This document shows positions 1 to 64,000 of a stretch of 64,000 nucleotides of DNA, one piece after another (within the stretch, counting starts at the first letter, position 1; every line of letters starts with the position of its first letter). Position numbers and translations under genes: made by a program. The notes beneath the pieces are model-generated. The model was not told where the DNA came from and searched no databases. It was given only the letters and a program-made list of their open reading frames with translations. Location of the stretch: positions 1,255,856 through 1,319,855 of the forward strand of contig NW_027266286.1 in NCBI RefSeq assembly GCF_022045235.1, read 5' to 3'. The DNA is from Haliotis cracherodii. Lineage: Eukaryota.

Positions 1-832
1 GGGTACCCGGGTAGGGTCGGGTCGGGGAGTGGAAGGGTGGGTACCCGGGTAGGGTCGGGTTGGGGAATGGAGGGGTGGGTACCCGGGTAGGGTCAGGCAG
101 TGGAGGGGTGGGTATCCGGGTAGGGTCATGTCGGGGAGTGGAGGGGTGGGTACCCGGGTAGGGTTGGGAGTGGAGGGGTGGGTATCCGGGTCGGGTCGGG
201 GAGTGGAGGGGTGGGTACCTGGGTAGGGTCGGGTCGGGAAATGGAGGGGTGGGTACCTGGGTGGGGTCTGGGAGTGGAGGGGTGGGTATCCGGGTAGGGT
301 TGGGGAGTGGAGGGGTGGGTACCCGGGTAGGGTCGGGTCGGGGAATGGAGGGGTGGGTACCCGGGTAGGGTCGGGGAGTGGAGGGATGGGTATCCGGGTA
401 GGGTCGGGTCGGAGAGTTGAGGGGTGGGTACCCGGGTAGGGTCGGGGAGTGGAAGGGTGGGTATCCGTGGAGGGGCGGGGAATGGAGGGGTGGGTACCCG
501 GGTAGGGTCGGGTCGGGGAATGGAGGGGTGGGTACCCGGGTAGGGTCGGGGAGTGGAGGGGTGGGTACCCGGGTAGGGTAGGGTCGGGGAATGGAGGGGT
601 GGGTACCCGGGTAGGGTTGGGTCGGGGAGTGGAGGGGTGGGTACCCGGGTAGGGTCGGGTCAGGGAATGGAGGGGTGGGTACCCGGGTAGGGTCGGGGAG
701 TGGAGGGGTGGGTACCCGGGCAGGGTCGGGGATTGGAGGAGTGGGTACCCGGGTAGGGTCGGGTAGGGGAGTGGAGGGGTGGGTATCCGGGTAGGGTCGG
801 GGAGTGGAGGGGTGGGTACCCGGGTAGTAAAT
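1..832. repeat. G-rich minisatellite, about 50-60-bp unit (gggtacccgggtagggtcgggtcggggagtggaggggtg), about 16 units, running from the window edge.
   Basis: Direct visual periodicity. Confidence 0.9.
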
Positions 833-844
833 CTGGACTCTTAC

Positions 845-1020
845 CAGCCTTAGTAGAGTTTGAGTTTGATTTTATGCCACTTTTAGCAATATTCCAGGAA
901 TATCACGGCGGGGGACACCAGAAATTGGTTCCACACATTGTACCCGTGTCGGGAATCGAACCAGGGTTTTTCAGCGTGATGAGCTCATGCTTTAACCACT
1001 AGACTACCCGACCGCCGCAC
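845..1020 (-). mobile_element. SINE family A copy. tRNA-derived head, conserved core ..CCGCCGTGATATTGCTGGAATATTGCTAAAAG.., (ACTC)n-type tail.
   Basis: Member of a 9-copy family in the window. Sense strand inferred from the A/B-box-like head (TAGTGGTTAA .. GGTTCGATTCC). Confidence 0.75.
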
Positions 1021-3624
1021 CTTGGTCGTGAACGGAACCCTTGCATCCAAAGTTGATAGGTAACCTCGCAGAACCATGGTAGAAAACAGTTTCCTTGACA
1101 CACAGTCAGCCTTAGGCTAAACCAACAATAGTCTTGGTAAGGCACCGCCCGCATCATCATAAAGTCTGCCACAAGATTCGTTTCTATTTCCATTTCCAAC
1201 AAAAAAATAATTAAAAAATTAGCATTCTAACACTGAAAAACAAGCCGATACAATATTGCACACTGTTACTTCCCTTTACATGCGTATCTCGTGTTATGGT
1301 CAAGGAGTTTGTATCCTTGTCTATGTAGGGAGGCCCTTTCCCAGGTTGATGGTACACAACTGTTTATTTGGTTTCATGCTAGTTAGAACAAGCAAAAAAA
1401 ACACACAAAAAACACCCACCCATCCGCCTGCCCGCACTATATTTTCAAAAGTCATTGATCGAGAACCAAGTGTTTTATTATTGTAAGCCTTAAATGTCAT
1501 TGTTTCACAAAAGTTCCTGGTTCCAGACAGCATTTGCTTGGCATCATCTGAGTGATATGAAAAGATAGGTTGAGTGTTGTTTAGTCACCTCAGCTTGGGA
1601 CTGCTCCTTGGTTAAATGCCTCACATGTTGCAATGCTAATGTTTTGTCCCATTTGGGGAACAAAACAAACAAAAGGAAAAGGAAACAAACTAATATTGTA
1701 AATATGATCTTCAACCTTTCATTCATCAAAGTACAATCATTTAACTCTGACATACATGAAGAAACAAACTAGCAGTGGACCACTATACAACATAATATAC
1801 ATATGTGTATACCATACAATATCAATATTTATTACCCACGTGGTGAAGATACAGGTGGTAAGATACTAAATCCGTATGTCACACGTGTGTCGTACAAGGT
1901 TGACCTTGTTTTATTCGTTTTGATTGGATAACCGTGACCTCTGTCACACCGGGACTACTTTTTTCATTCATAAAAAATTGCGAGACATCATTCATTTTGC
2001 GATTACAAGGCAGAACTGAAGAAATTCATGAGAACGAGAGATATTTACAAACACTTTATTAAACCAAACAAGATAGTCACACGCATCAAATTGGTTTGCA
2101 TTCTATATAAGTTATGCATAGAGCTCCTACAGACATATAATCCAGCTAGATCTATAAATCGATTTACAATGTACGACTGCCGATCGAGCACGTCCCTTGA
2201 GCGTGACGCACCCGACCATTTTCGCAACTTTCAATTTGATTTAACGTAAAAGGATAAGCGTGGTGAAATGAAGTCTGTTTAAACTATCTGGACAGATATC
2301 TAGACTTACTTGGGATGATCCGGTTGTGCCATCGGTGTCCCTTTTGAAGCGTATTTTATGGCGCTGTTTCGGGAGGTGTTCATGAATGAACGAACACGAC
2401 AGCACGACCAGATCACTTAAAGTTCACAGTTCCAATACAAATCATTCTAAAACCACTTGGAAGTGCGCTTGACTTCTGATTTTGTGGTCCCAAACATCCC
2501 AAATGTGAACAGTAACATTCACTATCTCTAGCGTAAAACGCTGTGAGGGGATCGCGGTTGTCTTTTCTTATTGCGGTGGCGACCTTGCCCTTCAATCGTT
2601 CGAAGCTGTCACTGACATGCAAGCAGATTTGAGTTTGTTGATTTTCACGTCTTCAGTATAGGGTGGTACAGTTAACATGAATGTCTTTGGCGAACAGTCT
2701 GATTTCCCTCTTCCAAAATTGGACGGGCATGATATAAATTCAGCTGATAGATCAAGGAAACCGAACCATTTTGATTGCACAGACGGGACCCCGGCAGTGT
2801 GATGCGTGTGACTGTTGGTCCGACATTCAAAGCGCGGCGCTAATGTGACATTTCAATTTTTCTTATCGGTGTCCTGCGTACTAACAACATGGCGCTTGAA
2901 TTACCATAAGTTGAAGACTTTCTTCCAAAAGGATCTTGAGCGTCGGTGCTGGTTTGTTTGCAAACAGAACAGCAGGCGCATGTTGTTAATGCGTATGCAT
3001 AAACATGTCAACAATGCCCATATTTGGTCTTATATCAATATTCATGCGCAACCAGATTTTGCAACCGGTTTCAGTTTGGTCTGTCAATGAACGAAAGTTG
3101 TTATGTATTTACACTTAAATATATATTTAACGTGGGTAATAAATAAAATACTACACTCATTCTCGTTAGATACCATTTTTACGAAACTTGTGAACTTTCT
3201 ATGGTATCTGACCGATCGAATAGTATCGAACGAGAATGAGTGTAGTATTCTCTATGTCTCAATCACATCACATCATATCTTAAAACAGAAATGTCAAGAC
3301 TCACTCACTCACTCACTCACTCACATCGTCAATCTCATTACAATCAGATCCTTGTTCCAACTATCACTCCACAAATGTCTGAGGACTTCCTATTACGGAA
3401 GAATGACCTTTCCTCCAACAAATCAGAGAGTGACTCACCAGATCAGGAAAGTGAAAGTCGGAATGTGTTTTCAAATCATGCATCCTCAAAAATGTTAACA
3501 TGGCGTGTTCTGAACCACAGTTGCTGGCTGTACGACTGATTTTGTCAATTTCATCGCCTAACGCTCACCTCAATGAGATATATTTTGAAACGGAAGAGAC
3601 ATTCCATAGCCCATGAGAGTTAGT

Positions 3625-3775
3625 GAGTTTGTTTTACGCCGCTTTTAGAAATATTCCAGCAATTTCACGGCGGGGGACACCAGAAATGTGCTTCACACAC
3701 TGTACCCATGTCGGGAATCTGGGTCTCAGCGTGATGAGCGAACGCTTTAGCCACTCAGCTACCTGACTACCCCCA
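3625..3775 (-). mobile_element. SINE family A copy.
   Basis: Sequence identity to the other family A copies. Confidence 0.75.
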
Positions 3776-4993
3776 TAGGCCATGAGAAGTACTGCCATTC
3801 AATATTACCAATCTACTAGAGCTTCAAGAATTTTCCTCTATTCAGTTTTCAAATTTGGAATCAATATTTTTTCAAAGGGTTGCCTGGAATGGAAGTCACT
3901 AGTTTAAGCTCAAGAAGCTTTCTCATTGGCTAATGTCGACTTCCTGCTAACTATGTCATTGGTCGGTCAAAGTTCACGAAAGGTCGTTCTGCAGTGACCT
4001 GTAATGGGATATCCTCAGATCTATGTGTAGCGGTAGCACACTGAGATCTAGTTTTAATGAGACTGGGTGTGGTCAAGCCAGGGATCCTTATCAGCGAGAA
4101 TCTGGGACCCCTCTACACTGATCACAGACACTGACAAATAAATATAGCAGAGTAGCAACTGGTTTACTTGTGAATACATGGCTGCTGATCAAATAACATC
4201 TAACATCTCGTAACAGGGATGAATTCAGTGATTCTATATTGTGTACATAAACTAATCATTTTAATCTTATTTCAGGTTTTAGTGATCTGGCAGACGACGA
4301 CTTGTCTATATATAACTTGCAATCAGTTGTCAGTCCAGCTGCCTCTTGTTGTTATGTTTCCTGGACAGTTCTGTGTCACAGGGCTGGTTCCTTTAGGTTT
4401 GTGGTATTAAGTCTACTTGGATTGATCTATTTTTATATCAGTGTGTTTGCTGTCTTAACAATAGCAGCACACTGCCCTCCAGTTGTAGTTTTGGCCAACT
4501 GAGAGGATGCCTGGCCTGCCAGCGGTTGTAGTGTTACTGTCCAACATAACATCCCTTCTAGACCATAACACAGTGGCATCATATCTTCTCCAACACTTCC
4601 ATGTTCCCTTATTATTGTCCATCAGTATCGTCGTTCTTTCAACCGAATGTCCATTTGTTTTTTTCCCTACACAACTTATATTCAAGGCACTAACGTCATA
4701 ACTAATGACATTTCATAGATAACAAAACAGGCACAATGCTTTTATCGAATTATATTCCAAAGGAATAAAAGGGTTTCCATGACAACAACGCTGATAATGG
4801 TGTAAACGATATGCATAATAAAACCATATATGCTTGTGACCTTACAGTACTTCATCAACAACACACAAAACATGTGTAACAGAGTTACGGATGACAAAAT
4901 GAAATAATATATATTATGCAGCATATACCAAAACAAAGTACAGCAAAATTAACAAAACATCCATTTTGCTGTGTATCCCCGAACACCAATCTA

Positions 4994-5427
4994 ACACACC
5001 ATAGTCTTGGTACTATTGTTTATCTTCTCCACGGTGTTTACAAGTTCTGGGAACAGAAGATGGAACATCCTTCCCAGTGTCTTCGTCTTCTGACGTTCTC
5101 CCAGATCACCCAACATCTTCGCTGCCGCAGTCAGCCAATCATCTGCCAGTTCCAGTGATTGACAGACGAGGGGGTGTTTCTTATCCATTGCTTTGCAAAA
5201 CTGGATTCCTTGACTCAGTGATAGAAATATCTCAGACACGTCCATTCTCTGAGATATGGTTGCCAACTCGATTTTACTGGAAAGAATCTTGCCCAATTCC
5301 CTTTCGCCATCTTTGAGCAGACGGTCATCTGTCAGGGGGAATAACTCTGGGCAGAGAACCTCCAAGATGACAAGAATAGTTATCACTGTAGCAACAAGAT
5401 CTTGGATGTCTCCTGTGACACTTGTGC
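4994..5427 (-). CDS. PARP4: PARP4-like terminal coding exon (..TSVTGDIQDLVATVITILVILEVLCPELFPLTDDRLLKDGERELGKILSSKIELATISQRMDVSEIFLSLSQGIQFCKAMDKKHPLVCQSLELADDWLTAAAKMLGDLGERQKTKTLGRMFHLLFPELVNTVEKINNSTKTMVC). Stop TAG at 4991-4993.
   Basis: Acceptor aaaccttttgcag|GC completes the Gly codon from the previous exon. Aligns with human PARP4 C-terminus ..ECLLDLIATMLVLQFIRTRL..PWAFEAIKQASEWVRR..CPRLELGNDWDSATKQLLG. Confidence 0.85.
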
Positions 5428-6049
5428 CTGCAAAAGGTTTGAGACAGAATTACAGCAACACAATTACAACACGTCTACCTAAGCTGAAATCAACCTGTGT
5501 ATGGTTTGAGACAGAATTACAGTAACACAATTACAACACGATGTCTACCTAAGCGGAAATCAACCTGCGTACGGTAGTAATGACAACTCAACATGCAAGG
5601 TAAGGAATCCTGTTTGAAATAGCTACAGATGCTGTGATTAGTCCATCAACTTCACTATTGTCTAAACATATACTCACCACCAAAAGAAACCTATAGAGAA
5701 GTATGTACGTAAAGAAGAGACGTTTCCAATGTGTACCACAGAACTATCAGCCACGGGTTACTGCTGAGTTACTTTATTCTTATCACGATATGCTACATGT
5801 GATTTCCAAACTTTACATCTAGAGTCACGGATCTATGACATCACATGTGATGCGTTCATGAGCGTCCATTCACACAACATAACAGTATGTTCGTTTATGC
5901 ATCGAACCAATCTAATATCTCTTGAATATGAGTAATTCTTCATATATCAACCCAAATGTATGGTATGCGTGTTTCTTTTGGCGGTGAGTATACACATGAG
6001 AACACACAGTGTGTGGCCTTAGTTTGTCATCATGGAAGAAAATAGAAGA

Positions 6050-6320
6050 CTGAGTGAGTGAGTTGGGCTTGACGCCGCTTTTAACAGTATTCCAGTCACA
6101 GCGTGTCAGCTTAATGTGTGTGTAAAGCCGGAAGTGATGCAGGTCTCAGACGTTTACCACTTCTGTGAAACCCATGAGCACAGGTATGGTGCTGACAAAC
6201 CTAGAAACATAATCAGGGCGAACCGGGATTCAAACCCACATTCATAGGTTTCTGGCGTGCCCAAGGGACACAACTCTGCACAGCGAATAGTGGTGCCTTA
6301 GACGACTTGGCCACCTGGGC
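6050..6320 (-). mobile_element. SINE family B copy, about 280 bp. Long tRNA-like head GGGGGCACAGGTGGCCCAGTCGTCTAA..GGGTTCGAATCCCGGTTCGCCC on the minus strand, the same core as family A, (GAGT)n tail.
   Basis: Further copies at 16745-17020, 42480-42765 and 45900-46195 (all minus). Partial copies at 21035-21165 (minus), 19338-19400 and 51985-52095 (plus). Confidence 0.75.
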
Positions 6321-6534
6321 CCCCAGATAATAGGAGAATATGATAGAATGCTGTTAATCCAAACCAATCTAATGACAGTGTGACATTGAATGTGTTCTTA
6401 ATACACCCTGAACAGTATTTCACTCATACGCCAGTCAAAGAAAAGTACCACTGTTAAAAGCCCATGACTACGTGTGTCTAGCCAAGGGTCGTAATCAGGG
6501 ATGCAAACCCATGACCAGCAGATCCTGCTCCATT

Positions 6535-6835
6535 AGTCTTTTGTTTGTTTGTTGTTTAACGCCCACTCAGCAATATTCCAGCTATATGACGGCGGTTTGT
6601 TAAATAATCAAGTCAGGGCCTGACAATCCAGTGATTGACATCATGAGCATGATTCATGCAATTGGGATCGATGACATGCATCAACCAAGTCAGCGAGCCT
6701 GACCACCCGATCCCGTTAGTCGCCTCTTCAGACAAACATACTCTCCTTTTGTGGCTAGCATGGGTTGCTGAAGACCTGTTCTACCCGGGATCTTCACGGT
6801 TCTCCGGGTCAGTGAGTTGTGACAACCTATACCAC
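6535..6835 (-). mobile_element. Repeat family C copy, about 290 bp. (TTGT)n at its plus-strand start, core ..ctcagcaatattccagctatatgacggcgg.., internal duplicated gtcgcctcttacgacaagcat.
   Basis: Further copies at 11200-11445, 21880-22140, 32285-32545, 58475-58770 and 63935-64000 (same orientation), and 16245-16500 (opposite). Strand call assumes the (AACA)n-type run is a 3' tail. Confidence 0.6.
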
Positions 6836-7292
6836 TCGGCCTCTGCCGTGTTACGAAGAAGGAGCACAGACAAGGTCCTTCTTCCACAAGTATATCACAG
6901 CAACAGACAGACTCCCATCATAGACCAATGACAGTCGTATACAGCCTTATGATGGCATCGTGGACTGAGACCAGGATATTTACAGGGAGCTTCGGTGAAC
7001 CAGTGCACAGTTGCTTCCCCTTGGGCATGCCAGGAACCGAGGACCATTGGTTCGAATCTTAGATCTCGCCTTCTTGGCTTGTCAGCACCCGTGCTCGTGG
7101 ATTTCACCCAAGTAGTAAATGTCTAAGACCTGCATCACTTTGGGCTTTCTTTCCACATCAAACTGACGCACTGTGAAATTGCAGACAATTAAATATTCTT
7201 TTGTTTCTTTTAAGAAATATTGTATTGAAAATTCAGTTACATTATTCTCAAAACAAGACAATAAGACTCATGAACTGTTTGGAAACCGTTAC

Positions 7293-7392
7293 CTAGAGAC
7301 CGAAGTCCAGCCTTCATCAACAGTTCCCTGTAGTCATGGCTACGGATGCACAAAGCTGTATCAAGGGCACTGCCGAATCGCCATGATCCATC
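7293..7392 (-). CDS. PARP4: PARP4-like penultimate exon (DGSWRFGSALDTALCIRSHDYRELLMKAGLRSL).
   Basis: Acceptor gtcttttgtcag|GAT, donor TAG|gtaacg (phase 1). Human has DGFWKLTPELGLILNLNTNGLHSFLKQKGIQSL. Confidence 0.8.
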
Positions 7393-7519
7393 CTGACAAA
7401 AGACATAATCACATAAAATGTTGCACACGGCAAGAAACGTAATGCACGAGTACACAGTAGAATATACTCTTCTCATAGCTGAATCAACTTGTACGGAATT
7501 ATTGTAATGACCAAGGGGA

Positions 7520-7705
7520 CAGAGAGTGATTGTGTGAGTGAGTGAGTATGGTTTTATGCTGTTTTTAGCAATATTCCAGCAATATCACAGCAGGGGACAC
7601 CAGAACTGGGCTTCACACATTGTACCCATGTTGGGATTCAAACCTGGGTCTTCTGCGTGACGAGCGAACACTTTAGCCACTAGGCTACCCGATCGCCCCC
7701 CAAGG
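7520..7705 (-). mobile_element. SINE family A copy with (GAGT)n at its plus-strand start.
   Basis: Sequence identity to the other family A copies. Confidence 0.75.
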
Positions 7706-7749
7706 GGACAGCTCAAGAGTTGTTGGAAAATGTCTTATTCTTTATTTGG

Positions 7750-8110
7750 AGGGGGGACGATGAAATTCTCATTTAAGTAAGATCTTAGTGTTCACCACTA
7801 CTAGGCAAAGTTCTGATGACATCCCATTACAGGTCACATCAGAATTCATGCAACCAACCAGAGTGTCATTTACAAGGCAGTGAAAGTGACAGCCGGAGTG
7901 TGTTTCCTAATCATGCAAACCTAAAAAATGTCAAGCGGTATGACAGATTCCGAATGCTAGACATCGTCTATCTCTTACTTGAATCGAAGTGACTTTCATG
8001 GGTAATAGTGCCATACAACCTCGGCCATTCATTTGACATTACTAAATTCTTTTGGTTCAGTTTGCAAATTTGGAATCAAGAACTTTGTCAAAATATTTTT
8101 CAAAGCATAG
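7750..8110. repeat. Dispersed repeat family F copy. The related copy is at about 3400-3900, there split by a family A SINE.
   Basis: Shared blocks gaaagtgacagccggagtgtgtttc, aatcatgca..aaaaatgt and ttcagtttgcaaatttggaatcaag. Confidence 0.5.
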
Positions 8111-8270
8111 TCTGGTAGTCATGTACAGAATTTTGTTTGATACTTCTAGCGGCATTCCATTTGTATTTAACTCAGGTGAAGTTATTGTAACGAATGTGTC
8201 GTTGGTATTGATCAAAGCTTAATGGAGAAATAATACCCTGGATTAACGAGGATGCTTGACGCCCACTCAC

Positions 8271-8827
8271 CTGATTCTGTAGTCGGAGGATGATCTGGAT
8301 ATTGTCTTGAGGTATGGGGGCCATGTAGTGGGATGCAGCAGTGGTCACATGATCCCCGAGTTCAAGTCCTGGTGGTGCCGCCCCTCCCATCCCATCTCTG
8401 AACCCTGTGGTGCTGCCACACATCAGACTGCTAGACGGAGATTGGAAGCTGACTGACATCTTTCCTCCATGGGAATCATGAGTGATGCTACTGAGGCCTG
8501 TTGTCTCTTGAGCCACATCCATCAGCTGGTCAGCAAGGGATACTAGGGATGTCCTGTTGATCCCTTGTGACGGGGAAAACAGCTGAGACGCCATGTGTGC
8601 GAAGGGACTAGGTCCCTGGGATATTCCAGAGACCACAAATTCTGCAGAGTGTTTGTTTACTGTGCTAGTCACTCCAACCGCCACTGGTGGCTTGCATATA
8701 GTTCTCGGGAAACCTGGACTGACAGATGGGGCTCCACCTCCTCCTCCAAACAGTAATGGCATTCCATCAAAGACGGGATGAGACGGAGCTGGAACATCGG
8801 CCATAGGTATCTCATCTGGATGGGGCA

Positions 8828-8858
<31 letters not shown>

Positions 8859-10055
8859 CTGTTGCTGTGGCATTCCAAAACCCCTACTCTCATATGTTTG
8901 TGGCATTGCATTCTTTGTTCCAAACAGGGAACTACTTTTCTCAGGAGATGGATATGCAAATATTGGATGAATAGGTAAATCCTGGAATCCTGGGGGTTTC
9001 TGCTTGAAGCTGTCCGTGTGAGATGGCACTTGCACATTACAACCAAATCCAGATCCAAAGGAAGATTTTTCAGCATGTTTAGACGCATCTACTGCTCCGA
9101 ATGACAAACAAGTGGAAGCCATTGTTGAACCACCAAATCCAGATCCAAAGGAGGATTTTTCAGCATGTTTAGACGCATCTACTGCTCCGAATGAGAAACC
9201 TGTTGCAGCCGTTGTTGAACCACCAAATCCAGATCCAAAGGAAGATTTTTCAGCATGTTTAGACGCATCTACTGCTCCGAATGACAAACAAGTGGAAGCC
9301 ATTGTTGAACCACCAAATCCAGACCCAAAGGAGGATTTTTCAGCATGTTTAGACGCATCTACTGCTCCGAATGAGAAACAAGTGGAAGCCGTTGTTGAAC
9401 CACCAAATCCAGATCCAAAGGAGGATTTTTCAGCATGTTTAGACGCATCTACTGCGCCGAATGAGAAACCTGTTGCAGCCGTTGTTGAACCACCAAATCC
9501 AGACCCAAAGGAGGATTTTTCAGCATGTTTAGACGCATCTACTGCTCCAAATGAGAAACCTGTTGCAGCCGTTGTTGAACCACCAAATCCAGATCCAAAG
9601 GAGGATTTTTCAGCATGTTTAGACGCATCTACTGCTCCGAATGAGAAATTTGCTGGCTTTCCCACTAGACTGTCTGCCTGCATACTCTGCGAAGCAGGTA
9701 CCACCATGCCAGAGCTCCCAAATCCAGATCCACGTGTCACATGACTGACGTGTTGGAGTCCCGGCAGTACCACTCCCTCCTTCCTGTCTGGGGGCATGCC
9801 TGAACCACCAACTGTACATCCAAGTGAAAAGTTGATTGGGAAATCCAGTTCTGCTCCACTTGGACTCACGCTCCAACCATCATATGGAGTTCGAAGTAGT
9901 TGCTTCTCTGTCCTTTTGTGCGTCATACCAGCTTGTGTTTCTTCTGCTTCTTGTTCGAGAATGTAAGAACTGTCAATGTCCATCCCGAAGAGATCTTCCT
10001 CTGGCTGTTCTCCCAAGAAGCCAAATGACTTCACGTTTTCTCCCACACCTGTCAT
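8271..10055 (-). CDS. PARP4: Giant low-complexity exon of PARP4-like. Acidic FG motif GEQPEEDLFGMDIDS at the N-terminal end. About 7 repeats of a 40-aa unit (ANFSFGAVDASKHAEKSSFGSGFGGSTTAATGFS), encoded by a 120-bp DNA tandem repeat at about 9050-9660. Q13 run from a CTG-type microsatellite at 8830-8870. Gly/Pro-rich segment. Ends ..HYMAPIPQDNIQIILRLQNQ.
   Basis: Open frame of 595 codons on the minus strand, ending at a strong donor CAG|gtgagt (8265-8270). The tail IPQDNIQIILRLQNQ plus the next exon DGSWRF aligns with human PARP4 VPWTELLSLQTE-DGFWKL. The 5' boundary is unresolved: candidate acceptor acag|GT at 10049/10048, otherwise ATG at 10053-10055. The ORF-track ORF continues artefactually to 8172. 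Confidence 0.65.
9050..9660. repeat. 120-bp coding tandem repeat, about 5 units, inside the giant PARP4-like exon. Encodes the 40-aa FG repeat.
   Basis: Near-identical 120-mers. The plus-strand ORF 9112-9744 is its antisense artefact. Confidence 0.85.
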
Positions 10056-10057
10056 AA

Positions 10058-10500
10058 CATAGCCAGCAAGGTATTATTGGTCGGTGACGATTGTACATAG
10101 CCAGCAAGGTATTATTGGTCGGTGACGATTGTACATAGCCAGCAAGGTATTATTGGTCGGTGATGATTGTACACAGCCAGGAAGGTATTATTGGTCGGTG
10201 ATGATTGTACATAGCCAGCAAGGTATTATTGGTCGGTGATGATTGTACATAGCCAGCAAGGTATTATTGGTCGGTGACGATTGTACATAGCCAGCAAGGT
10301 ATTATTGGTCGGTGATGATTGTACATAGCCAGCAAGGTATTATTGGTCGGAGACGATTGTACATAGCCAGCAAGGTATTATTGGTCGGTGACGATTGTAC
10401 ATAGCCAGCAAGGTATTATTGGTCGGTGACGATTGTACATAGCCAGCAAGGTATTATTGGTTGGTGATGATTATACATAGCCAGCAAGGTATTATTGGTC
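10058..10500. repeat. 39-bp minisatellite, about 11 units (catagccagcaaggtattattggtcggtgacgattgta), immediately upstream of the giant exon.
   Basis: Direct periodicity. Confidence 0.9.
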
Positions 10501-10739
10501 GGTAACAATTGTCCAAACTATTTGTGAAGTGGAATGTCCCGAAGTCACGAGGGCAATCGCGATGACAAATTAAATTTTAAAGTTGAAAGGGATACAGTGA
10601 TTATCTAGATACATCTACTTGTGTCAACAGTTTAAATAAAATGAAAAAAAATAGGATTATCAACACATTTAACCATATATAACTATATATTGTATGCACT
10701 TTACCAGTTTATTTACACGTCTGGCAAATGTACTGTACA

Positions 10740-10900
10740 TTGAGTGAATGAGTGAGTATGGTTTTACGTCACTTTTCGCAATATTCCAGCAATAACACGG
10801 CGGGGGACACCAGAAATGGGCATCACACATTGTCGGAAATCGAACCCGTGTTTTTGGGTGGTGAGTGAACGCTTTATCCACTAGGCTATCCGACCACCCC
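10740..10900 (-). mobile_element. SINE family A copy.
   Basis: Sequence identity to the other family A copies. Confidence 0.75.
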
Positions 10901-11689
10901 TATTGTACATTGAACATTCATGATGTGTGTTTTGTCATATAACAAACCAAGTCTTATTTATGATGTATATTAATGTACATTATTGTATATTACTATATCA
11001 TTAGACATATATCTGTATTAAAATAGTTATGGTACTGGTGGAGCCGGCTACAAGGTCAACATCAAGATACAGGATAAAGTTGATATTTCCAATACTGAAA
11101 ATCATGGGTGGTGAGTTGTACACTTGTACGTGTCACGTGGAAGTTTCCCCTCTCGGACACATTGAACATGTCAATATGTAAACATGTTTCTTTCTTTCTT
11201 TCTTTGTTGTTTAACTAGGCACTCTGCTATATTCCAACTATATGACGGCAGTCTGTAAATAATCGAGTCTGGACCAGACAATTCAGTGATTGACATCATG
11301 AGCATCGATCCACGCTATTTGGCTACGATGACATGCATCAACCAAGTCAGCAAGGCTGACTACCCGATCATATTAGTCGCTTCTTACGACAAGCATAGTC
11401 ACTTCTTACGACAAGCATGGGTTCTCTGAAAACCTATTCTACCCAGGTACATCAATCTAACCAAGCTACAGTCCACATGCAATGGTCTATCAACCATGAC
11501 CAAGATGACGGTCTATTGTTACAAGTCCAGGTACACAAGAAGTGTCAGGTCTTGATAACCCCTGGTAATCAGCATTCAACTGCTGTCAACTATTCATCTT
11601 GTCATTAAAATCTGTCGATAACTACATCACCGTTCACACTAACTGACACAATAACGTAGCCAATCTGTCCCATTCCACAGGGCAATCTA

Positions 11690-12225
11690 AGCAACGGCCA
11701 TAGGTCTATGTTAAAGTAAGGGTCTTTAGATCATCTTAGCACTCAACGGTCGTAAGTCTATGTTAAAGTAAGGGACTTCAGATCATCTTAGCACTCAACA
11801 ATCGTAAGTCTATGTTAAAGTAAGGGTCTTTAGATCATCTTAGCACTCAACAGTCGTAAGTCTATGTTAAAGTAAGGGTCTTATGATCATCTTAGCACTC
11901 AACGGTTGTAAGGCTTTGTTAAAGTAAGGGTCTTAAGATCATCTTAGCACTCAACAGTCATAAGTCTATTTTAAAGTAAGGGATTTCAGATCATCTTAGC
12001 ACTCAATGGTCATAAGTCTATTTTAAAGTAAGGGTCTTAAGATCATCTTAGCACTCAACAGTCATAAGTCTATTTTAAAGTAAGGGTCTTAAGATCATCT
12101 TAGCACTCAACGGTCATAAGTCTATGTTAAAGTAAGGGTCTTAAGATCATCTTAGCACTCAACAGTCATAAGTCTATTTTAAAGTTAGGGACTTAAGATC
12201 ATCTTAGCGCTTAGAACGCTTTGTC
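11690..12225. repeat. 60-bp minisatellite, about 9 units (agtaagggtcttaagatcatcttagcactcaacagtcataagtctattttaa).
   Basis: Direct periodicity. Confidence 0.9.
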
Positions 12226-12297
12226 AAAAAGAGTCCTGGGATCCAACTTGGCATTTTTTCTTTAAAATGTTGGTACTAAAAGCTCAAGTTATCTTAC

Positions 12298-12802
12298 CTG
12301 CCGAGTATCGACTTCTGTCTCTGTCTCTACTTTTTGATCTTGATCTTCTGTCCCTTGCATCTTCAACACTTCCAGTTGGAGGAGGCATTGTCCTGGAGGA
12401 GTCCGGAGGTGGGGGTGGAGGAATGGCAGCACTCATGTTGGCGCTCCTGGCAGCTGCCAAGGGAACTGAAGAACCACCCCTGATCAATCCACCAATTTTG
12501 GCCCCCAATAACAATGATCTAGTTTTGGTCAAAGCGTCATGTTCTATGGGAGGTGGAGGTGGTGGAATATGACTTCTGGAAGGGGGAGGCGATGGAGGGG
12601 GGGGGTACATGACTTCTAGCAGGTGTAGGGGGAGGGGGAGGCACAGACACCCCAGAAGGGGGTGCTTGTGCTGCTCCAGGGGGTGGCGGGGCCCACCTGC
12701 TATGTCTGGAAGTGGGGGGTGGTGGGGGTGGGGGCACAGCACTTCCAGTAGTTTTGGGAAGCTTTTTTGACAGCTCATTTTTTGCAAGGAATAGTTTTTC
12801 AC
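12298..12802 (-). CDS. Coding-like ORF, frame B, overlapping frame A by 266 nt. Pro-rich, then an RS/RD-rich tail (..EDARDRRSRSKSRDRDRSRYSAG). Ends at a strong donor CAG|gtaagat (12292-12297).
   Basis: Strong GTAAGA donor immediately after an open frame. Frame A and frame B overlap across G/C homopolymer runs, so either a small intron or a homopolymer indel connects them. Confidence 0.35.
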
Positions 12803-13465
12803 TCAATTCAAGCTGGGGGACACTACCCATCCGAGGATCAGGGCGTGTGTCAAATCTCCCACAAAGAAGCTGGGTTGAATATTGAGGCTGGTCAATAACC
12901 TTCTTCAGCTGTGTGCCACCACCTATTTGATTAAGCAGGGAAGCCCGACTAAAACTTCTCGTAGCTTGCATTTTTGAGCATTGGAACAGCTCCCCTACCG
13001 CAGGGAGTGGTGGTGGGGGTGGGGGTGGTGGCATTCTTCCTAATGCCGCTTTTCTGGGCATGGCCTCCTGTCTGACAGACTGCAGTGGCGGCGCAGCTCT
13101 GAAGAATGAATAGATGAATGAACATCCACCCCTACCTCTACCTCTATCCCCACCCCTACCTCTATCCCCAACCCCACCCCTACCTCTACCCCTACTCCCA
13201 CCCCCATCCCCACCTCCACCGTCATCAAACAATCCAAACCCCATATCTTCATCGTCTGACTCCTCTGACTCATCCAACTCGTCATCAAGGCAGCTGGCTG
13301 CCACGCTATCACCCAGGTTGGCTTGTACTGATTCTATGGCTGACGCAATGTCTAAGTCCCCAGTCTTAACCAACATGTCACGCATTCTACGTGGTTCCAA
13401 TTCTTCCAAATTCTCCTCAAAGGGTTCTTCTGGCAACAATTTGCCTGATAGCATATTGGTGGCAT
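12537..13465 (-). CDS. Coding-like exon or ORF, frame A. Encodes an acidic segment (..ASCLDDELDESEESDDEDMGFGLFDD), an RGG/Gly-Arg repeat, poly-Pro, a WH2-like motif (RSFSRASLLNQIGGGTQLKKV), and further poly-Pro runs.
   Basis: Excellent acceptor ttttttgttttag|AT at 13466-13467. Open frame to a stop at 12537. Same strand and inside the PARP4-like span. Could be a lineage-specific disordered PARP4 exon or a nested Pro-rich WH2-type gene. The composition partly follows C/G-rich low-complexity DNA, so the ORF may be over-extended. Confidence 0.4.
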
Positions 13466-16400
13466 CTAAAACAAAAAATGATTAAAAAAGACCATTTGTC
13501 AAGCGCTATCTCCATGCACATAACATGCTCGAAGTACAATGATAATGGGCGATCTTTTTCAATTTATCTTCCCTTCACTAACCCGCTAGGTGCGCTGACC
13601 CGGACGGTCCAACCTTAAACTGACGGCGCATGTGGTATGCGCGATACGAGCACTACTTGTTACTGTGACACCTATAGACAGTTAACTAGTATAACCTTCA
13701 CCTTTGTCGGCAACGGTCACACTTGTGTGTGGACAGCATATCTTTTCGCCTAAACAATGATTTATCTATTGCCATGTCCGGAAATATATGTTCCTTGATA
13801 TAATTATACATCAGGGATGACCACGACTGATTATATTGTATAGTTAACCACTAGATAGGCGTTCGAAGCGATGCGGTGAAATCAGCAGATCGTTCATCCC
13901 AGGTCGCTTTGTTGACGTTTTGCAATCGGCACGGAAAGTGTTGCCCTTGATGTATGAATATGAAAATTAAGTAGATTTTGTATACGTTCCTATATCTATG
14001 TTGTAGCATCGCCGAGCAGGCTACATCATATGCATGCATTTCAGTATGTACAACGGTGAGGCGATACGGTTACGCGAAATGTGAAGGTCTTATGCAACGT
14101 AAAGTTGCCCGTAGCCTCAATGTTGTGAATATTGACAGCAAGACATGTAAGTATTTGTCAGATATATAACAGAGAGCTCTGGTATTCTTTCAGGTTTGCA
14201 GAATCAATCAATTCATTGTGAAAACATTTTTAATTTCTTACATAAGTTACTTTGATCTTGATTAGATCAAAATAGATACAAATTAAATTGAGAAGATTAA
14301 ATTATGCAGTCTTATTCATTTCAGCCAGTCTCTCTAAAATCCAATCCTATTTTTCAGGCAATAATAAATGAATGAAAATTTAAGAAAAAATATACCTTGC
14401 CTGAGTGAATCAGTCAATATGCACAGTGACTAAAATCTTCAGTCAATATACATATTGGGCCTGTTTATAGACACTGACTGTAACATATGTAAGTATAATC
14501 TGTTACATGCAAAAACAAATAACATAAATAAATCCATTTATCTACTTTGAATGAATGTGGGGTTCAATTTGCATTTATTTAACCATCAGAAGATTTGATG
14601 ATAAACTTTCATATTCATATTTTCATATAAAATTCATATTTGCTATATGATAATAATATCTACAAAATATACTTTATACTACAGGTGTCTTGAAGTACTG
14701 TTGAATGAAAATCAGGATACTTAGATACAGCAGGATAGTGTGTTGGTTTGTATGGGAAATAATTTGTCAACATTAAAATAGATACAATGTTACTAAAACA
14801 AGAAAATAAAACAATGATTAAGTTCTATTTATGCATCATACACATTTTGTGGGGTAGTCAGTATAATTTGTTGTTTTTTGGGACACATCTCTGTAATTAA
14901 TTACTATTTTAAGAGCATGAGTATCAGAATTCTGTAAGAAATGATGGATCAACTAATTAACACCTGTGATGACTCAGAGCACTTAATGGTGGGACGTCAC
15001 ATGTTATAAGAGGCAGAATAATATGGGTAAATCTCTTATTTCAATGTATGATGACTGGTATGTATATTGCAACTGAGTAACTGAGTGCTTAGATCTAATA
15101 GATGCATGGTAGATGTTCATTTGGCCTATTTCTAAAAAAATAATATAAATTCAAATATTCAGATGCAACTTTAATTTTGATCTTAAAAGTAACATTTAAA
15201 ATCAGTTGTTTTATTATTTTTAACATTATTTGTTCTTAAAATATTTGTAAAGGTGCAGATGAATACTTACTATATAGATCACTGGTTAAGGCCTGTCAAA
15301 GTTGTCTGTGTGCTGCAAATGTTTGCGTATCACTAATTTTATTAAATTGAAGTCCATGGTAGTATTTGTTGAGATATGAATGCTTGAATTCTTGTGGGAA
15401 ATAACACAAAGGCTGATAAATAAAATGAGTTTGCATTATTTCATCGATGCAATATGTTAGCCCTGACTGACAGAATGCCTCGCTGTTTTCTGACGTAGAA
15501 AATACATTGGCAATATACCATTTTTCATGACCTTTTTCCCGCTATATTCCAAAGTGACAATTCGTCTTGTAGATGAAGACTCAACAGATGTTGATATTAT
15601 AAACTAATAATCACTACAAAATATGTGCTAGTTAAAAATATTCAGTTGTAAACGACCGTTTTTGAACGAAGGTGCAACAGGATAACTCTTTAGCTTGGCT
15701 CCGTCTCTACATGTCAGTAGTTGACGCAGCGTGCATAGATCCGGGAACCAGACCGGAAGCGACAGTTCGGTCCATCGCTTATATCATTTCAATAGGAGAG
15801 TTATTGCCCTTTGGAACAAAAAGATCGCCCATTATAGTAAAAAAAAACATTCCTTTAGAGGACTCAATGATGTCACTATTAAACACATTTTAAATGGAAA
15901 AATTGCCAGTGATTTCATGACATTTGAATAGCCAACCAAGAACGCCACCATACCGTTGTCTACAGTTTTGTGTGTATTTATAACTAAATGAGCATTCTGT
16001 GATGTTATAACTGTTGATTTATTTATTCAAAAGAATTGACTTCAGTTTGTGTTTTTACAGTTATGGAGGTACAACCGTAAAACCTGATGTTTGCACAGTC
16101 TGCACATCGGTTTTTATGTTTATTGCTCCATAAAAGTAAAATGAGTTTAAGTCAATTCTTAAATATCTATCTACCTCTGATAACAATATCTAGTGAGTGC
16201 TGTCTCTATATAGCGGTAGAATGAGGTTGACCCGTGAAGATCCGGGGTAGAATAGGTCTTCAGCAACCCCTACTACTTGCCGTAAAAGGCGACTATGCTT
16301 GTCGTAAGAGGCAACTAACAGGATCGGGTGTTCAGACTCACTGACTTGGTTGATGCATGTCATCGATCCTAGTTACATGGATCGATGCTCATGATGTCAA

Positions 16401-16744
16401 TCACTGGATTGTCTGGTAAAGACACGATTATTTACAGACCGCAGTCATAAAGCTGGATTATTGCTGAGAGCGGCGTTAAACAACAAACAAACGAACAAGA
16501 ATGAGGCTTTGAATGACTATAACATGACTCAAGGCACAACCAGGGATTAACCTTTCAGCTTCCACACAGGTTCATTAATCAAAAACATGATGCAGATTCT
16601 AAAAACATCAAAAACCACAATTATCACCAATTTAGAAACATATGCTTTTCAATGAATAATTCTACTTCAATGTTAAACTGAGTTCAGTGTCAGTGTTGGG
16701 AGTCCGAGACGTGATGGAGCCATGCCATGTGGGCAGTAGACTGG

Positions 16745-17020
16745 GAGTGAGTAAGTGAGTGAGGGAGGTGGGTTTAACCCCGCTTTTAACAGTATTCCAG
16801 CTTCATGTGGGAGGAAAGCCAGATGTGATGCAGGTCTCAGACGTTTACCACTTCGGTGAAACCCACGAGTACAGGTACGGTGCTGACAAACCTAGAAACA
16901 TAATCAGGGCGAACCGGGATTCGAACCCTCAATCATAGGTTTCTGGCATGCCCAAGGGATGCAATTCTGCGCAGAGAATTGCGGCACATTAGACGACTGG
17001 GCCACCTGTGCCCCCCCTAT
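16745..17020 (-). mobile_element. SINE family B copy.
   Basis: Sequence identity to the other family B copies. Confidence 0.75.
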
Positions 17021-17679
17021 TGCAATACAGCTGTCTAAAGTGTGATATATTACAACAAAAATCAACTATTACTGAGTACCCTTAGAATTGGCAAGGTCAA
17101 GGTGAGAATCAAGGTGAAGTTCAAGGTGAGGTCAAGGCAAATTAACCTCAACCATTGGGGCCTATTACAAACCGTATTGCAATGCGATAGACATTCTTGT
17201 ATGAATTTGCAACAAATAATTACCATCCTCAGTGTCTTCGGAAGTTGCATATACTCCAGCATAACCTCTTCTTCTGCAACGAAGCAAAATATTTGAGTAT
17301 ATCATGTCTCAGAATAATCAATATTGATATGTTATTGATATGTTGTGATGGATGTAAGGGTCAAGACATGAGGGACATAAATACAACATGCAAGGTCTGA
17401 TGAATTTGGATATGATGCTAGGGACATGTCCTCATCAACACTGTCATAAGGCAGTGTAATTTATTGTTAAACAATGTTGTAATTGTATAACAATGTTTCT
17501 GCTGAGATTCAGTAGAAGTTGATAGCATTGTGTTTTGACAATAATTAAATCTCAGGAATGTATTACCATCTAATGTAAGCAATGATGTGGAAGTTGCTTT
17601 ATCAGCCCAAACTGGCTCCCACAGAAAGATATCCTTGGGTGAGATCAAGTGATTTCTACATTGTAGATATCCCTGTAAT

Positions 17680-17990
17680 AAAATTGCATCACAATGCATT
17701 TACAGACCATTGTGATGTCATTGGTTACCATGACATCACAATCAAATGACATCAATAATGGCGCTGCTTAGATATAGTGAAGCTGTTAGCAGTACTTTTT
17801 ACATTAAAGACACTGCTTTTTACTGTCTACAAAACTAAAAAGTTGAAAGAATGATGTTGGGTGATAAATAAAATCTCACCCTCGTTTTTTTAATATCAAA
17901 TATATCAAAACTCGTTGATAAAAGTGGAAAAACTCCTCGGCAAGCCTTGGAGTTTTTCAAATTTTATCAACTCCCAATCTATCGGTGATT
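17680..17990. repeat. Dispersed repeat family D copy, about 300 bp with an internal palindrome atcacaatg..cattgtgat. The second copy is at 35440-35760.
   Basis: About 80 percent identity between the two copies, including flanking ..cccacag.aagatatc..gggtgagatcaag. Confidence 0.6.
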
Positions 17991-19134
17991 ATGTTAAAAC
18001 ATACTCAATAATATAATGGAAAAGAATTTTGATGATTGGAATAAATAGCATCTTAAATGACTGTTTAAATAATATATTCTGATATGGTGTTATTTCAATT
18101 GCAGGTTTTACCAAAGATCTTCTAGATAAAGATTACCATAACCAGGGCCACCTTTGTGAATTGTCGGAGACTTTTTTTTGCATTGAAAAATTTGATAAAA
18201 AAACATTAAGGTTTCGCCCGAATTCGTTATTTCCATCGCAGAAACAATTATGGTGACATTTAATTGTCAAACTACAACAAATATAACTTTTAAGAAGTCA
18301 AAGTATGGCAGTTATGTATATATCTATCCATTTTCTGTCAACTAAGGTTTGTTTCAAGGTGTCAGTAGCGGTAATATGATCGTGGTTGCTGTAAATAATG
18401 GTGAGTTGGTAAAGCAGACCTTATGGAACGGGGTAAACGGAAGTTGTAACTACCAGATGGACACCAAATTTAGTGTAAATCTTATTGAATGACAGTTTGA
18501 TAAAAATGAATAAAATGGATTACTGGGGTACGTAGATTATAAACCTGAGTCCAGATATAGAATTAAACAGTTTTTATTACTGATGGTGTAACGACAGGAT
18601 TAACTTGCGTAATTCAATACAGACTTGTTGATAATCTATTTCCGATGACAGATCATGACTAGACATAGTTTTAGGTTGGAGGTCCGGCTTATCTATAGCA
18701 CATAATATTTTGATACAGTTCTAAAGGAACCAGTTAATACCTCGGCTTATCTATGAGATCAGCTTATCTCCGGTCATATACAGTATAAAAGTGGGGCAAG
18801 AGCGTGCCTCTCTCATCTCTCGGGGCATTTATGTTGTTTTTGCAACGCTGTGTACAAGGCTGAAGATTGGAGAGGTGATCATGGCACAATGTTTCCACAT
18901 TCAGTATTTAAGGTTCTACTGGAAGTATTCATATCTCACAAATAAGTATTTGGACAAAATGGCATTGGGCAGCCATACATATTTTTCAATTATGCCTTGA
19001 ACAATGACGAAATTTCCATGAAGTTCAAGTAATCTCAACCTCTAAACCTGTTTTTCGAATCAAAGATGTCTGCCTGGCAGCCATGCTGAATACCTTGAAC
19101 ATGACCTTATTTCATCCTGTCATCCATTTCTGCA

Positions 19135-19320
19135 TAGTTCTCAGCTAAAATATGTTTACAGAGTATTGACCTGATATATACTTACAGAGTTCTGGCCTGA
19201 TGTATATTTACAGAGTATTGACCTTTTATATACTTACAGAGTATTGACCTGATATATATTTTCAGGGTATTGACCTTATATATATTTATAGAGTATTGAC
19301 CTGATTATATATACCGTAAG
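19135..19320. repeat. 30-bp minisatellite, about 6 units (gagtattgacctgatatatacttaca).
   Basis: Direct periodicity. Confidence 0.8.
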
Positions 19321-19559
19321 TTCCTGGTACATCTAAGGAAAGCTACTCTGCACGGTGAATTGTTGTGCCTTAGACAACTGGGCCAACTGGGCCCCCTACA
19401 ATAGTTAGAAGTGTGAAACAACCTGAAACGGTGTGACATGCTTGGTGGTTCCTCATCAAAAGAATCGTCGTCACATAACTCCAAGTCAAAGTCCAAATCC
19501 TCATCGCTGTTTCCCAGTCCAAAGTAGCCCCCTGACTCCTCCACAATGTCCATCTGCAC

Positions 19560-20880
19560 ATCTGTTCACACAAGATATCTCAGTCAACATCTACACATGG
19601 ATATCTCAGTCAACATCTACACATGGATATCTCAGTCAACATCTACACATGGATACTGCCTACATCCACACAGGGATATTGCCTACATCTACACATGGAT
19701 ATTGCCTACATCTACACATGGATATTGACCTACATCTACACATGGATATTGACCTACATCTACACATGGGTATTGCCTACATCTACACATGGATACTGAC
19801 CTACATCTACACATGGATATTGACCTACATCTACACATAGATACTGACCTACATCTACACAGATACTGACCTACATCTACACATGGATATTGACCTACAT
19901 CTACACATGGATATTGACCCACGTCTACACATGGATATTGACCTACATCTACAAGATATTGACCTACATCTACACATGGATATTGACCTACGTCTACACA
20001 TGGATATTGACCTACATCTACACATAGACCTTGACTTTTATCTACACATGGATATTATCCTACAGTGTTAAAGGGGATCTGTGCTTCTCACTGTCAACAT
20101 CTACATATGGATATTATCCTACAGTGTTAAAGGGGGTCTGTGCTTCTCACTATCAACATCTACATATGGATATTATCCTACAGTGTTAAAGGGGGTCTGT
20201 GCTTCTCACTGTCAACATCTACATATGGATATAATCCTACAGTGTTAAAGGGGATCTGTGCTCCTCACTGTCAACATCTACATATGGATATTATCCTACA
20301 GTGTTAAAGGGGATCTGTGGTTCTCACTGTCAACATCTACATATGGATATTATCCTATAGTGTTAAAGGGGGTCTGTGCTTCTCACTGTCAACACCTACA
20401 TATGGATATTATCCTAGTGTTAAAGGAGATCTGTGCTTCTCACTGTCAACATCTACACATGGATATTATCCTACAGTGTTAAAGGAGATCTGTGCTTCTC
20501 ACTGTCAACATCTACACATAGACCTTGACTTTTATCTACATATGGATATTATCCTACAGTGTTAAAGGGGATCTGTGCTTCTCACTGTCAACATCTACAT
20601 ATGGATATTATCCTACAGTGTTAAAGGAGATCTGTGCTTCTCACTGTCAACATCTACACATGGATATTATCCTACAGTGTTAAAGGGGATCTGTGCTTCT
20701 CACTGTCAACATCTACACATGGATATTATCCTACAGTGTAAAAGGGGGTCTGTGCTTCTCACTGTCAACATCTACACATGGATATTATCCTACAGTGTTA
20801 AAGGGGGTCTGTGCTTCTCACTGTCAACATCTACATATGGATATTATCCTACAGTGTTAAAGGGGGTCTGTGCCCTAATT
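19560..20880. repeat. Compound satellite: a 24-bp unit (atctacacatggatattgacctac), about 20 copies at 19560-20040, then a 59-bp unit (..atggatattatcctacagtgttaaaggggatctgtgcttctcactgtcaacatctac), about 14 copies.
   Basis: Direct periodicity. The plus and minus ORFs at 19433-20886 are repeat artefacts. Confidence 0.9.
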
Positions 20881-22429
20881 AATTAATGCCATTGTTTGTG
20901 TGTCATCACTAACTGCCAGACATGATTCAATACACAAACAAACAAAGAAGCAGCACCTCCAATTTGCCTTTTTTAAGGACTTATGTTCATCTTTTGAAAA
21001 AAATCAATCAACCGGGTAATACTTTCCAAATAGGAACCTAAGGAACATAATTAGGGCGAACCGGGATTTGAACCCACAATCAGAGGTTTCTGGTGTGCCC
21101 AAGGGACACAACTCTACTCAGCAAATCGCGGCGCCTTAGACAACTGGGCCACCGTGCCCCCCATTCAGTCAAAGAGAATGTACAGCATTAATGCCCTGTT
21201 CTGTAGGCCCTGGGTTTTAGGACTGCCATGCCTGAGATAGTCATGGAACCTCCACAGGCAAACACTTTTCCGTTAACGTGTGATAAACTGTTTTACTTTC
21301 TGACATTCTTAACGCAAAATGCCCATGTATTGCTTTTAAACCTTGTTTAACGGTGAATATTGATGAAACTTTAGAATTAAATCCAGGGAAGGATGTAGAT
21401 CATAATAAAAAAATGTGTTTTATGATTTTCAACACTGGCCATTATACAGGGAACACCTTAGGTCACAGCATGAATCTCTTGAGAGTATATTTGTCTATTT
21501 GTTTTTAAACACCACACTCAGCGACATTCCATAAACAGTGTTGTGTAAAAATCTTGAATTACTAGAAAAATCATGATAGGAGCAAAATATCATTACCGTG
21601 CTTTGCCAAAGGAAACGATGACTCTTCCTGGAAAGAAAATCAGTAATTATGGAAACATTCAATTTTCTCTTAACTTACAATTGAATCTCAGATTCTAAGT
21701 GGCTGAGACCCATTCTATTAGTTTCAATGTACCCCGCTAACATGTAAGGTATATTTCTTAAGTTCCCCGCTCGAATTACTAAACTGCTGACATAACATTT
21801 GCAACATGCCAACTGCTATTCCGTATCTTGAATTAATGATGTAAGACGAAATTTCTCAAAAGCAGTATGACTGTTCTGTTCTGTTTGTTATTTAACGCCC
21901 TACTTAGCAATATTCCAGCTATATGATGGCGGTCTGTAAATAATCGAGTCTGGACCAGACAATCCAGTGATTGACATCATAAGCATCAATCCACATAATT
22001 GGGTTACAAACAAGTCAGCTAGCCTGACCTCCCGATCCTGTCAGTCGCCTCTTACGACAAGCATAGTCGCCTCTTACGACAAGCATGGGTTGCTGAAGAC
22101 CTATTCATGCCCGGATCTTCACGGGTCAGTATAACTGTAAGAAAATATAACAACTGTAAAAGAGGCTTGATTGAGTGAGTTTGAATGGGCAGTGATGAAC
22201 GAAGATGGGGGGACTCTGAATTATTTTGTACTGTCTTCCATAAATAATAACTGAGAACATATAAACCTCAACAGGTCAAGTGAAAATACTGCAGAACGAG
22301 GACAAAATATTATCTGCTTGTCCTGCAGGGCACGTACGGTTTAAGACATTCTAAGAGCCCTGGTGTTACTGTTAGAAACATTTCACCAGGAATAAGGGAC
22401 CAATCTCTTGTCCTCCATATCATGTGATA

Positions 22430-23045
22430 CAGGTTTCCTACACAGAGTTGTCCCAAACAAACAACATGTAACCAGCCTGGATGGCTAGGTTCCCGACACA
22501 GAGTTGTCCCAAACAAACAACATGTAACCAGCCTGGATGGCTAGGTTCCCGACACAGAGTTGTCCCAAACAAACAACATGTAACCAGCCTGGATGGCTAG
22601 GTTCCCGACACAGAGTTGTCCCAAACAAACAACATGTAACCAGCCTGGATGGCTAGATTCCCGACACAGAGTTGTCCCAAACAAACAACATGTAACCAGC
22701 CTGGATGGCTAGGTTCCCGACACAGAGTTGTCCCAAACAAACAACATGTAACCAGCCTGGATGGCTAGGTTCCCGACACAGAGTTGTCCCAAACAAACAA
22801 CATGTAACCAGCCTGGATGGCTAGGTTCCCGACACAGAGTTGTCCCAAACAAACAACATGTAACCAGCCTGGATGGCTAGGTTCCCGACACAGAGTTGTC
22901 ACAAACAAACAACATGTAACCAGCCTGGATGGCTAGGTTCCCGACACAGAGTTGTCCCAAACAAACAACATGTAACCAGCCTGGATGGCTAGGTTCCCGA
23001 CACAGAGTTGTCACAAACAAACAACATGTAACCAGCCTGGATGGC
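22430..23045. repeat. 58-bp minisatellite, about 10.5 units (ggttcccgacacagagttgtcccaaacaaacaacatgtaaccagcctggatggcta).
   Basis: Direct periodicity. Confidence 0.9.
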
Positions 23046-23189
23046 TAGGTTTCAACTCCATCAGATTCAAGGCAAAGCTATTCTTTCAAAGTGACGTCTG
23101 GGTACAGATCACCACCATTGCCTGTTCTTTCTGTTGTTTAATCTCCGCTGGATAACCATGTCCAAGTCAGTGATTGGTTGCGGTTCTTG

Positions 23190-23520
23190 CATCAGGACCG
23201 AGGACGTCACATTCAAGATTGTCGCATCCAAGATATATAGCGACGTGTGCATGCATGTGTGCCTCACTGCTTGTACTAGTCCGGACTGATGCTGATTTTA
23301 TAGTGCTAGCTCACTGAGGTACCATGCCGCAGTTTAACATCAAAACCCCACTCATAAACAGTATACTGACTCCGAGCCGATCAGTCCTTGTTTTAGCCCC
23401 TTTATGACGATCACCAGACAGGGTAACAGCAAGTACCATTTTTTAGTGTGACATCTTTTGGTATGACGCGGCCGGCAATCGAACCCTGGACCTTCTGCTA
23501 TCCACTAGACCACGGAGGTG
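23190..23520 (-). mobile_element. Repeat family E copy, ending in a truncated tRNA-like tail (..GTGGTCTAGTGGATAGCAGAAGGTCCAGGGTTCGATTGCCGG on minus).
   Basis: About 85 percent similar to 37850-38110. tRNA D-arm and T-arm motifs are present but the anticodon arm is missing. Confidence 0.6.
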
Positions 23521-23649
23521 GTCATGTCACATTGAACATAAAGAAGTTCAAACCATACATTAACTCTGTCTTCCTCCATACTAAAGCTTCTTAAAATGCC
23601 CCAAAAGATACGGACCTTATCGTAATAGAATGGAGACATAATACACTAC

Positions 23650-23793
23650 CATCTCCATTTCCATCAACGCCTCCTCCTCCTCTGCCTCTTTGTCCACCTC
23701 CCAGCTGACGTACTCAAGGATGTCCATGCTATGACCCTCCACCAGCTCAATCATACTGGTGCCTTGTGACTTCCGCAGGCCTTTCTTCTCATC
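23650..23793 (-). CDS. PARP4: PARP4-like exon 26 (DEKKGLRKSQGTSMIELVEGHSMDILEYVSWEVDKEAEEEEALMEMEM).
   Basis: Acceptor catttgccag|GAT, donor ATG|gtagtg. Resembles human PKVSELIAKEDVDFLPYMSWQGEPQEAV. Confidence 0.7.
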
Positions 23794-24417
23794 CTGGCAA
23801 ATGACACAAAGGTTACCTCAGTCAAAACTTTACTTGTTCCAAGTTAAATTGACTGTCCAAGTCCACCAATATCAGACCCCAGAACGGTAACAAAATTGTC
23901 CCACACCCCTCTTAAGAGAAACAAAAATGGGACGATCTAGACAGACATTACGCCAATGTCAAACATGGCCACAGAATCTGCAGCAATTCTGCCAAGCTCT
24001 TCCAGCAGATTGAACAGCGATTCCACAAGATGTCAATTACAAGCTTCTTGGTTCCATGGGCAAGATGTGTCGAACTGTATGGCTGACTAAAAACTACTTT
24101 GTCTCAAACAAAGCTCCATAGTTCACCCATAATAGTAAACGGTTGGCCCCTGGATCCACTGAGGCCATAATTGTAACATTTAGATAACTGTGTGAGTGAA
24201 TGAAGTTTTTACTAGGTCTCCAGTGAGCACATGGTCTATACAGGAAGTTAGATGGGAGTAGGCTCCCTTAGATACTAGTAATACATGCACTGTCTAACAA
24301 CTGTGCCCAACACATTTAATTACCTATGAATTTCTACTGAAGTTATGCCAATTACAATTCTATAAGTACCTGAAACTACATTGCTTACTACTTATTTAAT
24401 TCAAAGAAAATACTCAC

Positions 24418-24519
24418 CTCATCTCTGGTTTCTATGGCAACAAAGCTGGTGAACTGAGTAACGATGGAGTACTGCTTGCTCAGGTCAATCACATAATTCT
24501 TCAGATTCTGTTTCAAAAT
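24418..24519 (-). CDS. PARP4: PARP4-like exon 25 (ILKQNLKNYVIDLSKQYSIVTQFTSFVAIETRDE).
   Basis: Acceptor tgttgtag|ATT, donor GAG|gtgagt. Human has MKKQTLKSLIIKLSKENSLITQFTSFVAVEKRDE. Confidence 0.9.
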
Positions 24520-25120
24520 CTACAACATATAATATTTGTCTTTGCTCAAGTTTGGGAAGAATTTCCGCACAAATTAGACAGGCGAAAGCAGCGGCCATAA
24601 AGCAGCAGCTGGATGTTGATCTTGTAAAACATTCTCTGATTGGACTATCAATATGTGCAAAAGTCCTATCCCAAGGGAGTCTGTTCTAGCACAGAAAAGT
24701 CGGCTTGAATGGGAGAGGGTGAAAAATAGACCTTGATAAAGGCGAGTGAACACTCTTGCCTTGAGAAGATGAAAGACATGTACACCTACAACAAAAGAGC
24801 TCTCCAGTGTATTTTCTTGTGTTATTAACAAGTCTTCTTAATGTTTCCAAAGTAAAACCATAATGTTCCTTAAAAAATGCAGTTTGACTTTTTGTGAAAT
24901 GTTAAATATCAAGAGGATCGTCCATAAATTTCCCTCAAAACAACTCTAATAGCATCATCTATTGTGCCTCATGTTTCTTTCCATATTCACAAAGAAATCA
25001 GTGAGAAAAATTAAACTGGTTTGGCTTTACAATGATTTGAGATGGGCTCAAAATATTAAACTAATTAGTTAATTTTTTCAGTTTTGCTGAAATGTAGTGA
25101 CAGTGCATCTTAAGACCGAC

Positions 25121-25201
25121 CTCGTGCTGGGTGCGATCTGCTGACAGCACTCCATCCTCCCAGTCCCGTATCAGGGCTCGCGCCGTGAGGCGGTGAACGA
25201 T
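25121..25201 (-). CDS. PARP4: PARP4-like exon 24 (IVHRLTARALIRDWEDGVLSADRTQHE).
   Basis: Acceptor cttgattacag|ATC, donor GAG|gtcggt. Human has MIHKLAARALIRDYEDGILHENETSHE. Confidence 0.85.
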
Positions 25202-25598
25202 CTGTAATCAAGACATAGAATGGTCAGATGATACCAGGTAAAGATGTTTTTCATTGTCGGGATACCAACAACACGTTGCATTAAGATTCTGGATCACTGG
25301 TCCAAAAAAGGGAGGCATCTCTGCACAAAAAAAGTTGCTTCTAAAGACTTTTATTTTATTTGATTGTGACATATGATAAATGATAATAATAAACAATACA
25401 ATAGTAACAGAAAAAGTAACTGTGCTTCATATAAAGTAGTGTAAATGTTATGTTATTAAAAATAACAACATAGCATTTGGTCATTAGTCTGATCAATGTT
25501 TTATAATAACAACTTCATTGACAAAGCACATTCTTAATGTCAGTTCTTAAATGAACAATTAAATTGTTTATCCAAATATCCCACAAGGAATAACATAC

Positions 25599-25682
25599 AT
25601 TGGGCCCTGTGGTCTCGATGGTCATTGCTTGCAATGGAACAAGCTGATTCAATTCAGAATGTTGTACAAATTGCAGCACCAT
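25599..25682 (-). CDS. PARP4: PARP4-like exon 23 (MVLQFVQHSELNQLVPLQAMTIETTGPN).
   Basis: Donor AAT|gtatgt is strong. The acceptor ..cgccag|ATG is weak, with a purine-rich upstream. Placement is by position and phase between exons 22 and 24; similarity to human LCALIQEKEFRTMVSTTELQKTTGTM is loose. Confidence 0.5.
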
Positions 25683-26827
25683 CTGGCGTTGGTTATTGTC
25701 AACATTGTCTTTAGCATCCTTTCGTGAGTTTTTTCTTTCATGTGGCTTCTATTTGATTTGTATTTTGACCTTTATTAGTAACATTTAATTTCTTTTTTCG
25801 TAAAATTTTAGTATTACTACAAACTTTTCATCTTTATTAAAACTGATGTATTGTTTTACCAAATGACCACCAATGAAAACCCATATCTGGTAACTCAAAT
25901 AACAACGTCATTATTGGGTGTGACCACAATTTGTCTTGATACAGGTGATGCATTGAAGACACCAGCTGGTTCTGGTCCTGTTGTAGGGGTCGTTCTATCT
26001 CATCCCAGGCATGTTCCATTGGGGAGAGGTTTGGAGAAACAGCCAAAATTGCAGTACAGCAATGTTATGCTGCCTCAAAAAGAGTCTGTTACAACACGTG
26101 CACTGCGTGGGTGGGCATTATCCAGCTGCAATGCGACGTAAGTCCCTGCATTTGCACAAAGGGTTTGTGATGGCACCCCATACCATCACACTATCACCCC
26201 AAAACTAATGATGTTGACTAAAGCAACTGTTGCTAAAATTTTCCCCTGGGCGCCTGTAGACCTTTGCACGACCATCACCATGTCCAGATAAAACTCATCT
26301 GTGACCAGAATACTGTCTCAGTCTTTACTTCTGAAAATCAGATTTTGTCTACACCAAGCTAGGCGTGGCTGACGGTGATGTGGAGGCCAAACTGGGCATA
26401 TCGGTGGGCATCAGGGCCGGATGTTGTGCTCCCTCAGCCGGAGCTAAGTATCAATCCCTAACCCTAACGAGAAATTGTCCTGGCTTTTAATGTGGCAGTT
26501 TGGTGTCAATTCTGGACAATCAAATATGGTTGTCTTGTTGACATGACGTCAAATGTGGATAACCGGCTCGTTGCAAGGCATGAGTTTTGCCCTGTTGGAG
26601 ATAATGTCTCCAAAAAGATGATATTGTGTTTTGATGAATATCAAAATGTCTGGCAACTTTGTTTTCGCTATTCGTGTTTGCAGCAAACCCACGGCATGTA
26701 AACATTGATTTTCAGCATGCCTTGACATTGTGCAAGCATAATTTACATTATTTACAGGTAAACAAAGCATTTCATGAGAACCTGACAGCTAAACAATCAT
26801 TGTGATCTGTTCACTTAACAAACAACA

Positions 26828-27620
26828 TGTGTGAGTATCAAGCCCCTATCTCACATACACGATTTAAGAAATTGCGAACACGATTTAAGAAAAGTTGAAA
26901 AATCGTGTTGATTCGTGCTCGAACTTCTTAATTTCTTAACCAAACAAGACCCTCATACGACCAAAAACAACCCTCCGATGACCCTAATACGACCTTTATA
27001 CGAGTGAACACGACACCCATACGACCGTCATAAGATATTCATACAAAACAACACGATTTAACTTCATTTAACACGACCCCAATACGACTGCCATACAACC
27101 AAACACAAATGACATACGATGCCCCTATGACTTAATAAGAATCAACACGACCGCCATACGATTAAACCCGAATCATTACGATTTCCATTCGACTACAAAA
27201 ATAAACATGATCTCCATACGACTGAGCAAGACCTTCATACGACATATTTTTGTTTATTTTGGTCACGTGGGACATGTAGTATATAAGCTGCATTACAACA
27301 GCATTCCTGTGTCAGTCTTCACTGGCGATTTTGGTGGTGGTTCAGAGGTTTCAGCTGGCTCATCTTGTCCCATGGTTGGTTGTGAAGGATGTTTCCCTTT
27401 CGAAGATTTTGCTTGAAGGAGCTTCCGTTTCGGCCGCCTGAGGTTTGGCATGGCTGTAGAATGAGCTTTCACTTTCAGGGGGTTTCCCACGTTCTCACTC
27501 AGTCACACGAATGAACACGCATGAGTGCACGACCTTCATACGTTCTAACACGATTTAAGGAAAAACGTTAAATCGTGTTCATTCGTGTTCAGATTCATGA
27601 ATGTGAGATAGGGGCTTCAA
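26828..27620. mobile_element. MITE-like non-autonomous DNA transposon, about 790 bp. Terminal inverted repeats caagcccctatctcacat (26829-26846) and atgtgagataggggcttg (27601-27618). Subterminal cacgatttaag repeats. Degenerate internal catacgac repeats.
   Basis: Perfect 18-bp TIRs found by reverse-complement comparison, with subterminal direct repeats at both ends. No coding capacity beyond short ORFs. Confidence 0.65.
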
Positions 27621-29859
27621 GCTCCCACAAAACACGCAAACATCCAAATTGTGCACCATTCTTTAACATGCAAATGGTGAATTATGACCTCAAAGTCGAG
27701 GAGATGTCTTCATGAATATGTATTGAAACATGCATTATTTAATTTTCAAACAAATTTTTAGTCAAATTTATATTGAAGCACAGTTACTTTTTGCCGTCAG
27801 TATATATATGATATTGATACATTCATTTACATTCAATGTTTAAATAATGAACACATGTCTGTCTGACAGTTTGTTAATTACAACACAGTCTGAACTTCAT
27901 GTTTATGGCTCTCAATCAAATTGCATTAATATCTCTTACCAATCCAGTTGTGATGCTGAGGTCAGAGGTCGACACGACCGTGGACACTTCTTGTCCTCCA
28001 ACAACAGCTTTCAAGGTCGCCTACATTGAAACAGTCACAATCATATTGGATGTTCATTTGCTTGTTGTTAGCAAAGCACTCGGAAATATTCTAGCAACAA
28101 TAGAAGAAGAAGATTCATCATCATTCTATAGACAATAACGTACGAGTGACAACGTATGACAGATTATCTGTCCCGAGTGAAATGAATGTTGTTAGTCCCG
28201 AGCCTTGGCAAACTTTCAACATTAATTTTACAAGGGACAGATAATCCATCATTCCTCGTCACGAGTAGTTTATTGTTTTTATTACCCATCATCAAGTCCT
28301 AAATAAGAAGCTAAAAAGACAAGAAACATTTTACTCTTAAGACAGAGGCGAGGTCGTATTTCATATTCCTATGCATGTAAAACAGCATCAATCTCATGGA
28401 ATTTTACCTGATCACATACAGTCTTTGCTCAACATTAAAATTCAGCATATGCGAAATATTTCATTTGAGCAGCAATAATTCAGCAATATAATGAATTTTG
28501 TTGATAAACATACATTTTGATTCCTGTATAATAGTACAACAATGAATTAAAAATGACTTGTCATTATTGTTGATACAAAACTCAAACACATGTTGACATG
28601 TTCTATCAGTCGCCTCAACGTCACAAGCTCTCACGATACGAAAACAAAAACAAAACTTTTACCGGTCTTCGCTTTCTCAACAACAAGCTGTGTAAACTGA
28701 TTTTCCATCAGGCAATGTTTATTTGACAGACTTAAAAGTGAGCATACGTCTTACTTTTTGAAACAACAGTCAATGTCTTTGTCTTTCGATCTTTCGCCAA
28801 ATTCATAGAATTTGTTTCATACTGTGACTACGATATTGTTTCACAATAAGGTATCCCGATATTGTTTTTACTCTTCCTGGAATGTCTTGCATTTAGTTTT
28901 AATGAGGGATGTGTCGACTCTAAAACAGTTCAATGGCGATATTTTGTTCCACAATTCTACCAAACAAATTTCCGTCAATCTTCAAAAGATCATTCACTTT
29001 TATAGGGGATTGGAATGTTGACGTTGTTTACCTGCAGGATAGCAGATGATTTAGTCAATCAAATTTACAGTAATTAGTTTGTATGTGTGAGCCATAGAGG
29101 CGTTACGATTCACTCACGTATTCGGTGAATCCAACCGTATGCATTCATGAATTCAATTCGTTATTCGTGGCAACTTGAATTGATTATTTATGAATATGCA
29201 ATCATGTGCATTTACATTCCCTGTACCTAAAAATATCCATAAGAACAAATGATATGCATAGATTTCTTGAAAGACAACACTCTTATCATTTTTAATTTGA
29301 CAGGAATGTGGTCAATGGTCATTGTCGGTTTTGAGCAGATACTAGTACCTGATAAGTGCAGTATATAAATGTATAGTATTTTAATAATTAACCAACCATG
29401 TCAAATAATTTATGTTGCTATTGTTTCACTGAATATAACAAATAATACATCAACTGCTGACTTGTTATTGTATTCGCGAATTAATATTCGTATTTGTTAC
29501 TCTATATTAGTGATACGAATCATATTCGCCTCATAGTGTATTCATTGCAGCCCACATTTTATTTGGATTAATAAAAAATATACTTTTAGAACACCTTATG
29601 CTGAAGACTATAACTGACAAATCTCATGTGGCAGAATCTTGTTTGTGGAAAAAGATGGATGAACATGGTGAATGGGAAAAAGTAGTTCCGGCAAACACCA
29701 TTAACCAATGAAGTTACAGGAAAACAGCCAATCAGCATTAAGCCACTCCGGGGCAGTGGTGACTTAGCATAACACCACATATCACGTGACGGGACTTTTC
29801 TCTTGTTTATAAACAAACACGCTTTTTCAGAAATCAGAATACAATGGACTAATGCAAGT

Positions 29860-30350
29860 ATTTGGGGGACAGTGGCCGCATGGATCTCTGGGTAGGACAG
29901 TGGTCACATGGATCTCTGGGTAGGACAGTGGCCGCATGGATCTCTGGGTAGGACAGTGGCCGCATGGATCTCTGGGTAGGACAGTGGCCACATGGAGCTC
30001 TGGGTAGGACAGTGGCCGCATGGATCTCTGGGTAGGACAGTGGTCACATGGAACTCTGGGTAGGACAGTGGTCACATGGAACTCTGGGTAGGACAGTGGC
30101 CGCATGGAACTCTGGGTAGGACAGTGGTCACATGGATCTCTGGGTAGGACAGTGGCCACATGGAACTCTGGGTAGGACAGTGGCCGCATGGAGCTCTGGG
30201 TAGGACAGTGGCCGCATGGAACTCTGGGTAGGACAGTGGCCGCATGGAGCTCTGGGTAGGACAGTGGCCGCATGGAACTCTGGGTAGGACAGTGGCTGCA
30301 TGGATCTCTGGGTAGGACAGTGGCCGCATGGAACTCTGGGTAGGACAGTG
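29860..30350. repeat. 30-bp minisatellite, about 16 units (gtaggacagtggccgcatggatctctgg), ending about 75 bp from PARP4-like exon 22.
   Basis: Direct periodicity. ORFs at 29827-30415 are artefacts. Confidence 0.9.
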
Positions 30351-30423
30351 GGAGGTGACAGGAGAACTGTGCAGCTCCCTTCCCCTATGGGTATATAACA
30401 TAGTAACACACACATCTACCTAC

Positions 30424-30594
30424 CATGGTGCAGTTCGGCACCAGTCCATACACAACTTGACGTGAGCCGTTGAACAGAGCTGTGATCTGCCGTGGTGCTT
30501 GTGGCAATGTTGCTGCATCGTTGTCAAACTGTTGCCACTCAACTGCCACGGAGGTCAGCCCCGGTTGGGAGGCCTTACTGATCTGAGACTTCAC
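30424..30594 (-). CDS. PARP4: PARP4-like exon 22 (VKSQISKASQPGLTSVAVEWQQFDNDAATLPQAPRQITALFNGSRQVVYGLVPNCTM).
   Basis: Acceptor cccctgaacag|GTG, donor ATG|gtaggt. Human has IEDQMTRLCSPSCHSVSVKWQQLNPDVPEALQAPAQVPSLFLNDRLLVYGFIPHCTQ. Confidence 0.85.
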
Positions 30595-32159
30595 CTGTTC
30601 AGGGGAGGCTTCAGTTTATTCTTTCAGAAAAATAATGTTTTCTACATTTTTTGCTTTCACATTTATTAAATACACAAATAGGGTGAACATTAAATGAAAA
30701 TATTGTTTGAGATAATGTACTGTTTTAGTCACCTCTAACTAAACGGGAGCCACTGAGGTGGATGGCTGAGAATATAATCACTGATAAATTCTGCCTGGAC
30801 AAACAGGATGTTGTCATCACAGGTTGTATATACAGTCAAGTCTTGTTAATCCGACACTCGTTAATCAGACAATCAGCTTTATCCGACACTAATGATGGGA
30901 ACTGATTAAATCAGAGCTATTTAGACCTGCTAATCCGACAGTCTTGCAACATTAGCCACAAAGAAGCAGCTTTCTTGAGCTTTGCGGTACCAATTTCAAA
31001 TTGGCGACTTCCATTCCAGACTTTGCTTTTTAAAGTATTTTGAATCAGTCCTACAGTCCATAACAGTTTTGTGTTAAGCTTCAGAGGTTGCATGATCAGA
31101 AAACATACTCTGCTCGCAATGTAATATAACAATATGCATATTTCATTTTTTTATTACGTTTTTGTTTCATTATCTATTGTGTAGTTGTCTGATTATCAAC
31201 CACGAACATTGATACTACTTAATTTTGTTTATCTGACATACTCGTTAATCCAACATAATCATATGCAACCAACCATGTCGGATTAACGGGACTTGACTGT
31301 ATGTTATTTTCTCTCGTATTTCTGTAAGTATGCTATGTTTCTAAACAGGTCGTTCTGTTTCGTTTCTGTGTGAAAACAGTTCGCACACACACTGCTTAAC
31401 TTCGCGGATACATATCTAAAAGCATGAAAAAAGCATGAATATGCGCCACGTGTCGACCACACTGTGTCGTTGTAATTTCAGTTTTGCTTGAGAGATAGGA
31501 TAGGCAACATCTTTCACCACTCTTGTCATTTTGTAATCGCTATTGTAATAGAAATTTGGGAATTAAGAAAAGTTTGTAAATGTGAATTAGAGTACCATAG
31601 TAATTGTCGTTGGTAATTGTTGCTTTAAACCAAAATAAAACTTGTGTAAATGATTTAGAGTTCTTTGCCTGCCTATTGCGCTGGTACTGTTTCTGCTGAC
31701 CACTGCCACTGATGCATGACCATCAATGGCCCATCGTCATGTGCACAGTGCACAGGTCACAAATCAGGTGAAGCTAGGCAATGTCGGTCGTGGAGAGTCC
31801 TTGGATGGGTGACCACGTGTCGGCTCCTGCCAGTTTCTCGGGCTTTGGTCCTGTCCCCCACTGAAGTACAAGTAACAAATGTGGCGTCTCCTTGGGCAAG
31901 TGACTTTGTTCGAAATGTGACTCTGTTCACCCAGCAGGGAATGGATACCATGTAGGATGAGATGGCAATGTGGGTGTTAACTTTCTAGCGCCTAACAGAC
32001 AGGTTGGGTTGTATACTCCCCAGGGAGCTGAGAATGATTCTTGAGTGCACACTGATCCAGTGACCAGGGTAATAATGGCACTTTGAACATGCCCCTGAGT
32101 GGTGTGGAAATATGGGCAAATATGAATAGTCTATTATTATTATTATGATTAAGGCCTAC

Positions 32160-32259
32160 CTTCCTCTCCCACTTGGACTTGGCTTTCCGGTCAAAGAACT
32201 CGAAGGCTCCTCCTCCAACTCTTGCAATGGCTCGCAGGAGGTGCATGTTGGCAGTGGAA
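32160..32259 (-). CDS. PARP4: PARP4-like exon 21, VWA end (STANMHLLRAIARVGGGAFEFFDRKAKSKWERK).
   Basis: Acceptor tgtttctgtag|T completes Ser codon, donor AAG|gtaggc. Human has STANRHVLRILSQCGAGVFEYFNAKSKHSWRKQ. Confidence 0.85.
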
Positions 32260-32964
32260 CTACAGAAACATAGGGAATAGTACAGGTTTTCTTTGTTTAC
32301 TTGTTGTTTTACGCCGCATTCAGCAATATTCCAGTTATATGACAGCGGTCTGTAATTAATCGAGTCTGGACCAGACAATCCAGTGATTGACATCATGAGC
32401 ATCGATCCACGAAATTGGGATACCAATGACCTGCATCAACCAAGATAGTGAGCCTGGCCACCCGATCCCAATAGTGGCCTCTTATGACAAGCATAGTTGC
32501 CTTTTACAGCAAGAATGGTTGCTGGGGACGTATTCTACCTCGGTTCCCTGACTAAATGATCCAATCTCAGAGATACAAGAAAAACCAGCAACCCTACGGA
32601 CAAAGATTGTTCGTGACATGTGTACAGCAACAAGTCCCAAGTAACTGTCGTATCTCCTCAGGGATAAAATGTAGCATTTTTTCATGATTCCATCCCCCCA
32701 CCCCTAAAAAAAGACCAGTCCTTAAATAATAGAACAAAATGGAACTGTGTCATTTTTTCATTGCCACCCCCACCCACACTCCAAATAGTTGTGATAATTA
32801 ATTTTTGGAGACCCCCATTTTGTGTCATTTTTTCCTCACCCCTTCTATCCTCCCTGCCCCACCACACCCCACCCCACCCTACCCCACCCCACCCCACCCC
32901 ACCCTATAATAAATTACCAGTCCCTTATTACGGATGAAGTAACTGCAGTTCTCTGTCTCTGTAC

Positions 32965-33152
32965 CTGACACCGAAGGTGAAGACTCGAGTGTGAGCAGCA
33001 TTGTTGAGGATGGCGTTGAGCACACTGTCCTCGTTGTTGATGTGTCCATCGCTGATGATGAAGATGTTGCGGATTGCCGAGGTGGAAGCGAGGAGGTGGT
33101 AGGAGTGGAGGGGTCTAAACACCTCTGTGTTGCCCATGTCTGCAAAGGCCGT
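32965..33152 (-). CDS. PARP4: PARP4-like exon 20, VWA core (TAFADMGNTEVFRPLHSYHLLASTSAIRNIFIISDGHINNEDSVLNAILNNAAHTRVFTFGV).
   Basis: Acceptor ttgttgtctag|ACG, donor TCAG|gtacag (phase 2). Human has TMGNTDFWKTLRYLSLLYPARGSRNILLVSDGHLQDESLTLQLVKRSRPHTRLFACGIG. Confidence 0.85.
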
Positions 33153-33943
33153 CTAGACAACAATGGTGGATGTAAGTCAAACTAAACATGTCAAGCGAAT
33201 CCTCACCCCAGTGAATGGAGGACTAACTGAACCCTAAGTGTTATTCAACCACAGAGCTTGATCATTGAAATTGGCCACAAAATATCACATGCCCTGCCAT
33301 TTCCAAGATGGATCTGTGTGCTCCCCCACTCGGAAAAAAAATCCTTCTGTTTTTAAATCCACTTACTTGACCCATAAATATTCAAGTCAATACCAAGTTC
33401 TGCAAACAAATTTCTCGATCTATCCTTCCCACAAATCCTTCCATTCAATGTTATATGTGAGGTTTATTATATTAAGTTTATAACAATTGATCGAACTGTA
33501 CATGATTGAAGTTCCTCCCCTGATGGCAAAACATCTATGGCCAGTCAAATATTAATAGTAGACATTGATGCCCATCTCGACTATCCAAAGTTTGTGTGGA
33601 CCAACAAATTCTGATAGTGAACATACCTGGTCCTAATTTATGTAGTACATTTTTGACCCGGCTCAAACCCAGGTACTTTTCTACTTCCCCAGACTACTGA
33701 AACTACAAACATAGGGACTCATATGCCTTTACAATAAAGCTAAGCACAGGTGCATTACGGGAAGACAAAGGTAACATCTTGTTTTCCAGAAACAACGGTA
33801 GTTCCATTATTGCAATAAATACCTCACATTAGTGTTTATAATTGACAGAAGTAAAAATTCCCTCCGTTGTCTCCCATTGTAAGTATCCAAGAGCTGTCAT
33901 CCCAAATAGCGCCAAGGTTGCCTGGCAACCAGACTCAACCTAC

Positions 33944-34017
33944 CTTAAGGAACTTCTCCACAGCCTGGATGCTGGTCTTTGTGTTTGGCTGGCTGGTTGG
34001 GAAGAGTTCCTGGTGGC
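33944..34017 (-). CDS. PARP4: PARP4-like exon 19, VWA (GHQELFPTSQPNTKTSIQAVEKFLK).
   Basis: Acceptor ttgtcgtgcag|GC continues phase (G+GC=Gly), donor AAG|gtaggt. Human has GYKELFSYPKHITSNTMAAEFIMSA. Confidence 0.75.
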
Positions 34018-34454
34018 CTGCACGACAACATACGACACAAGATGCCATATAGTAGGAACATAAATTGTAGAATTCAAAACTTGCTGCTTATTCCTAATCT
34101 ATGATATCTACAATACAGAAACACAGAAGCGTGATAATCTCTTCATCAGATAGCATCATTATTAAAAGCATGAAGGATCAAGGCCTGGAACTGTGTAGGA
34201 ATACAATGCCTGAGTGAACTGCCCATTCATCATATAGTGCCAAATGACTGGCAGCCATGTTTGTTGACACACATCAGGATTCCAAGGTCTACACAACCTG
34301 GTATCACATGGCTGCAGGCTGCCGCCTGGAAGTACTTCCTGTCGGGGCACCTTATTTGCATATGTATTGGACAGTGAAACAAAGAGCACTGGATTGGGTT
34401 ATTGCATCAAGACAAAACAGGGATCCTTGCAATGAAGCAGAACCAGTGGGAGGC

Positions 34455-35335
34455 AAGATTCAAGGGTGTATTTAGAGGGTATTCAGTGGTCTATCTATAG
34501 GGTATTCTGGGGTCTATTTAGAGGGTTTTCTGGGGTCTATTTAGGTGGTATTCGGGGGTCTATTTAGACGGTATTCGGGGTCTATGTAAAGAGTATCTGG
34601 GGGTCTATTTAGAAGGTATTTAGGGGTCTTTTTAGAGGGTATTCGGGGGGTCTATGTAGACGTATTCGGGGGTCTATGTAGAGGGTATTTGGGTGTCTAT
34701 TTAGAGGGTATTTGGGCGTCTATGTAGAGGGTATTCGGGGTCTATTTAGGGGGTATTTGGGGGTCTATGTAGATGTATTCGTGGAACTATTCAGATGGTA
34801 TTCGGGTGTCTATTTAGGGGGTATTCGTGGGTCTATTTAGATGGTATTCGGGGGTCTATTTAGGGGGTATTCAGTGGTCTATTTAGATGGTATTTGAGGG
34901 TCTATTTAGATGGTATTTGTGGGTCTATTAGATGGTATTCGAGGGTCTATTTAGAGGGTATTCGTGGGTCTATGCAGAGGGTATTTGTGGGGCTATGCAG
35001 AGGGTATTCGGGGGTCTATGAAGAGGTATTTGGGGGTCTATTTAGAAATTATTTGGGGGTCCATCCAGAGATCCAAAGAGTATTCCGGGGTCTATTTAGA
35101 AGGTATTTAGGGTCTATGAAGAGGGTATTTGGAGATCTATGAAGAAGGTAGTTGGGGGTCTATGAAGAGGGTAGTTGGAGGTCTATGAAGAGGGTAGTTG
35201 GGGGTCTATGAAGAGGATATTCAAGGTCTATGTAGAGGGTATTCAAGGTCTATGTAGAGGATATTCAAGGTCTATGTAGAGGGTATTCAAGGTCTATGTA
35301 GAGGGTATTCAAGGTCGATGTAGAGGATATTCAGG
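34455..35335. repeat. About 30-bp degenerate minisatellite, about 29 units (gtctatttagagggtattcgggg).
   Basis: Direct periodicity. Confidence 0.9.
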
Positions 35336-35980
35336 ACTCAGCAGTGTGATGCACAGGACACAATTAAATTTGCATTTGGTACGTAGATACAACATATAAA
35401 ATACATGGTGCTATCATCTAAAACTGGTTCCCACAGGAGATATCGCTCGGGTGAGATCAAGATATCGCTGCAATGAATTTGCATCACAATGCTTTGCAGT
35501 CCATTGTGATGTCATTGGTTACCATGATGACACAATCAAATGCCATCACTGCTACTGAAGCTGTTAACAGTACTTTTACACTTAAGACACTACTTTTTAC
35601 TGTCTACAAACTGAAAAGGTTGGAAGAATATTGTTGGATGATAAATAAAATCTCATCCTTGTGTCTTTTGATATCAAATATATCAACACTCGTTGATAAA
35701 AGTGGAAAAACTCATCGGCAAGCTTCAGAGTTTTAAACTTTTATCGACTCATGTAGATGTAGAAAACAGAAGTCACTTGGGTGAGATTCTCCATTTAAGT
35801 GGTATTCCAGATTCGAAAGCAGTGTCCGAAAAAACTGCCTGCCTGCCTGCCCATGGCCGGTAACTTTTCTGTCGGGCTGCATGAAATTTTCCTCCATCAA
35901 CTGTCTGGCAGATAATTTTAAGACTACGAATGCTGAGGGCAGAAACAGTCATGTCAAAACACTGTGTGGACGACACAGAC

Positions 35981-36167
35981 CTGTCCCGAAGCAGAGGACG
36001 TTGAAGGTGGAGTGTGGCGGCAGGCTGTGCACTGACATCATCAGCAGCTTCTTGGCGTCCAGCACTGCGTCACCTGACATGGAGTTGGAGAGGTCAAGGA
36101 TGAACACAATCTCCACGTCATCTTCCTCGTCAGCCTCGAACTCGGGGTAAAATGTCAGCATGCAGGC
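35981..36167 (-). CDS. PARP4: PARP4-like exon 18, VWA domain start (ACMLTFYPEFEADEEDDVEIVFILDLSNSMSGDAVLDAKKLLMMSVHSLPPHSTFNVLCFGT).
   Basis: Acceptor tgttctag|GCC, donor ACAG|gtctgt (phase 1). MIDAS-like DxSxS motif. Human has ACMLVFQPDLDVDLPDLASESEVIICLDCSSSMEGVTFLQAKQIALHALSLVGEKQKVNIIQFGTG. Confidence 0.85.
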
Positions 36168-36174
36168 CTAGAAC

Positions 36175-36625
36175 ACAGAGTGAAGACAGGAGTGGGCAGA
36201 GAGAACAACCCTGTATATGTGTGTCAATACAATAAACGTTGGGGACACTGTTTACAAGGGAGGATGGTGGTCGAAGGAGCCCTGACTTGCAACACAGAGT
36301 GAAGACAGGAGTGGGCAGAGAGAACAACCCTGTATATGTGTGTCAATACAATAAACGTTGGGGACACTGCTCACAAGGGAGTGTGGTGGTCGAAGGAGCC
36401 TTGACTTGCAACACAGAGTGAAGACAGAGTGGGCAGAGAGAACAACCCTGTATATGTGTGTCAATACAATAAACGTTGGGGACACTGTTTACAAGGGAGG
36501 GTGGTGGTTGAAGGAGCCTTGACTTGCAACACAGAGTGAAGACAGAGTGGGCAGAGAGAACAACCCTGTATATGTTGGCCAATACAATAAACGTTTAGGG
36601 ACACTGCTCACAAGGGAGGGTGGTG
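36175..36625. repeat. About 118-bp tandem repeat, about 3.8 units, immediately adjacent to the VWA exon acceptor (36167).
   Basis: Direct periodicity. ORFs at 36130-36671 are artefacts. Confidence 0.85.
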
Positions 36626-36889
36626 GTCGAAGGAGCCTTGACTTGCTTGCAAGGTTGCATACCTTAATCACGCCAGGATCCGCTGATCCTTGTTTTGAAT
36701 ACCAGATTCACCCCATTTATGAACCTTGGTCTGCGAGTGCTACAGCTGTGTTCGTGGATTTCACCTAAGTAATATATGTCTACACTATGCAGCTATTGGC
36801 TTTCCTCCCACATAAAGCTAACACAAATGATATTAATGAAACAAAGAATTAAGCCTGCACAAAACATAACCTAGGGAAATATGATCCGA

Positions 36890-37425
36890 GAATTATCCCA
36901 CTCTAACTGAATGTCTCTCCACCGACAAACCAGAGCATTGTTCTACCTGATGCATGTCTCTCCGACAACAATCCAGAGCATTGTTCCTACCTGATGCATG
37001 TCTCTCCGACAACAACCCAGAGCATTGTTCCTACCTGATGCATGTCTCTCCGACCACAAACCAGAGCATTGTTCCTACCTGATGCATGTCTCTCCGACCA
37101 CAAACCAGAGCATTGTTCCTACCTGATGCATGTCTCTCCGACCACAATCCAGAGCATTGTTCCTACTTGATGCATGTCTCTCCGACCACAAACCAGAGCA
37201 TTGTTCCTACCTGATGCATGTCTCTCCGACCACAATCCAGAGCATTGTTCCTACTTGATGCATGTCTCTCCGAACACAAACCAGAGCACTGTTCCTACCT
37301 GATGCATGTCTCTCCACCGACAAACCAGAGCATTGTTCCTACCTGATGCATGTCTCTCCGCCCACAATCCAGAGCATTGTTCCTACCTGGTGCATGTCTC
37401 TCTCTGGATGTCTCTCCACCCACAT
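36890..37425. repeat. 60-bp minisatellite, about 9 units (ctctccgaccacaaaccagagcattgttcctacctgatgcatgt). The first unit provides the exon 17 donor.
   Basis: Direct periodicity. Confidence 0.9.
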
Positions 37426-37524
37426 GCGGGGCACATGTATCTCAGCCAAGCCAATCAGAAGCTGGAAGCCATCTTGAATTGTCTGCCCTTGACGCATCTG
37501 CACAACAGCCTTGGCAGCAGTCCT
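37387..37524 (-). CDS. PARP4: PARP4-like exon 17 (RTAAKAVVQMRQGQTIQDGFQLLIGLAEIHVPRMWVERHPERDMHQ).
   Basis: Acceptor ttctttcag|AGG. The donor CAG|gtagga is supplied by the first unit of the 60-bp intronic minisatellite. Human has RTDCKAVISTMEGSSLDSSGFSLHIGLSAAYLPRMWVEKHPE. Confidence 0.8.
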
Positions 37525-37849
37525 CTGAAAGAACCAGAGCCGATATTGGCGGCCAGCAGCATCATGGTAGCGCTACATCACGCCGGTGTTTCACCTTCAT
37601 CAACAATGTGCATTCTGAGTCAGACAATTATTTTACATTGTTCATTTTAACACCCATAATGTCAATTCTGAGGAGAAGGCTTTTATTAATGAGTCCTATG
37701 ATGGTGCTCAACATCATATTCATCCTTCACCTTGCTAATGACAGACCAACTAACAGATGGACAGATGACTTTTGCATATAAGCTCCCTTAGACCTTGGTG
37801 ATTAAACCAACAACATCAGGTGAGGTGAAATGGGGTTTGACTTCACGTT

Positions 37850-38110
37850 CAAGATTACAGCACTTTTTATAGCGACGTGCATGCATGTGTGTGTGTGGCT
37901 GCTTGTACTAGTCCAAACAGATGCAGTTTTTTTAGTGCTAGCCAACTGAGATACCATGCTGCAGTTTAACATGAATACCCCACTAAGACACAGTATACTG
38001 ACTCAGAGCCGACCAGCCCCTTAGTGCCGAGCGCCAGGCAGGTTAATAACAAGTACCATCTGTTAATGTTTTTGGTATGACACGGCCATGAATCGAACCC
38101 TGGTGTACCG
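37850..38110 (-). mobile_element. Repeat family E copy. Its tRNA-like tail is continuous with the 39-bp minisatellite at 38110-39095.
   Basis: Similar to 23190-23520. The tail motif gacgctctaccactagaccatggaggcggtctcc is reiterated about 25 times downstream. Confidence 0.6.
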
Positions 38111-39095
38111 CTCTCAGGGCAGACGCTCTACCACTAGACCATGGAGGCGGTCTCCGAGTGGATGCTCTACCATTAGAACATGGAGGCGGTCTCCAGGCGG
38201 ACGCTCTATCACTAGACTATGGAGGCGGTCTCCAAGTGGTCGCTCTACCACTAGACTATGGAGGCGGTCTCCGGGCGGACGCTCTATCTCTAGACCATGG
38301 AGGTGGTCTCTGAATGGACGCTCTCCCACTTGACCATAGTGGCAGTCTCCGAGCAGACGCTCTACCACTAGACCATAGAGGCCGTCTCCGAGCAGACGTT
38401 CTACCACTAGACCATGGAGGCGGTCTCTGAATGGACGCTCTACCACTAGACCATGGAGGCGGTCTCCGAGCGAACTCTCTACAACTACAACATGGAGGCG
38501 GTGTCTGAATGGACGCTCTACCACTAGACCATGGAGGCGGTCTCCGAGCGAACGCTCTACAACTACAACATGAAGGCGGTGTCTGAATGGATGCTCTACC
38601 ACTAGAACAGGAAGGCGGTCTCCGAGTGGATGCTCTTCCACTAGACCATGGAGGCGGTCTCTGAGCGGACGCTCTACCACTAGACCATACAGGCGGTCTC
38701 CGAGTGGACGCCCTACCACTAGACCATGGAGGCGGCCTCTTAGCCGACGCTCTACCACTAGACGATGGAGGCGGGCTCAGAGCGGACGCTCTACCACTAG
38801 ACCTTAGAGGCGGTCTCCAAGTGGATGTTCTACCACTAGACCATGGAGGCGGTCTCGGAGCGGACGCTCTACCACTAGAAGATGGAGGCGGTCTCCGAGC
38901 AGACGCTCTACCACTAGACGATGGAGGCGGTCTCCGAGCAGACGCTCTACCACTAGACGATGGAGGCGGTCTCCGAGCAGACGCTCTACCACTAGACGAT
39001 GGAGGCGGTCTCCGAGCAGACGCTCTACCACTAGACGATGGAGGCGGTCTCCGAGCAGACGCTCTACCACTAGACCACGGAGGCGGTAACCAACA
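38110..39095. repeat. 39-bp minisatellite, about 25 units (gacgctctaccactagaccatggaggcggtctccgagcg), derived from the tRNA-like D-arm/acceptor segment of the adjacent family E element.
   Basis: The unit contains TCTACCACTAGACCATGGAGG, the reverse complement of the tRNA motif CCTCCATGGTCTAGTGGTAGA. ORF-track ORFs at 38114-39193 come from this repeat. Confidence 0.8.
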
Positions 39096-39306
39096 ACATC
39101 GGTACATGGTATAATATGTACCATCAATCTTAGGACAGCTTTATTTTGAACAGCACTGTAGCTCACCTTAGCATATATATATTCTACAGCCAAACTGTTC
39201 AGATATTTGTCAATTTCAATAGTCTGATATTAGATATTGAAACTTACCTTTATGGATAAATTTGTTCATTAGAAATAAATCAAAGATTCAAGAGAATGCT
39301 TCTTAC

Positions 39307-39420
39307 CTTGATTTTGACCTTATGTGAAGGACACTGTATTGAACGAATGTCAAAGGGCATCTCCACAGCAACCTGCAGAGTAGTGTCCCCTGATTCCACC
39401 TTGTGAGTGTCCAAGTCAGT
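39307..39420 (-). CDS. PARP4: PARP4-like exon 16 (TDLDTHKVESGDTTLQVAVEMPFDIRSIQCPSHKVKIK).
   Basis: Acceptor atggttacag|ACT, donor AAG|gtaaga. Human has SFSLTMSIEMPYVIEFIFSDTHELKQK. Confidence 0.75.
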
Positions 39421-39713
39421 CTGTAACCATTAGCAACAGCTGCCAGATGCTCAACATAACCATACAACACATTGAGCAAACAGATAGTATTTTAACAATA
39501 CTTAAAAGTGAGCGAGTGAGTGAGTTAATATTTAACATCAAACAATACTTAAAAGAAACAATAATCCACATTATAAAAACCAATCAGTATTACATAATCA
39601 AAAACATTATGAGAAAGAACAAATAAAAAGAAAATTCCCTATTTCCACTATAAATGGGAATTATTTCACAAGCACATAATTTCACTGTCAGAATTTTTCA
39701 GATCCATAGATAC

Positions 39714-39878
39714 CTGAGTGATTTCATCAGCAGCAGAGTCTTGTTTCCATGGCGCCACGCTGCCTGGCAACCGGAAGCTGATAAGTTCTGCTTCAACCTG
39801 TAGCTCAGCTACGTAAGTAATCTTGATGAGTACATGTGCACTAGGAGGAAGGTTGCCCACACTCACTGTGAACACATC
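39714..39878 (-). CDS. PARP4: PARP4-like exon 15, VIT domain part 2 (DVFTVSVGNLPPSAHVLIKITYVAELQVEAELISFRLPGSVAPWKQDSAADEITQ).
   Basis: Acceptor catatttcag|GAT, donor CAG|gtatct. Human has DVFTVSVGNLPPKAKVLIKITYITEL...ATVAPWQQDKAL. Confidence 0.9.
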
Positions 39879-39959
39879 CTGAAATATGAAACATACTTCT
39901 AGAAACTGCTTTCTTCTGACTTCAGTAATATCAATATGCTTAACAACCTTTCAAGAAGC

Positions 39960-40200
39960 CATACAATACAGAATCTCTTAATCCCTGTCAATCATTTAGG
40001 CCCATGACCTTCACTGATGACCTTCACCTCTAACTTACATCCCTGTCCATCAGATAAGCCCCATGACCTTCACTGATGACCTTCACCTCTAACTTATATC
40101 CCTGTCCATCAGATAGCCCATGACCTTCACTGATGACCTTCACCTCTAACTTACCGGCGTCTCCTCATCCCTGTCCATCAAATAGGCCCCATGACCTTCA
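39960..40200. repeat. 60-bp tandem repeat, about 4 units, overlapping the exon 14 donor region.
   Basis: Direct periodicity. Confidence 0.8.
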
Positions 40201-40379
40201 CTGACAGCCTTCTTGTACTCTTTGTGAGCCTGCTCCTTCTCTTTGACCTCGCCCACGATGTGCTTGTCATTGATGAAGGCTTCGAACCCACACACAGCCG
40301 CCATGTCGTCCAGGGGAAACACATACTTGGCCTCCACAGCAGTGTCGCTGTTGTTGAAATACTCTTGGAGCACTATCAC
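40155..40379 (-). CDS. PARP4: PARP4-like exon 14, VIT domain part 1 (VIVLQEYFNNSDTAVEAKYVFPLDDMAAVCGFEAFINDKHIVGEVKEKEQAHKEYKKAVSEGHGAYLMDRDEETP).
   Basis: Donor CCG|gtaagt. Very strong match to human VIVFQTYTNKSHVPIEAKYIFPLDDKAAVCGFEAFINGKHIVGEIKEKEEAQQEYLEAVTQGHGAYLM. The 5' boundary is ambiguous by 1 nt (ttttctgcag g GTG); see the finding at 40370-41025. Confidence 0.8.
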
Positions 40380-41018
40380 CTGCAGAAAAGTTCCACTACA
40401 CGTCAGTTGGAGTCACACAGTCCTTTATAAAGATCTTACAACACTCGGTAATAAGGAAAATTGGGCCTAAAAAGTATAGGTATACCATTTTTGGTTGTGC
40501 CTTGTTTTACAAGACAATTACACTCATTAATCTCCGCATATTAAAAGAATCCCACAGAAACAGGAATACAAACATCATTGTATTTCATTGTGTCCAGTGA
40601 TACTTATGTGGAAGATTGACAAGCAATGTTCCAGTTCCTCATCTCCAGTTGATTCACCTGAAGCAATATCATGTTGTCTTTGACTGAGCATTATAAGTAC
40701 CAGCATTTCTTCCTGAAACCCAAGCATGGGGGGTGTGCATCACAATAAAATATTGTAAACTACAATGTCCTTATAAAAGAAATTCATGCTGTATTCTGGA
40801 ATATCAAGCAAATGTCATCTTGCCAATGACACAAGTTCTACATTCATGCAGTGTTCAGACACATGGTGATTGATGTAGGTATTTACAGTATGGGATGGTA
40901 GTCGTCCTGTATTCGTGGGACTTATTAGACACATGGTGATTGATGTAGGTATTTACAGTATGGGATGGTAGTCTTCCTGTAGTCGTGGGACTTATTATAA
41001 ACAATCTGTGTACCCCAC

Positions 41019-41152
41019 CTGTGCAGCCAGATCCACCAGTTTGGCGCGGATGTGAACCCCTACCAGCTCCACGGCCATCTTGTTGCCCTCGGACACCAGA
41101 CCTGCCTCCACCTTCGACAGGGGGTCCTCCACACCCAGCACGTCAGACAAAT
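41019..41152 (-). CDS. PARP4: PARP4-like exon 13, linker before VIT (DLSDVLGVEDPLSKVEAGLVSEGNKMAVELVGVHIRAKLVDLAAQ).
   Basis: Acceptor ttcctgccacag|AT, phase continuous with exon 12 (G+AT=D). Donor CAG|gtgggg. Human has GLQDASGNLVPLEDVHIKGRIIDTVAQ. Confidence 0.7.
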
Positions 41153-41159
41153 CTGTGGC

Positions 41160-42425
41160 AGGAATAGGGAATATAGGGAACACGGTGAATATAGGGAACA
41201 CAGTGAATATAGGGAACATGGTGAATATAGGGAACACAGTGAATATAGGGAACACAGTGAATATAGGGAACACAGTGAATATAGGGAACATGGTGAATAT
41301 AGGGAACATGGTGAATATAGGGAACACAGTGAATATAGGGAACACAGTGAATATAGGGAACACAGTGAATATAGGGAACACGGTGAATATAGGGAACATG
41401 GTGAATATAGGGAACACAGTGAATATAGGGAACACAGTGAATATAGGGAACACAGTGAATATAGGGAACATGGTGAATATAGGGAACACAGTGAATATAG
41501 GGAACACGGTGAATATAGGGAACACAGTGAATATAGGGAACACGGTGAATATAGGGAACATGGTGAATATAGGGAACACAGTGAATATAGGGAACACAGT
41601 GAATATAGGGAACACGGTGAATATAGGGAACACGGTGAATATAGGGAACATGGTGAATATAGGGAACATGGTGAATATAGGGAACACGGTGAATATAGGG
41701 AACACAGTGAATATAGGGAACATGGTGAATATAGGGAACATGGTGAATATAGGGAACACAGTGAATATAGGGAACACACTTAATATAGGGAACACAGTGA
41801 ATATAGGGAACATGGTGAATATAGGGAACATGGTGAATATAGGGAACACAGTTAATATAGGGAACACAGTGAATATAGGTAACACAGTGAATATAGGGAA
41901 CACGGTGAATATAGGGAACACGGTGAATATAGGGAACACACAGTGAATATAGGGAACACAGTGAATATAGAGAACACGGTGAATATAGGGAACACAGTGA
42001 ATATAGGGAACACAGTGAATATAGGGAACACAGTGAATATAGGGAACACAGTGAATATAGGGAACACAGTTAATATAGGGAACACAGTGAATATAGGGAA
42101 AAAAGTGAATATAGGGAACACAGTGAATATAGGGAACATGGTGAATATAGGGAACACAGTTAATATAGGGAACACAGTGAATATAGGGAACACAGTGAAT
42201 ATAGGGAACACAGTGAATATAGGGAACACAGTGAATATAGGGAACATGGTGAATATAGGGAACATGGTGAATATAGGGAACACAGTGAATATAGGGAACA
42301 TGGTGAATATAGGGAACATGGTGAATATAGGGAACACAGTGAATATAGGGAACATGGTGAATATAGGGAACACACAGTGAATATAGGGAACACAGTGAAT
42401 ATAGGGAACACAGTGAATATAGAAC
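41160..42425. repeat. 21-bp minisatellite, about 60 units (gtgaatatagggaacacagtg), intronic between exons 12 and 13.
   Basis: Direct periodicity. Five large ORF-track ORFs (40995-42518 and others) are artefacts of it. Confidence 0.95.
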
Positions 42426-42479
42426 AATAAGAACTGATGAGATGAGGAGCATATTGATGGACAGCTGTAGAAACTGGTA

Positions 42480-42765
42480 GAGTGAGTGAGTGAGTGAGTG
42501 AGTTGGGTTTAATGCCACTTTAACAGATTTCCAGTTATATCACAGCGTGGGAGTATTGATGCAGGTCTGGGACGTTTACCACTTCGATGAAACCCATGAG
42601 CACAGATATGGTGTTGACAAACCTAGAAACATAATTGGGGCGAACCGGAATTTGAACCCACAATCAAAGGTTTCTGGCATGCCCAAGGGACGCAACTCTG
42701 CACAGCGAATTACGGTGCCTTCGACAACTGTGCCACCCGTGCCCCCTGCGACTGGTAGCGGCCCC
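42480..42765 (-). mobile_element. SINE family B copy, intronic, about 130 bp below PARP4-like exon 12.
   Basis: Sequence identity to the other family B copies. Confidence 0.75.
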
Positions 42766-42894
42766 ATGAGAACACAGATTGTACACAGTAACAACATACA
42801 GTTGTAGCCCTCCATACAATGACCAAAAGACAAAGGTATCTGAGTGGGTTCACAGGTGTTAGGGATAACTGAGACGAGGACCTGACATACATAC

Positions 42895-43051
42895 CCAAGT
42901 TGTCCTGTATCATGTCTGCCAGCATCGTCTGCTCCATGTCCTGCTGGCTGTCTGCCAGGCTCACGTCTCGAACCTGGTCCCCCTCCACGCTGAACTCCAC
43001 CAGGTATCTCAGACGCTGCTGGTTGACGCTGTACACAGCATACTCATCAGC
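42895..43051 (-). CDS. PARP4: PARP4-like exon 12, end of catalytic domain (ADEYAVYSVNQQRLRYLVEFSVEGDQVRDVSLADSQQDMEQTMLADMIQDNL).
   Basis: Acceptor tttactgccag|GCT, donor TTGG|gtatgt. Human has DDEFVVYKTNQVKMKYIIKFSMPGDQIKDFHPSDHTELEE. Confidence 0.85.
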
Positions 43052-43800
43052 CTGGCAGTAAAACAGTCAAACATCAGTCGACACGGTCAAACATCAGCCT
43101 GACACAGTCAAACATCAGTCAACACAGTCAAACATAGTCAAAAATCAGTTGACACAGCCAAACATACTCAAAAATCTGTTGACACTGTCAAACATCAGCC
43201 TGGTTCAGTCAAACATCAGCCTGGAAGTCAAACATAGTCAAACATCAGCCTGGAAGCCAGCCAGTCGACATTATCAAACATCAGTCTGTCTCAGTCAAAC
43301 ATCAGTCTGGCTCAGTCAAACATGGTCAAACATCAGCCTGGCTCAGTCAAACATAGTCAAACATCTGCAGGGCTAAGTCAAACATCAGCCTGGAAGTCAA
43401 ACGCAGTCAAACATCAGTCAACACAGTCAAACATCAGTCTAACTCAGTCAAATGCAGTTAAACATCAGTCTGGCTTAGTTAAACGCAGTCAAACATCAGT
43501 CTGGCTCAGTCAAACGCAGTCAAACATCAGTCTGACTCATTCAAACATCTACATGGCTCAGTTAAACATCAGCCTGGCTCAGTAAAATGCAGTCAAACAT
43601 CAATCTGGCTTAGTCAAACATAATCAAACATCTGCAAAGTTCAGTCAAACATCAGCCTGGAAGTCAAAAGCAGTCAAACGTCAGTCGACACAGTCAAACA
43701 TCAGCCTGGCTCATTCACACGTAGTCAAACATCATCCAGATACACTCATCAACAGTCAAACAGTCAAAGAGCAGCCTGACACACTCATCAACAGTCAAAC
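43040..43800. repeat. Degenerate about 21-bp repeat (tcaaacatcagcctggctcag), about 35 units.
   Basis: Direct periodicity. Confidence 0.8.
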
Positions 43801-43833
43801 AGCAGCCTGACACAAAGACTGTCAACTTCCTAC

Positions 43834-44017
43834 CCTAAACTCTGACGGAGTGTTCGGAGTGTCCTTGACACCATGGACACTGTCATACCCCTCAGGGGCA
43901 CACTTGATGGTCTTGTCATGGTGGTACAGCTCCTTACACCTGCCCAGAGCAACGTCAGCCACCAGCATCAGCCTCGTGCCCTTCGTCTTGCTCTCGCGGG
44001 AGTACTGGGCACTGGTA
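43834..44017 (-). CDS. PARP4: PARP4-like exon 11, PARP catalytic domain (TSAQYSRESKTKGTRLMLVADVALGRCKELYHHDKTIKCAPEGYDSVHGVKDTPNTPSEFR).
   Basis: Acceptor ctgttgttgcag|T, donor AGG|gtagga. Human has GTRLLLICDVALGKCMDLHEKDFSLTEAPPGYDSVHGV. Confidence 0.85.
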
Positions 44018-44039
44018 CTGCAACAACAGGGCCAGGTGA

Positions 44040-44585
44040 GCTAACTATATAACATCAACATTTCACCAGGTGAACTATTTAAATAACATCAACATTTCAC
44101 AAGGTGAACTAACTATATAACATCAACATTTCACCAGGTGAGCTAACTATATAACATTAATATTTCACTAAGTAACTGAAATAACATCATCTTGGACATT
44201 TTTCACCAGGTGAACTTACTATAAACATTATCTTGGGCACGTTTCACCAGGTGAGCTAACCATAAAAGGTTATCTTGGGCACATTCAACCAGGTGAGCTA
44301 GCCATAAAAGGTTATCTTGGTCACATTTCACCAGGTTAACTAACCATAAAAGGTAATCTTGGGCACGTTTCACCAGGTGAGCTAACCATAAAAGTAATCT
44401 TGGTCACATTCAACCAGGTGAGCTAACCAAAAAAGGTAATCTTAGACACATTCAACCAGGTGAGCTAACCATAAAAGGTTATCTTAGGCACATTCAACCA
44501 GGTGAGCTAACCATAAAAGGTTATCTTAGGCACATTCAACCAGGTGAGCTAACCATAAAAGGTAATCTTAGGCACACTTCAGGTG
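44040..44585. repeat. About 60-bp minisatellite, about 9 units (..caccaggtgagctaaccataaaaggttatcttgggcaca..).
   Basis: Direct periodicity. Confidence 0.85.
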
Positions 44586-44647
44586 ACCAAACTATATAAC
44601 ATTATGTTGGGCAACAGGGAATCAACAATGTTCTCTCCAGAGCCTAC

Positions 44648-44746
44648 CTTGCAGCGCTGGCAAAGTAGAGTCCGGCTCCCAGCATCCCGGCATCTGACCT
44701 CTGACCCCCATAGTGCTCCACTACCACCTTCGGCAACAACAAACCT
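44648..44746 (-). CDS. PARP4: PARP4-like exon 10, PARP catalytic domain (GLLLPKVVVEHYGGQRSDAGMLGAGLYFASAA).
   Basis: Acceptor gttttcag|A, donor AAG|gtaggc. Human has GLLLPKVVEDRGVQRTDVGNLGSGIYFSDS. Confidence 0.85.
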
Positions 44747-44854
44747 CTGAAAACAGGAACACACTGACAGTTGAACACCACAAACACAATAACACTCAAG
44801 ATAGTGGCAATAGTTATTTGAATAATTCCGTCATTTTACTTCAATAAAACCAAC

Positions 44855-44992
44855 CGTGATAATATTCCCACAAAGTTTTCTGGCTTGGATGCGTGGAACA
44901 GGAGCCGTTTTGGATCAATATCGTGGCGGAAGTTGGTTTCTTCGATGGGGCGTTGCACCTCATACACAGCCTTGACCTCCATCTTGACATCT
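44855..44992 (-). CDS. PARP4: PARP4-like exon 9, PARP catalytic domain (DVKMEVKAVYEVQRPIEETNFRHDIDPKRLLFHASKPENFVGILS).
   Basis: Acceptor ttgtcag|A, donor CG|gttggt (weak GT donor). Canonical PARP motif RLLxHGS..NxxGILSxGL. Confidence 0.75.
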
Positions 44993-45432
44993 CTGACAAA
45001 ACAAGGACATCATTCTCACAAGAACATCGAACTAAAATAACAATCAAATCCTGACAAATACATGCAACAGTTCCATCAACTTTTACTTAGCTCAGAACGA
45101 AACATGCATTTCATGCTAGTAATGAATATTTCCGTGTTTTCAAAGTAAGGTGTGACCCCTGGGAATTCTGGGCCAGATCTGTTCCAATGCCTTCCTACAA
45201 GAGCTGACTTATTAGAGCCGAGAAGTGGGTGGTTACAATGTCTGGCGTGGCTGATTACGTGGATTTCACAGGTAAACATTATGTGGTTTCATATTTGCAG
45301 GTTGTTTTTACTTTTCGAGGCCTGGAAATATTAGAACCAAAAACGTTAGCATAACCTAATGTCAATTGATACTGCATAACCTAATATCAATTGAATCTGT
45401 TAAAATACAAAAGTCATCTGTTATTTTTCACT

Positions 45433-45457
45433 GCTCTCTCTCTCTCTCTCTCTCTCG
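45433..45457. repeat. (CT)12 microsatellite.
   Basis: Direct. Confidence 0.9.
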
Positions 45458-45714
45458 GCAACTGGCGACTATGTTTCTCGTAAGAGTGACTATTCTTGTT
45501 CTTAGAGACGACCAATGATGTCAATCCTGGGCCCACTTGCACAAAGCGATCTTAGCGCTACAACTATTGTAAGCCTATGTTAAAGTATGGGAGTTACGAC
45601 CATCAGATTATTTACTGTGATTATTATTCCTGTGACCCTACCTATTTTTTCAAGCAGATTGCAGCACACTCACAGACCAGTGACTCAGCTGAAATAACAG
45701 CTTGTGATGCTTAC

Positions 45715-45875
45715 CCTTCCAAAGATGATTCAACAAGGTCCCGCACCAACTTGTGTTGAGGGTCATGTGACTTGAGGTGGTCGATGTTGCATCGCAGGGC
45801 TCGGTACTTGGCCTCAGCGCTGCTTCTAGTTGACCAGTTGGTGGCCTCACTCACGGAGATCATGTCACGGATCAA
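45715..45875 (-). CDS. PARP4: PARP4-like exon 8, start of PARP catalytic region (LIRDMISVSEATNWSTRSSAEAKYRALRCNIDHLKSHDPQHKLVRDLVESSLE).
   Basis: Acceptor gtttccag|TTG, donor AGG|gtaagc. AKYRALRC is identical to human PARP4; LIRDM also matches. Confidence 0.85.
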
Positions 45876-45899
45876 CTGGAAACATCAATGAATAATCAC

Positions 45900-46195
45900 C
45901 AATAGGGGGGGGAGTGAGTGAGTGAGTTAGGTTTAACAACGCTTTTAACATTGGTCCAGTTATATCACGGCGTGTCAGCTTAATGTGGGAGGAAAGCCAG
46001 AAGTGATGCAGGTCTCAGACGTTTACCACTTCGGTGAAACCCACGAGCAAGGTATGGTGATGACAAACCTAGAAACATAACCGGGGCGAACAGGAATTCG
46101 AACCCACAATGATAGGTTTCTGGCATGACCAAGAGACGCAACTCTGCACAGCGAATTGCGGCACCTGAGACGACTGGGCCACCCGTGCGCCCCTC
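45900..46195 (-). mobile_element. SINE family B copy, starting about 30 bp upstream of the PARP4-like exon 8 acceptor.
   Basis: Sequence identity to the other family B copies. Confidence 0.75.
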
Positions 46196-46639
46196 ACCAA
46201 TAGGAAAGTGTTTTTGTATGGGCTCAATGATCATTTATCTGCAAAATGACTAACATCTGTCCAACACAAATGTTTCTTCACAAATTATTAAGCAACAAAA
46301 TTGAGTTTAGTCTGTTGCCACATTATTTAACAGTAAATAAGTTCTCCACAAAATATACTACTCAAAAGAAGTAAAGAGCCAACCGATTCTCTCATATTAC
46401 GATAGTTAATCTTCCATTGCATCAGGGGGTCCTTAACTTCTTATGAGTAGTATACTTTATGTTCCTTCATATTTGTGAGGAATACATATCTGCATGATCC
46501 CACAAACAGCACATGGTTTGCCTGTAAAGTCATGTTCGCATAATGCATAGAGTGTGTTGCATGGCCGTCGCCATGGATACTATTGGAAGTGCAGACCTAT
46601 TTGCTAACTTTATCTGCCATGGTCGAAGGGTCAAACATA

Positions 46640-46930
46640 CTCCATATGTACTCCATACTCAATACTCCAGCTATATGACAGGCCTGTAAATAATCAGGTC
46701 TGGACCAGAAAAACCAGTGACTGATATTATGAGCAACAATCCAAGTTGTCGGATCATAATGACATGCAAGCAAACCAGTCAACCAGTTTTACACATTGAT
46801 GCATGTCATCCCATTGCATAGATCAATGCTCATGTCAGTCACCAGATTGTCTGTTTCAGATTTGATTACTTATTGATTGATGTCAAACAGCTGGAATATT
46901 GCTGAGTGTGGACATTAAATAACAAACAAA
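46640..46930. mobile_element. Inverted pair of two partial family C copies (46650-46800 in one orientation, 46790-46930 in the other), forming a potential long hairpin in the PARP4-like intron.
   Basis: The two halves match opposite-orientation segments of family C. Confidence 0.5.
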
Positions 46931-46984
46931 CCATGCAGCAATGTGCAACATGCACCAACTCACACACCAGGTACAGCGCGGTAG

Positions 46985-47100
46985 GATAGCCTAGTGGTTA
47001 AAGCGTTCTCTCATGACACTGACCCAGGTGAAGCCCATTTCTTGTGTCCCCTGCCGTGATATTGCTGAAATATTGCTAATAGAGGCGTAAAACCATACCA
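46985..47100 (+). mobile_element. SINE family A copy, 5' portion. Ends about 40 bp from the PARP4-like exon 7 donor.
   Basis: Sequence identity to the other family A copies. Confidence 0.7.
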
Positions 47101-47139
47101 GGTACCCCACACAGTCAGACTGAGAGTGAAGTTACCCAC

Positions 47140-47307
47140 CTGACACAGGTCGAGTTTGGTCGCCACCCACTGTTTGCTGACATCTTGTTCCGGGTGTCGG
47201 TGCGGCAGGGCTTCGTAGAAGTCGCTCTTCAGGGAGTGGAGCCGGTCAGTCTTGTTGGCCGTCAGACTCTCCTGGATCTGCATCAAGATGGCCTCCGCCT
47301 TCTCCAG
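47140..47307 (-). CDS. PARP4: PARP4-like exon 7, PARP regulatory domain (LEKAEAILMQIQESLTANKTDRLHSLKSDFYEALPHRHPEQDVSKQWVATKLDLCQ).
   Basis: Acceptor ccctgttgcag|CTG, donor CAG|gtgggt. Aligns with human AEGILLLVKAALKNGETAEQLQKMMTEFYRLIPHKGTMPKEVNLGLLAKKADLCQ. Confidence 0.8.
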
Positions 47308-48062
47308 CTGCAACAGGGACAACATGGCTGATTACTTCTCCCAGGACACAGCAGAAGGTAAGTAGGTCTCATCAGCACCCTATTGCTCCCCAACTTCTTT
47401 CAGTTTCCTTGGCACCTACCCCATATCTTTACCATGTCTTAGACACCCCACTTTTTTGGCCCTATTTCTTTGGCACCTCACCCCATTTCATTGGTACCCC
47501 ATTTCTTTGGACCCCTACCAGATTTCATTAGCACCATACTGTTTCTTTGGCAACCTGCTCTCATTGAAAGCATCCTGTTTCAATGTCTAATTTCATCCCA
47601 TCCTGCCCTCTATCTACCTGATCTGTTTGTTAATGCACCTTGAGCAAGAGAATTCCCGAAACAAATCTGAAATTCAAACCCACTATCAGTGGATCCATCA
47701 CAACGAAGGGAAGCAACTCTTCACCCAAAGTATTACTTGAACATGAAGCCTACAGGGGGATGTTTGTAGTAGCTAGATTCCCTTCAAGGTCAGAGGCGAT
47801 GTCACTATATCCATATTAATGTTTGGCAACAGAATTAATTCTTTTCTTCTAAAACCTACTGCACAACTGCACTGGATGGATTTTCTCCATGAAAACATGA
47901 AACAAAATATGCATTAAAATGTTTCTCCAGCGACTGGGTAAGTAACTAGAACTATTGTCCGAGCACTGGGTAATGTTGAACTCGTTGAAATCATTGTAAG
48001 CAAATAATAGAAGACATAAACAGATATGTCACTATGATAGAACTTCAAGTCTGGAGTCTTAC

Positions 48063-48200
48063 CTGGTCCATCTTCACTTTGTCTACTGGTGCTGTGATGA
48101 CCTCAGTTATCTCCCCTGCAACCTCACGCCACACATGTTCAACAAGGTCAGCCACATCAGGGTCAAGGTCATTACTTTCCGAAGGTAACTCTGCCAAAAT
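48063..48200 (-). CDS. PARP4: PARP4-like exon 6, PARP helical/regulatory domain (ILAELPSESNDLDPDVADLVEHVWREVAGEITEVITAPVDKVKMDQ).
   Basis: Acceptor ctgttccag|ATT, donor CAG|gtaaga. Aligns with human STLSQEVSDLVEMIWAEALGHLEHMLLKPVNRISLNDVSK. Confidence 0.75.
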
Positions 48201-48634
48201 CTGGAACAGTGTGATGAAAACAGACATTCACCTCAACCATCACAAAGAAACAAGTTGTATTTATACAAAATGCAGAATTCATCATGGCGCTCCCAACATG
48301 TTTGATGAGTCCTGATGAATACATTCGTAGACAAGACATGTACTACTCTGAGTGTTTAATGTCAAAATATATTCTCCTTTGCAGATGTTATTATTGTTAT
48401 TGTCAAAAAGATTCATTTTCGTTCAGTTTTGTATTACCGTATTCAACGTAATAAGTGCCCCCACTCCAATAAGCACCCAACTTTACCTGCTGATTACCAG
48501 TACTTCTTGGTTGGAGCGCCTTGGGCGCTTCTTATGTCGGTAATTAATGTCAAAATACATTTTACTTGTTAGTTTTCTTGTTGTTAATGTCAACATATAT
48601 TCCTCACTGTTTATGTTGGTGTGAGGTATTTCAC

Positions 48635-48799
48635 CTTTTGCAGTTTTGGAGAGCCAATATTCCTGGCGACTTTCCTCCCGGTAATGGCAGCCATCTTCTT
48701 GCTTGGCTGTGTCTGCTCCTTGTAGACATTACCAAATATGGCCAGAATTTCCTCCGATGTTTTGGCGTACCTACATTCTCTACAGCAGTTATACCCTTC
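48635..48799 (-). CDS. PARP4: PARP4-like exon 5 (EGYNCCRECRYAKTSEEILAIFGNVYKEQTQPSKKMAAITGRKVARNIGSPKLQK).
   Basis: Acceptor tgttttcag|GAA, donor AAG|gtgaaa. KTSEEILAIFGNVYKEQTQ resembles human KKTSEDASEYFENYIEELKKQ. Confidence 0.75.
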
Positions 48800-49135
48800 C
48801 TGAAAACAGACATAACACAATGACATGTCTGGAAATGTTCACAGCCCATAAAACATTCCCACTAGAAATGAAATGAATGAGGACATATTTAGAACCACAA
48901 AGTTAACACCACACACACACTCATAGCAAGATATGATAGTTACTCTAATGTCTCACAAGATCTTTTAATGGCCTATTCCAATCTATTTTTAACTACTACC
49001 TGTTAAGAGAGTGTCCTTTTGTGTAAAACCCCACATCTTCATACAGTAATGGATAACAAATGTCACTTTGGCACACGTTTTCTCCACATCAACTAGAAAC
49101 ACGACTTGACCCTCATGCATGTTACAAGTGGTCAC

Positions 49136-49273
49136 CTGTGCATCCTTGAGGCTGCCGTAGTGTGTGTACACCCTGAAGCAGGGGTCCTCCGCGTCCTTGT
49201 TCTGGTGCTGGGAGTCAGTCACGTGGATCTCCAGCACATAGAAAGTAGTCATCTCCATCTTCTTATCATAGCC
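49136..49273 (-). CDS. PARP4: PARP4-like exon 4 (GYDKKMEMTTFYVLEIHVTDSQHQNKDAEDPCFRVYTHYGSLKDAQ).
   Basis: Acceptor cttgttcag|GGC, donor CAG|gtgacc. Aligns with human VGMEGGQEAVVVELQCSRDSRDCPFLISSHFLLDDGMETRRQ. Confidence 0.75.
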
Positions 49274-49284
49274 CTGAACAAGAT

Positions 49285-50340
49285 TGAACAACATGAGACA
49301 TCATGGGACAACATAGGACAAGATTGGACAACATAGGACAAGATTGGACAACATAGGACAAGATTGGACAACATAGGACAAGATGGGACAACACAGAACA
49401 AGATTGGACAACATAGGACAAGATTGGACAACATAGGACAAGATTGGACAACATAGGACAACATAGGATGGTGACCGGGAGGGAGTGTGTGAGTGAGGGG
49501 ATTAAGTTTCATGCTGATCATGTCTGTGTTGTGAGTGGATTGTCAAATTAATGTGGGAAGAAACTACTAATGTGAGTCAAAGAAACTACTGATGTGAGTC
49601 AAGGAAACTACTGAAGTGAGTCAAGGAAACTACTGAAGTGAGTCAAGGAAACTACTAATGTGAGTCAAGGAAACTACTGATGTGAGTCAAGGAAACTACT
49701 GATGTGAGTCAAGGAAACTACTAATGTGAGTCAAGGAAACTACTGAAGTGAGTCAAGGAAACTACTGAAGTGAGTCAAGGAAACTACTGATGTGAGTCAA
49801 GGAAACTACTGATGTGAGTCAAGGAAACTACTGAAGTGAGTCAAGGAAACTACTGAAGTGAGTCAAGGAAACTACTGATGTGAGTCAAGGAAACTACTGA
49901 TGTGAGTCAAGGAAACTACTGATGTGAGTCAAGGAAACTACTGAAGTGAGTCAAGGAAACTACTGATGTGAGTCAAGGAAACTACTGATGTGAGTCAAGG
50001 AAACTACTGATGTGAGTCAACATCAGGCAATGGTAGGGGCTTTAATATCAGGCAATGGTAGGGGCTTCAATATCACTTATCAGGTAATAGTAGGGGCTTC
50101 AACATCAGGCAATGGTAGAGGCTTCAATATCAGGCAATGGTAGGGGCTTCAATATCAGGCAATGGTAGGGGCTTCAATATCAGGCATTGGTAGGGGCTTC
50201 AATATCAGGCAATGGTAGGGGCTTCAATATCAGGCAATGGTAGGGGCTTCAATATCAGGCAATGGTAGGGGCTTCAATATCACTTATCGGGCAATGGTAG
50301 GGGCTTCAATATCAGGCAATGGTTGGGACTTCAATATCAG
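49285..50340. repeat. Three consecutive 30-bp minisatellites: gattggacaacataggacaa about 6 units at 49285-49460, tgagtcaaggaaactactgatg about 15 units at 49560-50020, and atcaggcaatggtaggggcttcaat about 10 units at 50020-50340.
   Basis: Direct periodicity. Confidence 0.9.
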
Positions 50341-50486
50341 GCAATGGTAGAGTTGGCACAAATTTCATACACAGAGTTGGGCTTATCTGACAACTGAGAG
50401 TTATTCACGGTCTCATTTGATCACTGGTACTTGACTAACAACAGACCCACATCCCAGAAGAAGAACATAATCATCATCTTGCTTAC

Positions 50487-50629
50487 TTCAAACACGGCAT
50501 GTTTTGCAACTTCATATTTGTCTTCATCAAAGAACGGCGCCTTGTTGTCCCCATACTGCCATACTTTAACCCCCTTGATGCCAAAGATGGACTTGGTCTT
50601 CTTCCTCTGCTCAGTCTTTGGCTGGAGCG
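50487..50629 (-). CDS. PARP4: PARP4-like exon 3 (LQPKTEQRKKTKSIFGIKGVKVWQYGDNKAPFFDEDKYEVAKHAVFE).
   Basis: Acceptor ccag|CG, donor GAA|gtaagc. Phase continues from the previous exon (G+CG). DEDKYEVAKHAVFE resembles human PQDFEVAKYNTLEK. Confidence 0.7.
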
Positions 50630-50867
50630 CTGGAATCAAGGGTTAACATCCATATTTACAACACTAAAATACAAACATCATCATTTCTAGTAATCTAAAC
50701 TTCGATTTACATTTATTCAACTCAGTGACTACACACAGAGCATCATCAACTGTCCAGGGTATTCTATCTCATTTGCTTCCACAACTTTGTTTTAAGTCTA
50801 ATTCAAATAACATGATGTTAAAAATAGGTGTCTTATAAATTTACACTCATGAGTGTATATTAGTGAC

Positions 50868-51040
50868 AAGCGTGAGAGAGTCTGGTTTTACAGCGCTTTT
50901 AGCAATATTCCAGCCATATCACGGTGGGGGACACCAGAAATGGGCTTCACACATTATACCCCTCTGGGGAATCAAACCCGGGACTTCAGCATGATGAGCA
51001 AACGCTTTAACCACCAGACTACCCCATCACCCCAGTGACA
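50868..51040 (-). mobile_element. SINE family A copy.
   Basis: Sequence identity to the other family A copies. Confidence 0.75.
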
Positions 51041-51143
51041 CGAGAGATAGAAAGATGGCCTCACTTCAGAATAAAGTTTTGGTGACTAAAGCTTTCTGGT
51101 CACTCATGCTAGTTGATTCAATGGACAATGGAATAATTTTAAC

Positions 51144-51342
51144 CTGTAATTTTCCCTGACTTGAAATCCGATGTCTTGCTCCTCCCTCCAATGATGTACT
51201 CGTCAGTGAGAGGCAGTTTGCCATGTTTAATGGCGTCTGACACATACTCAGGGGAGACAACTGGAATGTGGTATTTGACAGCCATCCTACATTTTGATGA
51301 CACATCAAACTTCTCTGGATCATTTCCAACGACATGGGTTGT
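51144..51342 (-). CDS. PARP4: PARP4-like exon 2, BRCT domain (TTHVVGNDPEKFDVSSKCRMAVKYHIPVVSPEYVSDAIKHGKLPLTDEYIIGGRSKTSDFKSGKIT).
   Basis: Acceptor cttacttgacgcag|ACA, donor ACAG|gttaaa (phase 1). Aligns with human CTHIILDNADVLSQYQLNSIQKNHVHIANPDFIWKSIREKRLLDVKNYDPYKP. Confidence 0.7.
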
Positions 51343-51825
51343 CTGCGTCAAGTAAGAAGGAATATTGTAATTTAACAGAAAATGTAAAAAATCTGCTACA
51401 ACAGAGATAACATCTGCAACCACACTGAAAGTAATTACTTAGTTTGCAATCAAGTCCAGATGTTTTAGATAAGACAAGATTATGAAGATAAGACTTGAAG
51501 GGAAATTCATATTGCACAGTTGATTAGCAAATATATTATATAAAAATATGCACATAAGAAAATATGACACTTACTAATAAGCGCATTATCCACTTGATAC
51601 TTTTAATTATGCCTTATGCTCGGGTACGCACTACACTCCAGAAAGTATGGTACATGGCCTGATAATTTTATAAAAATTCTTGAAGAGTTTTAGATCAACT
51701 TTGATGAAATAAATATATGTACATATATGTTAATGTTTCCAATCTTTAAGTCAACTTGTTGGCTCCATCATACTACCCAGAATTCCATCAAGTCTATTTT
51801 TGTTTATGTCCAGCCAGGACAGTAC

Positions 51826-51954
51826 CTTTTTTGTGACGATGAAAGAAACAATGCCCCCGTTGTCCAGTATCTTCTTCTTTATCTCAACTTTCTTCTTGAA
51901 GCTGACGCTTGTTGTGAGATCGAGGGCAATCACACACGTAGAGAAGACACCCAT
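51826..51954 (-). CDS. PARP4: PARP4-like exon 1. Starts at ATG 51952-51954, encodes MGVFSTCVIALDLTTSVSFKKKVEIKKKILDNGGIVSFIVTKK (BRCT N-terminal part), donor AAG|gtactg.
   Basis: Kozak-like caacATGG. Resembles human PARP4 N-terminus (MVMGIFANCIFCLKVKYL..KKKLQTDIKENGGKFSFSL). Phase matches the next exon. Confidence 0.7.
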
Positions 51955-52494
51955 GTTGCCCTAGCTGAAGCAGACGTGATTACAGCCATCAGTACACATC
52001 TTCCTCATCCTACAGAGGGCACGAGTGGCCCAGTCAGTGGTGCTGCAATTTGCTGTGCAGAGTTGCGTCCCTTAGGCACGCAAGACACCCATTACCATAT
52101 TCACTGTAATAAGCGTCCTGCGCTTTTATTAAAACCGTAAGAAATGTGTTAAATTTGTTGTCTGTCATTAAGCCGTAAAGAACAAACATGCTTCAAATGA
52201 AACTGAAACGTTTGTGATAATAACTACAAGGCTATTGTATACCCTTAGTCAGTCATATCGAGTTCCAAGTTTAGCAAGAGGGACTTATAATGATCACTTA
52301 CAGATTGGTGTAAAAGTTGGACAGGGGGCACTTAATGGGGCGGGGTGCTTAATAGAGTGAATATGGTATCATGGGTTCGAATCCCAGAATCACTCGTATT
52401 GTGTTTCTAGGCTGGTCAGCAGCATATCCGTGCTTGTGGGTTTCACTACAGTGGTAAATATCTAATATCACTTTTAGCTCTCCTCCCACATGAA

Positions 52495-55400
52495 GCTGAC
52501 AAAGGTCAGGTAGTATGTAGAGTCTATTGTATGTAGAATCTGTAGTATGTAGAGTCTGTAGTATGTAGTATGTAGACTCTATAGTATGTAGTATGTAGAC
52601 TCTGTAGTATGTAGAATCTGTAGTATGTAGAGTCTGTAGTATGTAGTATGTAGAGTCTGTAGTATGTAGTATGTAGAGTTTGTTGTATGTAGAGTCTGTT
52701 GTATGTAGAGTCTGTAGTATGTAGACTCTGTAGTATGTAGAATCTGTAGTATGTAGAGTCTGTAGTATGTAGTATGTAGAGTCTGTAGTATGTAGAGTCT
52801 GTAGTATGTAGTATGTAGACTCTGTAGTATGTAGAATCTGTAGTATGTAGAGTGTAGAGTCTGTTGTATGTAGAGTCTGTAGTATGTAGAGTTTGTAATA
52901 TGTAGAGTCTGTAGTATGTAGTATGTAGAGTCTGTAGTATGTAGAGTCTGTAGTATGTAGAGTCTGTAGTATGTAGTATGTAGAGTCTGTAGTATGTAGA
53001 CTGTAGTATGTAGTATGTAGAGTCTGTAGTATGTAGTATGTAGAGTCTGTAGTATGTAGACTCTGTAGTATGTAGTATGTAGAGTCTGTAGTATGTAGTA
53101 TGTAGACTGTAGTATGTAGACTCTGTAGTATGTAGTATGTAGAGTCTGTAGTATGTAGTATGTACACTGTAGTATGTAGTATGTAGTATGTAGTCTGTAG
53201 TATGTAGTATGTAGAGTCTGTAGTATGTACTATGTAGACTGTAGTATGTACTATGTAGAGTCTGTAGTATGTAGTATGTAGAGTCTGTAGTATGTACTAT
53301 GTAGACTGTAGTATGTACTATGTAGACTCTGTAGTATGTAGTATGTAGAGTCTGTACTATGTAGAGTCTGTAGTATGTAGTATGTAGAGTCTGTACTATG
53401 TAGAGTCTGTAGTATGTAGTATGTAGAGTCTGTAGTATGTAGAGTTTGTAGTATGTACTATGTAGACTGTAGTATGTACTATGTAGAGTCTGTAGTATGT
53501 AGTATGTAGAGTCTGTAGTATGTACTATGTAGACTGTAGTATGTACTATGTAGACTCTGTAGTATGTAGTATGTAGAGTCTGTACTATGTAGAGTCTGTA
53601 GTATGTAGTATGTAGAGTCTGTACTATGTAGAGTCTGTAGTATGTAGTATGTAGAGTCTGTAGTATGTAGAGTCTGTAGTATGTAGTATGTAGAGTCTGT
53701 AGTATGCACTATGTAGACTGTAGTATGTACTATGTAGAGTCTGTAGTATGTAGAGTCTGTAGTATGTACTATGTAGACTGTAGTATGTACTATGTAGAGT
53801 CTGTAGTATGTAGTATGTAGAGTCTGTACTATGTAGAGTCTGTAGTATGTAGTATGTAGAGTCTGTACTATGTAGAGTCTGTAGTATGTAGTATGTAGAG
53901 TCTGTAGTATGTAGTATGTAGACTCTGTAGTATGTAGTATGTAGAGTCTGTAGTATGTAGTATGTAGACTGTAGTATGTAGAATCTGTAGTATGTAGTAT
54001 GTAGAGTCTGTTGTATGTAGAGTCTGTAGTATGTAGTATGTAGAGTCTGTAGTATGTAGTATGTAGACTGTAGTATGTAGAGTCTGTAGTATGTACTATG
54101 TAGAGTCTGTTGTATGTAGAGTCTGTAGTATGTAGTATGTAGAGTCTGTAGTATGTACTATGTAGACTGTAGTATGTACTATGTAGAGTCTGTAGTATGT
54201 AATATGTTGAGTCTGTAGTATGTACTATGTAGACTGTAGTATGTAGTATGTAGACTCTGTAGTATGTAGTATGTAGAGTCTGTAGTATGTAGAGTGTAGA
54301 GTCTGTTGTATGTAGAGTCTGTAGTATGTAGTATGTAGAGTCTGTAGTATGTACCATGTAGAGTCTGTAGTATGTAGAATCTGTAGTATGTACTATGTAG
54401 AGTCTGTAGTATGTACTATGTAGAGTCTGTAGTATGTAGAGTCTGTAGTATGTACTATGTAGACTCTGTAGTATGTACTATGTAGAGTCTGTAGTATGTA
54501 GTATGTAGAGTCTGTAGTATGTACTATGTAGAGTCTGTAGTATGTAGCATGTAGAGTCTGTAGTATGTAGAGTCTGTAGTATGTACTATGTAGAGTCTGT
54601 AGTATGTAGTATGTAGACTCTGTAGTATGTAGTATGTAGAATCTGTAGTATGTAGAATCTGTAGTATGTACTATGTAGAGTCTGTAGTATGTACTATGTA
54701 GAGTCTGTAGTATGTAGTATGTAGACTCTGTAGTATGTAGTATGTAGAGTCTGTAGTATGTACTATGTAGACTCTGTAGTATGTAGAATCTGTTGTATGT
54801 AGAGTCTGTACTATGTAGAGTCTGTAGTATGTACTATGTAAAGTCTGTAATATGTAGTATGTAGAGTCTGTAGTATGTACTATGTAGACTCTGTAGTATG
54901 TAGAATCTGTAGTATGTACTATGTAGAGTCTGTAGTATGTACTATGTAGAGTCTGTAGTATGTAGTATGTAGACTCTGTAGTATGTAGTATGTAGAGTCT
55001 GTAGTATGTACTATGTAGACTCTGTAGTATGTAGAATCTGTTGTATGTAGAGTCTGTACTATGTAGAGTCTGTAGTATGTACTATGTAGAGTCTGTAATA
55101 TGTAGTATGTAGAGTCTGTAGTATGTACTATGTAGACTCTGTAGTATGTAGAATCTGTAGTATGAAGAGTCTGTAGTATGTAGAGTCTGTAGTATGTACT
55201 ATGTAGAGTCTGTAGTATGTAGTATGTAGAGTCTGTAGTATGTACTATGTAGAGTCTGTAATATGTAGTATGTAAAGTCTGTAGTATGTACTATGTAGAA
55301 TCTGTAGTATGAAGAGTCTGTAGTATGAAGAGTCTGTAGTATGTACTATGTAGAGTCTGTAGTATGTAGTATGTAAAGTCTGTAGTATGTACTATGTAGA

Positions 55401-55855
55401 GTCTGTAGTATGTACTATGTAGAGTCTGTAGTATGTACTATGTAGAGTCTGTAGTATGTACTATGTAGAGTCTGTAGTATGTAGTATGTAGACTGTAGTA
55501 TGTAGAGTCTGTAGTATGTAGTATGTAGACTGTAGTATGTAGACTGTAGTATGTAGTATGTAGACTCTGTAGTATGTAGTATGTAGACTCTGTAGTATGT
55601 AGAGTCTGTAGTATGTAGACTGTAGTATGTAGACTCTGTAGTATGTAGAGTCTGTAGTATGTAGTATGTAGACTGTAGTATGTAGTATGTAGAGTCTGTA
55701 GTATGTAGTATGTAGACTGTAGTATGTAGACTGTAGAATGTAGTATGTAGAGTCTGTAGTATGTAGTATGTAGAGTCTGTAGTATGTAGTATGTAGAGTC
55801 TGTAGTATGTACTATGTAGAGTCTGTAGTATGTACTATGTACTATAGTCCTATTG
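52495..55855. repeat. About 3.3-kb satellite array of variable 21-30-bp units built from gtagtatgtagagtctgtagtatgtactat, located 0.5 kb upstream of the PARP4-like start codon.
   Basis: Direct periodicity. ORFs at 52349-54357 are artefacts. Confidence 0.95.
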
Positions 55856-56239
55856 CAATTAAATACATTTGGAATTTGAGCAGTCCTATAAAGTTTCTAT
55901 CAAGTCATAAAACAAATTTCATCTCTCTGCTTTAACACATGGTATTATTTTTATCAATCTAGCAGTTACCAATTCCCCTCAGTTTGTAGTGCCAATGTCT
56001 TGACCCAGACTTGCACCATAGAGCCTTGTCCCTCTGTGTTTCCTGCACGACCATGTTTCCCTACTAGAAGCCCTGTACCTACAAGCTGCTTCTGACAAAC
56101 AAGCCAGGTCAGGCAAAGAGGAAATGAATGATCCTTTTCAGACACCAAATAATGAAGTTCACCAGTGCTGCACTGTGCATGAAGAACGAGACAACGGGTG
56201 TCAAACAAACATTCCTTATAGTGTGCCAAGAAACAATGT

Positions 56240-56410
56240 GTGAGTTTGGTTTTACACAGCTTTCAGCAATATTCCAGCATTATTACAGCGGGGGACACCA
56301 GAAATGGGCTTCACACATTGTACCCATGTGGGGAATCGAACCGGGTCTTCGGTGTGACGAGGAACCACATTAACCACTAGGCTACGAGTGAGTGAGTGAG
56401 TGAGCGAGTG
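56240..56410 (-). mobile_element. SINE family A copy with a long (GAGT)n tail.
   Basis: Sequence identity to the other family A copies. Confidence 0.75.
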
Positions 56411-57291
56411 AGTGAGTGAGGTTTTAAATTTGTAACTGACACCTTCTGCAGACTCGGGGTCGAGTATCAGCCTCTGAGTAGGTCCAGACAAATCCATGTA
56501 CACATAAAAAGAAAAGACCTAAATCCTGCTGTGTGACCTGAATGGCACAAGTTCTGCTCCAGTCAGTGTTCACACATATTCCCGAGGAAAGAGAGTTAAC
56601 TGACTATAAAAGTCTAGTTTCCAACCTTGCCAAATTAGGCTGGTATAATGGAGTTACATTTTGGCTGGACTAACGAGTCTATGCATAGTTTAAACAAAAT
56701 TGCCCAACAAAATCCAAATCCGGTTCATAAACTGTCATGCAGTTTTCGGTCGATTGCAGAATTTGCAAAGCATGTGCGTTGTCAACAGATCTTTTCTAAA
56801 TCTTTTCATGTTTTTAATCAAGATGCTCACATGATTTGATGCACTTCGCTATATAAGACTTGTTTTATCACAACATAGATCTTGATTATCGATCAGATCG
56901 TATTGACTGGGCGCCGCCATTTTGTTTGAAGAAAATGCAAGTGTTACGAGAGGTTGAATCTTATTGGTCCATAGGAGAGGCATGGAAGGGACATAACTCG
57001 TAATAGCCACAAGTGGCGCTACGATCGAGTCAAGGAAGTCCAGCCTAGTTCGGCAAGGGTGGAAACTGGACTTTTATAGTCAATTAACTCACTTGCCTCA
57101 GGAAGATGGGTACTTACAGCTGACATGCTTTTAACCATAACAACAGTTCTTCTTTCAGTAACTTGTACAGTGGCGCCAATTTTATTGACAGGTTTTCTAA
57201 AACACTACCATAGTAGTTCACCCTAACCATAATCTGAGATATCACTGTGGTTACTTGGAGAAGAGTCATCCTTCAAAGCTGAGTCCTCATC

Positions 57292-57801
57292 CTAAGTAGT
57301 GAATGCCTTGAGTCCCAGCTCAGTAACGCGAGGTACCTTTAACTCACATTTCAACCTCATGAGTTGAACACCATAGCTCTCCAGGTGGCTCGTGAATGTC
57401 TCTATGATACGATCGTGATCAGCCTTTTCTATTCCTCGTATCAGGATATCATCCAAGTTACACATAACACACTCTTTACCCTGTAAAATCTGGTCCATCG
57501 TCTTTGGGAATATGGCAGGTGCAGTGGGAACTCCATACATCTTTACCTTGTACAATCCACAGCGTGTATTAATGGTAAGGAAGACTTGTGCGTCCGGATC
57601 TAACTCCAGCTGTTGGTTAGCATGTGAAAGGTCCAACTTTGTGAACGCTTCTCTGTAGAATGCTTCTGGAGTAAAGGAAACAACAGCTCCTGTGTCCATG
57701 TCAATTTTGAGTGATTGGTTTTCAAGAAGATATGTAGCTTGGCATGCTTTGGACCCAGCATTTACAGCTGAATATACATAAAATAGGTCAAGGCCATTCA
57801 A
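57292..57801 (-). mobile_element. LTR-retrotransposon (Ty3/gypsy-like) reverse-transcriptase fragment: ..FTKLDLSHANQQLELDPDAQVFLTINTRCGLYKVKMYGVPTAPAIF..CVMCNLDDILIRG..HDRIIETFTSHLESYGVQLMRLKCELKVPRVTELGL.
   Basis: RT motifs FxKLDLxxxYHQ, FGLxNAPAxF, YxDDILI and KCxF. No LTRs or other pol domains detected nearby, so this is a decayed fragment. Confidence 0.7.
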
Positions 57802-58894
57802 ATCCTAAGTTATTCCAAGGTCACCCCGATCGTCTACACTATCCACTTGTTCACCCACAAACAAGTTTATCAGGAAGCACTTCATTCTGAAAAGCAATGA
57901 CATCACACGTGCTAGCCAAATGACATCGCTCAACAACATAGACTGCAACAGCTTCCCCTACTTCTTGGTCTCATTTCCAAAACTGGTATCTCTCAGCAAT
58001 CATCGATTGCAATGGCTTAGGGCAGTATTTTTCCAACCTGCGACTAGTTCTACATACGTCCTTGTTGACGGTTTATCAGACAAGAGAAGGCTTCTTAAAA
58101 CCCTGTATAGCTCGGCTCCTGCAACACTGAGAAACGTTTCTCTGGGTTGTCTACGGAATTCCCCTCCATAAACTGGTCCAAACACTCAATGTAGCACTCA
58201 CAAGTTTCCCTTACGGGTGAGAAAGCATCCTTGCATCTATCAATGCCATGTCAGCCTGATCCTTGTCCGGCATTTGAAGAGAGTACCCAGGGTTACTCAA
58301 CACACAACCCAAGTGAAAGATGGCGGTCCAAATGCACTTGTATTTTCACAAAGTTCTGCCGTGCTTGGCCAGGGGAAATAACTCTAATTCCAATATGCGG
58401 TAATATTTACCAAACAACATGACACAAGGGAATTTCTGGAACCAGTTGTGGGGACATGATGATCCCTTCATAAGATTTGTTTGTTTGTTTGTTTGTTTGT
58501 TTGTTTGTTGTTTAATGCCACACTCAGCAATATTCCAGCTATATGACAACGGTCTGTAAATAATCAAGTCTGGACCAGACAATCCAGTGACTGATATCAT
58601 GAGCATCGATCCACGCAAAAGGGATACGATGACATGCATCAACCAAGTCAGCGAGTCTGACCACCCCATCCCATTAGTCGCCTCTTATGACCAGCATAGT
58701 CTCCTTTTAGGGCAAGCAAGGGTTGCAGAAGACCGTATTCTACCCCGGATCTTCACAGGGTTTGTTCATGAGAACAACTTGTGCTGGCCCTATGTAATCA
58801 GTGCAGTGGCGATGTCCCCCTTAGGTGTCAGGAGGGGAAAGATATATGCCGACTGACCAGCAGAAGCTGTGGCTGTCATATTAACATGAACTGA

Positions 58895-59300
58895 TCATGC
58901 AGATGTAGCGGCCATAAAATTTTCGAGTCCCTTGATGGGATTCGAGCAGAGGTCGGACACCTTGTCTACATGACCAAAGATGTTAACCCCATCAGCAAGC
59001 TGACAAGGTAAGGATGTCATCTGTGGGATGACTCCATGCCCTGATACATACTCCCCCGTCAACAGAAGGCACGTCTCGGGGCGCATAGTATGGTACTGAG
59101 GCTTATCTTGCTCAAATTTAATATGAACATGCTCAGCCCCACGTTGGGCGCCAATGTAACGGCCAAAAACTTTACGAGTGCCGTGATGTGATTCGAACCA
59201 ACCACGGACCTTCTGACCAGAGGTCGGACGCCTTGTCCACATGACCAAAGAGGTTAACCCTGTCAGCAAGCAGACAAGGTAAGGATGTCATCTGTGGGAT
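58895..59300. repeat. Two direct copies (58895-59060 and 59130-59300) of a tRNA-related about 130-bp element (..GGTCAGAAGGTCCGTGGTTGGTTCGAATCACATCACGGCA on minus).
   Basis: Two copies at about 85 percent identity with B-box-like GGTTCGAATC. Confidence 0.55.
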
Positions 59301-61536
59301 GACTCCACGCCCTGCTACACAGACACAGAGATCAATAGAGAACTATTACAGGCCAAGCCAGTGACCAACCCAGACACAAACTGAGGCCTGAATGAACATA
59401 ATAACACCGGAATACCTTTATATATAGCTGCACAAATAAGAAATAGAGATATTGAGTGATGTATCCTACAAGGCGGAAGGCAGTGCGTAAGCAGATAATG
59501 TCTCTACATTTTTTTCTTTGCTTTTTGTCACAGCTACGTATTCCTGTGATGATACGGAGACAAAATGTATGTTTCCATTGGCCACTGTTGGCCGATGCAT
59601 GATTTGCTTCTTTTATGAATTTGTGACACAGCATGGCAGAATGTATGACATTTATTGTTGGTGTTAGATTTGCTGAGCTGACTTGTATGAGAACCGTAAC
59701 ATGAATTTGAGAGGGGAGGGTGTACGTCATGATTCATATAGCTGTGTATATACATTGCTCAATACATCATGCAGCTTCTCAGGAAGAGAATTTATGGATG
59801 TCAACTTCTTTATTATGAGGAACACAACGTTTACTGATTAGTGTTGGCTTCCATTTGTCCACTGCTAATCACCTATCAGCGCCAATTATCTGTTGACTTC
59901 CTTGTTAAGTTCAAGCTTTGTTACCTTATTCCATTTGTTGTTCTTAAAATTACAGGTAAATTTTATATATATGTATTTGTTTTCTGCCTCATGGCATTTT
60001 TCACCTGATGAAGGAGTAAGTATATACTCCAAAGCGTTGTGTTCTTCATAATAAAGAAGTTGACATCCATAAATTCTCTTCCTTATGTGTATCACTTCTA
60101 AATGCCTTTCAAAGACTTGATCAGCTTGTATATTGCTCTCTGTGAGAGCGGTTGGGCAACGTATGAACACATTGGAGCTGTTATCGGGCATTTCTCACTA
60201 TTTAAAACTACAAAGGAGATTTCTAATAACAATATATTATTTGATAGTCATAAGTACTAAAACTGATCGTCAGCATATTTCACCTATTGACTTAGATTCT
60301 ACTTCCTATTCCGGAAGGCGAATCTACATTGGAGACTGCTAGAGAAAGTTGTTTATACCTGCTGAATTCCCAACATTCACAATGTCATGTGATACAAAAG
60401 CAGATATATGTTACTGACTGTAGAACAATACCTTTTTTGTCGATGAACAAGTTAAAAGCTAATTGCTTTCATCAAACAACTGCATCATAAGATACCACTT
60501 CATCGAAGCTTCATGCGTAAACATGCTATACATAGTAACATAGTCGATACATACTCCGCTACAGCACTAACAATGTGGTGCAGTGGCATATGTTAATCGG
60601 TTGCCGAACCCTTTTACGCCCCCGAATCCCGGCAGGGAGTTTACATGTATTAACTAATGAGAAAAAAGCATACATTTACTCCGCTATGTACCTTTCAAAA
60701 TGGCGTCTTCTTCAAAGACGAAGCATGGTGATATTGACTGGCTTTATCCTGAATTACTGACGAAAGATGGACTTCTGTATATACTTGAGCAGGTGAAGAT
60801 ATGCGGTTGTGCTTTTATGGCATCTTTAAGTTATCTTTTCCGTTTGCCAATCCTTCTGTGTTAAGGAGACATGAAAAGTTACGCGTGTCGAGAAATGTGC
60901 CATGATCGGTGTGGCTCACACCTTCCAAACATTGCATCAGTCTGGGTAGGCTGAGATCATGTCAGATGTAGGTCTTGGGCTTATACACGAACGTCGATCT
61001 TCTAGGAAGATGGGCGGGCGACCTTGCTTAATGTGGCCTAAGCAATCCAGTTGTAAGCAAGAACTCGGAATGAAGTTGGACCAAGAATTAGTTCGTCTCA
61101 ACTGACAATAATGAGTACTGCATTTACCACTTTTCCTTGTTTACCAGTTGCGCTTTAGTCCCACTTTTAAGATTCAAATTAGGGGAAAGGTGCACTTTTC
61201 AGGGTACAAGACAGTTGGGCAGGTGACCCATAAGTGTTGCCTGCCCATCTTCAAAGTTACCGGCACGCATTCAGACATTCTAAATATTGAAAAATCGCGA
61301 AAAAAGTAGACACACATAGCATCTGGATTACGTTGAAATAATGCAAAACCATCACTTTAGAATCTACAAGGAGTTATGAGTAAGGAATACGTAAGTAGTC
61401 TTAAAATCATCTCCCAGATAGTCAGGCAGGTATAGGAACAATTTATGCAGGAGCACCTTTAGAATACAGTACCACAACTTCTTGTGAGGACGATCTCTGC
61501 CGTAGGTCACATGTCTCAAGACAAGCAACCAGTTTT

Positions 61537-61612
61537 TGTGAGAATCCGTCGGACGCGAACCCGCGACCTTCGGATTGTTAGCCTGACAGCTAACCGACTG
61601 AGCTACGCCCAC
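61537..61612 (-). tRNA. tRNA-like sequence, probable pseudogene or SINE seed. Ile-type backbone (AGCTCAGTCGGTTAGC .. AGGTCGCGGGTTCG) with an AAC (Val-type) anticodon loop CTAACAA and imperfect acceptor and T stems.
   Basis: Minus-strand read GGGCGTAGCTCAGTCGGTTAGCTGTCAGGCTAACAATCCGAAGGTCGCGGGTTCGCGTCCGACGG. A/B-box-like motifs are present but the stems are imperfect and there is no 3' T-run. Confidence 0.4.
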
Positions 61613-61997
61613 ACTGTTAAAATTAGTGCAAATTTACCTAGGCATGCCTATAACGTTACGGAACTGAACGAAAAGGGTCGAATAGGTGACGGACACTTAC
61701 GAAGGTTACGGGTAGGCATGGTGTCTCGTGACTCTAGTCTACGGACACTTACAAATGATCCCGATGCCATTTGGCACACTCGTCCCATTCTGTAATCTAC
61801 AAGATACCGAGTGGTGAGGGATGAGCCGATATGCCGCGAAATGAAAACGGCTCCAGGCGTCAGACGTCGAACTCGCGAGTACGCATGAATGATATGGTAT
61901 TTAATAATTCGTCAGGTTTTTTTTGTGACAGAAAAGTGTGGTAGGGAACACTGTAAGGATAATGTGGATAATAGTGAGGAACGAGGGAGGAATAAGC

Positions 61998-62018
61998 ATG
62001 ACTAGTGACGACACAACG
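61998..62018 (+). CDS. Ashwin-like gene, first coding exon (MTSDDTT) followed by donor gtgagt at 62019.
   Basis: ATG with A at -3, immediately followed by a consensus GTGAGT donor. Phase 0 matches the next exon. Confidence 0.5.
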
Positions 62019-62139
62019 GTGAGTTTTTTTTAATCAGTACTGAAAATAGATCTTGTAGAAAAATGCATTATGGTCATACTGCTTTTTATAGAATAATATA
62101 ATAGTATAGTATGTTGGTTTTAATAAAATATTGGGGGTG

Positions 62140-62285
62140 GTGGGGTCGTGGTTGAAGCGTTCACGTGCCAGGCCAAGGATCCGGGTTCGATTCCCCACAT
62201 GGGTACAATGTGTGAAGCCCATTTTCTGGTGTCCCCTATATTGCTGGAATATTGCTAAAACTAACTCACTCACTCACTAATAAAA
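62140..62285 (+). mobile_element. SINE family A copy, sense on plus with (ACTC)n tail, in ashwin-like intron 1.
   Basis: Sequence identity to the other family A copies. Confidence 0.75.
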
Positions 62286-62508
62286 TATTGACAAAGGCTA
62301 ACAACCCAACAATGACAGTTGACAGCTTTGAAAAGGCCTTGAATTATAGTGTTCCATATCTGTTTGAACCTTGTATTAATATGTGTCATGATCAACACGG
62401 TCAAAGTTAAAGTGAGTATGATCATTTAGGACAAATAAGTTAAATGGACAGTAAATCTCTGTTGCTGCTCCTGAATCAGATGTAATGGAGTCATGATGTG
62501 TTGTACAG

Positions 62509-62703
62509 AGGTACATCCAGATCCCAGACCTGCAGAGTCTGGACAAGGAAGAACTCCTCCAGCTCTACTACAAGTACATCCTGCCACTCCCCCAACGCCG
62601 CTACCGCCAGAACCGTCGTGGACGTGACCTCACCAAGAAACAGGTCCTTATGGCCAAGAAGAGACGCATCACAGCACCTGACATGGATGAACCTCCTCTA
62701 AAG
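62509..62703 (+). CDS. Ashwin-like exon 2 (RYIQIPDLQSLDKEELLQLYYKYILPLPQRRYRQNRRGRDLTKKQVLMAKKRRITAPDMDEPPLK).
   Basis: Acceptor ttgtacag|AGG, donor AAG|gtatgt. Resembles vertebrate ashwin (C2orf49 family): LLHPELLSQEFLLLTL...LYVQHAIPLPQRDLPK..WGKMMEKKRE. Confidence 0.7.
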
Positions 62704-62924
62704 TATGTCATCTTACTTATGTTACATCTTCACGATATTGCTGCAATACTGCTGATGTGATGTTAAATCTTATTTCCCTCACCGCTTATATTATGTCAAC
62801 TTGAGCTGAGATTCTGTTGGTTTCCTTACCTGGGTAACCATGGTTACAGAAGCTTAAGCCTTATCATATGTATGATTCACTGTTCAGTTTTCAGTCATTA
62901 GTTTGTCATGTTGCGTGGAGAGTT

Positions 62925-63140
62925 GAGTCCCAGTCAGTGATGAGTTGAGTCCAGTCAGTGATGAGTTGAGTTCCAGGCAGTGATGAGTTGAGTCCAGCCA
63001 GTGATGAGTTGAGTCCAGCCAGTGATGAGTTGAGTCCAGTCAGTGATGAGATGAGTCCAGTCTGTGATGAGATTGGTCCAGTCAGTGATGAGTTGAGTCC
63101 AGTCAGTGATGAGTTGAGTTCAGTCAGTGATGAGTTGAGT
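62925..63140. repeat. 21-bp minisatellite, about 10 units (cagtgatgagttgagtccagt), in ashwin-like intron 2.
   Basis: Direct periodicity. Confidence 0.9.
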
Positions 63141-63224
63141 TCCAGAGTTTAAATATTGCAAACCAGAGCAATGTTTTGGTCATATGTTATGTTTAAGTAC
63201 CTGTTCCCAATTGTGTTCTGGAGG

Positions 63225-63370
63225 GTTGGTGGGATAGCCTAGTGGTTTAGCATTTGCTTGTTGCGTCGAAGACCCGGGTTCGATTCCCCACATGGGTCCA
63301 ATGTGTGAAGCCCATTTCTGGTGTCCCCAATTATTACTGGAATGTTGCTAAAAGCAGTGTAAAATCATAC
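63225..63370 (+). mobile_element. SINE family A copy, sense on plus, in ashwin-like intron 2.
   Basis: Sequence identity to the other family A copies. Confidence 0.75.
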
Positions 63371-63446
63371 ACACTTGTGTTCTGGAAATATCATTACGGA
63401 CTATTACAATATTTATGTTCATAATCTCCTGTATTTCAGAAAACAG

Positions 63447-63827
63447 AACATGGATGGGTCAGATTCCTCGTCTTCTCGTTTCTTGACATCCTTCAGTGAT
63501 CCCAGCAAGGGAGGCGGTGACCGTCTGAAGCCGCCACCATCTTGTATTGATACGAGTAGGAAGGTTATCAAACTCGGGTCAGGGTCCAAGTCCACCACGC
63601 CAGCTTCCCCAACCAAGTCAACATCTCAAGACGTTTCCACTCTGTCCAAGAAGATTGTGAAAATCACAATGTCTGCCACATCAGATTCTGAAGAAAAGAA
63701 ACAAAGTAGAAATAGTACTATTAAGTTAATTAACAAACATTTAGAGTCCCCGAGTCAGGGGAAGCTCTCAAAGGTGGAGGAGAATGGAGATGTTGAAATG
63801 AAGGATGTACAGGATGATAAAACCAAG
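63447..63827 (+). CDS. Ashwin-like exon 3 (NMDGSDSSSSRFLTSFSDPSKGGGDRLKPPPSCIDTSRKV...KDVQDDKTK). The gene continues past the window end.
   Basis: Acceptor ttcagaaaacag|AAC. A second AG lies 8 nt upstream at 63438-63439, but only this one keeps the frame. Donor AAG|gtaacc. NDRLKPPP matches human ashwin NDRLKPPPQASF. Confidence 0.7.
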
Positions 63828-64000
63828 GTAACCATGGTAACATAGCTGGAATGTAATATTAATACAAGTCCGATTCCATGGACTGGATCAGTGTTCAAAA
63901 GTAGTAGAGTAAGATTTGTTCCAGTTGCATTTGATTTGTTTGTTTGTTTGTTGTTTAATGCTGCACTCAGCAATATTCCAGGTATATGACGGCGGTCTGT

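Follow-up and report, generated by a model that had tools for sequence, protein, structure and literature searches.

Dense minisatellite arrays, many of them at splice junctions, in a PARP4 ortholog

The window analyzed here, a single 64-kb stretch of DNA, contains a PARP4 (vault PARP) gene of ~47 kb on the minus strand (4991 to 51954), with its ATG at 51954 and its stop codon at 4991 to 4993, which we identified from a spliced model, Pfam searches, and homologues. Exons 1 to 26 (51954 to 23650) were fully modeled; all have GT-AG junctions, and together they encode 1,241 amino acids without a stop. In the spliced model, Pfam found an N-terminal BRCT domain (PF00533, E = 8e-11, residues 2 to 79), the PARP catalytic domain (PF00644, E = 2.4e-31, residues 410 to 575), VIT (PF08487, E = 1e-36, residues 637 to 748), and VWA_3 (PF13768, E = 5e-21, residues 884 to 1036), as well as a PARP_reg domain. 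VIT is followed by VWA and both lie C-terminal to the catalytic domain, as PARP4 requires, and the same architecture is present in database matches named PARP4. The earlier note had called the gene PARP4-like, and the order of BRCT, PARP, VIT, and VWA bears this out. The C-terminal exons, about a third of the gene model, are provisional: the last three (10048 to 8271, 7392 to 7293, and 5427 to 4991) are phase-consistent and carry an open reading frame. For the C-terminal domain by which PARP4 interacts with the major vault protein, tblastn with an approximate human PARP4 query matched residues 1652 to 1721 to positions 5275 to 5057 (27% identity, E = 2e-4) and, weakly, residues 1581 to 1616 to positions 7398 to 7291 (E = 0.9), and Pfam gave no match at E ≤ 0.001 in the spliced C terminus. 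Judging from the spliced sequence, the gene is an intact, multi-exon PARP4 ortholog of mollusc type, and nothing here suggests a change in PARP4 function.

TRF reported 69 rows, which we merged into 38 arrays. Those with a period of at least 10 bp cover 15,702 bp, or 24.5% of the window, compared to 97 bp or less in five block-shuffled control windows. The gene span (4991 to 51954) holds 22 arrays with periods of 18 to 119 bp and a total of 10,899 bp (23%); 21 of them are intronic when mapped onto the exon model, and arrays make up 28.9% of the intron bases in the part covered by exons 1 to 26. The earlier note had counted at least 25 independent arrays in the introns, with units of 21 to 120 bp and ~13 kb in all. 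The heavy load stands at these revised figures, and the total becomes close (~11.7 kb) once a G-rich 33/38/71-bp array at 1 to 827 is added, but this array, which is cut by the window edge, is not intronic and lies ~4.2 kb downstream of the stop codon. Nor are all of the others intronic, since those at 9042 to 9648, 13126 to 13220, and 8830 to 8868 are coding. The arrays are independent in that, in the window, units resemble one another only in two adjacent pairs, 44032/44189 and 19587/20040.

The load had also been presented as a trait of one gene. However, arrays make up 25.7% of the 17 kb of the window outside the gene, compared to 23% inside, with most of the outside figure contributed by one satellite. 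This satellite, 3.3 kb long with periods of 16/23/39 and C/A-rich on the sense strand of the gene, lies at 52510 to 55841 (3,332 bp), 556 bp upstream of the ATG, much as first described. The flanks are equally array-rich and thus lend no support to a load specific to PARP4; the enrichment looks regional or genome-wide on the basis of this satellite-dominated flank. A comparison with an orthologous locus, which the earlier note had asked for, found only 4.6% arrays at the PARP4 locus of Solemya velum, with none near the mapped exons, and the load is therefore lineage-specific rather than a conserved feature of the gene.

Within arrays, units diverge by 2 to 20% with structured variants, and TRF detected higher-order periods of 119/237, 59/142/201, and 23/46/68. 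A very high repeat density and a 3.3-kb satellite adjoining the gene are what might be seen in an assembly artifact or in a decaying gene copy in satellite-rich heterochromatin. We find either barely conceivable, given the divergence and structure of the units, the coincidence of array edges with intact canonical splice sites, and a coding sequence that is open across 26 exons and again across the last three.

We mapped the arrays 5′ to 3′ along the minus strand. Three of them make up 80% of intron 3: a 25-bp array of 13 copies (50017 to 50350) that begins 136 nt past the exon 3 donor, a 22-bp array of 21 copies (49560 to 50020), and a 20-bp array of 9 copies (49278 to 49461) whose sense strand is 70% pyrimidine and which stops 4 nt short of exon 4 (49273 to 49136) and supplies the polypyrimidine tract of that exon. 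Intron 10 holds a 42-bp array of 9 copies (44189 to 44581) akin to a neighboring 34-bp array of 4 copies (44032 to 44168), whose unit includes a branch-site-like CTCAC and which ends 14 nt before exon 11 (44017 to 43834). A degenerate 10/21/31-bp array (43063 to 43802) occupies 740 of the 782 nt of intron 11. Exon 13 (41152 to 41019) lies between an 18-bp array of 69 copies (41169 to 42422, 72% pyrimidine) that ends 16 nt before it and two copies of a 70-bp unit (40857 to 40997) that start 21 nt past its donor. On the minus strand, a 59-bp array (39977 to 40204) spans the donor of exon 14 (the VIT exon, 40379 to 40155), as traced by sequence, tblastn, and unit alignment, and a 44-bp array of 11 copies (36911 to 37402) spans that of exon 17 (37524 to 37387). 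A 119-bp array of 4 copies with a 237-bp higher order (36172 to 36646), each unit of which repeats a polypyrimidine tract followed by AG, ends 4 nt before exon 18, the VWA exon (36167 to 35981). Farther along are a 22/23-bp array of ~38 copies in mid intron 18 (34464 to 35335), a 28-bp array of 17 copies (29867 to 30351) that begins 72 nt past the donor of exon 22 (30594 to 30424), and a 56-bp array of 11 copies (22431 to 23051) ~600 nt past the exon 26 donor.

In the C-terminal part, a compound array (19587 to 20873) consists of 20 copies of a 24-bp unit (19587 to 20064) and 14 copies of a related 59-bp unit (20040 to 20873), and its degenerate last 24-bp unit reaches the acceptor of an acidic exon that starts at ~19558/19549; a 26-bp array of 6 copies (19150 to 19312) lies downstream of this exon. 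A 52-bp array of 10 copies (11692 to 12208) starts 89 nt past a donor at 12298, a 38-bp array of 12 copies (10057 to 10512) stops 8 nt short of a large exon beginning at 10048, and two copies of a 67-bp unit (5436 to 5575) end 8 nt before the last exon. The large exon, 1.8 kb long, itself carries a coding minisatellite on the minus strand (9042 to 9648), 6.7 copies of a 90-bp unit within a 633-amino-acid open frame, whose spliced translation is a 30-amino-acid FG-like repeat with a weak match to Nucleoporin_FG.

The earlier note had listed several arrays as abutting exons, and the junction cases outnumber those. Of the 14 arrays in the part covered by exons 1 to 26, 8 are no more than 21 nt from a splice junction, compared to 0.86 expected (P < 5e-6), or to 3.5 expected when each array is conditioned on its own intron (P = 0.0025). 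Five of the eight are on the acceptor side, with three more acceptor-side cases in the C-terminal part; in the whole gene, 11 of the 21 intronic arrays are at junctions. Its individual cases also held: the 119-bp array is the 118-bp array placed by the VWA exon acceptor, the 28-bp array is the 30-bp one put ~75 bp from exon 22, and the intronic part of the 59-bp array (39977 to 40154) begins directly at an exon donor, as stated for a 60-bp array. Only the number given to that last exon, 17, was off, as it is exon 14 when the exon 22 numbering matches; exon 17 has the donor-spanning array of 44-bp units. None of the eight SINE copies in the introns of exons 1 to 26 lies within 21 nt of a junction, the nearest being 28 nt away. 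Unit identity reported by TRF is alike in junction-anchored (~89%) and other (~90%) arrays, which gives no sign that the junction-anchored arrays are older.

Such strong enrichment, with its acceptor-side bias, could reflect a mutational process tied to exon-intron junctions that makes minisatellites preferentially at splice sites, for example slippage that starts in polypyrimidine tracts of low complexity, or damage and repair coupled to transcription or splicing, rather than survivorship. The 18-, 20-, and 119-bp units are 63 to 72% pyrimidine on the sense strand, compared to ~50% for unique intron DNA, and four units include the junction itself, both in keeping with such a process. However, the donor-spanning arrays are purine-rich, so polypyrimidine seeding cannot explain them, and arrays also occur in mid intron, from the head of a SINE, in a coding exon, and in intergenic DNA. 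In addition, we estimate that 3 of 14 seeds span a junction compared to ~1 expected from unit length, which is not significant alone, and the evidence comes from one gene only. We consider a junction-tied origin unlikely.

Three of the acceptor-side arrays also stand out in AG content. On the sense strand, there is no AG in the 456 nt of the 38-bp array (19.7 expected) or the 184 nt of the 20-bp array (4.1 expected), and a single AG in the 1,254 nt of the 18-bp array (about 22.4 expected). Thus, 3 of 8 acceptor-abutting arrays are depleted of AG compared to none of the other 13 (Fisher P of ~0.04, for a comparison chosen after seeing the data). Upstream of 3′ splice sites with distant branch points, an AG exclusion zone keeps a long interval from branch site to acceptor free of AG, which lets the first downstream AG be chosen. 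The three arrays resemble such a zone in being essentially AG-free over 184 to 1,254 nt; they differ in that the AG-free stretch is a tandem repeat.

In four arrays, the sequence repeated in tandem is an exon-intron junction: that of exon 14, exon 17, exon 12, and the exon at ~19558. The founding copy of the 59-bp unit is the last ~35 nt of exon 14 plus its GTAAGT donor, and behind it lie three copies in the intron, one of which keeps GTAAGT intact; the unit aligns with exon positions 40166 to 40204 at 92% over 39 bp (E = 2e-8), and tblastn found SEGHGAYLMDRD again at 40086 to 40039. The 44-bp unit consists of the exon 17 donor and the ~17 nt of exon before it; unit variants alternate along the array, which holds seven further exact copies of the donor 9-mer CAGGTAGGA beyond the authentic CAG|GTAGGA. 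In intron 11, the unit contains CCAG|GCTGATG, the acceptor plus first 7 nt of exon 12 (43051 to 42895), which occurs nine times including the real junction, i.e., eight extra. The unit of the array at the ~19558 exon matches the acceptor region of that exon. From reading frame and homology, we infer that the first donor or last acceptor is the site used. Read-through from the true donors meets a TAG after 2 codons at exon 14 and 16 codons at exon 17, and every decoy site that was read through leads to a premature stop.

Tandem duplication over a splice or proto-splice site is a known source of intron change (Lehmann et al. 2010, PMC2891723; Hellsten et al. 2011, PMC3265369). As in those cases, the duplications here take in exon sequence together with a splice signal, and one of the copies is treated as intron. 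In contrast, each of those cases is one duplication by which an intron is created or shifted, whereas the PARP4 introns were pre-existing, the exon sequences over the junctions align with human PARP4, and amplification reached 4 to 11 or more copies on the intron side only.

A closer relative is the 25-bp VNTR of human ABCA7, which starts at the exon 18 donor GT in intron 18 and can enlarge that intron several-fold (De Roeck et al. 2018, PMC5954066). A cryptic donor is used there, VNTR length correlates with exon 19 skipping, and splicing from the donor of the following unit leaves one unit in the transcript, with a frameshift that leads to a premature stop (PMC5954066). The 44- and 59-bp arrays share this anatomy, with a donor-like site in their units, and these two and the intron 11 array span a splice site in that each includes the authentic one. 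The differences are that ABCA7 has one array in one intron, compared to 21 intronic arrays with 11 at junctions here, that the units here also carry 17 to 35 nt of exon, and that the splicing effect was measured there and is predicted here. By this analogy, and with seven extra exact donor copies, the copy-number-dependent splicing effect predicted in the earlier note is plausible.

In line with the earlier note's prediction, the arrays could be functional splicing regulators, with exon inclusion or PARP4 output adjusted by how long they are or how many copies they hold. They do carry intact donors, acceptor-like sites, and polypyrimidine tracts beside real splice sites, the length of the ABCA7 VNTR tracks skipping of the next exon (PMC5954066), and intronic minisatellites of Caenorhabditis elegans are tied to multi-decision splicing genes (PMC4039745). 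Against such a role, the arrays are not conserved in the Solemya ortholog, their units are unrelated and thus share no motif, decoy products that are read through carry premature stops, and like arrays are equally abundant outside the gene. We judge it decidedly unlikely.

The units also indicate where the arrays came from. A 39-bp array of 25 copies (38122 to 39087, minus strand) is an amplified piece of the tRNA-like (A-box) 5′ head of SINE E, as shown by alignment with a second copy at ~23204 to 23524, and the body of the adjoining SINE, from the B box onward, lies directly downstream (37840 to 38121, minus strand). In Scapharca broughtonii, tRNA-derived SINEs accumulate in genes and can form intronic tandem arrays that are multimers of 2 to 15 whole or truncated SINEs (PMC11481361). 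The 39-bp array is likewise SINE-derived but consists of 25 copies of a head piece, in one array only. This array and the four whose units hold exon sequence from their own site arose in place.

This bears on whether the arrays are central repeats of inserted mobile elements, such as non-autonomous Helentrons or MITE-like elements. Several arrays adjoin SINE copies, and oyster genomes are full of dispersed satellite-like arrays on Helentron-derived elements; in Crassostrea gigas, these Cg_HINE arrays form sequence families with defined flanking modules (PMC7492417). Short satellite-like arrays are similarly scattered through gene-rich mollusc DNA here, but they are all different, lack common flanks, and copy their own surroundings; exon sequence from the same site is present in four units, and another unit is an internal fragment of the neighboring SINE. 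In the 64-kb window, no unit is common to nonadjacent arrays and no one family recurs at many sites. Self-BLAST of the window found no flanks common to different arrays, no conserved left or right modules, and no SINE family that consistently brackets arrays; the only dispersed repeats were ordinary SINE copies, whose adjacency to arrays is at about chance level by a rough estimate. Helentron- or MITE-carried arrays are thus largely refuted within the window, with no recurring family or flanking modules, and we hold an origin from mobile elements to be very unlikely.

We favor, at somewhat better than even confidence, an explanation in which an intact PARP4 gene lies in DNA with unusually high minisatellite birth and growth, both in the introns and in the flanks. 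Arrays would be seeded in place by short tandem duplication of whatever sequence is local and grow afterwards by slippage or unequal exchange. They would be passengers, neither mobile elements nor regulators, that inflated introns of ~40 to 500 nt of unique DNA to 0.3 to 1.8 kb. The excess at intron ends would be survivorship, with selection keeping the exon-proximal splice signal in use. An array that holds the only donor, branch site, or polypyrimidine tract could not be lost completely, and AG-free arrays directly upstream of an acceptor would persist, since, with no AG in the array, a scan that sets out from whichever repeated branch site would run on to the true acceptor. The splice-site copies would be decoys, and because decoys that are read through hit premature stops, mis-splicing would probably be cleared by nonsense-mediated decay, with no new isoforms.

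In the one haplotype read here, head-to-tail units of 10 to 100 or more bp lie within introns; the locus shows a familiar class of repeat, intronic VNTRs, at unusual density and is otherwise ordinary, with no new kind of element. A stronger proposal, which we regard as quite improbable, is that junctions between exons and introns are the preferred birthplace of minisatellites in this lineage, by way of a mutational mechanism coupled to splice signals or to transcription and splicing; such arrays would then be a main force behind the growth of introns, and throughout the genome genes would hold batteries of tandem decoy splice sites, the copy number of which affects how faithfully transcripts are spliced. 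For annotation, the arrays are a hazard: strong decoy splice sites occur within them, as do open reading frames, and one array is truly coding. For splice-site choice, the gene offers a natural experiment, in which one donor is repeated in tandem as seven additional identical 5′ splice sites, an acceptor occurs in eight additional copies, and essentially AG-free repeat tracts of up to 1.25 kb precede an acceptor. If the pattern is genome-wide, intron size in this animal would be set in large part by minisatellites born in place rather than by inserted transposons.

The minus-strand stop-to-stop open reading frames (ORFs) of the window hold clear pieces of PARP4 (vault PARP), and a protein search with the window ORFs retrieved proteins that bear the name PARP4 and contain PARP, VIT, and VWA domains. 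Among named invertebrates, Crassostrea gigas and Solemya velum gave the best matches, with 71 to 84% identity for the VIT exon, and no match in this search exceeded about 84% identity. We modeled the gene using tblastn of the retrieved proteins, a simple scoring of splice sites in which the reading frame was tracked, and, as a guide only, tblastn of an approximate human PARP4 sequence. The model runs from the ATG at 51954 to 23650 in 26 exons separated by 25 GT-AG introns, and the 3,723-nt coding sequence of exons 1 to 26 is stop free. Its product aligns along its entire length with this human PARP4 sequence (38% identity, 1,266 columns). Pfam analysis of the spliced product found BRCT (residues 2 to 79, E = 8e-11), a weak PARP_reg (residues 294 to 375, E = 1.6e-05), PARP (residues 410 to 575, E = 2.4e-31), VIT (residues 637 to 748, E = 1.1e-36), and VWA (residues 884 to 1036, E = 5.4e-21), in independent confirmation of the gene model.

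In the C-terminal part, a donor at 12298, exons at 10048-8271 and 7392-7293, and the last exon, 5427-4991, whose stop codon is at 4993-4991, are phase consistent and open. The last two exons weakly resemble the human vault-interaction region (tblastn with the approximate human query), with no Pfam match. The exons between 23650 and 13467 are provisional, as tblastx with the C-terminal 20 kb as the query gave no match in the fetched loci. The 1.8-kb exon 8271-10048, in the disordered C-terminal part, includes a coding 90-bp array (9042-9648, minus strand) with 6.7 copies of a 30-residue FG/SG-rich, FG-like repeat; two short arrays of the gene encode an RGG box and, in this exon, a polyQ tract (13 residues, 8830-8868). 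This exon gave no homologue as a protein query, and Pfam analysis of isolated C-terminal ORFs gave weak Nucleoporin_FG and WH2 matches alone. We also observed an open frame at 12540-13481 (minus strand), phase consistent with the downstream PARP4 exons, that contains an RGG box, long poly-proline runs, an acidic stretch ending in ESEESDDEDMGFGLFDD, and LLNQIGGGTQLKKV, a WH2-like stretch that falls short of the Pfam cutoff for WH2 (E = 0.008). The ESEESDDEDMGFGLFDD end resembles the conserved peptide at the C terminus of ribosomal stalk P proteins.

TRF analysis of the window gave 69 rows that merge to 38 arrays, and those with a period of at least 10 cover 15,702 of 64,000 bases (24.5%). Since block-shuffled windows (n = 5) had at most 97 bases in such arrays, the arrays are real and far above chance. 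The gene span (4991-51954, 46,958 bp) contains 22 arrays with units of 18 to 119 bp that total 10,899 bp, or 23%. An earlier note had counted at least 25 independent intronic arrays of about 13 kb; the gene does hold a load of this order, but the 90-bp array is coding, the array at 1-827 lies past the stop codon, and, while most units are unrelated, two neighboring pairs are related. Its three named contacts between arrays and splice junctions were all correct, as was a satellite 0.5 kb upstream of the ATG (52510-55841, starting 556 bp upstream). Within the introns of the fully modeled part, arrays make up 7,092 of 24,582 bases (28.9%), and array-bearing introns mostly have just 42 to 500 nt of unique non-SINE sequence left. 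The flanks outside the gene (17 kb of the window) contain 4,385 bp of arrays (25.7%), mostly one satellite, and being as repeat rich as the gene, they argue mildly against the load being gene specific.

The earlier note had also proposed comparing the orthologous locus in other species. When we did this, the Solemya velum PARP4 locus (33 kb) had 4.6% of its bases in arrays, versus 23% in the gene span of the window, with no array near the exons mapped there by tblastn. This intron comparison used the Solemya locus alone; three ENA contigs (L002 to L004) were left out, their PARP and VIT-VWA ORFs being intron-less and of non-molluscan origin. Because the Solemya velum locus is array poor, the load is not an inherited PARP4 feature; it arose in the lineage of the window's species. 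The annotation of the Solemya locus has a product with the PARP4 vault-interaction domain on the opposite strand (1-9477, minus strand), directly adjoining the PARP/VIT/VWA fragments at 10001-31426 (plus strand); this product may be a second PARP4 copy, an inversion, or an assembly problem.

We measured array-to-junction distances for the 14 arrays of introns 1 to 25, with all arrays deleted from the coordinate system. Eight of the 14 are within 21 nt of the nearest junction: the arrays starting at 39977 (0 nt), 36911 (0 nt), and 40857 (21 nt) on the donor side and those at 49278 (4 nt), 36172 (4 nt), 43063 (11 nt), 44032 (14 nt), and 41169 (16 nt) on the acceptor side. Random placement in array-free intron space predicts 0.86 and gave eight or more in 0 of 200,000 trials, and the excess persisted at each of the thresholds applied, which ranged from 5 to 50 nt. 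Placement inside each array's own intron predicts 3.5 (P = 0.0025), with an excess at 5, 16, and 21 nt, the thresholds run. As a control, eight SINE copies of the same introns sit 28 to 343 nt from junctions. Within the provisional C-terminal part, the arrays at 19587, 10057, and 5436 end 0 to 8 nt before acceptors. The concentration at junctions is real for the PARP4 gene of the window.

In oysters, dispersed satellite-like arrays usually come from Helentron-type elements (PMC7492417). When we searched the consensus units of the arrays against the rest of the window, there were no inter-array matches except the two adjacent pairs. Self-BLAST of the window identified ordinary tRNA-derived SINE families as its sole dispersed repeats and no sequence that consistently brackets the arrays. 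Several units could be traced to their own surroundings. The unit of the 59-bp array (39977-40154) consists of the last ~35 nt of exon 14, the GTAAGT donor, and ~24 nt of intron; it matches exon 14 at 92% over 39 bp (E = 2e-8), and tblastn finds SEGHGAYLMDRD again within the intron. A 12-nt indel sets the exon copy apart: GAGGAGACGCCG (coding EETP), between GAT and GTAAGT (40155-40166, minus strand), is missing from every intronic copy. Either a version with this deletion gave rise to the intronic copies, or the exon gained its extra end once the duplication had taken place. The 44-bp unit (36911-37402) combines the last ~17 nt of exon 17, CAG/GTAGGA, and ~27 nt of intron, and this array holds seven further exact copies of the exon 17 donor 9-mer. 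In the 10/21/31-bp array of intron 11 (740/782 nt), CCAG/GCTGATG, which joins the acceptor to the initial 7 nt of exon 12, occurs nine times, true site included. The 24-bp array (19587-20064) has a degenerate last unit that extends into the acceptor of the ~19558 exon. The 39-bp array (38122-39087) consists of 25 copies of a piece of the SINE directly downstream, the A-box portion of its tRNA-like head, as seen when this SINE is aligned with another of its copies. With units unmatched elsewhere and several traced to adjacent sequence, the arrays appear to have been born in place, which would exclude Helentron-type or similar carriage; mobile-element carriage was ruled out by the self-BLAST and unit comparison within the window. 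SINE adjacency was rejected as a cause, with about five arrays within 80 bp of a SINE, near chance level by a rough estimate, and the 39-bp array alone SINE derived. A subtelomeric location was rejected too, since the window lacks a telomeric array and its TTAGGG repeats are limited to two isolated dimers. Nested periods (119/237, 59/142/201, and 23/46/68) and the alternating unit variants of the 44-bp array are in keeping with growth through unequal exchange of blocks of several units.

The tRNA-derived SINEs form at least four families (lengths of about 155, 270 to 280, and 320 bp) with about 30 copies in 64 kb, for example, at 855-1016, 6048-6324, 6539-6802, 37840-38121, and 23204-23524. 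Families A and C have a common core, AGCAATATTCCAGCnATATnACGGCGG, and carry (ACTC)n or (CAAA)n tails. The core sequence had no match in a literature search, and the window gave no hits in tRNA and Rfam scans. When metagenomes were scanned with the core, two contigs of 1 to 1.6 kb came up; one of these (PEAW01039012.1, 1 kb) has a SINE-C copy at 919-1041 with 84 to 95% identity to window copies. This contig, the sole sign of the window's species or a relative of it in the scan, is too short for a locus comparison. Two SINE-C fragments lie in inverted orientation in intron 7 (46660-46931) and could form a pre-mRNA hairpin. A 147-bp self-complementary stretch (28132-28276) lies just upstream of exon 23. 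Upstream of the gene are a retroelement remnant with a reverse-transcriptase fragment (57295-57804, minus strand; RVT_1, E = 3e-9) and a Ser/Lys-rich, 160-amino-acid open frame with an internal ATG (63363-63842, plus strand), which probably represents the first coding exon of a neighbor gene in divergent orientation; a 21-bp array of 10.6 copies (62920-63145) ends 220 bp before this frame.

AG is almost absent from the sense strand of three of the eight arrays that abut acceptors: the 38-bp array (10057-10512, 456 nt) has 0 AG where 19.7 are expected, the 18-bp array (41169-42422, 1,254 nt) has 1 versus 22.4, and the 20-bp array (49278-49461, 184 nt) has 0 versus 4.1. None of the remaining 13 arrays is AG free (Fisher P of ~0.04, for a comparison picked after the data were seen). 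These three arrays are pyrimidine rich or have branch-site-like motifs, and they could act like tandem copies of a branch site plus polypyrimidine tract with no rival acceptor, so that whichever unit was used, the first downstream AG would be the true acceptor. Other arrays contain decoys, namely, the seven exact donor copies of the 44-bp array, one extra GTAAGT in the 59-bp array, and eight extra CCAG/GCTGATG in intron 11, and each unit of the 119-bp array has a polypyrimidine tract followed by AG. Reading through the true donors meets TAG after 2 codons at exon 14 and 16 codons at exon 17, so downstream donor use is expected to give premature stops, not new isoforms. The human ABCA7 VNTR begins at a donor GT, with one-unit retention and length-dependent skipping of the next exon (PMC5954066). 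It is an exact human precedent for copy-number-dependent splicing, which is a reasonable prediction for the PARP4 arrays.

The best-supported reading is of an intact PARP4 gene in DNA with very high in-place minisatellite birth and growth, in which the arrays would be passengers that inflate introns. A possible source of the positional excess is mutation biased toward junctions or polypyrimidine tracts. We favor a survivorship filter, in which persistence would be limited to arrays that do not displace the exon-proximal signal and to AG-free arrays in front of acceptors, and arrays holding the sole splice signal could not vanish entirely. No age difference in support of this filter was seen between junction-anchored and other arrays. 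The observation of the earlier note holds and is extended here, and its interpretation is supported in part. The locus is a dense, well-structured case of a known phenomenon, intronic VNTRs, some spanning splice sites; the enrichment at junctions, the units derived from them, and the AG-free arrays before acceptors, all seen at this one locus, set it above the routine.

Follow-up and report, generated by a model that had tools for sequence, protein, structure and literature searches.

A probable PARP4 (vault PARP) gene of at least 31 exons in an abalone genomic window

The minus strand of the window, by which is meant the whole analysed stretch of 64,000 nucleotides, carries a chain of exons running from a start ATG at 51954 to a stop codon at 4993-4991. 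These are the limits which an earlier note, made from the sequence alone, had proposed for a single PARP4-like gene. PARP4 (vault PARP) is an ADP-ribosyltransferase located inside vault particles. The rebuilt model comprises 31 exons with 7,085 coding nt, and its sole stop is the terminal one; canonical GT-AG introns keeping phase, claimed previously for most junctions, are found at every modelled intron. With its minimum of 31 exons, the gene has a predicted product of ~2,360-2,400 aa, in which a BRCT domain, a PARP1-homology region (PARP helical regulatory and ADP-ribosyltransferase domains), VIT and vWA are followed by a disordered linker (~900 aa) and a C-terminal helical MINT domain. This order, put forward earlier with a PARP4-specific tail at its end, is borne out by Pfam, by the alignment to human PARP4 and by the MINT matches. 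With 120 PARP4-type proteins as queries, tblastn placed 25 collinear exon clusters on the minus strand from 51945 to 24412, and an extra weak cluster at 5185-5108. Junctions were refined by a script choosing donor/acceptor pairs against reference proteins. All features described below lie on the minus strand.

Exons 1-26 chain in phase through GT-AG introns with no stop codon and encode 1,241 aa. The BRCT domain (Pfam E=8e-11 on the spliced product) begins in exon 1 (51826-51954; donor AAAG|gtactg), which opens at the ATG, and its remainder is encoded by exon 2 (51144-51342). The N-terminus, MGVFSTCVIALDL..., is identical to that of a Haliotis rubra 'protein mono-ADP-ribosyltransferase PARP4-like' (P0121, 1,249 aa; contig QXJH01000247.1). 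The same protein shows the junctions VTKK|TTHVVG at exon 2, GKIT-A-LQPK at exon 3 (50487-50629; phase 1 entry), AVFE|GYDKK at exon 4 (49136-49273), KDAQ|EGYNCC at exon 5 (48635-48799) and KLQK|ILAELP at exon 6 (48063-48200; donor CCAG|gtaaga). The PARP helical domain starts in exon 6 and extends into exon 7 (47140-47307), for which the pair 48063|47307 was picked with 4 reference proteins and 47140|45875 with 12; its Pfam family, PARP_reg, scores 25.4 bits, just below the cut-off of 26.8 bits. Exon 8 (45715-45875) contains AKYRALRC (45812-45789). The catalytic domain follows in exon 9 (44855-44992), which aligns to the human PARP4 catalytic domain and holds His447 in LLFHAS; exon 10 (44648-44746), with a 108-nt intron upstream, GLLLPKVV at 44745-44722 and Tyr487 in GLYFAS; exon 11 (43834-44017; pair 43834|43051 picked with 39 reference proteins); and exon 12 (42895-43051), with Glu557 in ADEYAVY, where the domain ends. 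The H-Y-E triad (H447, Y487, E557) is intact. Exon 12 leaves in phase 1 through the donor TTGG|gtatgt. The junction at this point, numbered exon 13/14 in the earlier note and singled out there as breaking phase, proves to be an ordinary phase-1 GT-AG intron (42895|41152), which houses an 18-bp x 69 minisatellite and whose splicing yields the H. rubra junction QDN-L-DLSDV.

The VIT domain starts in exon 13 (41019-41152), whose acceptor ccacag|AT lies directly after this minisatellite, and continues through exon 14 (40155-40379; 96% identity to P0121; pair 40155|39878 picked with 67 reference proteins) and exon 15 (39714-39878), which carries DVFTVSVGNLPP at 39878-39843. Exon 16 (39307-39420) comes next, and exon 17 (37387-37524) leads on through the pair 37387|36167, picked with 24 reference proteins. 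The exon 17 donor is duplicated within the adjoining 44-bp minisatellite. The vWA domain starts in exon 18 (35981-36167) with a MIDAS-type motif, DLSNSMSG, and extends through exon 19 (33944-34017; 74 nt, phase 1 in and phase 0 out, matching GHRELFATSQ...FLK of P0121), exon 20 (32965-33152) and exon 21 (32160-32259; 97% identity to P0121). Exon 22 (30424-30594) is likewise 97% identical to P0121, exon 23 (27940-28020) was matched to it, and exons 24 (25121-25201) and 25 (24418-24519; donor TGAG|gtgagt) contain ALIRDWEDG (25177-25151) and VTQFTSFVA (24462-24436), respectively. Each of the five peptides quoted in advance as PARP4-like is present exactly once, on the minus strand and in its expected place.

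Residues 1-1236 of this product align collinearly with residues 3-1224 of human PARP4 (E=1.9e-268, 897 bits), a match which on sequence comparison lies far above chance. Along the spliced product, the Pfam matches run BRCT, PARP_reg, PARP, VIT, vWA. The top-scoring proteins of three database searches either carry the name PARP4 or PARP4-like or lack a name but have the same PARP-VIT-vWA set. VIT and vWA taken alone would suit ITIH or VWA5A, and the catalytic domain has matches in PARP1 and PARP2 too, but the spliced product reaches only 79 bits with PARP2, 69 with PARP1 and 59 with ITIH4, as against 897 over the full length with PARP4, and a MINT domain is present. Membership of one of these other families, refuted already by the full-length PARP4 score and the MINT matches, can be given practically no credence, and the expectation that PARP4 would supply the best matches is upheld.

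Exon 26 (23650-23793) encodes DEKKGL...MDILEYVSWEVDKEAEEEE... between the acceptor ttgccag|GAT and the donor ATG|gtagtg, the weakest of the set at 4.9 bits; it is in phase 0 at both ends and matches both P0121 1192-1224 and the human segment DVDFLPYMSW. Intermediate exons had been predicted between 23650 and 10055, and two are indeed found there. Exon X1 (12697-13465) is entered in phase 1 through the gene's best acceptor (ttttgttttag|AT, 14.6 bits) and left through TAGCAG|gtgggc (9.2 bits), and its frame is joined to that of exon X2 (12298-12575; donor CGGCAG|gtaaga, 11.6 bits) by a 121-nt GT-AG intron (12696-12576), no frameshift being required. The giant exon (8271-10048; 1,778 nt) begins not at the ATG at 10055 originally proposed but at the acceptor tgacag|GT (10.7 bits) at 10048, in phase 1, the right phase after X2; it ends at the donor AATCAG|gtgagt, and its exit junction LQNQ|DGSW is unbroken in homologues, for example as LEQNQDGSWQF in P0150. 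The penultimate exon (7293-7392), missing with X1 and X2 from the earlier list, encodes DGSWRFGSALDTAL...GLRSL of the MINT domain between ttttgtcag|GAT and CTCTAG|gtaacg, and is matched in tblastn by more than 20 PARP4 C-termini. The last exon (4991-5427; acceptor ttttgcag|GC), whose start is corrected from 5386 to 5427, encodes MINT sequence and the tail, and matches human PARP4 1652-1706 in phmmer and 17 proteins in a 1.8-billion-protein representative library. Joined across GT-AG introns, these five exons (13465-4991) read as an uninterrupted frame of 1,120 aa whose only stop is at its end. The ORF track had been said to reveal nothing of the gene and to consist largely of minisatellite artefacts. 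About half of the ORFs of at least 100 aa in the span are minisatellite, but the track does contain the giant exon, X1, X2 and the last exon, plus ORFs enclosing exons 4, 7, 12 and 21.

The disordered linker combines a P-stalk-tail motif, a WH2-like motif, poly-Pro, RS and FG repeats. X1 encodes an RGG stretch, poly-Pro and the motif DESEESDDEDMGFGLFDD (13221-13274), which resembles the tail of the ribosomal P-stalk (positions 72-88 of 88 in Pfam Ribosomal_60s, E=0.005, below cut-off); across the C-terminal half, Pfam returned nothing but sub-threshold matches such as this one. Of 129 long PARP4-like proteins, 17 have an acidic motif of the MGFGLF type in the linker. The WH2-like motif of X1, LLNQIGGGTQLKKV (12897-12938), scores 16.2 bits in Pfam WH2 (E=0.008, below the 23.1-bit cut-off), and comparable motifs occur in two sponge PARP4-like proteins, P0210 (Pfam WH2 E=1.9e-4) and P0214 (a motif-pattern match). 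X2 adds poly-Pro and an RS/RD-rich run. The giant exon encodes 6.7 FG-type repeats of 30 aa, a polyQ13 tract and the first helix of MINT; the underlying tandem repeat (FSFGAVDASKHAEKSSFGSGFGGSTTAATG; 9042-9648) has 6.7 copies of 90 bp with 94% matches and no indels in Tandem Repeats Finder, and weakly matches Pfam Nucleoporin_FG (E=0.0018).

The MINT domain is encoded by the last three exons. Over its C-terminal 198 aa, the product matches human PARP4 1557-1706 as well as the extreme C-termini of ~60 PARP4 or PARP4-like proteins (1,700-2,900 aa), whose sources range from sponges to fish. An AlphaFold model of the region has a pLDDT of 83.7, and in Foldseek its sole credible PDB match is 9bw6_B, the PARP4 MINT domain in the human vault (probability 1.00; next 0.10).

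The break in phase reported between exon 26 and the giant exon is thereby narrowed: X1, X2 and the giant exon chain in frame, but exon 26 ends in phase 0 and X1 requires phase 1, so a coding piece is still missing between 23650 and 13465. A search of this interval for a small linking exon yielded no convincing one. The sole coding-like ORF in the 10-kb gap (MDIVEESGGYFGLGNSDEDLDFDLEL; 19475-19553, codon-usage score 19) is a tentative candidate whose phases fit (0 in, 1 out), with a poor donor (-0.9 bits) and no homology support. The phase mismatch could instead reflect two transcription units, a 1,241-aa PARP4-like gene (51954-23650) and a separate downstream gene for a disordered MINT protein (13465-4991). 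The H. rubra model ends after exon 26, with the next 10 kb there devoid of any called gene, several database proteins of 740-960 aa (P0141, P0148, P0150-P0152) consist of linker and MINT alone, and an in-frame ATG lies nine codons into X1, so that a separate downstream transcript may exist. Such a division is nevertheless unlikely. The strong phase-1 acceptor of X1 is the signature of an internal exon, and the linker-only proteins are unannotated and stem from a library that draws in part on short contigs. The H. rubra model, which lacks linker and MINT, changes frame after MDILDYMGWE and then stops; this stop lies just after a G-run, and an acidic ORF resembling the window's exon 26 carries on in the adjacent frame, so the short model looks like a 1-nt frameshift artefact and is probably truncated. 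Furthermore, both halves are joined in full-length mollusc proteins: in Patella, Physella, Biomphalaria, Ruditapes and Sinanodonta, single polypeptides match exons 24-25 as well as the final two exons. A single transcript would accordingly be expected to cross the interval from exon 26 to X1.

A decaying PARP4 copy, with the frame problems as real lesions, is more improbable still. A simple reading loses frame at 23650-13465 and 12697-12575, and the locus is riddled with minisatellites and SINE-like repeats. Yet the second problem is solved by the well-scoring 121-nt intron, there are zero in-frame stops across the coding sequence, and neither the splice sites nor the catalytic triad show damage. 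Identity to H. rubra is 90-97% in the conserved exons whilst the flanking introns barely align, a pattern to be expected under purifying selection.

Taken as one unit, 51954-4991 is very probably a single protein-coding gene, the PARP4 orthologue of a Haliotis-like vetigastropod. It is an ordinary orthologue of an already well-known gene. On the strength of homology to human PARP4, the MINT domain would tether the enzyme to the cage of major vault protein, at its inner wall, and the linker may allow the catalytic and interaction domains to hang into the lumen of the vault. There, with NAD+ as substrate, the enzyme could ADP-ribosylate itself, MVP or cargo.

A number of parallels can be drawn with known systems. 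Inter-alpha-trypsin inhibitor heavy chains and VWA5A share the VIT and vWA tandem (ITIH4 aligned to 630-1201, 59 bits) but lack BRCT, PARP domain and MINT, and are secreted. In H. rubra, identity is ~90% over exons 1-26 with identical exon junctions, but the introns are poorly conserved, which marks the window as belonging to another species; the same Ashwin-like neighbour lies upstream as in the window; synteny is therefore conserved. Full-length mollusc PARP4-like proteins, including the Patella caerulea hypothetical protein SNE40_018651 (P0157, 2,397 aa), are of comparable length and share the N-terminal domains of the abalone product. The Patella linker follows the module order of the window (acidic MG(F/Y)GLF motif, poly-Pro, WH2-like motif, FG-type repeats, MINT), although the linker sequences themselves are unalignable. 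Other molluscs carry ubiquitin, synaptobrevin, EF-hand, actin or HSP70 fragments inserted in this region, none of which is detectable in the window.

Human PARP4 (1,724 aa; PDB 9bw6, 9bw7, 11jf, 8sx1) is ~650 aa shorter, the abalone surplus lying entirely in the linker, where the exact P-stalk-tail motif, RGG box, WH2-like motif, RS run, FG-type tandem repeats and polyQ set it apart from the human protein. Neither of two vertebrate-specific Pfam families, PF26166 and PF26156, was detected in the abalone product, and the conserved MINT motif LELG..W reads LELADDW. Despite this, both proteins share the order BRCT, helical, ART with H-Y-E, VIT, vWA, disordered linker and MINT; human residues 1557-1706 align to 1232-1403 of a linker-less abalone query, the modelled abalone MINT fold matches the human one, and both genes devote a large exon to the disordered linker.

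The minus-strand gene at 51954-4991 is an orthologue of PARP4 (vault PARP, PARP clade 5), as the earlier note had read it, and an ordinary one. Among all PDB sequences, residues 1-1236 of the 1,241-aa product of its exons 1-26 match human PARP4 residues 3-1224 with E=1.9e-268 and 897 bits, the next families being PARP2 (79 bits), PARP1 (69 bits) and ITIH4 (59 bits). Pfam places a BRCT domain at residues 2-79 (E=8.1e-11, 42.4 bits against a 21.3-bit cut-off), the helical/regulatory PARP_reg domain at 294-375, slightly below its cut-off (25.4 against 26.8 bits), the PARP catalytic (ART) domain at 410-575 (E=2.4e-31), a VIT domain at 637-748 (E=1.1e-36) and a vWA domain (VWA_3) at 884-1036 (E=5.4e-21). 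In three database searches the leading matches either bear the name PARP4 or PARP4-like or are unnamed and share this set of domains. An identity with PARP1/2, ITIH or VWA5A, the alternatives raised in the earlier note, fails because of the distance between 897 bits and the 79 or fewer bits of the next families. ITIH and VWA5A proteins do share the VIT and vWA core, but they have it without PARP domains, whereas in this gene BRCT and PARP domains precede VIT. The helical and ART region matches the crystal chain of human PARP4 HD-ART, 8sx1, with E=3.8e-77, compared with E=1.9e-21 for PARP2. The H-Y-E triad is kept, with H447 (LLFHAS), Y487 (GLYFAS) and E557 (ADEYAVY) aligning with human LLHGS, IYFSD and DDEFVVY. 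From this triad and the sequence of the NAD+ fold, NAD+-dependent ADP-ribosyltransferase activity is predicted.

The window is eukaryotic in character, with many introns and numerous minisatellites. Each of the five peptides quoted in the earlier note occurs once, on the minus strand and in the order given there. A tblastn search with 120 PARP4-type proteins from the database search placed 25 exon clusters, all on the minus strand and collinear, from 51945 to 24412, with an additional weak cluster at 5185-5108. GT and AG sites were enumerated around each cluster, and at each junction the phase-compatible pair best matching the reference proteins was taken. The resulting 25 exons, from 51954 to 24418, are in frame, have GT-AG introns only and encode 1,193 aa with no stop codon. 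Exon 26 (23793-23650) joins on in phase 0. The PARP4-like protein of Haliotis rubra (P0121, 1,249 aa) is about 90% identical and crosses every junction of the 25-exon model exactly as modelled, whilst the introns hardly align. The sequence in the window is accordingly that of an abalone-like vetigastropod other than H. rubra. This comparison also disposes of an irregularity that had been seen between exons 13 and 14. It is presumably the phase-1 intron with its donor after 42895 and its acceptor before 41152, which holds an 18-bp x 69 minisatellite and whose junction is reproduced by P0121. A Logan contig considered as cDNA (L002, from DRR299178), which shares 95% identity with the window, still contains the intron and is of genomic origin.

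Two further intronic minisatellites copy exon ends. A 59-bp x 3 array at the end of exon 14 (39977-40154) copies the last codons of that exon, giving pseudo-exon copies ending in SEGHGAYLMDRD at 40104-40033. A 44-bp x 11 array (36911-37402) begins at the end of exon 17 and copies its donor, creating a ladder of identical potential donors every 44 nt.

For the C-terminal half, Pfam scans of the last exon, the giant exon (10048-8271) and the upstream exon X1 (13465-12697), each taken alone, gave nothing diagnostic, so that searches with the spliced product and with homologues were needed. The last-exon ORF alone (5449-4994) has human PARP4 1652-1706 as its best match among PDB sequences, at E=0.09. 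When 1.8 billion representative proteins were scanned in full with HMMER, 17 relatives of this ORF emerged, of which the long ones match at their extreme C-terminus and carry poly-Pro, FG-type repeats and an acidic MGFGLFD-type motif ahead of the match. The penultimate exon (7392-7293) was located through these homologues, which run uninterrupted over the giant-exon donor at 8271 (LQNQ/DGSW) and over the last intron (GLRSL-G-TS). The giant exon had been proposed to start at an ATG at 10055; it is instead entered through an acceptor at 10048, in phase 1. Upstream of it lies a large coding block, 13465-12298, whose entry is the strongest acceptor of the locus and whose exit is a strong donor of a phase that fits the giant exon. 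The block comprises two frames, which are probably joined by a 121-nt GT-AG intron at 12696-12576 (donor 9.2 bits, acceptor 6.6 bits) between X1 and X2 (12575-12298). The frames could also be connected by assuming that one nucleotide is wrong in a run of nine C (12605-12597); the intron is preferred as it has good site scores and invokes no error. A further intron across the G-rich RGG stretch (13214-13098) was rejected, because its acceptor at 13098, though strong, has the wrong phase and would run into a stop.

Joined in this way, the five downstream exons read through in one frame, without interruption, to the stop codon 4993-4991 and encode 1,120 aa. The region corresponding to MINT, the domain that interacts with the major vault protein MVP, matches human PARP4 1557-1706 (phmmer E=2.5e-5), and the last 198 aa match the C-terminal ends of about 60 PARP4 and PARP4-like proteins, those of fish included, with E=1e-3 to 4e-22. 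An AlphaFold model of these 198 aa, built on a 19-sequence alignment, has a pLDDT of 83.7 and a pTM of 0.82. Its sole credible Foldseek match in the PDB is 9bw6_B, which is the MINT domain of PARP4 within the human vault (probability 1.00, the next being 0.10; target-normalised TM-score 0.66). Sequence matches and predicted fold both indicate that a C-terminal MINT domain is present. Within the giant exon, coding sequence at 9042-9648 (minus strand) is tandemly repeated (90 bp x 6.7), with copies 94% identical, free of indels and encoding FG-type 30-aa units, and 8867-8829 encodes a polyQ13 run. The length of each probably varies between individuals.

That the two halves belong to one gene is indicated by proteins from other animals. 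The full-length query retrieved many PARP4 and PARP4-like proteins of 2,000-2,900 aa from molluscs, annelids, echinoderms, amphioxus, cnidarians and sponges. Proteins of Patella, Physella, Biomphalaria, Ruditapes and Sinanodonta match exons 24-25 as well as the last two exons, and in the full-length protein of Patella caerulea (P0157) the modules of the linker, the disordered stretch between vWA and MINT, have the same order. At the join, exon 26 leaves in phase 0 and X1 requires phase 1; therefore at least one small exon is absent from the model in the 10-kb interval, or one site is wrong. The single coding-like stretch in this interval, 19553-19475 (MDIVEESGGYFGLGNSDEDLDFDLEL), is a candidate whose phases fit but whose donor is poor. 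A scan from 23649 to 13466 for a lone exon converting phase 0 to phase 1, using PWMs from the gene's own splice sites, gave only candidates that do not look coding. With 146 PARP4-type proteins, linkers included, tblastn found no match inside the introns between 23640 and 13466 or between the downstream exons, its matches being extensions of the last two exons; these introns thus gave no sign of further exons for modules such as ubiquitin or actin.

The H. rubra locus (L001, from contig QXJH01000247.1) helps to explain why an annotation already existing in a congener is short. Past MDILDYMGWE, the public model shifts frame at a G-run (about 42385 of L001) and soon stops (L001 ~42380-42633), whilst the neighbouring frame goes on as an acidic ORF resembling exon 26 of the window. 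Read from these sequences, the short model is probably due to a 1-nt frameshift in the G-run, a homopolymer error. Neither X1 nor the 19.5-kb candidate was found by blastn or tblastn in this locus, taken with a 10-kb flank that contains a retrotransposon and ends short of the downstream exons. Upstream of the gene in the window, an ORF at 63375-63845 (plus strand) has a weak match to Ashwin (E=0.034). In H. rubra an Ashwin gene is the upstream, divergently oriented neighbour of the PARP4-like gene, and synteny is therefore conserved.

The mildly unexpected part of the gene is the linker, which offers a lead rather than a finding. Ribosomal P1/P2 stalk proteins consist of an N-terminal dimerisation domain, a flexible hinge and a C-terminal (S/E)DDDMGFGLFD tail. 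X1 contains this tail motif, exact and internal, as DESEESDDEDMGFGLFDD (13274-13221, minus strand), which covers positions 72-88 of the 88 in the Pfam Ribosomal_60s profile (E=0.005, 17.8 bits against a 28.1-bit cut-off). As only the tail is found, and internally, this is a motif resemblance and not membership of the Ribosomal_60s family. Among 129 long PARP4-like proteins, 17 have an acidic MGFGLF-type motif in this linker; they belong to sponges, an annelid, bivalves, gastropods, echinoderms, amphioxus and one fish. The linker in the window also holds a WH2-like segment, LLNQIGGGTQLKKV, which fits the LLxxIxxGxxLKKV-type consensus of this actin-binding motif, an amphipathic helix followed by LKKV (Pfam 16.2 bits against a 23.1-bit cut-off), together with poly-Pro, an RS run, FG repeats and a candidate coding RGG box in the G-rich stretch 13220-13125.

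Seven invertebrate relatives (P0178, P0219, P0210, P0191, P0212, P0160 and P0163) carry fragments of host proteins between vWA and MINT, all Pfam-significant. These comprise actin residues ~2-66, the substrate-binding part of HSP70, the C-terminal half of 14-3-3, the SNARE part of synaptobrevin, ubiquitin and an EF-hand pair; none of the six is detectable in the window. Appended 14-3-3, actin and ubiquitin domains on PARP4 were noted already in 2014 (PMC4245714), and this domain survey was all that the literature yielded on a functional reading of the linker modules. The recurrence of modules across PARP4-like proteins is observed, whilst a function for them is what we infer. It seems unlikely, yet conceivable, that the ~900-aa linker is more than a mere spacer, namely a lineage-variable array of conserved host-protein pieces tethered in the vault beside the ADP-ribosyltransferase. 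Such pieces might act as baits or decoys, catching effectors and toxins with which pathogens attack the same host proteins: for example, ribosome-inactivating proteins docking on the P-stalk tail, toxins that modify actin, proteases that cleave SNAREs, and toxins activated by 14-3-3. Another possibility is that they are docking motifs, through which translation GTPases, actin or SH3/EVH1 proteins would be recruited into the vault as cargo. The P-stalk-tail motif provides a small, testable lead.

Elsewhere in the window, a SINE-like interspersed repeat of ~230 bp is present in nine copies (6096-6324, 7003-7179, 16798-17016, 21035-21162, 36648-36824, 42557-42746, 45951-46300, 52019-52092 and 52372-52501), in both orientations and with 69-90% mutual identity. 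Neither ARAGORN nor Rfam recognised a tRNA-like part in it, and Rfam and tRNA scans of the window were empty. Some 550 bp ahead of the PARP4 start codon begins a 3.3-kb GT-rich satellite (52510-55841; units of 7, 16, 23 and 39 bp; GC skew +0.45 to +0.51). The start of the window (1-827) holds a G-rich minisatellite whose 33/38-bp units are G-quadruplex-like, and a fragment of a reverse transcriptase (Pfam RVT_1, E=3e-9) lies at 57292-57801 on the minus strand. The large ORFs around the PARP4 gene are mostly intronic minisatellites, and the window is accounted for by an ordinary, conserved gene of housekeeping type.

A PARP4 is expected to reside in the vault by binding MVP repeats 3-5. In the human protein, the long disordered linker allows the enzyme and interaction domains to lie along the inner vault wall, towards the shoulder, where the enzyme uses NAD+. 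For the gene in the window, the prerequisites of this mechanism in sequence and predicted fold are what is shown; vault residence is proposed by its likeness to human PARP4. There, MINT is bound close to the waist of the vault, between repeat domains of MVP (PMC12280208, PMC10711553, preprint 10.64898/2026.05.01.722283), with K1618, S1614 and R1689 as contact residues (PMC12280208). The present model is a near-complete PARP4 for an abalone-type genome, and it suggests that the public H. rubra model is truncated and without the vault-anchoring domain. Recent vault literature treats PARP4 binding as a vertebrate feature (PMC12280208), a statement on which a recognisable MINT domain in the window, and in PARP4-like proteins from sponges to amphioxus, has a bearing. 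Unlike the 1,249-aa model of H. rubra, which is without linker and MINT, the gene as modelled in the window has both.

Follow-up and report, generated by a model that had tools for sequence, protein, structure and literature searches.

A large linker exon with an in-frame FG-rich minisatellite in a PARP4-like gene of the abalone Haliotis cracherodii

Introduction

Vaults are discussed in relation to nucleocytoplasmic transport, and the hypervariable exon 30 of PARP4, the vault PARP, has to our knowledge been studied so far in vertebrates only. Coding minisatellites are in-frame VNTRs known from mucins and other low-complexity proteins. In human PARP4, exon 30 encodes residues 1223-1582 and is the largest exon of the gene, disordered and the most rapidly evolving (Daugherty et al. 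2014, PMC4038475). The MINT domain spans residues 1562-1724, of which S1614, K1618 and R1689 contact MVP (PMC12280208). The PARP4-binding residues of MVP have been argued, in one paper, to be vertebrate-specific.

Here we describe a large exon of a PARP4-like gene in a 64,000-nt stretch of Haliotis cracherodii DNA (the window; all coordinates are positions within it). Like vertebrate exon 30, it belongs to the same gene family, lies directly 5' of MINT with the same 3' boundary to the residue, is the largest exon of its gene, has low complexity and no recognisable domain, and varies strongly in sequence and length between species. It differs from human exon 30 in its length (592 codons versus 360) and in a similarity that is undetectable beyond the last ~15 residues. 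It also carries an FG minisatellite and a polyQ tract, neither of which the cited papers mention in their descriptions of vertebrate exon 30, on which this comparison is based. Unlike the human gene, that of the gastropod apparently includes one or more additional giant low-complexity exons further upstream.

Results

The neighbouring exons bear out the PARP4-like host gene proposed in an earlier note on this DNA: BRCT, PARP catalytic, VIT, VWA and MINT are all encoded on the same strand and follow the canonical order (Table 1), the first four upstream of the exon and MINT downstream. The best homologues of the gene are PARP4 proteins from molluscs, cnidarians and vertebrates. In tblastn comparisons with an oyster PARP4-like protein (P0074), the main VIT exon showed 83% identity and the other mapped VIT/VWA exons 45-85%. 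The PARP catalytic exons contain LFHAS, GLYFAS and DEYAVY, on our reading the sites of the H-Y-E triad residues. The low-complexity exon further upstream (12298-13465), which probably belongs to the same gene, contains a P-stalk-tail-like ESEESDDEDMGFGLFDD, a WH2-like RASLLNQIGGGTQLKKV and poly-Pro; it has a frame shift near 12582-12604, and a similar segment is present in the oyster model.

Table 1. Positions of the gene features discussed in the text.
Feature	Position	Strand	Description
BRCT exon	51142-51438	minus	Pfam BRCT 23.1 bits (cut-off 21.3)
PARP regulatory exon	47014-47331	minus	upstream PARP4 domain exon
PARP catalytic exons	about 42713-45009	minus	Pfam PF00644 86 bits, E 3.1e-24, joined exons
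VIT exons	39741-41153	minus	Pfam VIT 130.6 bits
VWA and following region	24400-36221	minus	Pfam VWA_3 51.3 bits
Upstream large low-complexity exon	12298-13465	minus	ORF; orthologue at L001 3976-5202
Intronic minisatellite	10057-10512		38 bp x 12, abuts acceptor
Splice acceptor AG	10049-10050	minus	phase 1; ..TTATGACAG/GTGTGG (boundary at /)
Large coding exon	8271-10048	minus	1778 nt; 592 full codons plus split first codon; PARP4-like gene
In-frame coding minisatellite	9042-9648	minus	90 bp (30 aa) x 6.7; FSFG/SFG/GFG motifs
Q13 tract	8830-8868	minus	mixed CAG/CAA; GFGMP just before
Last 16 codons of large exon	8271-8318	minus	PIPQDNIQIILRLQNQ; start of MINT / MVP-interaction domain
Splice donor GT	8269-8270	minus	CAG/GTGAGT, phase 0
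Next exon	7293-7392	minus	DGSWRFGSALDTALCIRSHDYRELLMKAGLRSL plus split G; MINT; phase 0 to phase 1
Last coding exon	4991-5427	minus	rest of MINT; stop TAG 4991-4993; acceptor TTTTGCAG/GC, phase 1

The open minus-strand frame reported earlier runs without a stop over 633 codons (8175-10073), far beyond chance: the expectation for such ORFs in the window is ~3e-12, or ~1e-7 with the repeat collapsed. The extent first proposed (595 codons, 8271-10055) was right about a large coding exon, but its 5' end most likely lies at 10048, directly after the acceptor AG, rather than at the ATG at 10055. The phase-1 acceptor fits the donor at 12297/12298, where the upstream exon likewise ends in phase 1, and the splice phases join the neighbouring exons on both sides in frame through strong sites. 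Both junctions and their phases are kept at the orthologous locus of Haliotis rubra (L001), which shares the acceptor context ACAG/GTGTGG(A/G)AGA and has an identical donor context (CATCAG/GTGAGTGGGAG). Furthermore, the H. rubra RefSeq protein XP_046570896.1 reads LQLQHQ/DGSWRF across the 3' junction of the orthologous exon, and in the DNA alignment of L001 with the window the exons align and the introns do not. The earlier note had reasoned that orthologues in related species lacking any homologous segment would count against the exon; H. rubra has the orthologous exon with both junctions conserved. These comparisons indicate a real, constitutive-looking coding exon of a gastropod PARP4 orthologue.

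The H. rubra RefSeq annotation divides the locus into two uncharacterised genes, and the frame of the exon is interrupted there by a single additional C within a run of CCCC (around L001 9890-9900), either an assembly error or a true lesion. A two-exon reconstruction of a 736-aa Gnomon product of H. rubra via an acceptor at 8573 was rejected, the implied donor not being GT. We also set aside a plus-strand ORF in the window (9112-9744) as a mirror artefact because it is limited to the repeat and has neither continuation nor homology.

The residues G, S, P, Q, T, A and N make up 57% of the exon, compared with 34-38% in the gene's folded domains, and searches with Pfam and HMMER gave no domain match within it. 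A word-index protein search with the whole exon returned no match; low-complexity words crowded the candidates in this search, and the listed proteins were at most ~1,090 aa. An exact-sequence query with the 627-aa ORF likewise matched no recorded protein. Residues 450-505 matched the SPRY domain of TRIM67 (E 3.6e-4), which we treated as chance; the same residues gave no Pfam match up to E = 10 and show poor conservation in H. rubra. The composition and the mode of evolution make disorder of the exon product likely. The charge-hydropathy index (FoldIndex) did not call the exon unfolded and did not separate it from those folded domains, and it was rejected as a disorder test for being uninformative with low-charge sequence. 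Single-sequence AlphaFold2 modelled the array as stacked beta structure (pLDDT 51-84) and gave pLDDT < 50 for the rest. Such low values are no evidence of disorder here because they extend to the MINT domain, whose model is all-helical but of low confidence.

The 3' end of the exon ties it to human PARP4. In phmmer searches, the exon tail and the next two exons aligned with human residues 1576-1705 (E 7.7e-6), which confirms the homology that had been read earlier from the tail before DGFWK, and a two-gastropod profile aligned, from the exon tail onwards, with residues 1568-1705 (E = 3e-6). IILRLQNQ/DGSW pairs with human LLSLQTE/DGFW, placing the 3' boundary at human E1582/D1583. The next exon (83% DNA identity to L001 10676-10806) aligns with human residues 1583-1616, and in the last coding exon (76% DNA identity to L001 13862-14483) ..CQSLELADDW.. 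aligns with human ..CPRLELGNDW... Human residue numbering was checked against the S1614, K1618 and R1689 named in PMC12280208. The H. rubra orthologue has a precomputed match to PF26156 (PARP4_MVP-ID), a family that the Pfam copy searched with the window sequences did not report. A metagenome scan with an alignment of the tail and MINT found no relative. By contrast with the tail, the N-terminal alignment to human PARP4 proposed earlier did not hold up: neither the whole exon nor its first 70 residues gave a phmmer match at E <= 10 in a PDB set that includes full-length human PARP4.

The alignments indicate that exon 8271-10048 corresponds in position to human exon 30. It lies just before the MVP-binding C-terminal domain, and its description in the earlier note as a giant coding exon of low complexity within a PARP4-like gene stands. 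The alignments also show a recognisable MINT domain in a mollusc, and they place the origin of the large linker exon and of its 3' intron position no later than the last ancestor shared by molluscs and vertebrates. As the 3' boundary of the exon is the end of human exon 30, a giant disordered PARP4 exon was already known (PMC4038475), and what is new here is the FG array; the earlier note had not recognised the exon as the counterpart of human exon 30. Among the MVP-contact residues, only S1614 is conserved; both gastropods have Ser at the positions of K1618 and R1689, and an Arg lies one position earlier in H. rubra. Given this partial conservation and the proposed vertebrate specificity of the MVP residues, vault docking in the animal is something that we infer.

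The array had been described as about 7 units of 120 bp (40 aa). It is indeed an in-frame coding tandem array, but TRF gives it a period of 90 (94% matches, no indels), with the frame kept through six full units and a 22-aa partial unit. Each unit, [F/L]SFGAVDASKHAEKSSFGSGFGGST[T/M]A[A/S]T[G/C], holds three FG, and the nucleoporin-like FG/SFG motifs noticed earlier are encoded as FSFG, SFG and GFG. The exon has 27 FG in 592 aa, five of them within FSFG, and 21 fall in the 202 aa of the array. With the units in register, units 3 and 5 differ by 1 nt, units 4 and 6 have private substitutions in common, and 7 of the 10 variable columns are at third codon positions; the final two units resemble the product of a recent duplication of 180 bp. 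The FG dipeptides outside the arrays also exceed composition-matched shuffles (P ~0.01 in each of the two species).

The Q13 tract was confirmed, although its codons are not the pure CAG of the (CTG)n run to which it had been attributed. The corresponding region of H. rubra contains three Q runs, all shorter than this one, and two of these directly follow an FGM motif. The unit of the 38-bp intronic minisatellite is related to single-copy H. rubra sequence (..TAATACCCTGGCGGCTATGT..) immediately 5' of its acceptor. Tandem repeats make up ~25% of the window, so the genome is minisatellite-prone.

The orthologous exon of H. rubra contains the same 22-aa core, FSFGAVD(A/M)SKHAEKSSFGSGFG, in a 135-bp (45-aa) unit repeated 4.6 times, and the arrays of both species end at the same ..GFG/CNVQ.. 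point. The core consensus (FSFGAVDxSKHAEKSSFGSGFG) is identical at 21 of 22 residues between the species, with dN 0.04, dS 0.32 and dN/dS ~0.13 calculated from the 22 codons of the consensus sequence only. In this two-species comparison the core is the best-conserved part of an exon that is 46% identical as a whole (dN/dS ~0.55); the two MINT exons have dN 0.17, dS 0.67 and dN/dS 0.26. However, not every FG is retained, since FSLG stands in place of FSFG in two of the four units of H. rubra. The comparison indicates that the 22-residue core was amplified in frame, separately in the two species, by unequal exchange or replication slippage. One short FG-rich peptide thus appears to be held by selection and kept multicopy through independent amplification, in a fast-changing linker.

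An exhaustive HMMER search of 1.84 billion representatives gave four matches at E <= 1e-3, all to the array. The nearest are FSFG arrays of Nup153/Nup358-like nucleoporins: the top (E 6.7e-9) and fourth (E 1.8e-5) matches are nucleoporin-like, comprising a Saprolegnia RanBP2-zinc-finger FxFG protein and a protein that combines three RanBD1 domains with zinc fingers and GSGFSFGASDASKDTTQ repeats. One of the four is a bacterial FimV-like protein with SGFGFG repeats; such repeats therefore arise in unrelated contexts. Of the FG-motif measures suggested in the earlier note, the FG count lies above that of shuffles, and Pfam Nucleoporin_FG reaches 20.5-20.8 bits, below its gathering score of 32.2. 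The array has no DNA similarity to a RanBD/FSFG gene (L002) and its serine codons are of a different class (AGT versus TCA). Capture of the array from a nucleoporin gene was rejected on these grounds, and the FG likeness is convergent rather than inherited.

Discussion

The best explanation of the locus as a whole, with a probability that we put at about 0.72, is a counterpart of exon 30 with an in-frame amplified FG core that serves as a flexible FG tether. The exon would encode a largely unstructured tether between the VIT-VWA region and the C-terminal MINT, and MINT would dock PARP4 to the inner wall of the vault. The length of the tether would be free to vary, with selection acting on a few short motifs and above all on the multicopy FSFG/SFG/GFG core. 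Projecting from its MINT anchor, the tether may offer many weak phenylalanine-based contacts, to itself or to FG-binding partners, and the copy number of the FG core would set its valency.

Other readings account for parts of this evidence. A nonfunctional exon (an ORF that is decaying or open by chance, a retained intron or a repeat assembly artefact) would agree with the frame break in the H. rubra copy and with the abundance of minisatellites in the genome, but it is scarcely credible for an ORF with a probability of ~1e-7 or lower, conserved splice sites and phases, DNA conservation confined to exons and dN/dS < 1. The exon tail, moreover, is part of the conserved MINT domain, so exon skipping would delete the first MINT residues. 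A folded repeat domain, in which the 30-aa units stack as a beta-solenoid-like structure, is very improbable. AlphaFold2 places strands in every unit (E132-140/E147-150 and so on) at the pLDDT given above, but from a single sequence of near-identical repeats, an input that often yields baseless stacks. With the 45-aa unit of H. rubra the coil length would change by 50%, which a conserved solenoid could hardly accommodate, and the array matches no repeat-fold family. It is also quite unlikely that the exon is a host-pathogen interface, that is, a diversifying recognition surface of the kind proposed for mammalian exon 30, to which repeat turnover adds variation. The sequence outside the core diverges far more than MINT (46% versus 73% identity; dN/dS 0.5-0.7 versus 0.26), one non-core block is saturated, and indels are frequent and the repeats independently remodelled, all as such an interface would predict. 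Yet no block has dN/dS > 1 in the single pairwise comparison, a test with little power because dS is high (0.6-0.9), and the repeat core is conserved rather than diversifying.

The FG array could also be a genuine FxFG module of the nucleoporin type, able to bind karyopherins or NTF2-like domains or to build a cohesive FG phase. Such a module would link the vault PARP to the nuclear-transport machinery or make a selective phase in the vault lumen. As in the FxFG nucleoporins (Nsp1, Nup153, Nup358/RanBP2), many tandem copies of FSFG are separated by short Ser/Thr/Ala-rich, charged spacers (KHAEK), two such proteins are among the significant database matches, and the core is under purifying selection and multicopy in two lineages. 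Against this, the array differs from these nucleoporins in its denser FG (three per 30 aa) and in having no NPC-anchoring, Ran-binding or zinc-finger domain beside it; the flanking exons encode PARP4 domains only. The subthreshold Nucleoporin_FG score, the convergent origin of the likeness, the bacterial FimV-like match and the FSLG variants of H. rubra also weigh against a true module, which we regard as unlikely.

For the preferred reading, an FG tether built on an amplified core, a further parallel, in mode of change, is the coding minisatellite. As in other VNTRs, near-identical units with a length that is a multiple of three stand head to tail, with higher-order duplications, and copy number and unit size differ in a related species; length polymorphism of the array within the species is plausible. 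Unlike in typical neutral VNTR turnover, the peptide core is conserved across dS ~0.3-0.9.

A further extension is doubtful: on the MINT anchor, the FG core might form a nucleoporin-like FG brush on vault-bound PARP4, binding karyopherins or NTF2-like proteins or forming a cohesive phase. If it does, the FG brush together with the P-stalk-tail mimic and the WH2/poly-Pro segments of the upstream exon would turn the molluscan PARP4 linker into a short-linear-motif hub that could recruit defined cargo, namely transport receptors, translation GTPases and actin regulators, either to the vault or to the PARP domain. The 22-residue motif provides a concrete handle for asking what the linker binds. 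If the repeat is instead merely tolerated, the locus would be a clean case of a coding minisatellite in a minisatellite-rich genome.

A molluscan PARP4 orthologue hosts the exon

The gene that contains the giant exon encodes four domains above the Pfam threshold, arranged on its strand in the order BRCT (23.1 bits), PARP catalytic domain (86 bits), VIT (130.6 bits) and VWA_3 (51.3 bits). The joined domain exons matched PARP4 proteins, with the best matches in Lottia gigantea (46%) and Saccostrea cucullata (a PARP4-like protein, 72% over VIT); corals and many vertebrates came next. The oyster protein also mapped to a series of exons in the window (tblastn). Downstream of the large exon, two further exons have splice sites and phases that carry on its frame to a stop codon. 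The spliced exon tail and these two exons matched residues 1576–1705 of human PARP4 (E = 7.7e-6; full-length entries 9bw6, 9bw7 and 11jf in the PDB sequence set), as the earlier note had proposed for the tail, and a two-species profile extended the match to 1568–1705 (E = 3e-6). This region belongs to the MVP-interaction (MINT) domain, which comprises human residues 1562–1724 (PMC12280208). Together, the domain exons and the MINT match identify the gene as a molluscan PARP4 orthologue and place the exon between the VWA region and the vault-docking domain.

We also identified an open segment on the gene's strand that encodes a strongly acidic peptide and could be a further linker exon. A partial S. 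cucullata PARP4-like model (P0074) joins VIT-VWA to an acidic, poly-proline region and has synaptobrevin-like and actin-like stretches as well (precomputed Pfam PF00957 and PF00022); this oyster gene model may be a chimeric prediction. Two other open reading frames lie beyond the PARP4-like gene.

Positions of the features in the window and, where given, at the orthologous Haliotis rubra locus (L001)
Feature	Window	Strand	L001	Detail
Open frame	8175-10073	minus		633 codons
Large exon	8271-10048	minus		1778 nt
FG array	9042-9648			period 90, 6.7 copies, 94% matches, 0 indels
Q13 run	8830-8868			CAG and CAA codons
SPRY-like stretch	8532-8699	minus		exon residues 450-505
Downstream exon	7293-7392	minus		encodes DGSWRFGSALDTALCIRSHDYRELLMKAGLRSL
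Downstream exon with TAG stop	4991-5427	minus		final part of coding frame
38-bp minisatellite	10057-10512			12 copies
Short interspersed element	10742-10804, 7535-7594, 3624-3674		1659-1721	85-88% identity to H. rubra
Upstream low-complexity exon	12298-13465	minus	3976-5202	contains ESEESDDEDMGFGLFDD
WH2-like motif	~12900-12960	minus	~4400-5100	RASLLNQIGGGTQLKKV; H. rubra RASLLQQIGNGKQLKKV; the L001 range also covers the poly-proline tracts
Poly-proline tracts	within 12300-12800	minus		
Frame shift in C-rich tract	~12582-12604	minus		
Acidic open segment	19308-19565	minus		..SDEDLDFDLELCDDDSFDEEPP..
Exons matched by oyster protein	41153 down to 24400			tblastn
Other tandem array	52510-55841			3.3 kb
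Other ORF	57292-57801	minus		169 aa
Other ORF	63375-63845	plus		156 aa

Frame and boundaries of the exon

The length of the open frame bears out the giant minus-strand exon described in the earlier note, because the number of frames of this size expected by chance is ~3e-12 from the base composition of the window and ~1e-7 with repeated units counted once. The acceptor, read directly, has its AG at 10049-10050 (..GTTATGACAG before the junction, GTGTGGGAG after it) and sets the exon start at 10048, in phase 1, instead of the 10055 first proposed. The consensus donor (..AATCAG/GTGAGT) confirms the proposed end at 8271, in phase 0. Thus, the exon consists of a split first codon and 592 full codons. 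It is a coding part of PARP4 and runs into the MINT domain that it precedes. Its dominant residues are S, G, A, F, P, T and Q, and 21 of its 27 FG dipeptides fall inside the array. The Q13 run is present as previously described, with mixed codons in place of a (CTG)n run.

The 38-bp minisatellite abuts the acceptor, ending 7 bp away, and its unit resembles single-copy sequence directly 5' of the H. rubra acceptor. Sequence immediately 5' of the acceptor has thus been amplified, with the final acceptor left intact.

Conservation in Haliotis rubra

A query made of the non-repetitive exon parts and MINT matched one protein, H. rubra XP_046570896.1 (317 aa, 61% identical), annotated as 'uncharacterized protein LOC124279140' and carrying a precomputed PARP4_MVP-ID match. 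At the DNA level, only the predicted exons and a single short interspersed element were similar between the window and L001; the introns did not align. L001 shares the acceptor context (TTTCTACAG/GTGTGGAAGAGG), the donor (CATCAG/GTGAGTGGGAG) and the downstream junctions, across which the RefSeq protein reads LQLQHQ/DGSWRF and LRSLG/TTV. A single surplus C in a CCCC run (~9890-9900 of L001, QXJH01000247.1), within a 90/91-bp internal duplication, breaks the H. rubra exon frame, and deleting it gives 620 continuous codons. The surplus C may reflect faulty assembly or a genuine lesion, and it explains why RefSeq divides the C-terminal part of PARP4 at this point into two genes labelled 'uncharacterized'. 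One of these half-genes apparently begins inside an intronic minisatellite ORF.

Aligned over their full length, the exon proteins of the two species are 46% identical. Conserved blocks include EEDL(F/L)GMD close to the start, GSGFGSS.V.PASQ..QAD, the FG core, CNVQ.P.HTD....PGFQD immediately 3' of the array, FGM followed by polyQ, GGKM..SFQS.SSSL, and the start of MINT.

Positional orthology with human PARP4 exon 30

In the alignment, the last residue of the gastropod exon pairs with human E1582, and D1583 starts the next human exon; the numbering was anchored on S1614, K1618 and R1689, at positions that agree with PMC12280208. This boundary makes the exon the positional orthologue of human exon 30 (residues 1223-1582), a homology missing from the earlier note, whose PARP4-like reading was otherwise largely right. 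Exon 30 is the largest exon of the gene, is predicted to be disordered nearly throughout, is present in every isoform, varies greatly in sequence and length across vertebrates, and is the only site of recurrent positive selection in PARP4 (Daugherty et al., PMC4038475). A giant disordered PARP4 exon is therefore already known. Similarity between our exon and human PARP4 was undetectable except in the last ~15 residues, and the N-terminal alignment once proposed to the human protein has no support. No relevant paper came up in a full-text literature search that combined PARP4 or vault with 'FG repeat'.

An FG core in arrays that differ between two lineages

Tandem Repeats Finder detected one coding array, with a 90-bp period in place of the 120 bp (40 aa) originally reported; the earlier description of the array holds in everything but unit size. 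In register, the array has six full 30-residue units, [F/L]SFGAVDASKHAEKSSFGSGFGGST[T/M]A[A/S]T[G/C], and one 22-residue partial unit. Private substitutions common to units 3-4 and 5-6 point to a 180-bp duplication as the latest event, and 7 of the 10 variable columns are third codon positions. Tandem repeats make up ~25% of the 64-kb window (17 arrays of at least 200 bp, periods 16-119 bp), and such a genome would thus be expected to produce, as a by-product, some exonic array whose period is a multiple of three. Several of the window arrays yield long spurious ORFs in every frame. The notable feature is how well the FG core is conserved.

H. rubra has a coding array in the same place, with a 135-bp (45-aa) unit repeated 4.6 times at 94% identity (FS[F/L]GAVDMSKHAEK[S/P]SFGS[G/R]FGSSVLPASQTIQADRQVATPSST.). 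Its 23-residue spacer (SSVLPASQTIQADRQVATPSST.) is single in the window, right before the first unit (GSSGMVVPASQSMQADSLVGKPAN); the spacer that is repeated in the window has only eight residues (GSTTAATG). Both arrays end at the same point (..SFGSGFG/CNVQ..). The spacer differences and common end point suggest that the same 22-residue core was amplified with different unit boundaries in each lineage; alternatively, an old array was remodelled and then homogenised. Under either history the minisatellite is in frame, with a conserved core and with copy number and unit length that differ between lineages.

The core consensus sequences differ at 6 of 66 nucleotides, four of them synonymous third positions and two in one codon (A to M). 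Estimated from only 22 consensus codons, dN/dS of the core is about 0.13 (dN 0.04, dS 0.32), compared with 0.26 for the MINT exons (dN 0.17, dS 0.67) and about 0.55 for the whole exon (dN 0.49, dS 0.88). By this estimate, no other part of the exon is as well conserved as the core. One C-terminal exon block was too divergent for a dS estimate. Outside the arrays, FG dipeptides are commoner than in composition-matched shuffles (P ~0.01 in each species). FG is not always retained, as two H. rubra units have FSLG.

Nucleoporin likeness and predicted structure of the array

When the whole exon was searched exhaustively with HMMER against 1.84 billion representative proteins, only four matches reached E <= 1e-3, and all of them lay on the array. 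They are a protein from Saprolegnia in which RanBP2-type zinc fingers occur together with FxFG repeats (P0121, E 6.7e-9), a bacterial FimV-like protein with SGFGFG repeats (P0122, E 2.4e-8), a sequence that we read as immunoglobulin-like and take as spurious (P0123, E 1.4e-5), and an unnamed protein from a eukaryote that combines three RanBD1 domains and two zinc fingers with ~25 copies of GSGFSFGASDASKDTTQ (P0124, E 1.8e-5). These matches liken the array, at the motif level, to the FSFG arrays of Nup153/Nup358-type nucleoporins. However, Pfam Nucleoporin_FG scored 20.5-20.8 bits on the array, under its gathering score of 32.2, the PARP4-like protein lacks nucleoporin domains, and the array has no DNA similarity to the nucleoporin-like RanBD/FSFG gene (L002), which uses serine codons of the other class. 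We therefore rejected membership in the nucleoporin family and read the likeness as convergence.

Disorder of the exon is suggested indirectly, by its composition and by how it evolves. The residues G/S/P/Q/T/A/N account for 57% of it versus 34-38% of the folded domains of the same gene, and I/L/V/M for 15% versus 24-32%. Sequence entropy is lower than in those domains, neither Pfam nor the HMMER search matched a domain within the exon, and its evolution between the two species is indel-rich. A charge-hydropathy index, by contrast, did not call it unfolded. Single-sequence AlphaFold2 gave pLDDT <50 nearly everywhere outside the array, the helical MINT domain included, and modelled the array as a regular stacked-beta structure (pLDDT 51-84). 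We keep a folded beta-stack as a rival reading of little weight, because the only input to the model was one sequence made of near-identical repeats and because the unit in H. rubra has 45 residues, not 30. Exon residues 450-505 resemble the C-terminal strands of the TRIM67 SPRY domain (PDB 7qs5, E 3.6e-4), probably by chance, as this stretch lacks Pfam support and is not conserved in H. rubra.

Motifs in the upstream exon

Another giant low-complexity exon lies upstream and probably belongs to the same gene. Inside it, ESEESDDEDMGFGLFDD reproduces almost exactly the tail that ends the ribosomal stalk proteins P0/P1/P2 at the C-terminus. All 24 PDB matches to this stretch were P-protein C-termini, some P1/P2 matches spanning 60-70 residues. 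H. rubra conserves the motif (ESEDEDMGFGLFDDD), and it is recognisable in the oyster PARP4-like model (EEDVDMAFALFDDDD). The P-stalk tail recruits translation GTPases, which makes a copy within a PARP odd. The exon also has a WH2-like motif (Pfam WH2 E 0.0078, sub-threshold; weak matches to N-WASP and CAP1) followed by long poly-proline tracts, an arrangement typical of actin regulators. Its frame shifts within a poly-proline tract, homology to H. rubra continuing in a different frame, and its 1168-nt length is incompatible with phase 1 at both ends. Faulty assembly, a short intron or a true frameshift could each explain the shift.

Implications for vault docking

The earlier observation is real once corrected. 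Docking of PARP4 to vaults in this animal is putative: of three MVP-contact residues compared (S1614, K1618 and R1689), only S1614 is conserved in this gene, and one paper suggested that the matching MVP residues are vertebrate-specific. Human cryo-EM work found long disordered regions bridging folded PARP4 domains in the vault lumen. The exon may likewise act as a flexible tether linking the docking domain with the enzymatic and VIT-VWA body, mostly free to drift or diversifying. Within it, the multicopy FG core would provide multivalent weak aromatic contacts, with a valency set by repeat number.

Follow-up and report, generated by a model that had tools for sequence, protein, structure and literature searches.

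A putative internal copy of the ribosomal P-stalk tail in the disordered linker of mollusc PARP4 (vault PARP)

The window, a stretch of 64,000 nucleotides from Haliotis cracherodii analysed at its full length, contains a mollusc PARP4 orthologue; PARP4 is the vault poly(ADP-ribose) polymerase. By sequence, a peptide in its linker, site 2, reproduces at an internal position the acidic-hydrophobic C-terminal tail of the ribosomal stalk proteins P0, P1 and P2 (ESEESDD[E]DMGFGLFD). This identity was missed by the preliminary description, which had grouped three minus-strand peptides (sites 1, 2 and 3) as one motif. All three peptides were present, 7-27 bases away from the positions first assigned to them, and share one reading frame of the window, but only site 2 appears to be a defined motif. 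We consider it probable that site 2 alone is an old, selected stalk-tail mimic in the disordered linker of a mollusc PARP4.

The PARP4 orthologue spans about 51.9 kb to 5.1 kb on the minus strand with the domain order BRCT, PARP_reg, PARP, VIT, VWA, linker and C-terminal region. Joining four predicted linker exons formed an open frame of 1081 amino acids. All three flagged sites fall in the long linker, with the VWA region on one side and the C-terminal vault-anchoring region on the other. The earlier view of this region, as a disordered part of a PARP4 gene, was supported. The following features delimit the linker:

23650..23793, minus strand: conserved PARP4 exon immediately preceding the linker, containing SMDILEYVSWEVDKEAEEEE and ending ATG/gtagtg in phase 0; its counterpart in other PARP4 proteins is the EDVDFLPYMSW region
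about 7288-7395: additional exon of the C-terminal MVP-interaction region
5060..5428, minus strand: last PARP4 exon, resembling the C-terminal MVP-interaction region (tblastn)

In tblastn searches the exons of the C-terminal MVP-interaction region matched Argopecten (E = 3e-11), Tubulanus (E = 1.5e-5 and 0.003) and Potamilus (E = 0.025); for the PARP4-like protein P0082 the region gave E = 1e-5. Sites 2 and 3 lie in two predicted linker exons whose splice signals are good and whose phases match, which upheld their earlier proposal as exon candidates; the junction of both exons is in frame (G+GT).

12298..13465, minus strand: predicted exon with site 2, acceptor ttttgttttag/AT, donor GCAG/gtaaga, joining the next exon in frame
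13221..13274, minus strand: site 2 peptide DESEESDDEDMGFGLFDD; its ESEES serines match those just upstream of the P1/P2 tail
13224..13259, minus strand: site 2 core SDDEDMGFGLFD, internal copy of the P-stalk C-terminal tail (consensus SD[D/E]DMGFGLFD)
13125..13220, minus strand: RGG box immediately after the stalk-tail copy; 6- and 24-base periods in the tandem repeat finder (13126-13220)
12897..12947, minus strand: WH2-like motif RASLLNQIGGGTQLKKV flanked by polyproline, Pfam WH2 E = 0.0082
12597..12605, minus strand: C9 homopolymer breaking the reading frame of the site 2 exon; eight Cs give one continuous frame including ARSHVPPPPSPPPSRSHIPPPPPP
8271..10048, minus strand: large linker exon of 592 codons, acceptor ttatgacag/GT, donor AATCAG/gtgagt
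9966-10013, minus strand: site 3 peptide, near the 5' end of the large linker exon
9042..9648, minus strand: 30-amino-acid tandem repeats SFGAVDASKHAEKSSFGSGFGGSTTAATGF in the large linker exon, 90 bases x 6.7 copies

The serines upstream of the P-protein tail are targets of CK2. Site 2 was scored against the tail consensus given in PMC3280276, with an ad hoc matrix derived from the stalk consensus and free of PARP4 sequences. It reached 26.3, equal to human P1, and aligned with human P2 as ESEESDD-DMGFGLFD. In the PDB all 26 matches to site 2 were C-termini of P0, P1 or P2. The Pfam family Ribosomal_60s (PF00428) was matched over profile positions 73-88 of 88 (E = 0.0057), thus the copy comprises neither the P1/P2 dimerisation domain nor P0. 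The E-values of the window peptide are modest (Pfam 0.006, PDB 0.04) because the match is short. Together with the acid-rich, disordered surroundings, such values for a 16-residue match would also suit a chance resemblance, in which site 2 is acidic low-complexity sequence of no specific function. However, the strict motif MGFGLFD was found a single time in the window, and none of 200 shuffles produced it. The preliminary description had asked for a similarity beyond that of acidic low-complexity sequence; site 2 exceeded it in this comparison, sites 1 and 3 remained at background. P-stalk phosphorylation in general is covered in PMC11624264.

Further evidence against chance came from 65 PARP4-like proteins, 11 of which had the stalk-tail motif in the linker. 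Each of these independent linkers beat all 200 of its own shuffles (P of 0.005 or less), and F, L and F were invariant across the carriers. Scores were separated by a gap, 17.5 or more in carriers versus 15.1 or less in the others, and none of the N-terminal parts of the 65 proteins reached a carrier score. The carriers were four bivalves (Argopecten in 8/8 isoforms, Tegillarca, Saccostrea cucullata and Magallana), the amphioxus Branchiostoma belcheri, four dictyostelids (Dictyostelium purpureum with 4 copies, Cavenderia with 2 copies, Synstelium and Heterostelium) and two further sequences, one of them transcript-like. The Pfam Ribosomal_60s tail was scored with 43.7 bits in D. purpureum, above the gathering cutoff of 28.1, with 25.7 in Cavenderia and 15.1 in the transcript-like P0187. 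The ORF of the latter runs through 1856 codons without interruption, on contigs of 5.7 kb obtained in two sequencing runs, and therefore fits a mature mRNA. A chance resemblance is thus close to refuted and very improbable. Since the same linker carries a copy in bivalve, amphioxus and dictyostelid PARP4-like proteins, the stalk-tail copy is likely old and selected. The recurrence fits common descent and repeated convergence alike and does not tell them apart. The motif was absent from most PARP4 lineages examined, including tetrapods, gastropods, unionid mussels, sea urchin, Hydra and sponge, and is therefore dispensable.

Sites 1 and 3 gave a different picture. Site 1 lies in a candidate exon of uncertain status:

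19449-19553, minus strand: site 1 peptide MDIVEESGGYFGLGNSDEDLDFDLELCDDDSFDEE
19400..19553, minus strand: candidate exon with site 1, acceptor tgtgcag/ATG, donor ATT/gtaggg at 19400

The acceptor is in phase with the upstream exon and the donor at 19400 preserves the frame; an alternative pairing (acceptor 19561, donor 19423) preserves it too, but its translation is non-acidic. Site 1 is the sole acid-rich open stretch of the 10-kb intron, one observed versus 0.02 expected. Against the stalk-tail consensus, sites 1 and 3 scored 7.3 and 9.0, while the best chance match per protein is about 10-13. The proposal of a conserved short linear motif held for site 2 (z = 3.4-9.7 in other PARP4 proteins); for sites 1 and 3 no counterparts were found in these proteins (z at most 2.3), and for the start of the large linker exon no significant match. 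The repeats at 9042..9648 matched Pfam Nucleoporin_FG with 19.5 bits, under the cutoff of 32.2. Sites 1 and 3 thus look like ordinary acid-rich linker with chance FG or GL dipeptides. Site 1 could at most be a decayed second stalk-tail copy: a gapped alignment to EESDGDMGFGLFGD is possible, and its trailing DDDSFDEEP resembles the DDDESFDELP after the Saccostrea cucullata motif (z = 2.3).

These likenesses, and the several copies in dictyostelid PARP4-like proteins, are also what could be expected from the first proposal, in which segmental duplication in the linker had produced three copies of a single acidic G-h-F/L-G motif that human PARP4 has as well (SEDFEEDGLGVL). A loose regular expression covering all three sites, composed once the sites were known, found 3 sites in the predicted 1081-amino-acid linker versus 0.2-0.45 expected (nominal P about 0.005). 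The P value of the pair remaining without site 2 was about 0.04-0.07, and in the six-frame translation 8 occurrences were at the chance level of 5.1 +/- 2.5 in shuffles. The DNA of the three sites shared only words of 10-11 bases, no second copy of any site was present in the window, and conservation in other PARP4 proteins was limited to site 2. A triplication is therefore quite improbable. The human-type segment was examined only in a chimpanzee-lineage PARP4-like protein, P0110 (ISEDFEEDGLGVLPAF); its segment EDFEEDGLGVLPAF had a stalk-tail score of 12.0 (P = 0.065 versus shuffles), and an equivalent is not kept in camel. Recognisable variants near the same position were seen in some fishes, namely EEEDMDMGFYLAD in Lates, CGFALFDD in lungfish and DSDFSLFG in shark. 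The link to the human segment is weak.

The exon of site 2 codes for an acidic stretch, the stalk-tail copy, the RGG box, polyproline, WH2-like motifs and an RS-like end. Its frame is open only after the one-base correction in the C9 homopolymer, which is probably an assembly error or a polymorphism. An AlphaFold2 single-sequence model (mean pLDDT 46, 0 residues above 70) is consistent with a disordered exon; a helix at residues 173-179 was assigned to the WH2-like motif, which scored 16.2 bits, under the Pfam cutoff of 23.1. WH2-like motifs accompany the stalk-tail motif in two dictyostelid linkers as well. Acidic-hydrophobic peptides are promiscuous binders. A real motif might have a partner other than the stalk-tail binders, e.g., a groove on MVP, or one on the protein's own VIT/VWA domains that would serve self-regulation; pockets of the LC3 or NTF2 type, or an Arp2/3-type partner in combination with the nearby WH2-like motif, are further examples. 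But the 16-residue match including the ESEES serines exceeds a generic acidic-hydrophobic pattern, the tryptophan of WASP-type acidic motifs is missing, and 90-240 residues separate the WH2-like motif from the stalk-tail copy, with the order of the two varying. Such a partner is unlikely.

With the tail of P0/P1/P2 (PF00428) the copy in PARP4 shares the residues over 16 positions, the upstream serine-acidic stretch, the disordered context and, in dictyostelid PARP4-like proteins, the presence of several copies. This likeness is one of sequence, and the copy belongs to a vault enzyme, not to the ribosome. The stalk tail always stands at a free C-terminus, whereas the copy is internal: it is followed by DGGGG and the adjoining RGG box and therefore has no free C-terminus. 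This counts against the mimic, since ricin, at least, contacts the last residues of the stalk tail (PMC6822507). The dictyostelid proteins (D. purpureum F0ZTJ5, Cavenderia F4PYX9, Heterostelium D3B7W6) also have BRCT-PARP-VIT-VWA followed by a linker with stalk-tail copies; they differ in that their VWA region is followed by a complete 14-3-3 domain and that 1-4 tail copies stand near the C-terminus, whereas the single copy of the window gene is close to its VWA side. In the linkers of other PARP4 proteins, actin, synaptobrevin, ubiquitin and 14-3-3 were represented by diverged pieces; in the window only the stalk-tail copy is present and 14-3-3 is absent. A literature search found no published report of a stalk-tail copy or other host-protein pieces in PARP4. 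The human PARP4 linker, with the largest exon (exon 30), is disordered, and positive selection in primates and bats is confined to it (Daugherty et al. 2014, PMC4038475). By gene position it would be the equivalent of the window gene's linker, which separates VWA from the vault-binding part at the C-terminus, and length and sequence are highly variable in both. Yet neither of the mammalian linkers compared, one from camel and the other a fragment from the chimpanzee lineage, had a recognisable copy.

If it mimics the stalk tail, the flexibly tethered copy would offer a docking peptide to proteins with a stalk-tail pocket. Candidate partners are translation GTPases (eEF2, eEF1A), GCN2 and ribosome-inactivating toxins (ricin, trichosanthin, Shiga toxins); binding would draw them to PARP4 and the vault. 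Recruitment of the translation GTPases or of GCN2 could hold or silence enclosed ribosomes, or present the factors to the PARP domain for ADP-ribosylation. EF2 and EF1A are bound by the stalk C-terminus (PMC5887453, PMC6791870), and with its 4 copies the D. purpureum protein is reminiscent of the stalk, which has five tails. In Dictyostelium, 80S ribosomes are enclosed by vaults in fixed orientation, and 69/79 ribosomal proteins were enriched near vaults (PMC13100048). However, the tail binds factors, not ribosomes, thus enclosure is not explained by the tail alone. GCN2 is activated by the stalk, but the contact detected by HDX-MS was domain II of uL10, not the tail (PMC6421407). The loss of the motif in many lineages, with unrelated host-protein pieces instead, is unexpected for a core role in translation. 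Recruitment of host factors is rated below even odds, though only slightly less likely than toxins as partners.

Foreign stalk-targeting toxins, with the copy as bait, are slightly favoured as the partner class, likewise below even odds. Trichosanthin and Shiga-like toxin dock on the 11-mer SDDDMGFGLFD (PMC2632931; PMC3280276). A possible parallel in working, not in membership, is provided by integrated decoys or 'tripwires' such as plant NLR-IDs and the linkers of mammalian NLRP1/CARD8: the PARP4 linker is variable, disordered and positively selected, and contains pieces copying pathogen-targeted host proteins. PARP4 differs in not being an NLR, and the window gene in having the stalk-tail copy only. 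We know of no pathogen effector acting on PARP4 and of no signalling output. For TEP1, a vault partner, the role of an immune NADase executioner was proposed recently (bioRxiv 10.64898/2026.05.01.722283). Speculatively, the host-protein pieces in PARP4 linkers suggest an array of baits.

The window holds one mollusc orthologue of PARP4 (vault PARP), as PARP4 exons lie colinear across it. Pfam located BRCT (near 51.3 kb), PARP regulatory (near 47.2 kb) and PARP catalytic (near 44 kb) domains in larger minus-strand open reading frames, and tblastn with PARP4 of molluscs, fishes and mammals recovered colinear exons between 51.9 kb and 24.4 kb as well as the C-terminal region at 5.06-5.43 kb. BRCT, PARP regulatory, PARP catalytic, VIT and VWA domains, a long linker and the C-terminal MVP-interaction region follow each other as in PARP4; for the last exons, the resemblance to this region in other PARP4 proteins is one of sequence only (E = 3e-11). 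The nearest PARP4 exons were those of Lottia, Saccostrea and Tegillarca with 55-85% identity, and a query from the conserved exons recovered PARP4 proteins of molluscs, fishes, cnidarians and others. PARP4 was taken as vertebrate-only in a 2025 structural paper. The mollusc gene at 5060-51954 on the minus strand, with the full domain order including a C-terminal vault-binding-like region, shows that it is not, and the same domain order was present in database entries of cnidarians, dictyostelids, a sponge, a nemertean and an echinoderm. In the surroundings, an exon at 62497-62757 (plus strand) matched the Ashwin family (E = 1.5e-9) and probably belongs to a neighbour gene upstream of PARP4. 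A reverse transcriptase fragment was located at 57295-57804 on the minus strand (Pfam RVT_1, E = 3e-9). Large tandem arrays at 1-900, 38100-39200, 40500-42500 and 52300-55900 contain long spurious open reading frames in several frames, the array at 52-56 kb with a GC skew of about 0.45-0.5.

The linker, the disordered part that follows the VWA region and precedes the C-terminal vault-binding region, contains three acidic peptides, here sites 1 to 3. The relevant features are the following.

Features of the linker region (window coordinates; a slash marks the splice boundary)
23793-23650, minus strand, conserved PARP4 exon ending ATG/gtagtg in phase 0
19553-19400, minus strand, candidate exon of site 1, acceptor tgtgcag/ATG in the upstream phase, donor ATT/gtaggg keeping the frame
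19449-19553, minus strand, site 1 peptide MDIVEESGGYFGLGNSDEDLDFDLELCDDDSFDEE
13465-12298, minus strand, site 2 exon, acceptor ttttgttttag/AT, donor GCAG/gtaaga
13221-13274, minus strand, site 2 peptide DESEESDDEDMGFGLFDD, also written LDESEESDDEDMGFGLFDDGGGG
13125-13220, minus strand, RGG box directly after the stalk-tail copy of site 2
12897-12947, minus strand, WH2-like motif RASLLNQIGGGTQLKKV with polyproline on its flanks, in the site 2 exon like the stalk-tail copy
12302-12355, minus strand, RS-like stretch RDRRSRSKSRDRDRSRYS at the end of the site 2 exon
10048-8271, minus strand, site 3 exon of 592 codons, acceptor ttatgacag/GT, donor AATCAG/gtgagt
9966-10013, minus strand, site 3 peptide GEQPEEDLFGMDIDSS near the 5' end of its exon
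9042-9648, minus strand, coding tandem repeat with the 30-aa unit SFGAVDASKHAEKSSFGSGFGGSTTAATGF, 90 bases x 6.7, 94% matches

The junction of the site 2 exon with the exon at 10048-8271 is in frame (G+GT). A C9 homopolymer at 12597-12605 interrupts the frame of the site 2 exon, probably as an assembly error or a polymorphism; C8 would give a single frame with ARSHVPPPPSPPPSRSHIPPPPPP. With this one-base correction, the four exons listed above, that of site 1 being a candidate, form an unbroken open frame of 1081 amino acids. The 5.8-billion-protein index yielded no homologue, transcript or annotated linker protein for the site 2 exon or the joined linker exons; this index seems to be short of long proteins, because all PARP4 matches listed (at least 120) had at most 1111 amino acids. 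The status of site 1 as an exon is uncertain. In its favour, it is the sole acid-rich open stretch of a 10-kb intron (one observed, 0.02 expected). Against it, acceptor 19561 and donor 19423 form an alternative pair that is likewise frame-preserving and would be read in a non-acidic frame. Doubt is added by the minisatellites on either side of this open reading frame of unique DNA, at 19150-19312 (26-base unit x 6) and 19587-20873 (24- and 59-base units, x 20 and x 14).

The preliminary description considered the three sites as a recurrent acidic motif, triplicated by segmental duplication and matching a segment of human PARP4. Six-frame translation confirmed the three peptides on the minus strand, 7-27 bases away from the positions reported there, which read in other frames when translated literally. 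DNA comparison spoke against a segmental duplication: the sites have just words of 10-11 bases in common, and each is single-copy in the window. A shared acidic G-h-F/L-G motif found no support either. A regular expression covering all three sites matched eight times in the six-frame translation and 5.1 +/- 2.5 times in shuffles, a count at chance level. In the predicted linker the same expression found 3 sites for 0.2-0.45 expected, an excess with a nominal P of about 0.005 that rests on a pattern fitted to the sites post hoc; for the pair remaining after removal of site 2, P was about 0.04-0.07. In local alignments with 14 other PARP4-like proteins, z-values were at most 2.3 for the exon of site 1 and for the beginning of that of site 3; the site 2 region reached 3.4-9.7, the alignment lying always at the motif. 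Sites 1 and 3 score at background level and are not conserved, and what stands behind the proposed triplication is one real feature, the ribosomal stalk-tail copy of site 2.

Site 2 (DESEESDDEDMGFGLFDD) fits the conserved C-terminal tail of the ribosomal stalk proteins P0, P1 and P2. Its core SDDEDMGFGLFD differs from the consensus SD[D/E]DMGFGLFD by one additional acidic residue. All 26 PDB chain matches were P0, P1 or P2 and all were C-terminal (alignment ESEESDD-DMGFGLFD), Pfam Ribosomal_60s matched over profile positions 73-88 of 88 (E = 0.0057), and the window contained the strict motif once, against no occurrence in 200 shuffles. Immediately upstream, DESEES aligns to ESEES of human P2 and forms the serine-acidic stretch (EESEES in the P proteins), with putative CK2-type serines. 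The copy shares these residues and the upstream serine-acidic stretch with the P0/P1/P2 tail and differs from it by its internal position and the lack of a P-protein body. The motif is followed in frame by DGGGGDGGG and about 900 linker residues, in the order DGGGG, RGG box, polyproline with the WH2-like motif, RS-like stretch and a repeat-rich large exon. The Pfam match covers the last 16 profile positions only, hence neither the P1/P2 dimerisation domain nor P0 is attached, and Pfam and tblastn with RPLP2 revealed no P-protein similarity upstream of site 2. As the sequence of the tail is present while the free C-terminus and the body of P1/P2 or P0 are missing, site 2 is, judged by sequence, a stalk-tail mimic and not a stalk protein. 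A processed ribosomal P pseudogene would bring hinge or N-terminal similarity upstream and a stop codon past the motif; both are absent, and the conservation of the motif in distant PARP4 proteins also contradicts this origin. Readings as FFAT, LC3-interacting or WASP-type VCA motif, considered from the sequence, agreed less well in spacing and key residues than the 16-residue stalk match. AlphaFold2 without alignment gave the site 2 exon a mean pLDDT of 46 with no residue above 70, weak evidence that fits a disordered region.

RGG boxes and RS-like stretches are typical of RNA-binding proteins. The WH2-like motif RASLLNQIGGGTQLKKV, which would bind actin monomers, follows the pattern LLxxIxxGxxLKKV and scored 16.2 bits (E = 0.008) against Pfam WH2, below the cutoff of 23.1; AlphaFold2 predicted a helix at residues 173-179. 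A closely similar LLxxIxxGxxLKK is present in the PARP4-like linkers of Cavenderia (P0239, residue 1924) and Heterostelium (P0157, residue 1965); P-numbers denote PARP4-like proteins. An assignment to FG nucleoporins was not obtained, with 19.5 bits for Pfam Nucleoporin_FG against a gathering cutoff of 32.2. SFG-rich repeats like those of the window occur in the transcript-like P0187.

A HMMER scan of 1.84 billion representatives with the post-VWA and linker segment of Tegillarca retrieved full-length PARP4-like proteins, the linkers of which were scored with a matrix built from the stalk consensus, each against 200 shuffles of its own. The motif scored above all own shuffles in 11 of 65 linkers. 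Carriers had scores of at least 17.5, the others of at most 15.1, and N-terminal parts never attained the carrier level.

Stalk-tail copies in PARP4-like linkers
Argopecten irradians, EEESDEEEEMGFGLFEDD, in 8 of 8 isoforms
Tegillarca granosa, ESDEEDEDLEFGLFGD
Saccostrea cucullata, EESEEEDVDMAFALFDD
Magallana gigas, DESDVDDLGFNLFGDD
Branchiostoma belcheri, ESESDEDMEFGLFDQ
Dictyostelium purpureum, four copies of EESD[GE]DMGF[GD]LFGD at P0176 residues 1977, 2014, 2063 and 2106, the first EESHDDIGFGLFDE
Cavenderia fasciculata, two copies, DSSEGDMGFDLFGD and EEDDGAMGFGLFDY, at P0239 residues 2032 and 2138
Synstelium polycarpum, ESSDNDMGFGLFGD
Heterostelium album, DDSDEDMGFDLFGD

The D. purpureum match exceeded the Pfam gathering score (43.7 versus 28.1 bits). 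A further carrier, P0187, is an unbroken open reading frame of 1856 codons in contigs of 5.7 kb obtained in two sequencing runs, which fits an assembled mRNA. Phenylalanine, leucine and phenylalanine are invariant among the copies, both glycines are variable, and every copy in a PARP4-like protein is internal. Among the 65 linkers the motif was absent from tetrapods, gastropods, unionid mussels, sea urchin, Hydra and sponge. These comparisons demonstrate conservation of the motif sequence in one region of one protein family, in Amoebozoa and Metazoa. In the searched literature, a non-exhaustive selection, MGFGLF referred to ribosomal P proteins in all 53 papers with this string and PARP was never mentioned; the conserved internal stalk-tail copy in the vault PARP linker is a real and apparently undescribed feature.

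The human-type segment EDFEEDGLGVL, read in a chimpanzee-lineage protein as ISEDFEEDGLGVLPAF, has a stalk-tail score at the edge of background, 12.0 (P = 0.065 against shuffles). The camel sequence at this position differs and lacks the motif. Recognisable variants occur in fishes shortly past DVDFLPYxSW: EEEDMDMGFYLAD in Lates, CGFALFDD in lungfish and DSDFSLFG in a shark. The human segment could be a decayed remnant of a stalk-tail copy.

PARP4-like linkers of other taxa contain diverged pieces of abundant host proteins in lineage-specific combinations, most matches exceeding Pfam gathering scores or having strong BLAST E-values.

Host-protein pieces in PARP4-like linkers
Actin, residues about 2-65, 61-79% identical to human beta-actin: Hydra, Mytilus, Magallana, Saccostrea cucullata and one unnamed protein (P0145, P0128, P0123, P0027, P0189)
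Synaptobrevin SNARE motif: lungfish (4 of 5 isoforms, none in X5 by BLAST), Saccostrea cucullata, B. belcheri (under the Pfam cutoff) and one unnamed protein (P0132, P0234, P0027, P0136)
Ubiquitin-like domain, ending LRLRGG or a close variant, 37-70% identity: Sinanodonta, Biomphalaria, Plakobranchus and three unnamed proteins (P0151, P0122, P0127, P0158, P0235, P0236)
14-3-3, whole or C-terminal part: four dictyostelids, two amphioxus species and others (P0239, P0157, P0176, P0197, P0125, P0136, P0234)
HSP70 piece: Magallana

True actins and ubiquitin are near-invariant among animals. The low identities of the actin and ubiquitin-like pieces thus indicate diverged internal copies rather than mis-merged neighbour genes. 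In the window, tblastn found no actin, VAMP2, ubiquitin, 14-3-3 or RPLP2 module; a VAMP-like stretch GSRQFEIGTAKLKK at 30971-31012 (minus strand) in an intron of the VWA region had E = 0.9 and is probably a chance match.

The linker copy probably acts as a stalk-tail mimic on a flexible tether, which would dock proteins possessing a pocket for the stalk tail and bring them to PARP4 and the vault. The PARP4 C-terminus is anchored inside the vault and disordered regions extend into the lumen (PMC12280208). The partners may be host factors or foreign toxins. The stalk C-terminus binds EF2 and EF1A (PMC5887453, PMC6791870); the stalk also activates GCN2, with the HDX-MS site in uL10 domain II and not in the tail (PMC6421407). 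What makes host factors attractive is that 80S ribosomes are found inside Dictyostelium vaults, in a fixed orientation (PMC13100048), and that the several copies, four in D. purpureum and two in Cavenderia, are reminiscent of the stalk with its five tails. As to foreign toxins, trichosanthin and Shiga-like toxin dock on the 11-mer (PMC2632931; PMC3280276). The main caveat for stalk-tail docking in general is the internal position of the copy, since at least ricin contacts the last tail residues (PMC6822507).

A wider and rather doubtful speculation regards the PARP4 linker as an array in which the stalk tail is one of several baits for toxins and pathogen proteases. Throughout the eukaryotes, the linker would gather diverged pieces of host proteins under such attack, mixed by lineage: the stalk tail, on which ricin- and Shiga-type toxins dock, the synaptobrevin SNARE motif as substrate of clostridial-type neurotoxin proteases, and further actin residues 2-65, ubiquitin ending LRLRGG and 14-3-3. 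Toxins aimed at the stalk would be trapped or reported at the vault by the stalk-tail copy of this gene, and there the PARP domain, and perhaps the NADase of TEP1, would then act. Positive selection on primate and bat PARP4 is limited to the disordered largest exon of the linker, proposed by the authors of that study to contact pathogen factors (PMC4038475), and the vault protein TEP1 has been proposed as an immune NADase (2026 preprint). By analogy, host-derived pieces in the linkers of PARP4 orthologues would resemble integrated decoys or tripwire sensors; a link between PARP4 and decoys was not found in the searched literature.

The stalk-tail copy is relevant to research on vaults, PARPs and ribosome toxins. 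Together with the other host pieces, it offers a mechanistic reading of the positive selection on the disordered region in mammals. The function of vaults and of vault PARP has been open for decades, and the stalk-tail copy presents a concrete and testable molecular link, which could run to the translation machinery, ribosomes having just been seen in Dictyostelium vaults, or to toxins that dock on the tail.

Follow-up and report, generated by a model that had tools for sequence, protein, structure and literature searches.

A probable lineage-specific PARP4 linker exon with WH2-like and ribosomal stalk-tail-like motifs in abalone

The window analyzed here is a 64,000-nt stretch of the Haliotis cracherodii genome (contig NW_027266286.1, positions 1,255,856 to 1,319,855 of the forward strand). 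We conclude, with a probability of roughly 0.6, that a proline-rich coding block in this window is one internal coding exon of the variable linker of PARP4, located between the VIT/vWA half of the protein and its vault-docking C-terminal domain (Table 1). Judged from its sequence, it is most likely a lineage-specific linker exon with a putative function, which would add to this sea-snail PARP4 a floppy linker with a motif of the actin-binding type as well as a copy of the tail of the ribosomal stalk. The functions of vaults and of PARP4 are still largely unknown (PMC7913519), and the region of PARP4 between vWA and the vault-docking domain is usually regarded as a linker devoid of features. 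With a conserved exon at this place, there would be concrete binding hypotheses on how vault-bound PARP4 finds its partners or substrates: the linker would combine a WH2 motif of the N-WASP type, flanked by poly-proline tracts, with an almost exact stalk-tail copy and an adjoining FG-repeat block. The stalk-tail motif would moreover be found beyond ribosomal proteins, which is rare. The abalone gene models examined lack the exon and list the C-terminus of PARP4 as an "uncharacterized" gene of its own, and a probable homopolymer error in the window copy would truncate automatic gene models. All functional statements made below derive from short-motif resemblance in two species.

Table 1. Features of the proposed linker exon and its neighborhood (positions in the window)
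Feature	Position	Strand	Remarks
Proposed PARP4 linker exon	12298..13465	minus	1168 nt as assembled; predicted to encode an intrinsically disordered linker
3' splice site of upstream intron	13466..13485	minus	polypyrimidine tract and AG, ttttttgttttag/; first exon base 13465
5' splice site	12286..12297	minus	GCAG/gtaagata (CAG/gtaagat); last exon base 12298
Acidic/hydrophobic motif LDESEESDDEDMGFGLFDD	13221..13277	minus	near copy of the P0/P1/P2 C-terminal tail, internal
Gly/Arg (RGG-like) block	13125..13220	minus	hexamer/24-mer microsatellite, TRF 13126-13220
First poly-proline tract MPPPPPPPPLP	13002..13034	minus	precedes the WH2-like motif by about 20 residues
WH2-like motif RASLLNQIGGGTQLKKVI	12894..12947	minus	Pfam WH2 profile, PDB match, H. 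rubra alignment
Poly-proline repeat region	12548..12740	minus	three PPPPP-x-RSH-like units, across the frame break
C9 homopolymer	12597..12605	minus	frame A gives way to frame B; with C8, one ORF
Arg/Ser/Asp-rich tail DARDRRSRSKSRDRDRSRYSA	12299..12361	minus	extends into the donor; H. rubra DEDKRSGRSRKSTSRSRDRDLA
Giant exon	8271..10048	minus	phase 1 acceptor acag/GT (first base 10048); FG-like 30-aa repeats
MVP-interaction domain exons	7392-7293, 5427-4991	minus	downstream of the giant exon
Candidate mini-exon, frame RRGYAGVYATSEDTED	17224..17273	minus	50 nt, phase 2 to 1, model only
Candidate acidic exon MDIVEESGGYFGLGNSDEDLDFDLELCDDDSFDEEPPSMSHRF	19423..19553	minus	phase 0 to 2, model only; alternative acceptor 19561

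Position of the exon in the PARP4 gene

PARP4 fragments were located in the window by tblastn as collinear minus-strand exons between 48.2k and 24.4k, with a BRCT-like ORF at ~51.4k. The order expected of PARP4 (BRCT, PARP regulatory and catalytic domains, VIT, vWA, and the C-terminal MVP-interaction domain) is present on this one strand, and the exon sits inside the PARP4 span, downstream of the 23.7k exon and upstream of the giant exon. The C-terminus (8.5k-5.0k) matches residues 1569-1706 of human PARP4 (E = 7.8e-7) and also an H. rubra protein (P0006) annotated with PF26156, PARP4_MVP-ID. A local Pfam search with the assembled C-terminal protein reported neither PF26156 nor any other family, so its identity as the MVP-interaction domain (MVP-ID) rests on the precomputed P0006 annotation and the human PARP4 match.

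The exon is bounded by splice sites that the original prediction had called textbook, and both coordinates and sequence are as it described. Scored with a crude consensus position weight matrix (PWM), the acceptor reached 5.2 bits and the donor 7.1 bits, which is the top of the range for the homology-confirmed PARP4 exons of the window (acceptors -2.9 to 4.9, donors -2.2 to 7.4 with the same PWM). An inner in-phase AG lies 21 nt into the exon (first exon base 13444), and it scored -0.5 vs 5.2 bits for the outer AG. A syntenic ortholog was found in Haliotis rubra (L001 3947-5116), which is likewise acceptor- and donor-bounded and consists of 1170 nt with a single ORF and phase 1-1. The proposal of a coding block on the gene strand holds, as an internal exon. 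The H. rubra acceptor (tttctttcag/GC) is in the same phase as that of the window, and the donor junction is the same 12-mer in both species.

The donor of the exon and the acceptor of the giant exon are both in phase 1, and they join in both species through a G/GT codon for Gly. The earlier statement that the splice phases of the block do not fit directly between PARP4 exon 26 and the giant exon was therefore wrong on the downstream side. Nothing but tandem repeats, a SINE-like copy, and conserved sequence next to the splice sites occurs in the 2.2-kb intron between the two, which has no conserved ORF. Both of its ends are conserved with H. rubra, including ~200 nt past the donor, and synteny with this species extends to the giant exon and the MVP-ID exons. 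After correction of one C (see below), an ORF of 1302 stop-free codons runs from the vWA-proximal exon at 24.5k to the PARP4 stop at 4991, and the chain that skips the exon is likewise in frame. Since the exon is phase 1-1, it could be included or skipped with the frame kept.

On the upstream side, small and weakly defined exons at ~19.5k and ~17.2k may link the exon to the catalytic/VIT/vWA exons. In this model, the 17.2k mini-exon would provide the first base of the split codon. The 19.5k candidate has poor splice sites (-3.8 and -2.1 bits by PWM); acidic YFG..D-rich linkers also follow the vWA region in an ENA contig (L003) and in a fish PARP4 (P0020). Under strict thresholds the 17.2k mini-exon alone passes, and such thresholds would drop about one third of the homology-confirmed PARP4 exons; lax thresholds that admit the 19.5k exon yield dozens of alternative connectors. 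The chain is therefore not unique and is offered solely as a model. Of the two options originally put forward, that of additional PARP4 exons specific to the lineage, connected by exons that were not found, fits best.

It is conceivable, although we hold it to be unlikely, that the exon, the giant exon, and the MVP-ID exons form a separate C-terminal unit, driven by an internal or alternative promoter, in which an undetected 5' exon gives the start codon and one base. Its product would be a vault-docking scaffold devoid of the PARP catalytic, VIT, and vWA domains, arising as a second isoform or by gene fission. In agreement with such a unit, the flank of the upstream intron shows no conservation with H. 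rubra and no convincing upstream partner was found. The donor of the 23.7k exon is weak, and read-through there reaches a TAA at 23619-23617 that would end an N-terminal product; however, the homologous ORF of L003 ends at the position that matches this weak donor. The H. rubra annotation does have the C-terminus as its own gene, but the split falls at an assembly frame break and is probably an annotation artefact. Further points against a separate unit are the complete stop-free ORF that can be threaded from the vWA-proximal exons, and the fact that the vertebrate MVP-ID and catalytic domain share one polypeptide. A search for a small conserved exon in the 3.9 kb that precede the H. rubra exon, a stretch taken up by a retroelement with terminal repeats, gave no credible match.

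Reading frame and the C9 homopolymer

In the assembly as it stands, a premature stop interrupts the exon: frame A extends over 314 open codons to a TGA at 12539-12537, and frame B over 172 open codons through the donor. Proline codons (CCN) fall in frame A before the C9 run and in frame B after it; past the run, the shifted frame stays open for 116 codons, with proline codons that vary at the third position. Deletion of one C restores an ORF of 388 codons, which with the split codons (~389) gives an exon of 1167 nt in phase 1-1. Because this removal yields the architecture of H. rubra, where a single continuous frame is present, the overlap of frames A and B is probably a homopolymer indel, and one extra C in the C9 run, introduced as an assembly error, is its most likely cause. 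The assembly indel had already been raised as a possibility in the original prediction.

A decaying or disabled exon in H. cracherodii, in which the extra C is real and inclusion leads to a premature stop (...SHRT-stop), would lead to exon skipping, to mRNA decay, or to a PARP4 devoid of its vault-docking domain. The assembly does show C9 and the stop, and the PARP4 frame survives skipping of the exon. However, the 116 codons after the run are still open and include the conserved tail IPPPPPD..SR..PP...ED.R..RSR.KS..R.R, a second lesion is absent, and both splice sites are strong and intact. A lone lesion within a nine-base homopolymer is moreover just what sequencing or assembly errors typically leave, and we regard a disabled exon as quite improbable.

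The two frames could also be joined with no sequence error at all if a cryptic 121-nt intron excised the C9 run, from a donor CAGCAG/GTGGGC (first intron base 12696) to an acceptor cttccag/AAGTCAT (first exon base 12575). Splicing of these 121 nt leaves a stop-free frame of 348 codons, and the sites have decent PWM scores (4.2 and 6.4 bits). Nevertheless, the excised piece codes in frame A for proline-rich repeats that can be aligned to H. rubra, where no intron is needed; poly-proline coding DNA is polypyrimidine by composition, so that high acceptor scores are expected by chance; and the required length class arises by chance in one third of donor/acceptor pairs. Two exons in place of one are accordingly very unlikely.

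Conservation in Haliotis rubra and searches in other sequences

The comparative evidence on the exon comes from two species, H. cracherodii and H. rubra. Comparison of the exon with H. rubra gave a tblastn match in one frame (L001 3964-5109, E = 3e-30). No gene called in the H. rubra record covers the exon. The ortholog retains the acidic motif (EESEDEDMGFGLFDD), the WH2-like motif (RASLLQQIGNGKQLKKVI), the poly-proline tracts, and the RS-rich tail. Over the whole exon dN/dS was ~0.35 with dS saturated, and synonymous change exceeded non-synonymous change in the motif islands (dN/dS ~0.3-0.4 in the stalk-tail, WH2, and C-terminal tail blocks). The syntenic conservation and this synonymous excess indicate that the block is more than a product of chance. 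Conservation sits in short islands within fast-evolving sequence that is predicted to be disordered; a single-sequence AF2 model of the exon had a mean pLDDT of 46 and short helices only.

This conservation also bears on the other option of the original prediction, an independent gene on the PARP4 strand, lodged in an intron of PARP4 but not related to it: the set of WH2, poly-proline, RS, and stalk-tail elements is indeed devoid of precedent in described PARP4 proteins, but the block has neither a stop nor a conserved start (H. rubra lacks an in-frame ATG for ~50 codons), is acceptor- and donor-bounded in both species, is followed by a 2.2-kb intron devoid of a conserved ORF, and has in both species a donor phase that fits the next PARP4 exon, the sole phase-compatible conserved downstream partner, all of which makes an independent gene highly improbable.

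The proposed PARP4 linker exon resembles the vertebrate PARP4 linker in its position, after the exons encoding FTSFVAIE and D(I/L)LxY(V/M)xWE and before the MVP-ID, and in both vertebrates and abalone the linkers are acidic and then proline-rich, poorly conserved, and presumably disordered. A PARP4 fragment from Ascaphus (P0030), for instance, has a proline-rich linker (PPPPPPFYSSHPPPPPFYPSPSPPPPP). Unlike the abalone sequence, the PARP4 fragments retrieved have neither a WH2-like or MGFGLFD motif nor an FG-like repeat. Within 10-kb flanks past the PARP4 fragments of Candidula (L002) and of L003, the exon was absent. No sequence homolog beyond H. rubra was detected in the protein collections searched. 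When the whole exon and the two-species alignment were compared with a collection of 5.8 billion proteins, none appeared among the 8000 candidates listed, which were dominated by low-complexity words (probably poly-proline and stalk tail) and make both results weak negatives, and an exhaustive phmmer search of frame A against 1.84 billion representatives returned only one spurious match to a bacterial TIR/TPR-repeat protein. Searches of JGI metagenomes gave nothing, either with peptide patterns or with the 32-nt DNA pattern conserved in the stalk tail, and look-ups of the exact products of the window ORFs of 305 aa and 627 aa found no record.

Short motifs of the exon and their putative roles

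The peptides originally listed for the block (SEESDDEDMGFGLFDD, the RGG block, the run of eight prolines, RASLLNQIGGGTQLKKV, and the RS/RD tail) were all found. The WH2-like motif scored 16.2 bits against the Pfam WH2 profile (PF02205) in the exon context and 20.2 bits as an isolated 41-mer, the H. rubra values being 17.4 and 21.9 bits, and both species are thus below the gathering threshold of 23.1 bits. Its best PDB matches were WH2 repeats of N-WASP (3m3n and 2vcp, E = 6.5e-5 and 9e-4): SLLNQIGGGTQLKKV aligns without gaps to ALLDQIREGAQLKKV of N-WASP, with an amphipathic helix (LLxxI), a short linker, and LKKV at the canonical spacing. With H. rubra, 17 of 24 aligned residues are identical in this region, with synonymous differences between the two sequences, and the AF2 model places low-confidence helices (residues 173-179 and 186-190) at both WH2 elements. 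The WH2 assignment, which had been called credible, remains so as a motif whose spacing is identical to that of N-WASP, while the profile search suggested as its check was a near miss. The match is at the motif level only, and actin binding is putative.

The poly-proline tract through the WH2-like motif reads MPPPPPPPPLP...RASLLNQIGGGTQLKKVID. At the aligned place of the first tract H. rubra has LFFPPPLPVIHP, and the poly-proline repeat region aligns to the H. rubra repeats PPPPPPPPGRHAAPPPPPGLAPPPPPTSSHHEA. The tracts that flank the WH2-like motif are long enough for profilin, as in the WASP/WAVE/VASP families. Like the WH2 motifs of N-WASP, WASP, WAVE, WIP, and Ena/VASP, the motif has an LLxQIxxGxQLKKV spacing, identical to that of the N-WASP repeats solved on actin. 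In contrast to WASP-type proteins, it is present in a single, sub-threshold copy, in an exon that contains no GBD, WH1, EVH1, or SCAR domain, and its host is an ADP-ribosyltransferase. By inspection, the VCA layout (a central or connector helix and an acidic Trp-containing Arp2/3-binding motif) is absent after the WH2-like motif in both species, and the residues past LKKVI (DQPQYSTQLLCGRFDTRPD... in the window, EPQIARIQSNAP... in H. rubra) are mutually unconserved. A second WH2 motif considered in frame B (TRSLLLGAKIGGLIRGG) had no Pfam match and is not conserved in H. rubra.

The acidic motif occupies residues 63-81 of the 388 encoded by the exon and continues in frame in both species. It scored 14.6-20.2 bits with Pfam Ribosomal_60s (PF00428), covering only positions 72-88 of the 88 of the profile, and this is below the gathering threshold of 28.1 bits, so that the resemblance to the stalk tail is at the motif level only. 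When aligned to human P2 (...ESEESDDDMGFGLFD), the corresponding peptide of the exon (ESEESDDEDMGFGLFD) differs solely by one inserted Glu, and the two Ser residues at which stalk proteins are phosphorylated (PMC11624264) are present. Nucleotide identity with H. rubra is 90% over 51 nt (dN/dS ~0.3). Unlike P0, P1, and P2, in which the tail is a free C-terminus, the exon has it internally, and unlike P1 and P2 it lacks a stalk dimerisation domain before the tail. The possibility that the first 80 residues derive from a ribosomal P2 domain was discarded: with the tail removed, the 59 preceding residues match no P1 or P2, and phmmer alignments to these proteins reach upstream solely when anchored at the tail. 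The peptide of the exon reads SEESDDEDMGFGLFDDGG, the ribosomal counterpart being SDDDMGFGLFD.

Part of the exon is of low complexity, namely the RGG microsatellite, which is lineage-specific and missing from the H. rubra ortholog. The RS-rich tail has a dN/dS of ~0.37. The giant exon that follows resembles FG nucleoporins in its tandem FSFG/SFGSGFG units within a Ser/Thr/Gly-rich spacer; its Nucleoporin_FG (PF13634) score was 19.2 bits vs a cutoff of 32.2. Unlike FG nucleoporins, it is sub-threshold, consists of a young 90-nt tandem array, and leads into the MVP-ID of PARP4.

From what is known of such motifs, the exon could form a flexible arm on vault-bound PARP4 that bears many short linear motifs. 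Poly-proline around a WH2-type helix-LKKV is the layout with which WASP/WAVE/VASP-type proteins capture profilin-actin and G-actin, and the poly-proline/WH2 module might tether PARP4 or the vault to actin monomers or growing filaments. The tail of the ribosomal P stalk docks translational GTPases, GCN2, and ribosome-inactivating toxins, and the DEDMGFGLFDD motif may recruit, or compete for, these stalk partners (GTPases, GCN2, toxins). The RS-rich tail would likely be a phospho-regulated or RNA-proximal segment. That the arm is functional in vetigastropod PARP4, with profilin-actin and G-actin on the poly-proline/WH2 module, the stalk-tail mimic in the pocket of a GTPase, GCN2, or a toxin, and FG repeats next to them, is drawn by analogy and is to be taken as a doubtful proposal. 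If it were true, one polypeptide would couple vaults and an ADP-ribosyltransferase to the actin cytoskeleton, the translation machinery, and FG-type phases, links that have long been proposed for vaults with no molecular handle. Partners of the stalk tail have been described (PMC11624264; PMC6562825), and the EVH1-dependent interactors of Evl/VASP recovered in mouse include Parp4 and Mvp (PMC9581539). As a side observation, and a possible independent hint, the animal contig L003 contains, past its PARP4-like vWA exons, a PARP4-like acidic linker and an actin N-terminus in one ORF.

A proline-rich exon within the PARP4-like gene

The window is eukaryotic DNA. A gene resembling that of the vault PARP, PARP4, occupies its minus strand between about 51.4k and 5.0k; tblastn with PARP4 fragments as queries placed the exons of the regulatory/catalytic PARP, VIT and vWA regions in collinear order between 48.2k and 24.4k. 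The terminal exons (8.5k, 7.4k and 5.4k) match Haliotis rubra LOC124279140 (P0006), for which PF26156 PARP4_MVP-ID, the C-terminal vault-docking domain, is precomputed, and also human PARP4 residues 1569-1706 (E = 7.8e-7). The proline-rich block lies in the poorly conserved stretch between these two halves. Re-reading of the sequence gave exactly the boundaries of the original prediction, and all the peptides it quoted were found in the translations. Using a crude consensus weight matrix with general metazoan frequencies, the acceptor scored 5.2 bits and the donor 7.1 bits, at the upper end of what the gene's homology-confirmed exons reach (acceptors -2.9 to 4.9, donors -2.2 to 7.4 bits).

The block contains two overlapping frames: frame A is open for 314 codons from the acceptor to a TGA at 12539-12537, and frame B for 172 codons, running through the donor. 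Proline codons (CCN, third base varied) lie in frame A upstream of a C9 run (12605-12597) and in frame B downstream of it. Deletion of one C from this run generated a single frame of 388 codons with three similar units (…PPPPPPPTSRHS…PPPPPTPARSHVPPPPSPPPSRSHIPPPPPP…), and an exon of 1167 nt with phase 1 at both ends. A homopolymer indel, one of the options originally raised, is the most likely cause of the overlap, since the switch falls on C9 and the H. rubra ortholog is in one frame. The extra C is most probably an assembly error and less probably a genuine mutation that disables the exon; a cryptic intron of 121 nt (12696 to 12576) would also account for the overlap and is a minor alternative.

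The H. rubra ortholog and its pattern of selection

In H. rubra, a 1170-nt block near P0006 (L001, positions 3947-5116), upstream of the giant exon of that species, aligned with the corrected exon (tblastn, E = 3e-30) and consists of a single unbroken frame. Its acceptor (tttctttcag/) and donor (GCAG/gtaagata) are both phase 1, and the donor junction sequence is identical to that of the window. Order and content are preserved: EESEDEDMGFGLFDD, a Pro-rich patch, RASLLQQIGNGKQLKKVIEPQ, long PPPPP repeats and IPPPPPDVSRMSPPSQVDEDKRSGRSRKSTSRSRDRDLA. The exception, the RGG block, stems from a hexamer/24-mer microsatellite (13126-13220) and is absent in H. rubra.

These two species make up the comparison; their genomes are distant, with unalignable introns. 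Despite a dS saturated at 1.7 across the exon, dN was well below dS in the P-tail (0.29 vs 0.94), WH2 (0.23 vs 0.59) and C-terminal tail (0.36 vs 0.98) islands. At the N-terminus, the first 35 codons of the alignment looked near neutral (dN 0.73 vs dS 0.84), and the P-tail segment showed 90% identity over 51 nt. This pattern is that of a disordered region bearing short linear motifs, and it excludes an open frame arisen by chance in C/G-rich DNA.

In the H. rubra record the ortholog lies outside every called gene. Gene models near it are unreliable: a 736-residue model (L001 5278-9921) spans tandem repeats of the introns, and the frame of the giant exon is broken at about 9919-10001, in a duplicated GGLGGDGVGFGG segment (L001 9860-10080; QXJH01000247.1). 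The PARP4 C-terminus consequently carries an annotation of its own, "uncharacterized protein LOC124279140". The exon was seen neither in the 10 kb that follow the PARP4 fragments of Candidula and of an ENA contig (L003) on their downstream side, nor in the matches listed among the protein records and metagenomic contigs searched.

Probable connection to the two halves of PARP4

The original prediction held that the splice phases did not fit, which was wrong toward the giant exon. This exon starts in phase 1 in both the window (acag/GTGTGGGAG, first exon base 10048) and H. rubra (acag/GTGTGGAAG, 8573), so that the last G of the proline-rich exon and the GT of the giant exon would form an in-frame Gly codon in both species, and the frame would carry on through the FG-like giant exon into MVP-ID. 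The intron between them is conserved with H. rubra for about 200 nt past the donor and about 150 nt ahead of the giant-exon acceptor, and not in the remainder; these conserved ends support both exons having one intron in common. Splice-proximal intron conservation is typical of regulated exons. In the window, tandem arrays occupy both intron ends, one with 9.9 copies of a 52-nt unit (11692-12208) and one with 12 copies of a 38-nt unit (10057-10512), and their units align with conserved sequence at the matching H. rubra end; they amount to amplified conserved splice-proximal elements.

On the upstream side, the first 50 or so codons past the acceptor of the H. rubra ortholog lack an in-frame ATG, and conservation (L..KLL.EEP) between both species begins less than 10 residues from the acceptor. 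The exon is accordingly an internal one that requires a preceding exon ending in phase 1. None was found in the 3.9 kb upstream of the H. rubra exon, a stretch occupied by a retroelement. In the window, a chain threaded from 24519 to 4991 gave 1302 stop-free codons (after the one-C correction), and it stays in frame, with 913 codons, if the proline-rich exon is skipped. The weak donor at 23.7k agrees in position with the end of a homologous ORF in L003. The mini-exon at 17.2k is the sole acceptor/donor pair within 23.6k-13.5k passing moderately strict thresholds, which would also discard a third of the confirmed PARP4 exons; lax thresholds admit alternative connector exons in dozens. The threaded upstream chain is thus a coherent, not proven, candidate, and the link to the catalytic half is graded as probable only.

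Ownership of the block, originally considered uncertain, is largely settled for PARP4: strongly toward the MVP-ID half, as judged from sequence, and only probably toward the catalytic half. The block is most likely a linker exon, conserved but specific to the lineage, that connects to the vault-docking half of PARP4.

Exons of the threaded chain and splice sites of the proline-rich exon (slash, splice boundary)
Feature	Position	Strand	Phase	Remarks
Exon	24519-24418	-	ends 0	...FTSFVAIETRDE
Exon	23793-23650	-	0 → 0	...DILEYVSWEVDKEAEEEEALMEMEM; donor ATG/GTAGTG weak
Candidate exon	19553-19423	-	0 → 2	acidic MDIVEESGGYFGLGNSDEDLDFDLELCDDDSFDEE...; weak sites
Candidate mini-exon	17273-17224	-	2 → 1	50 nt; ttgcttcgttgcag/...GATG/gtaatt; RRGYAGVYATSEDTED
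Proline-rich exon	13465-12298	-	1 → 1	after one-C correction
Its acceptor	first exon base 13465	-		ttttttgttttag/ATG (sequence)
Its donor	last exon base 12298	-		GGCAG/gtaagat (sequence)
Giant exon	10048-8271	-	1 → 0	FG-like repeats
MVP-ID exon	7392-7293	-
MVP-ID exon	5427-4991	-		ends at stop

Several of these exons showed further features. Read-through of the 23793-23650 donor (-1.3 bits) leads to an in-frame TAA at 23619-23617, with a better donor-like site just beyond; a short PARP4 isoform ending there, lacking the vault-docking domain, is conceivable. Two frames are open in the acidic candidate (19423-19561; 131/139 nt), whose acceptor could be either of two sites separated by 8 nt, and the well-bounded mini-exon likewise has two open frames (RRGYAGVYATSEDTED or EEVMLEYMQLPKTLRM). 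The giant exon contains 6.7 copies of a 90-nt tandem unit (9042-9648) encoding an FG-like 30-aa repeat (FSFGAVDASKHAEKSSFGSGFGGSTTAATG), kept in H. rubra (L001 about 8765-9400), and a Q13 run; its Nucleoporin_FG score (19.2 bits) is below the 32.2 cutoff. An FG-repeat block is unusual within a vault protein.

Long minisatellite arrays in PARP4 introns and flanks (40995-42518, 38114-39193, 52349-54357, 22313-23044) yield spurious multi-frame ORFs of 200-500 codons, which would mislead ORF-based gene finding. Multiple SINE-like copies are dispersed in introns (10672-10899, 7535-7594, 11174-11314, 21903-22040 and others; L001 1653-1721), with translations including ...SITGLSGPDSIIYRPLSYSWNIAECGVKQQ... 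or ...CWNIAKSDVKPYSL...; one family shows 85% identity to a copy at the H. rubra locus. Upstream of the gene, an ORF with reverse-transcriptase-like motifs (57292-57801, minus strand; YGVPTAPAIFPKTMDQILQG...NLDDILI) is probably a retroelement fragment.

Motifs of the exon and possible partners

The proposed WH2 motif fell below the Pfam gathering score of 23.1 in all four profile comparisons (window, 16.2 bits in context and 20.2 isolated; H. rubra, 17.4 and 21.9). The only significant matches of a 61-residue segment to all solved-structure sequences were the N-WASP WH2 repeats crystallised on actin (3m3n, E = 6.5e-5; 2vcp, E = 9e-4). The alignment is gapless (sLLnQIgGGtQLKKV in the window vs aLLdQIreGaQLKKV in N-WASP). 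A poly-Pro tract lies about 20 residues upstream of the motif and long poly-Pro repeats downstream. Neither a connector nor an acidic-Trp Arp2/3 motif was found in the exon, which ruled it out as a WASP-type nucleation-promoting factor. Our literature search found no paper tying PARP4 to a WH2 motif.

The stalk-tail motif, ESEESDDEDMGFGLFD, is identical to the human P2 tail ESEESDDDMGFGLFD except for one inserted Glu, and is internal in both species. The Pfam stalk-tail match is confined to the final 17 positions of a profile of 88 (14.6-20.2 bits, cutoff 28.1). Alignments to P1/P2 by phmmer appeared to run 40-60 residues upstream of the tail; searched alone, the 59 residues upstream found no P protein. 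A P-protein-derived domain was therefore rejected, and only a motif copy is claimed. A single-sequence AlphaFold2 model of the exon had low confidence throughout (mean pLDDT 46), its only helices being residues 24-33, 39-50, 173-179 (RASLLNQ) and 186-190 (LKKVI).

The exon could act as a flexible arm of PARP4 between the vWA domain and the vault anchor. Its poly-Pro tracts would be sites for profilin, profilin-actin or, alternatively, SH3/EVH1/WW modules, and its WH2 motif a site for an actin monomer. These roles are suggested by analogy with the established WASP/WAVE/VASP layout, where poly-Pro serves profilin or profilin-actin and WH2 the actin monomer. The stalk-tail copy may dock in the pockets of translational GTPases, GCN2 and ribosome-inactivating toxins that receive the ribosomal tail (PMC11624264, PMC6562825). 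In dendritic cells, the Evl/VASP interactors sensitive to an EVH1 inhibitor included mouse Parp4, Mvp and Rplp0 (PMC9581539), so a PARP4 linker rich in proline may also contact actin regulators in vertebrates. The combination of motifs is unusual for PARP4 and offers, from motif-level evidence in two species, testable hypotheses for vault biology.

An actin-like sequence was also observed in L003 (ERZ25066847 ctg1160, 14880-20388), an animal contig with few introns. Some 2.7 kb past the PARP4-like FTSFVAIE exon of this contig, downstream and in the same orientation, ORF 17966-18361 has an acidic linker-like stretch (CYFGSFDDFDDDDD..., cf. GYFGLGNSDEDLDFD in the window) in frame with an actin N-terminus (Pfam Actin, 28 bits; cutoff 27), and ORF 20152-20388 carries on the actin sequence. 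These ORFs belong either to a fusion of PARP4 with actin or to an actin-like gene next to it that bears an acidic extension.
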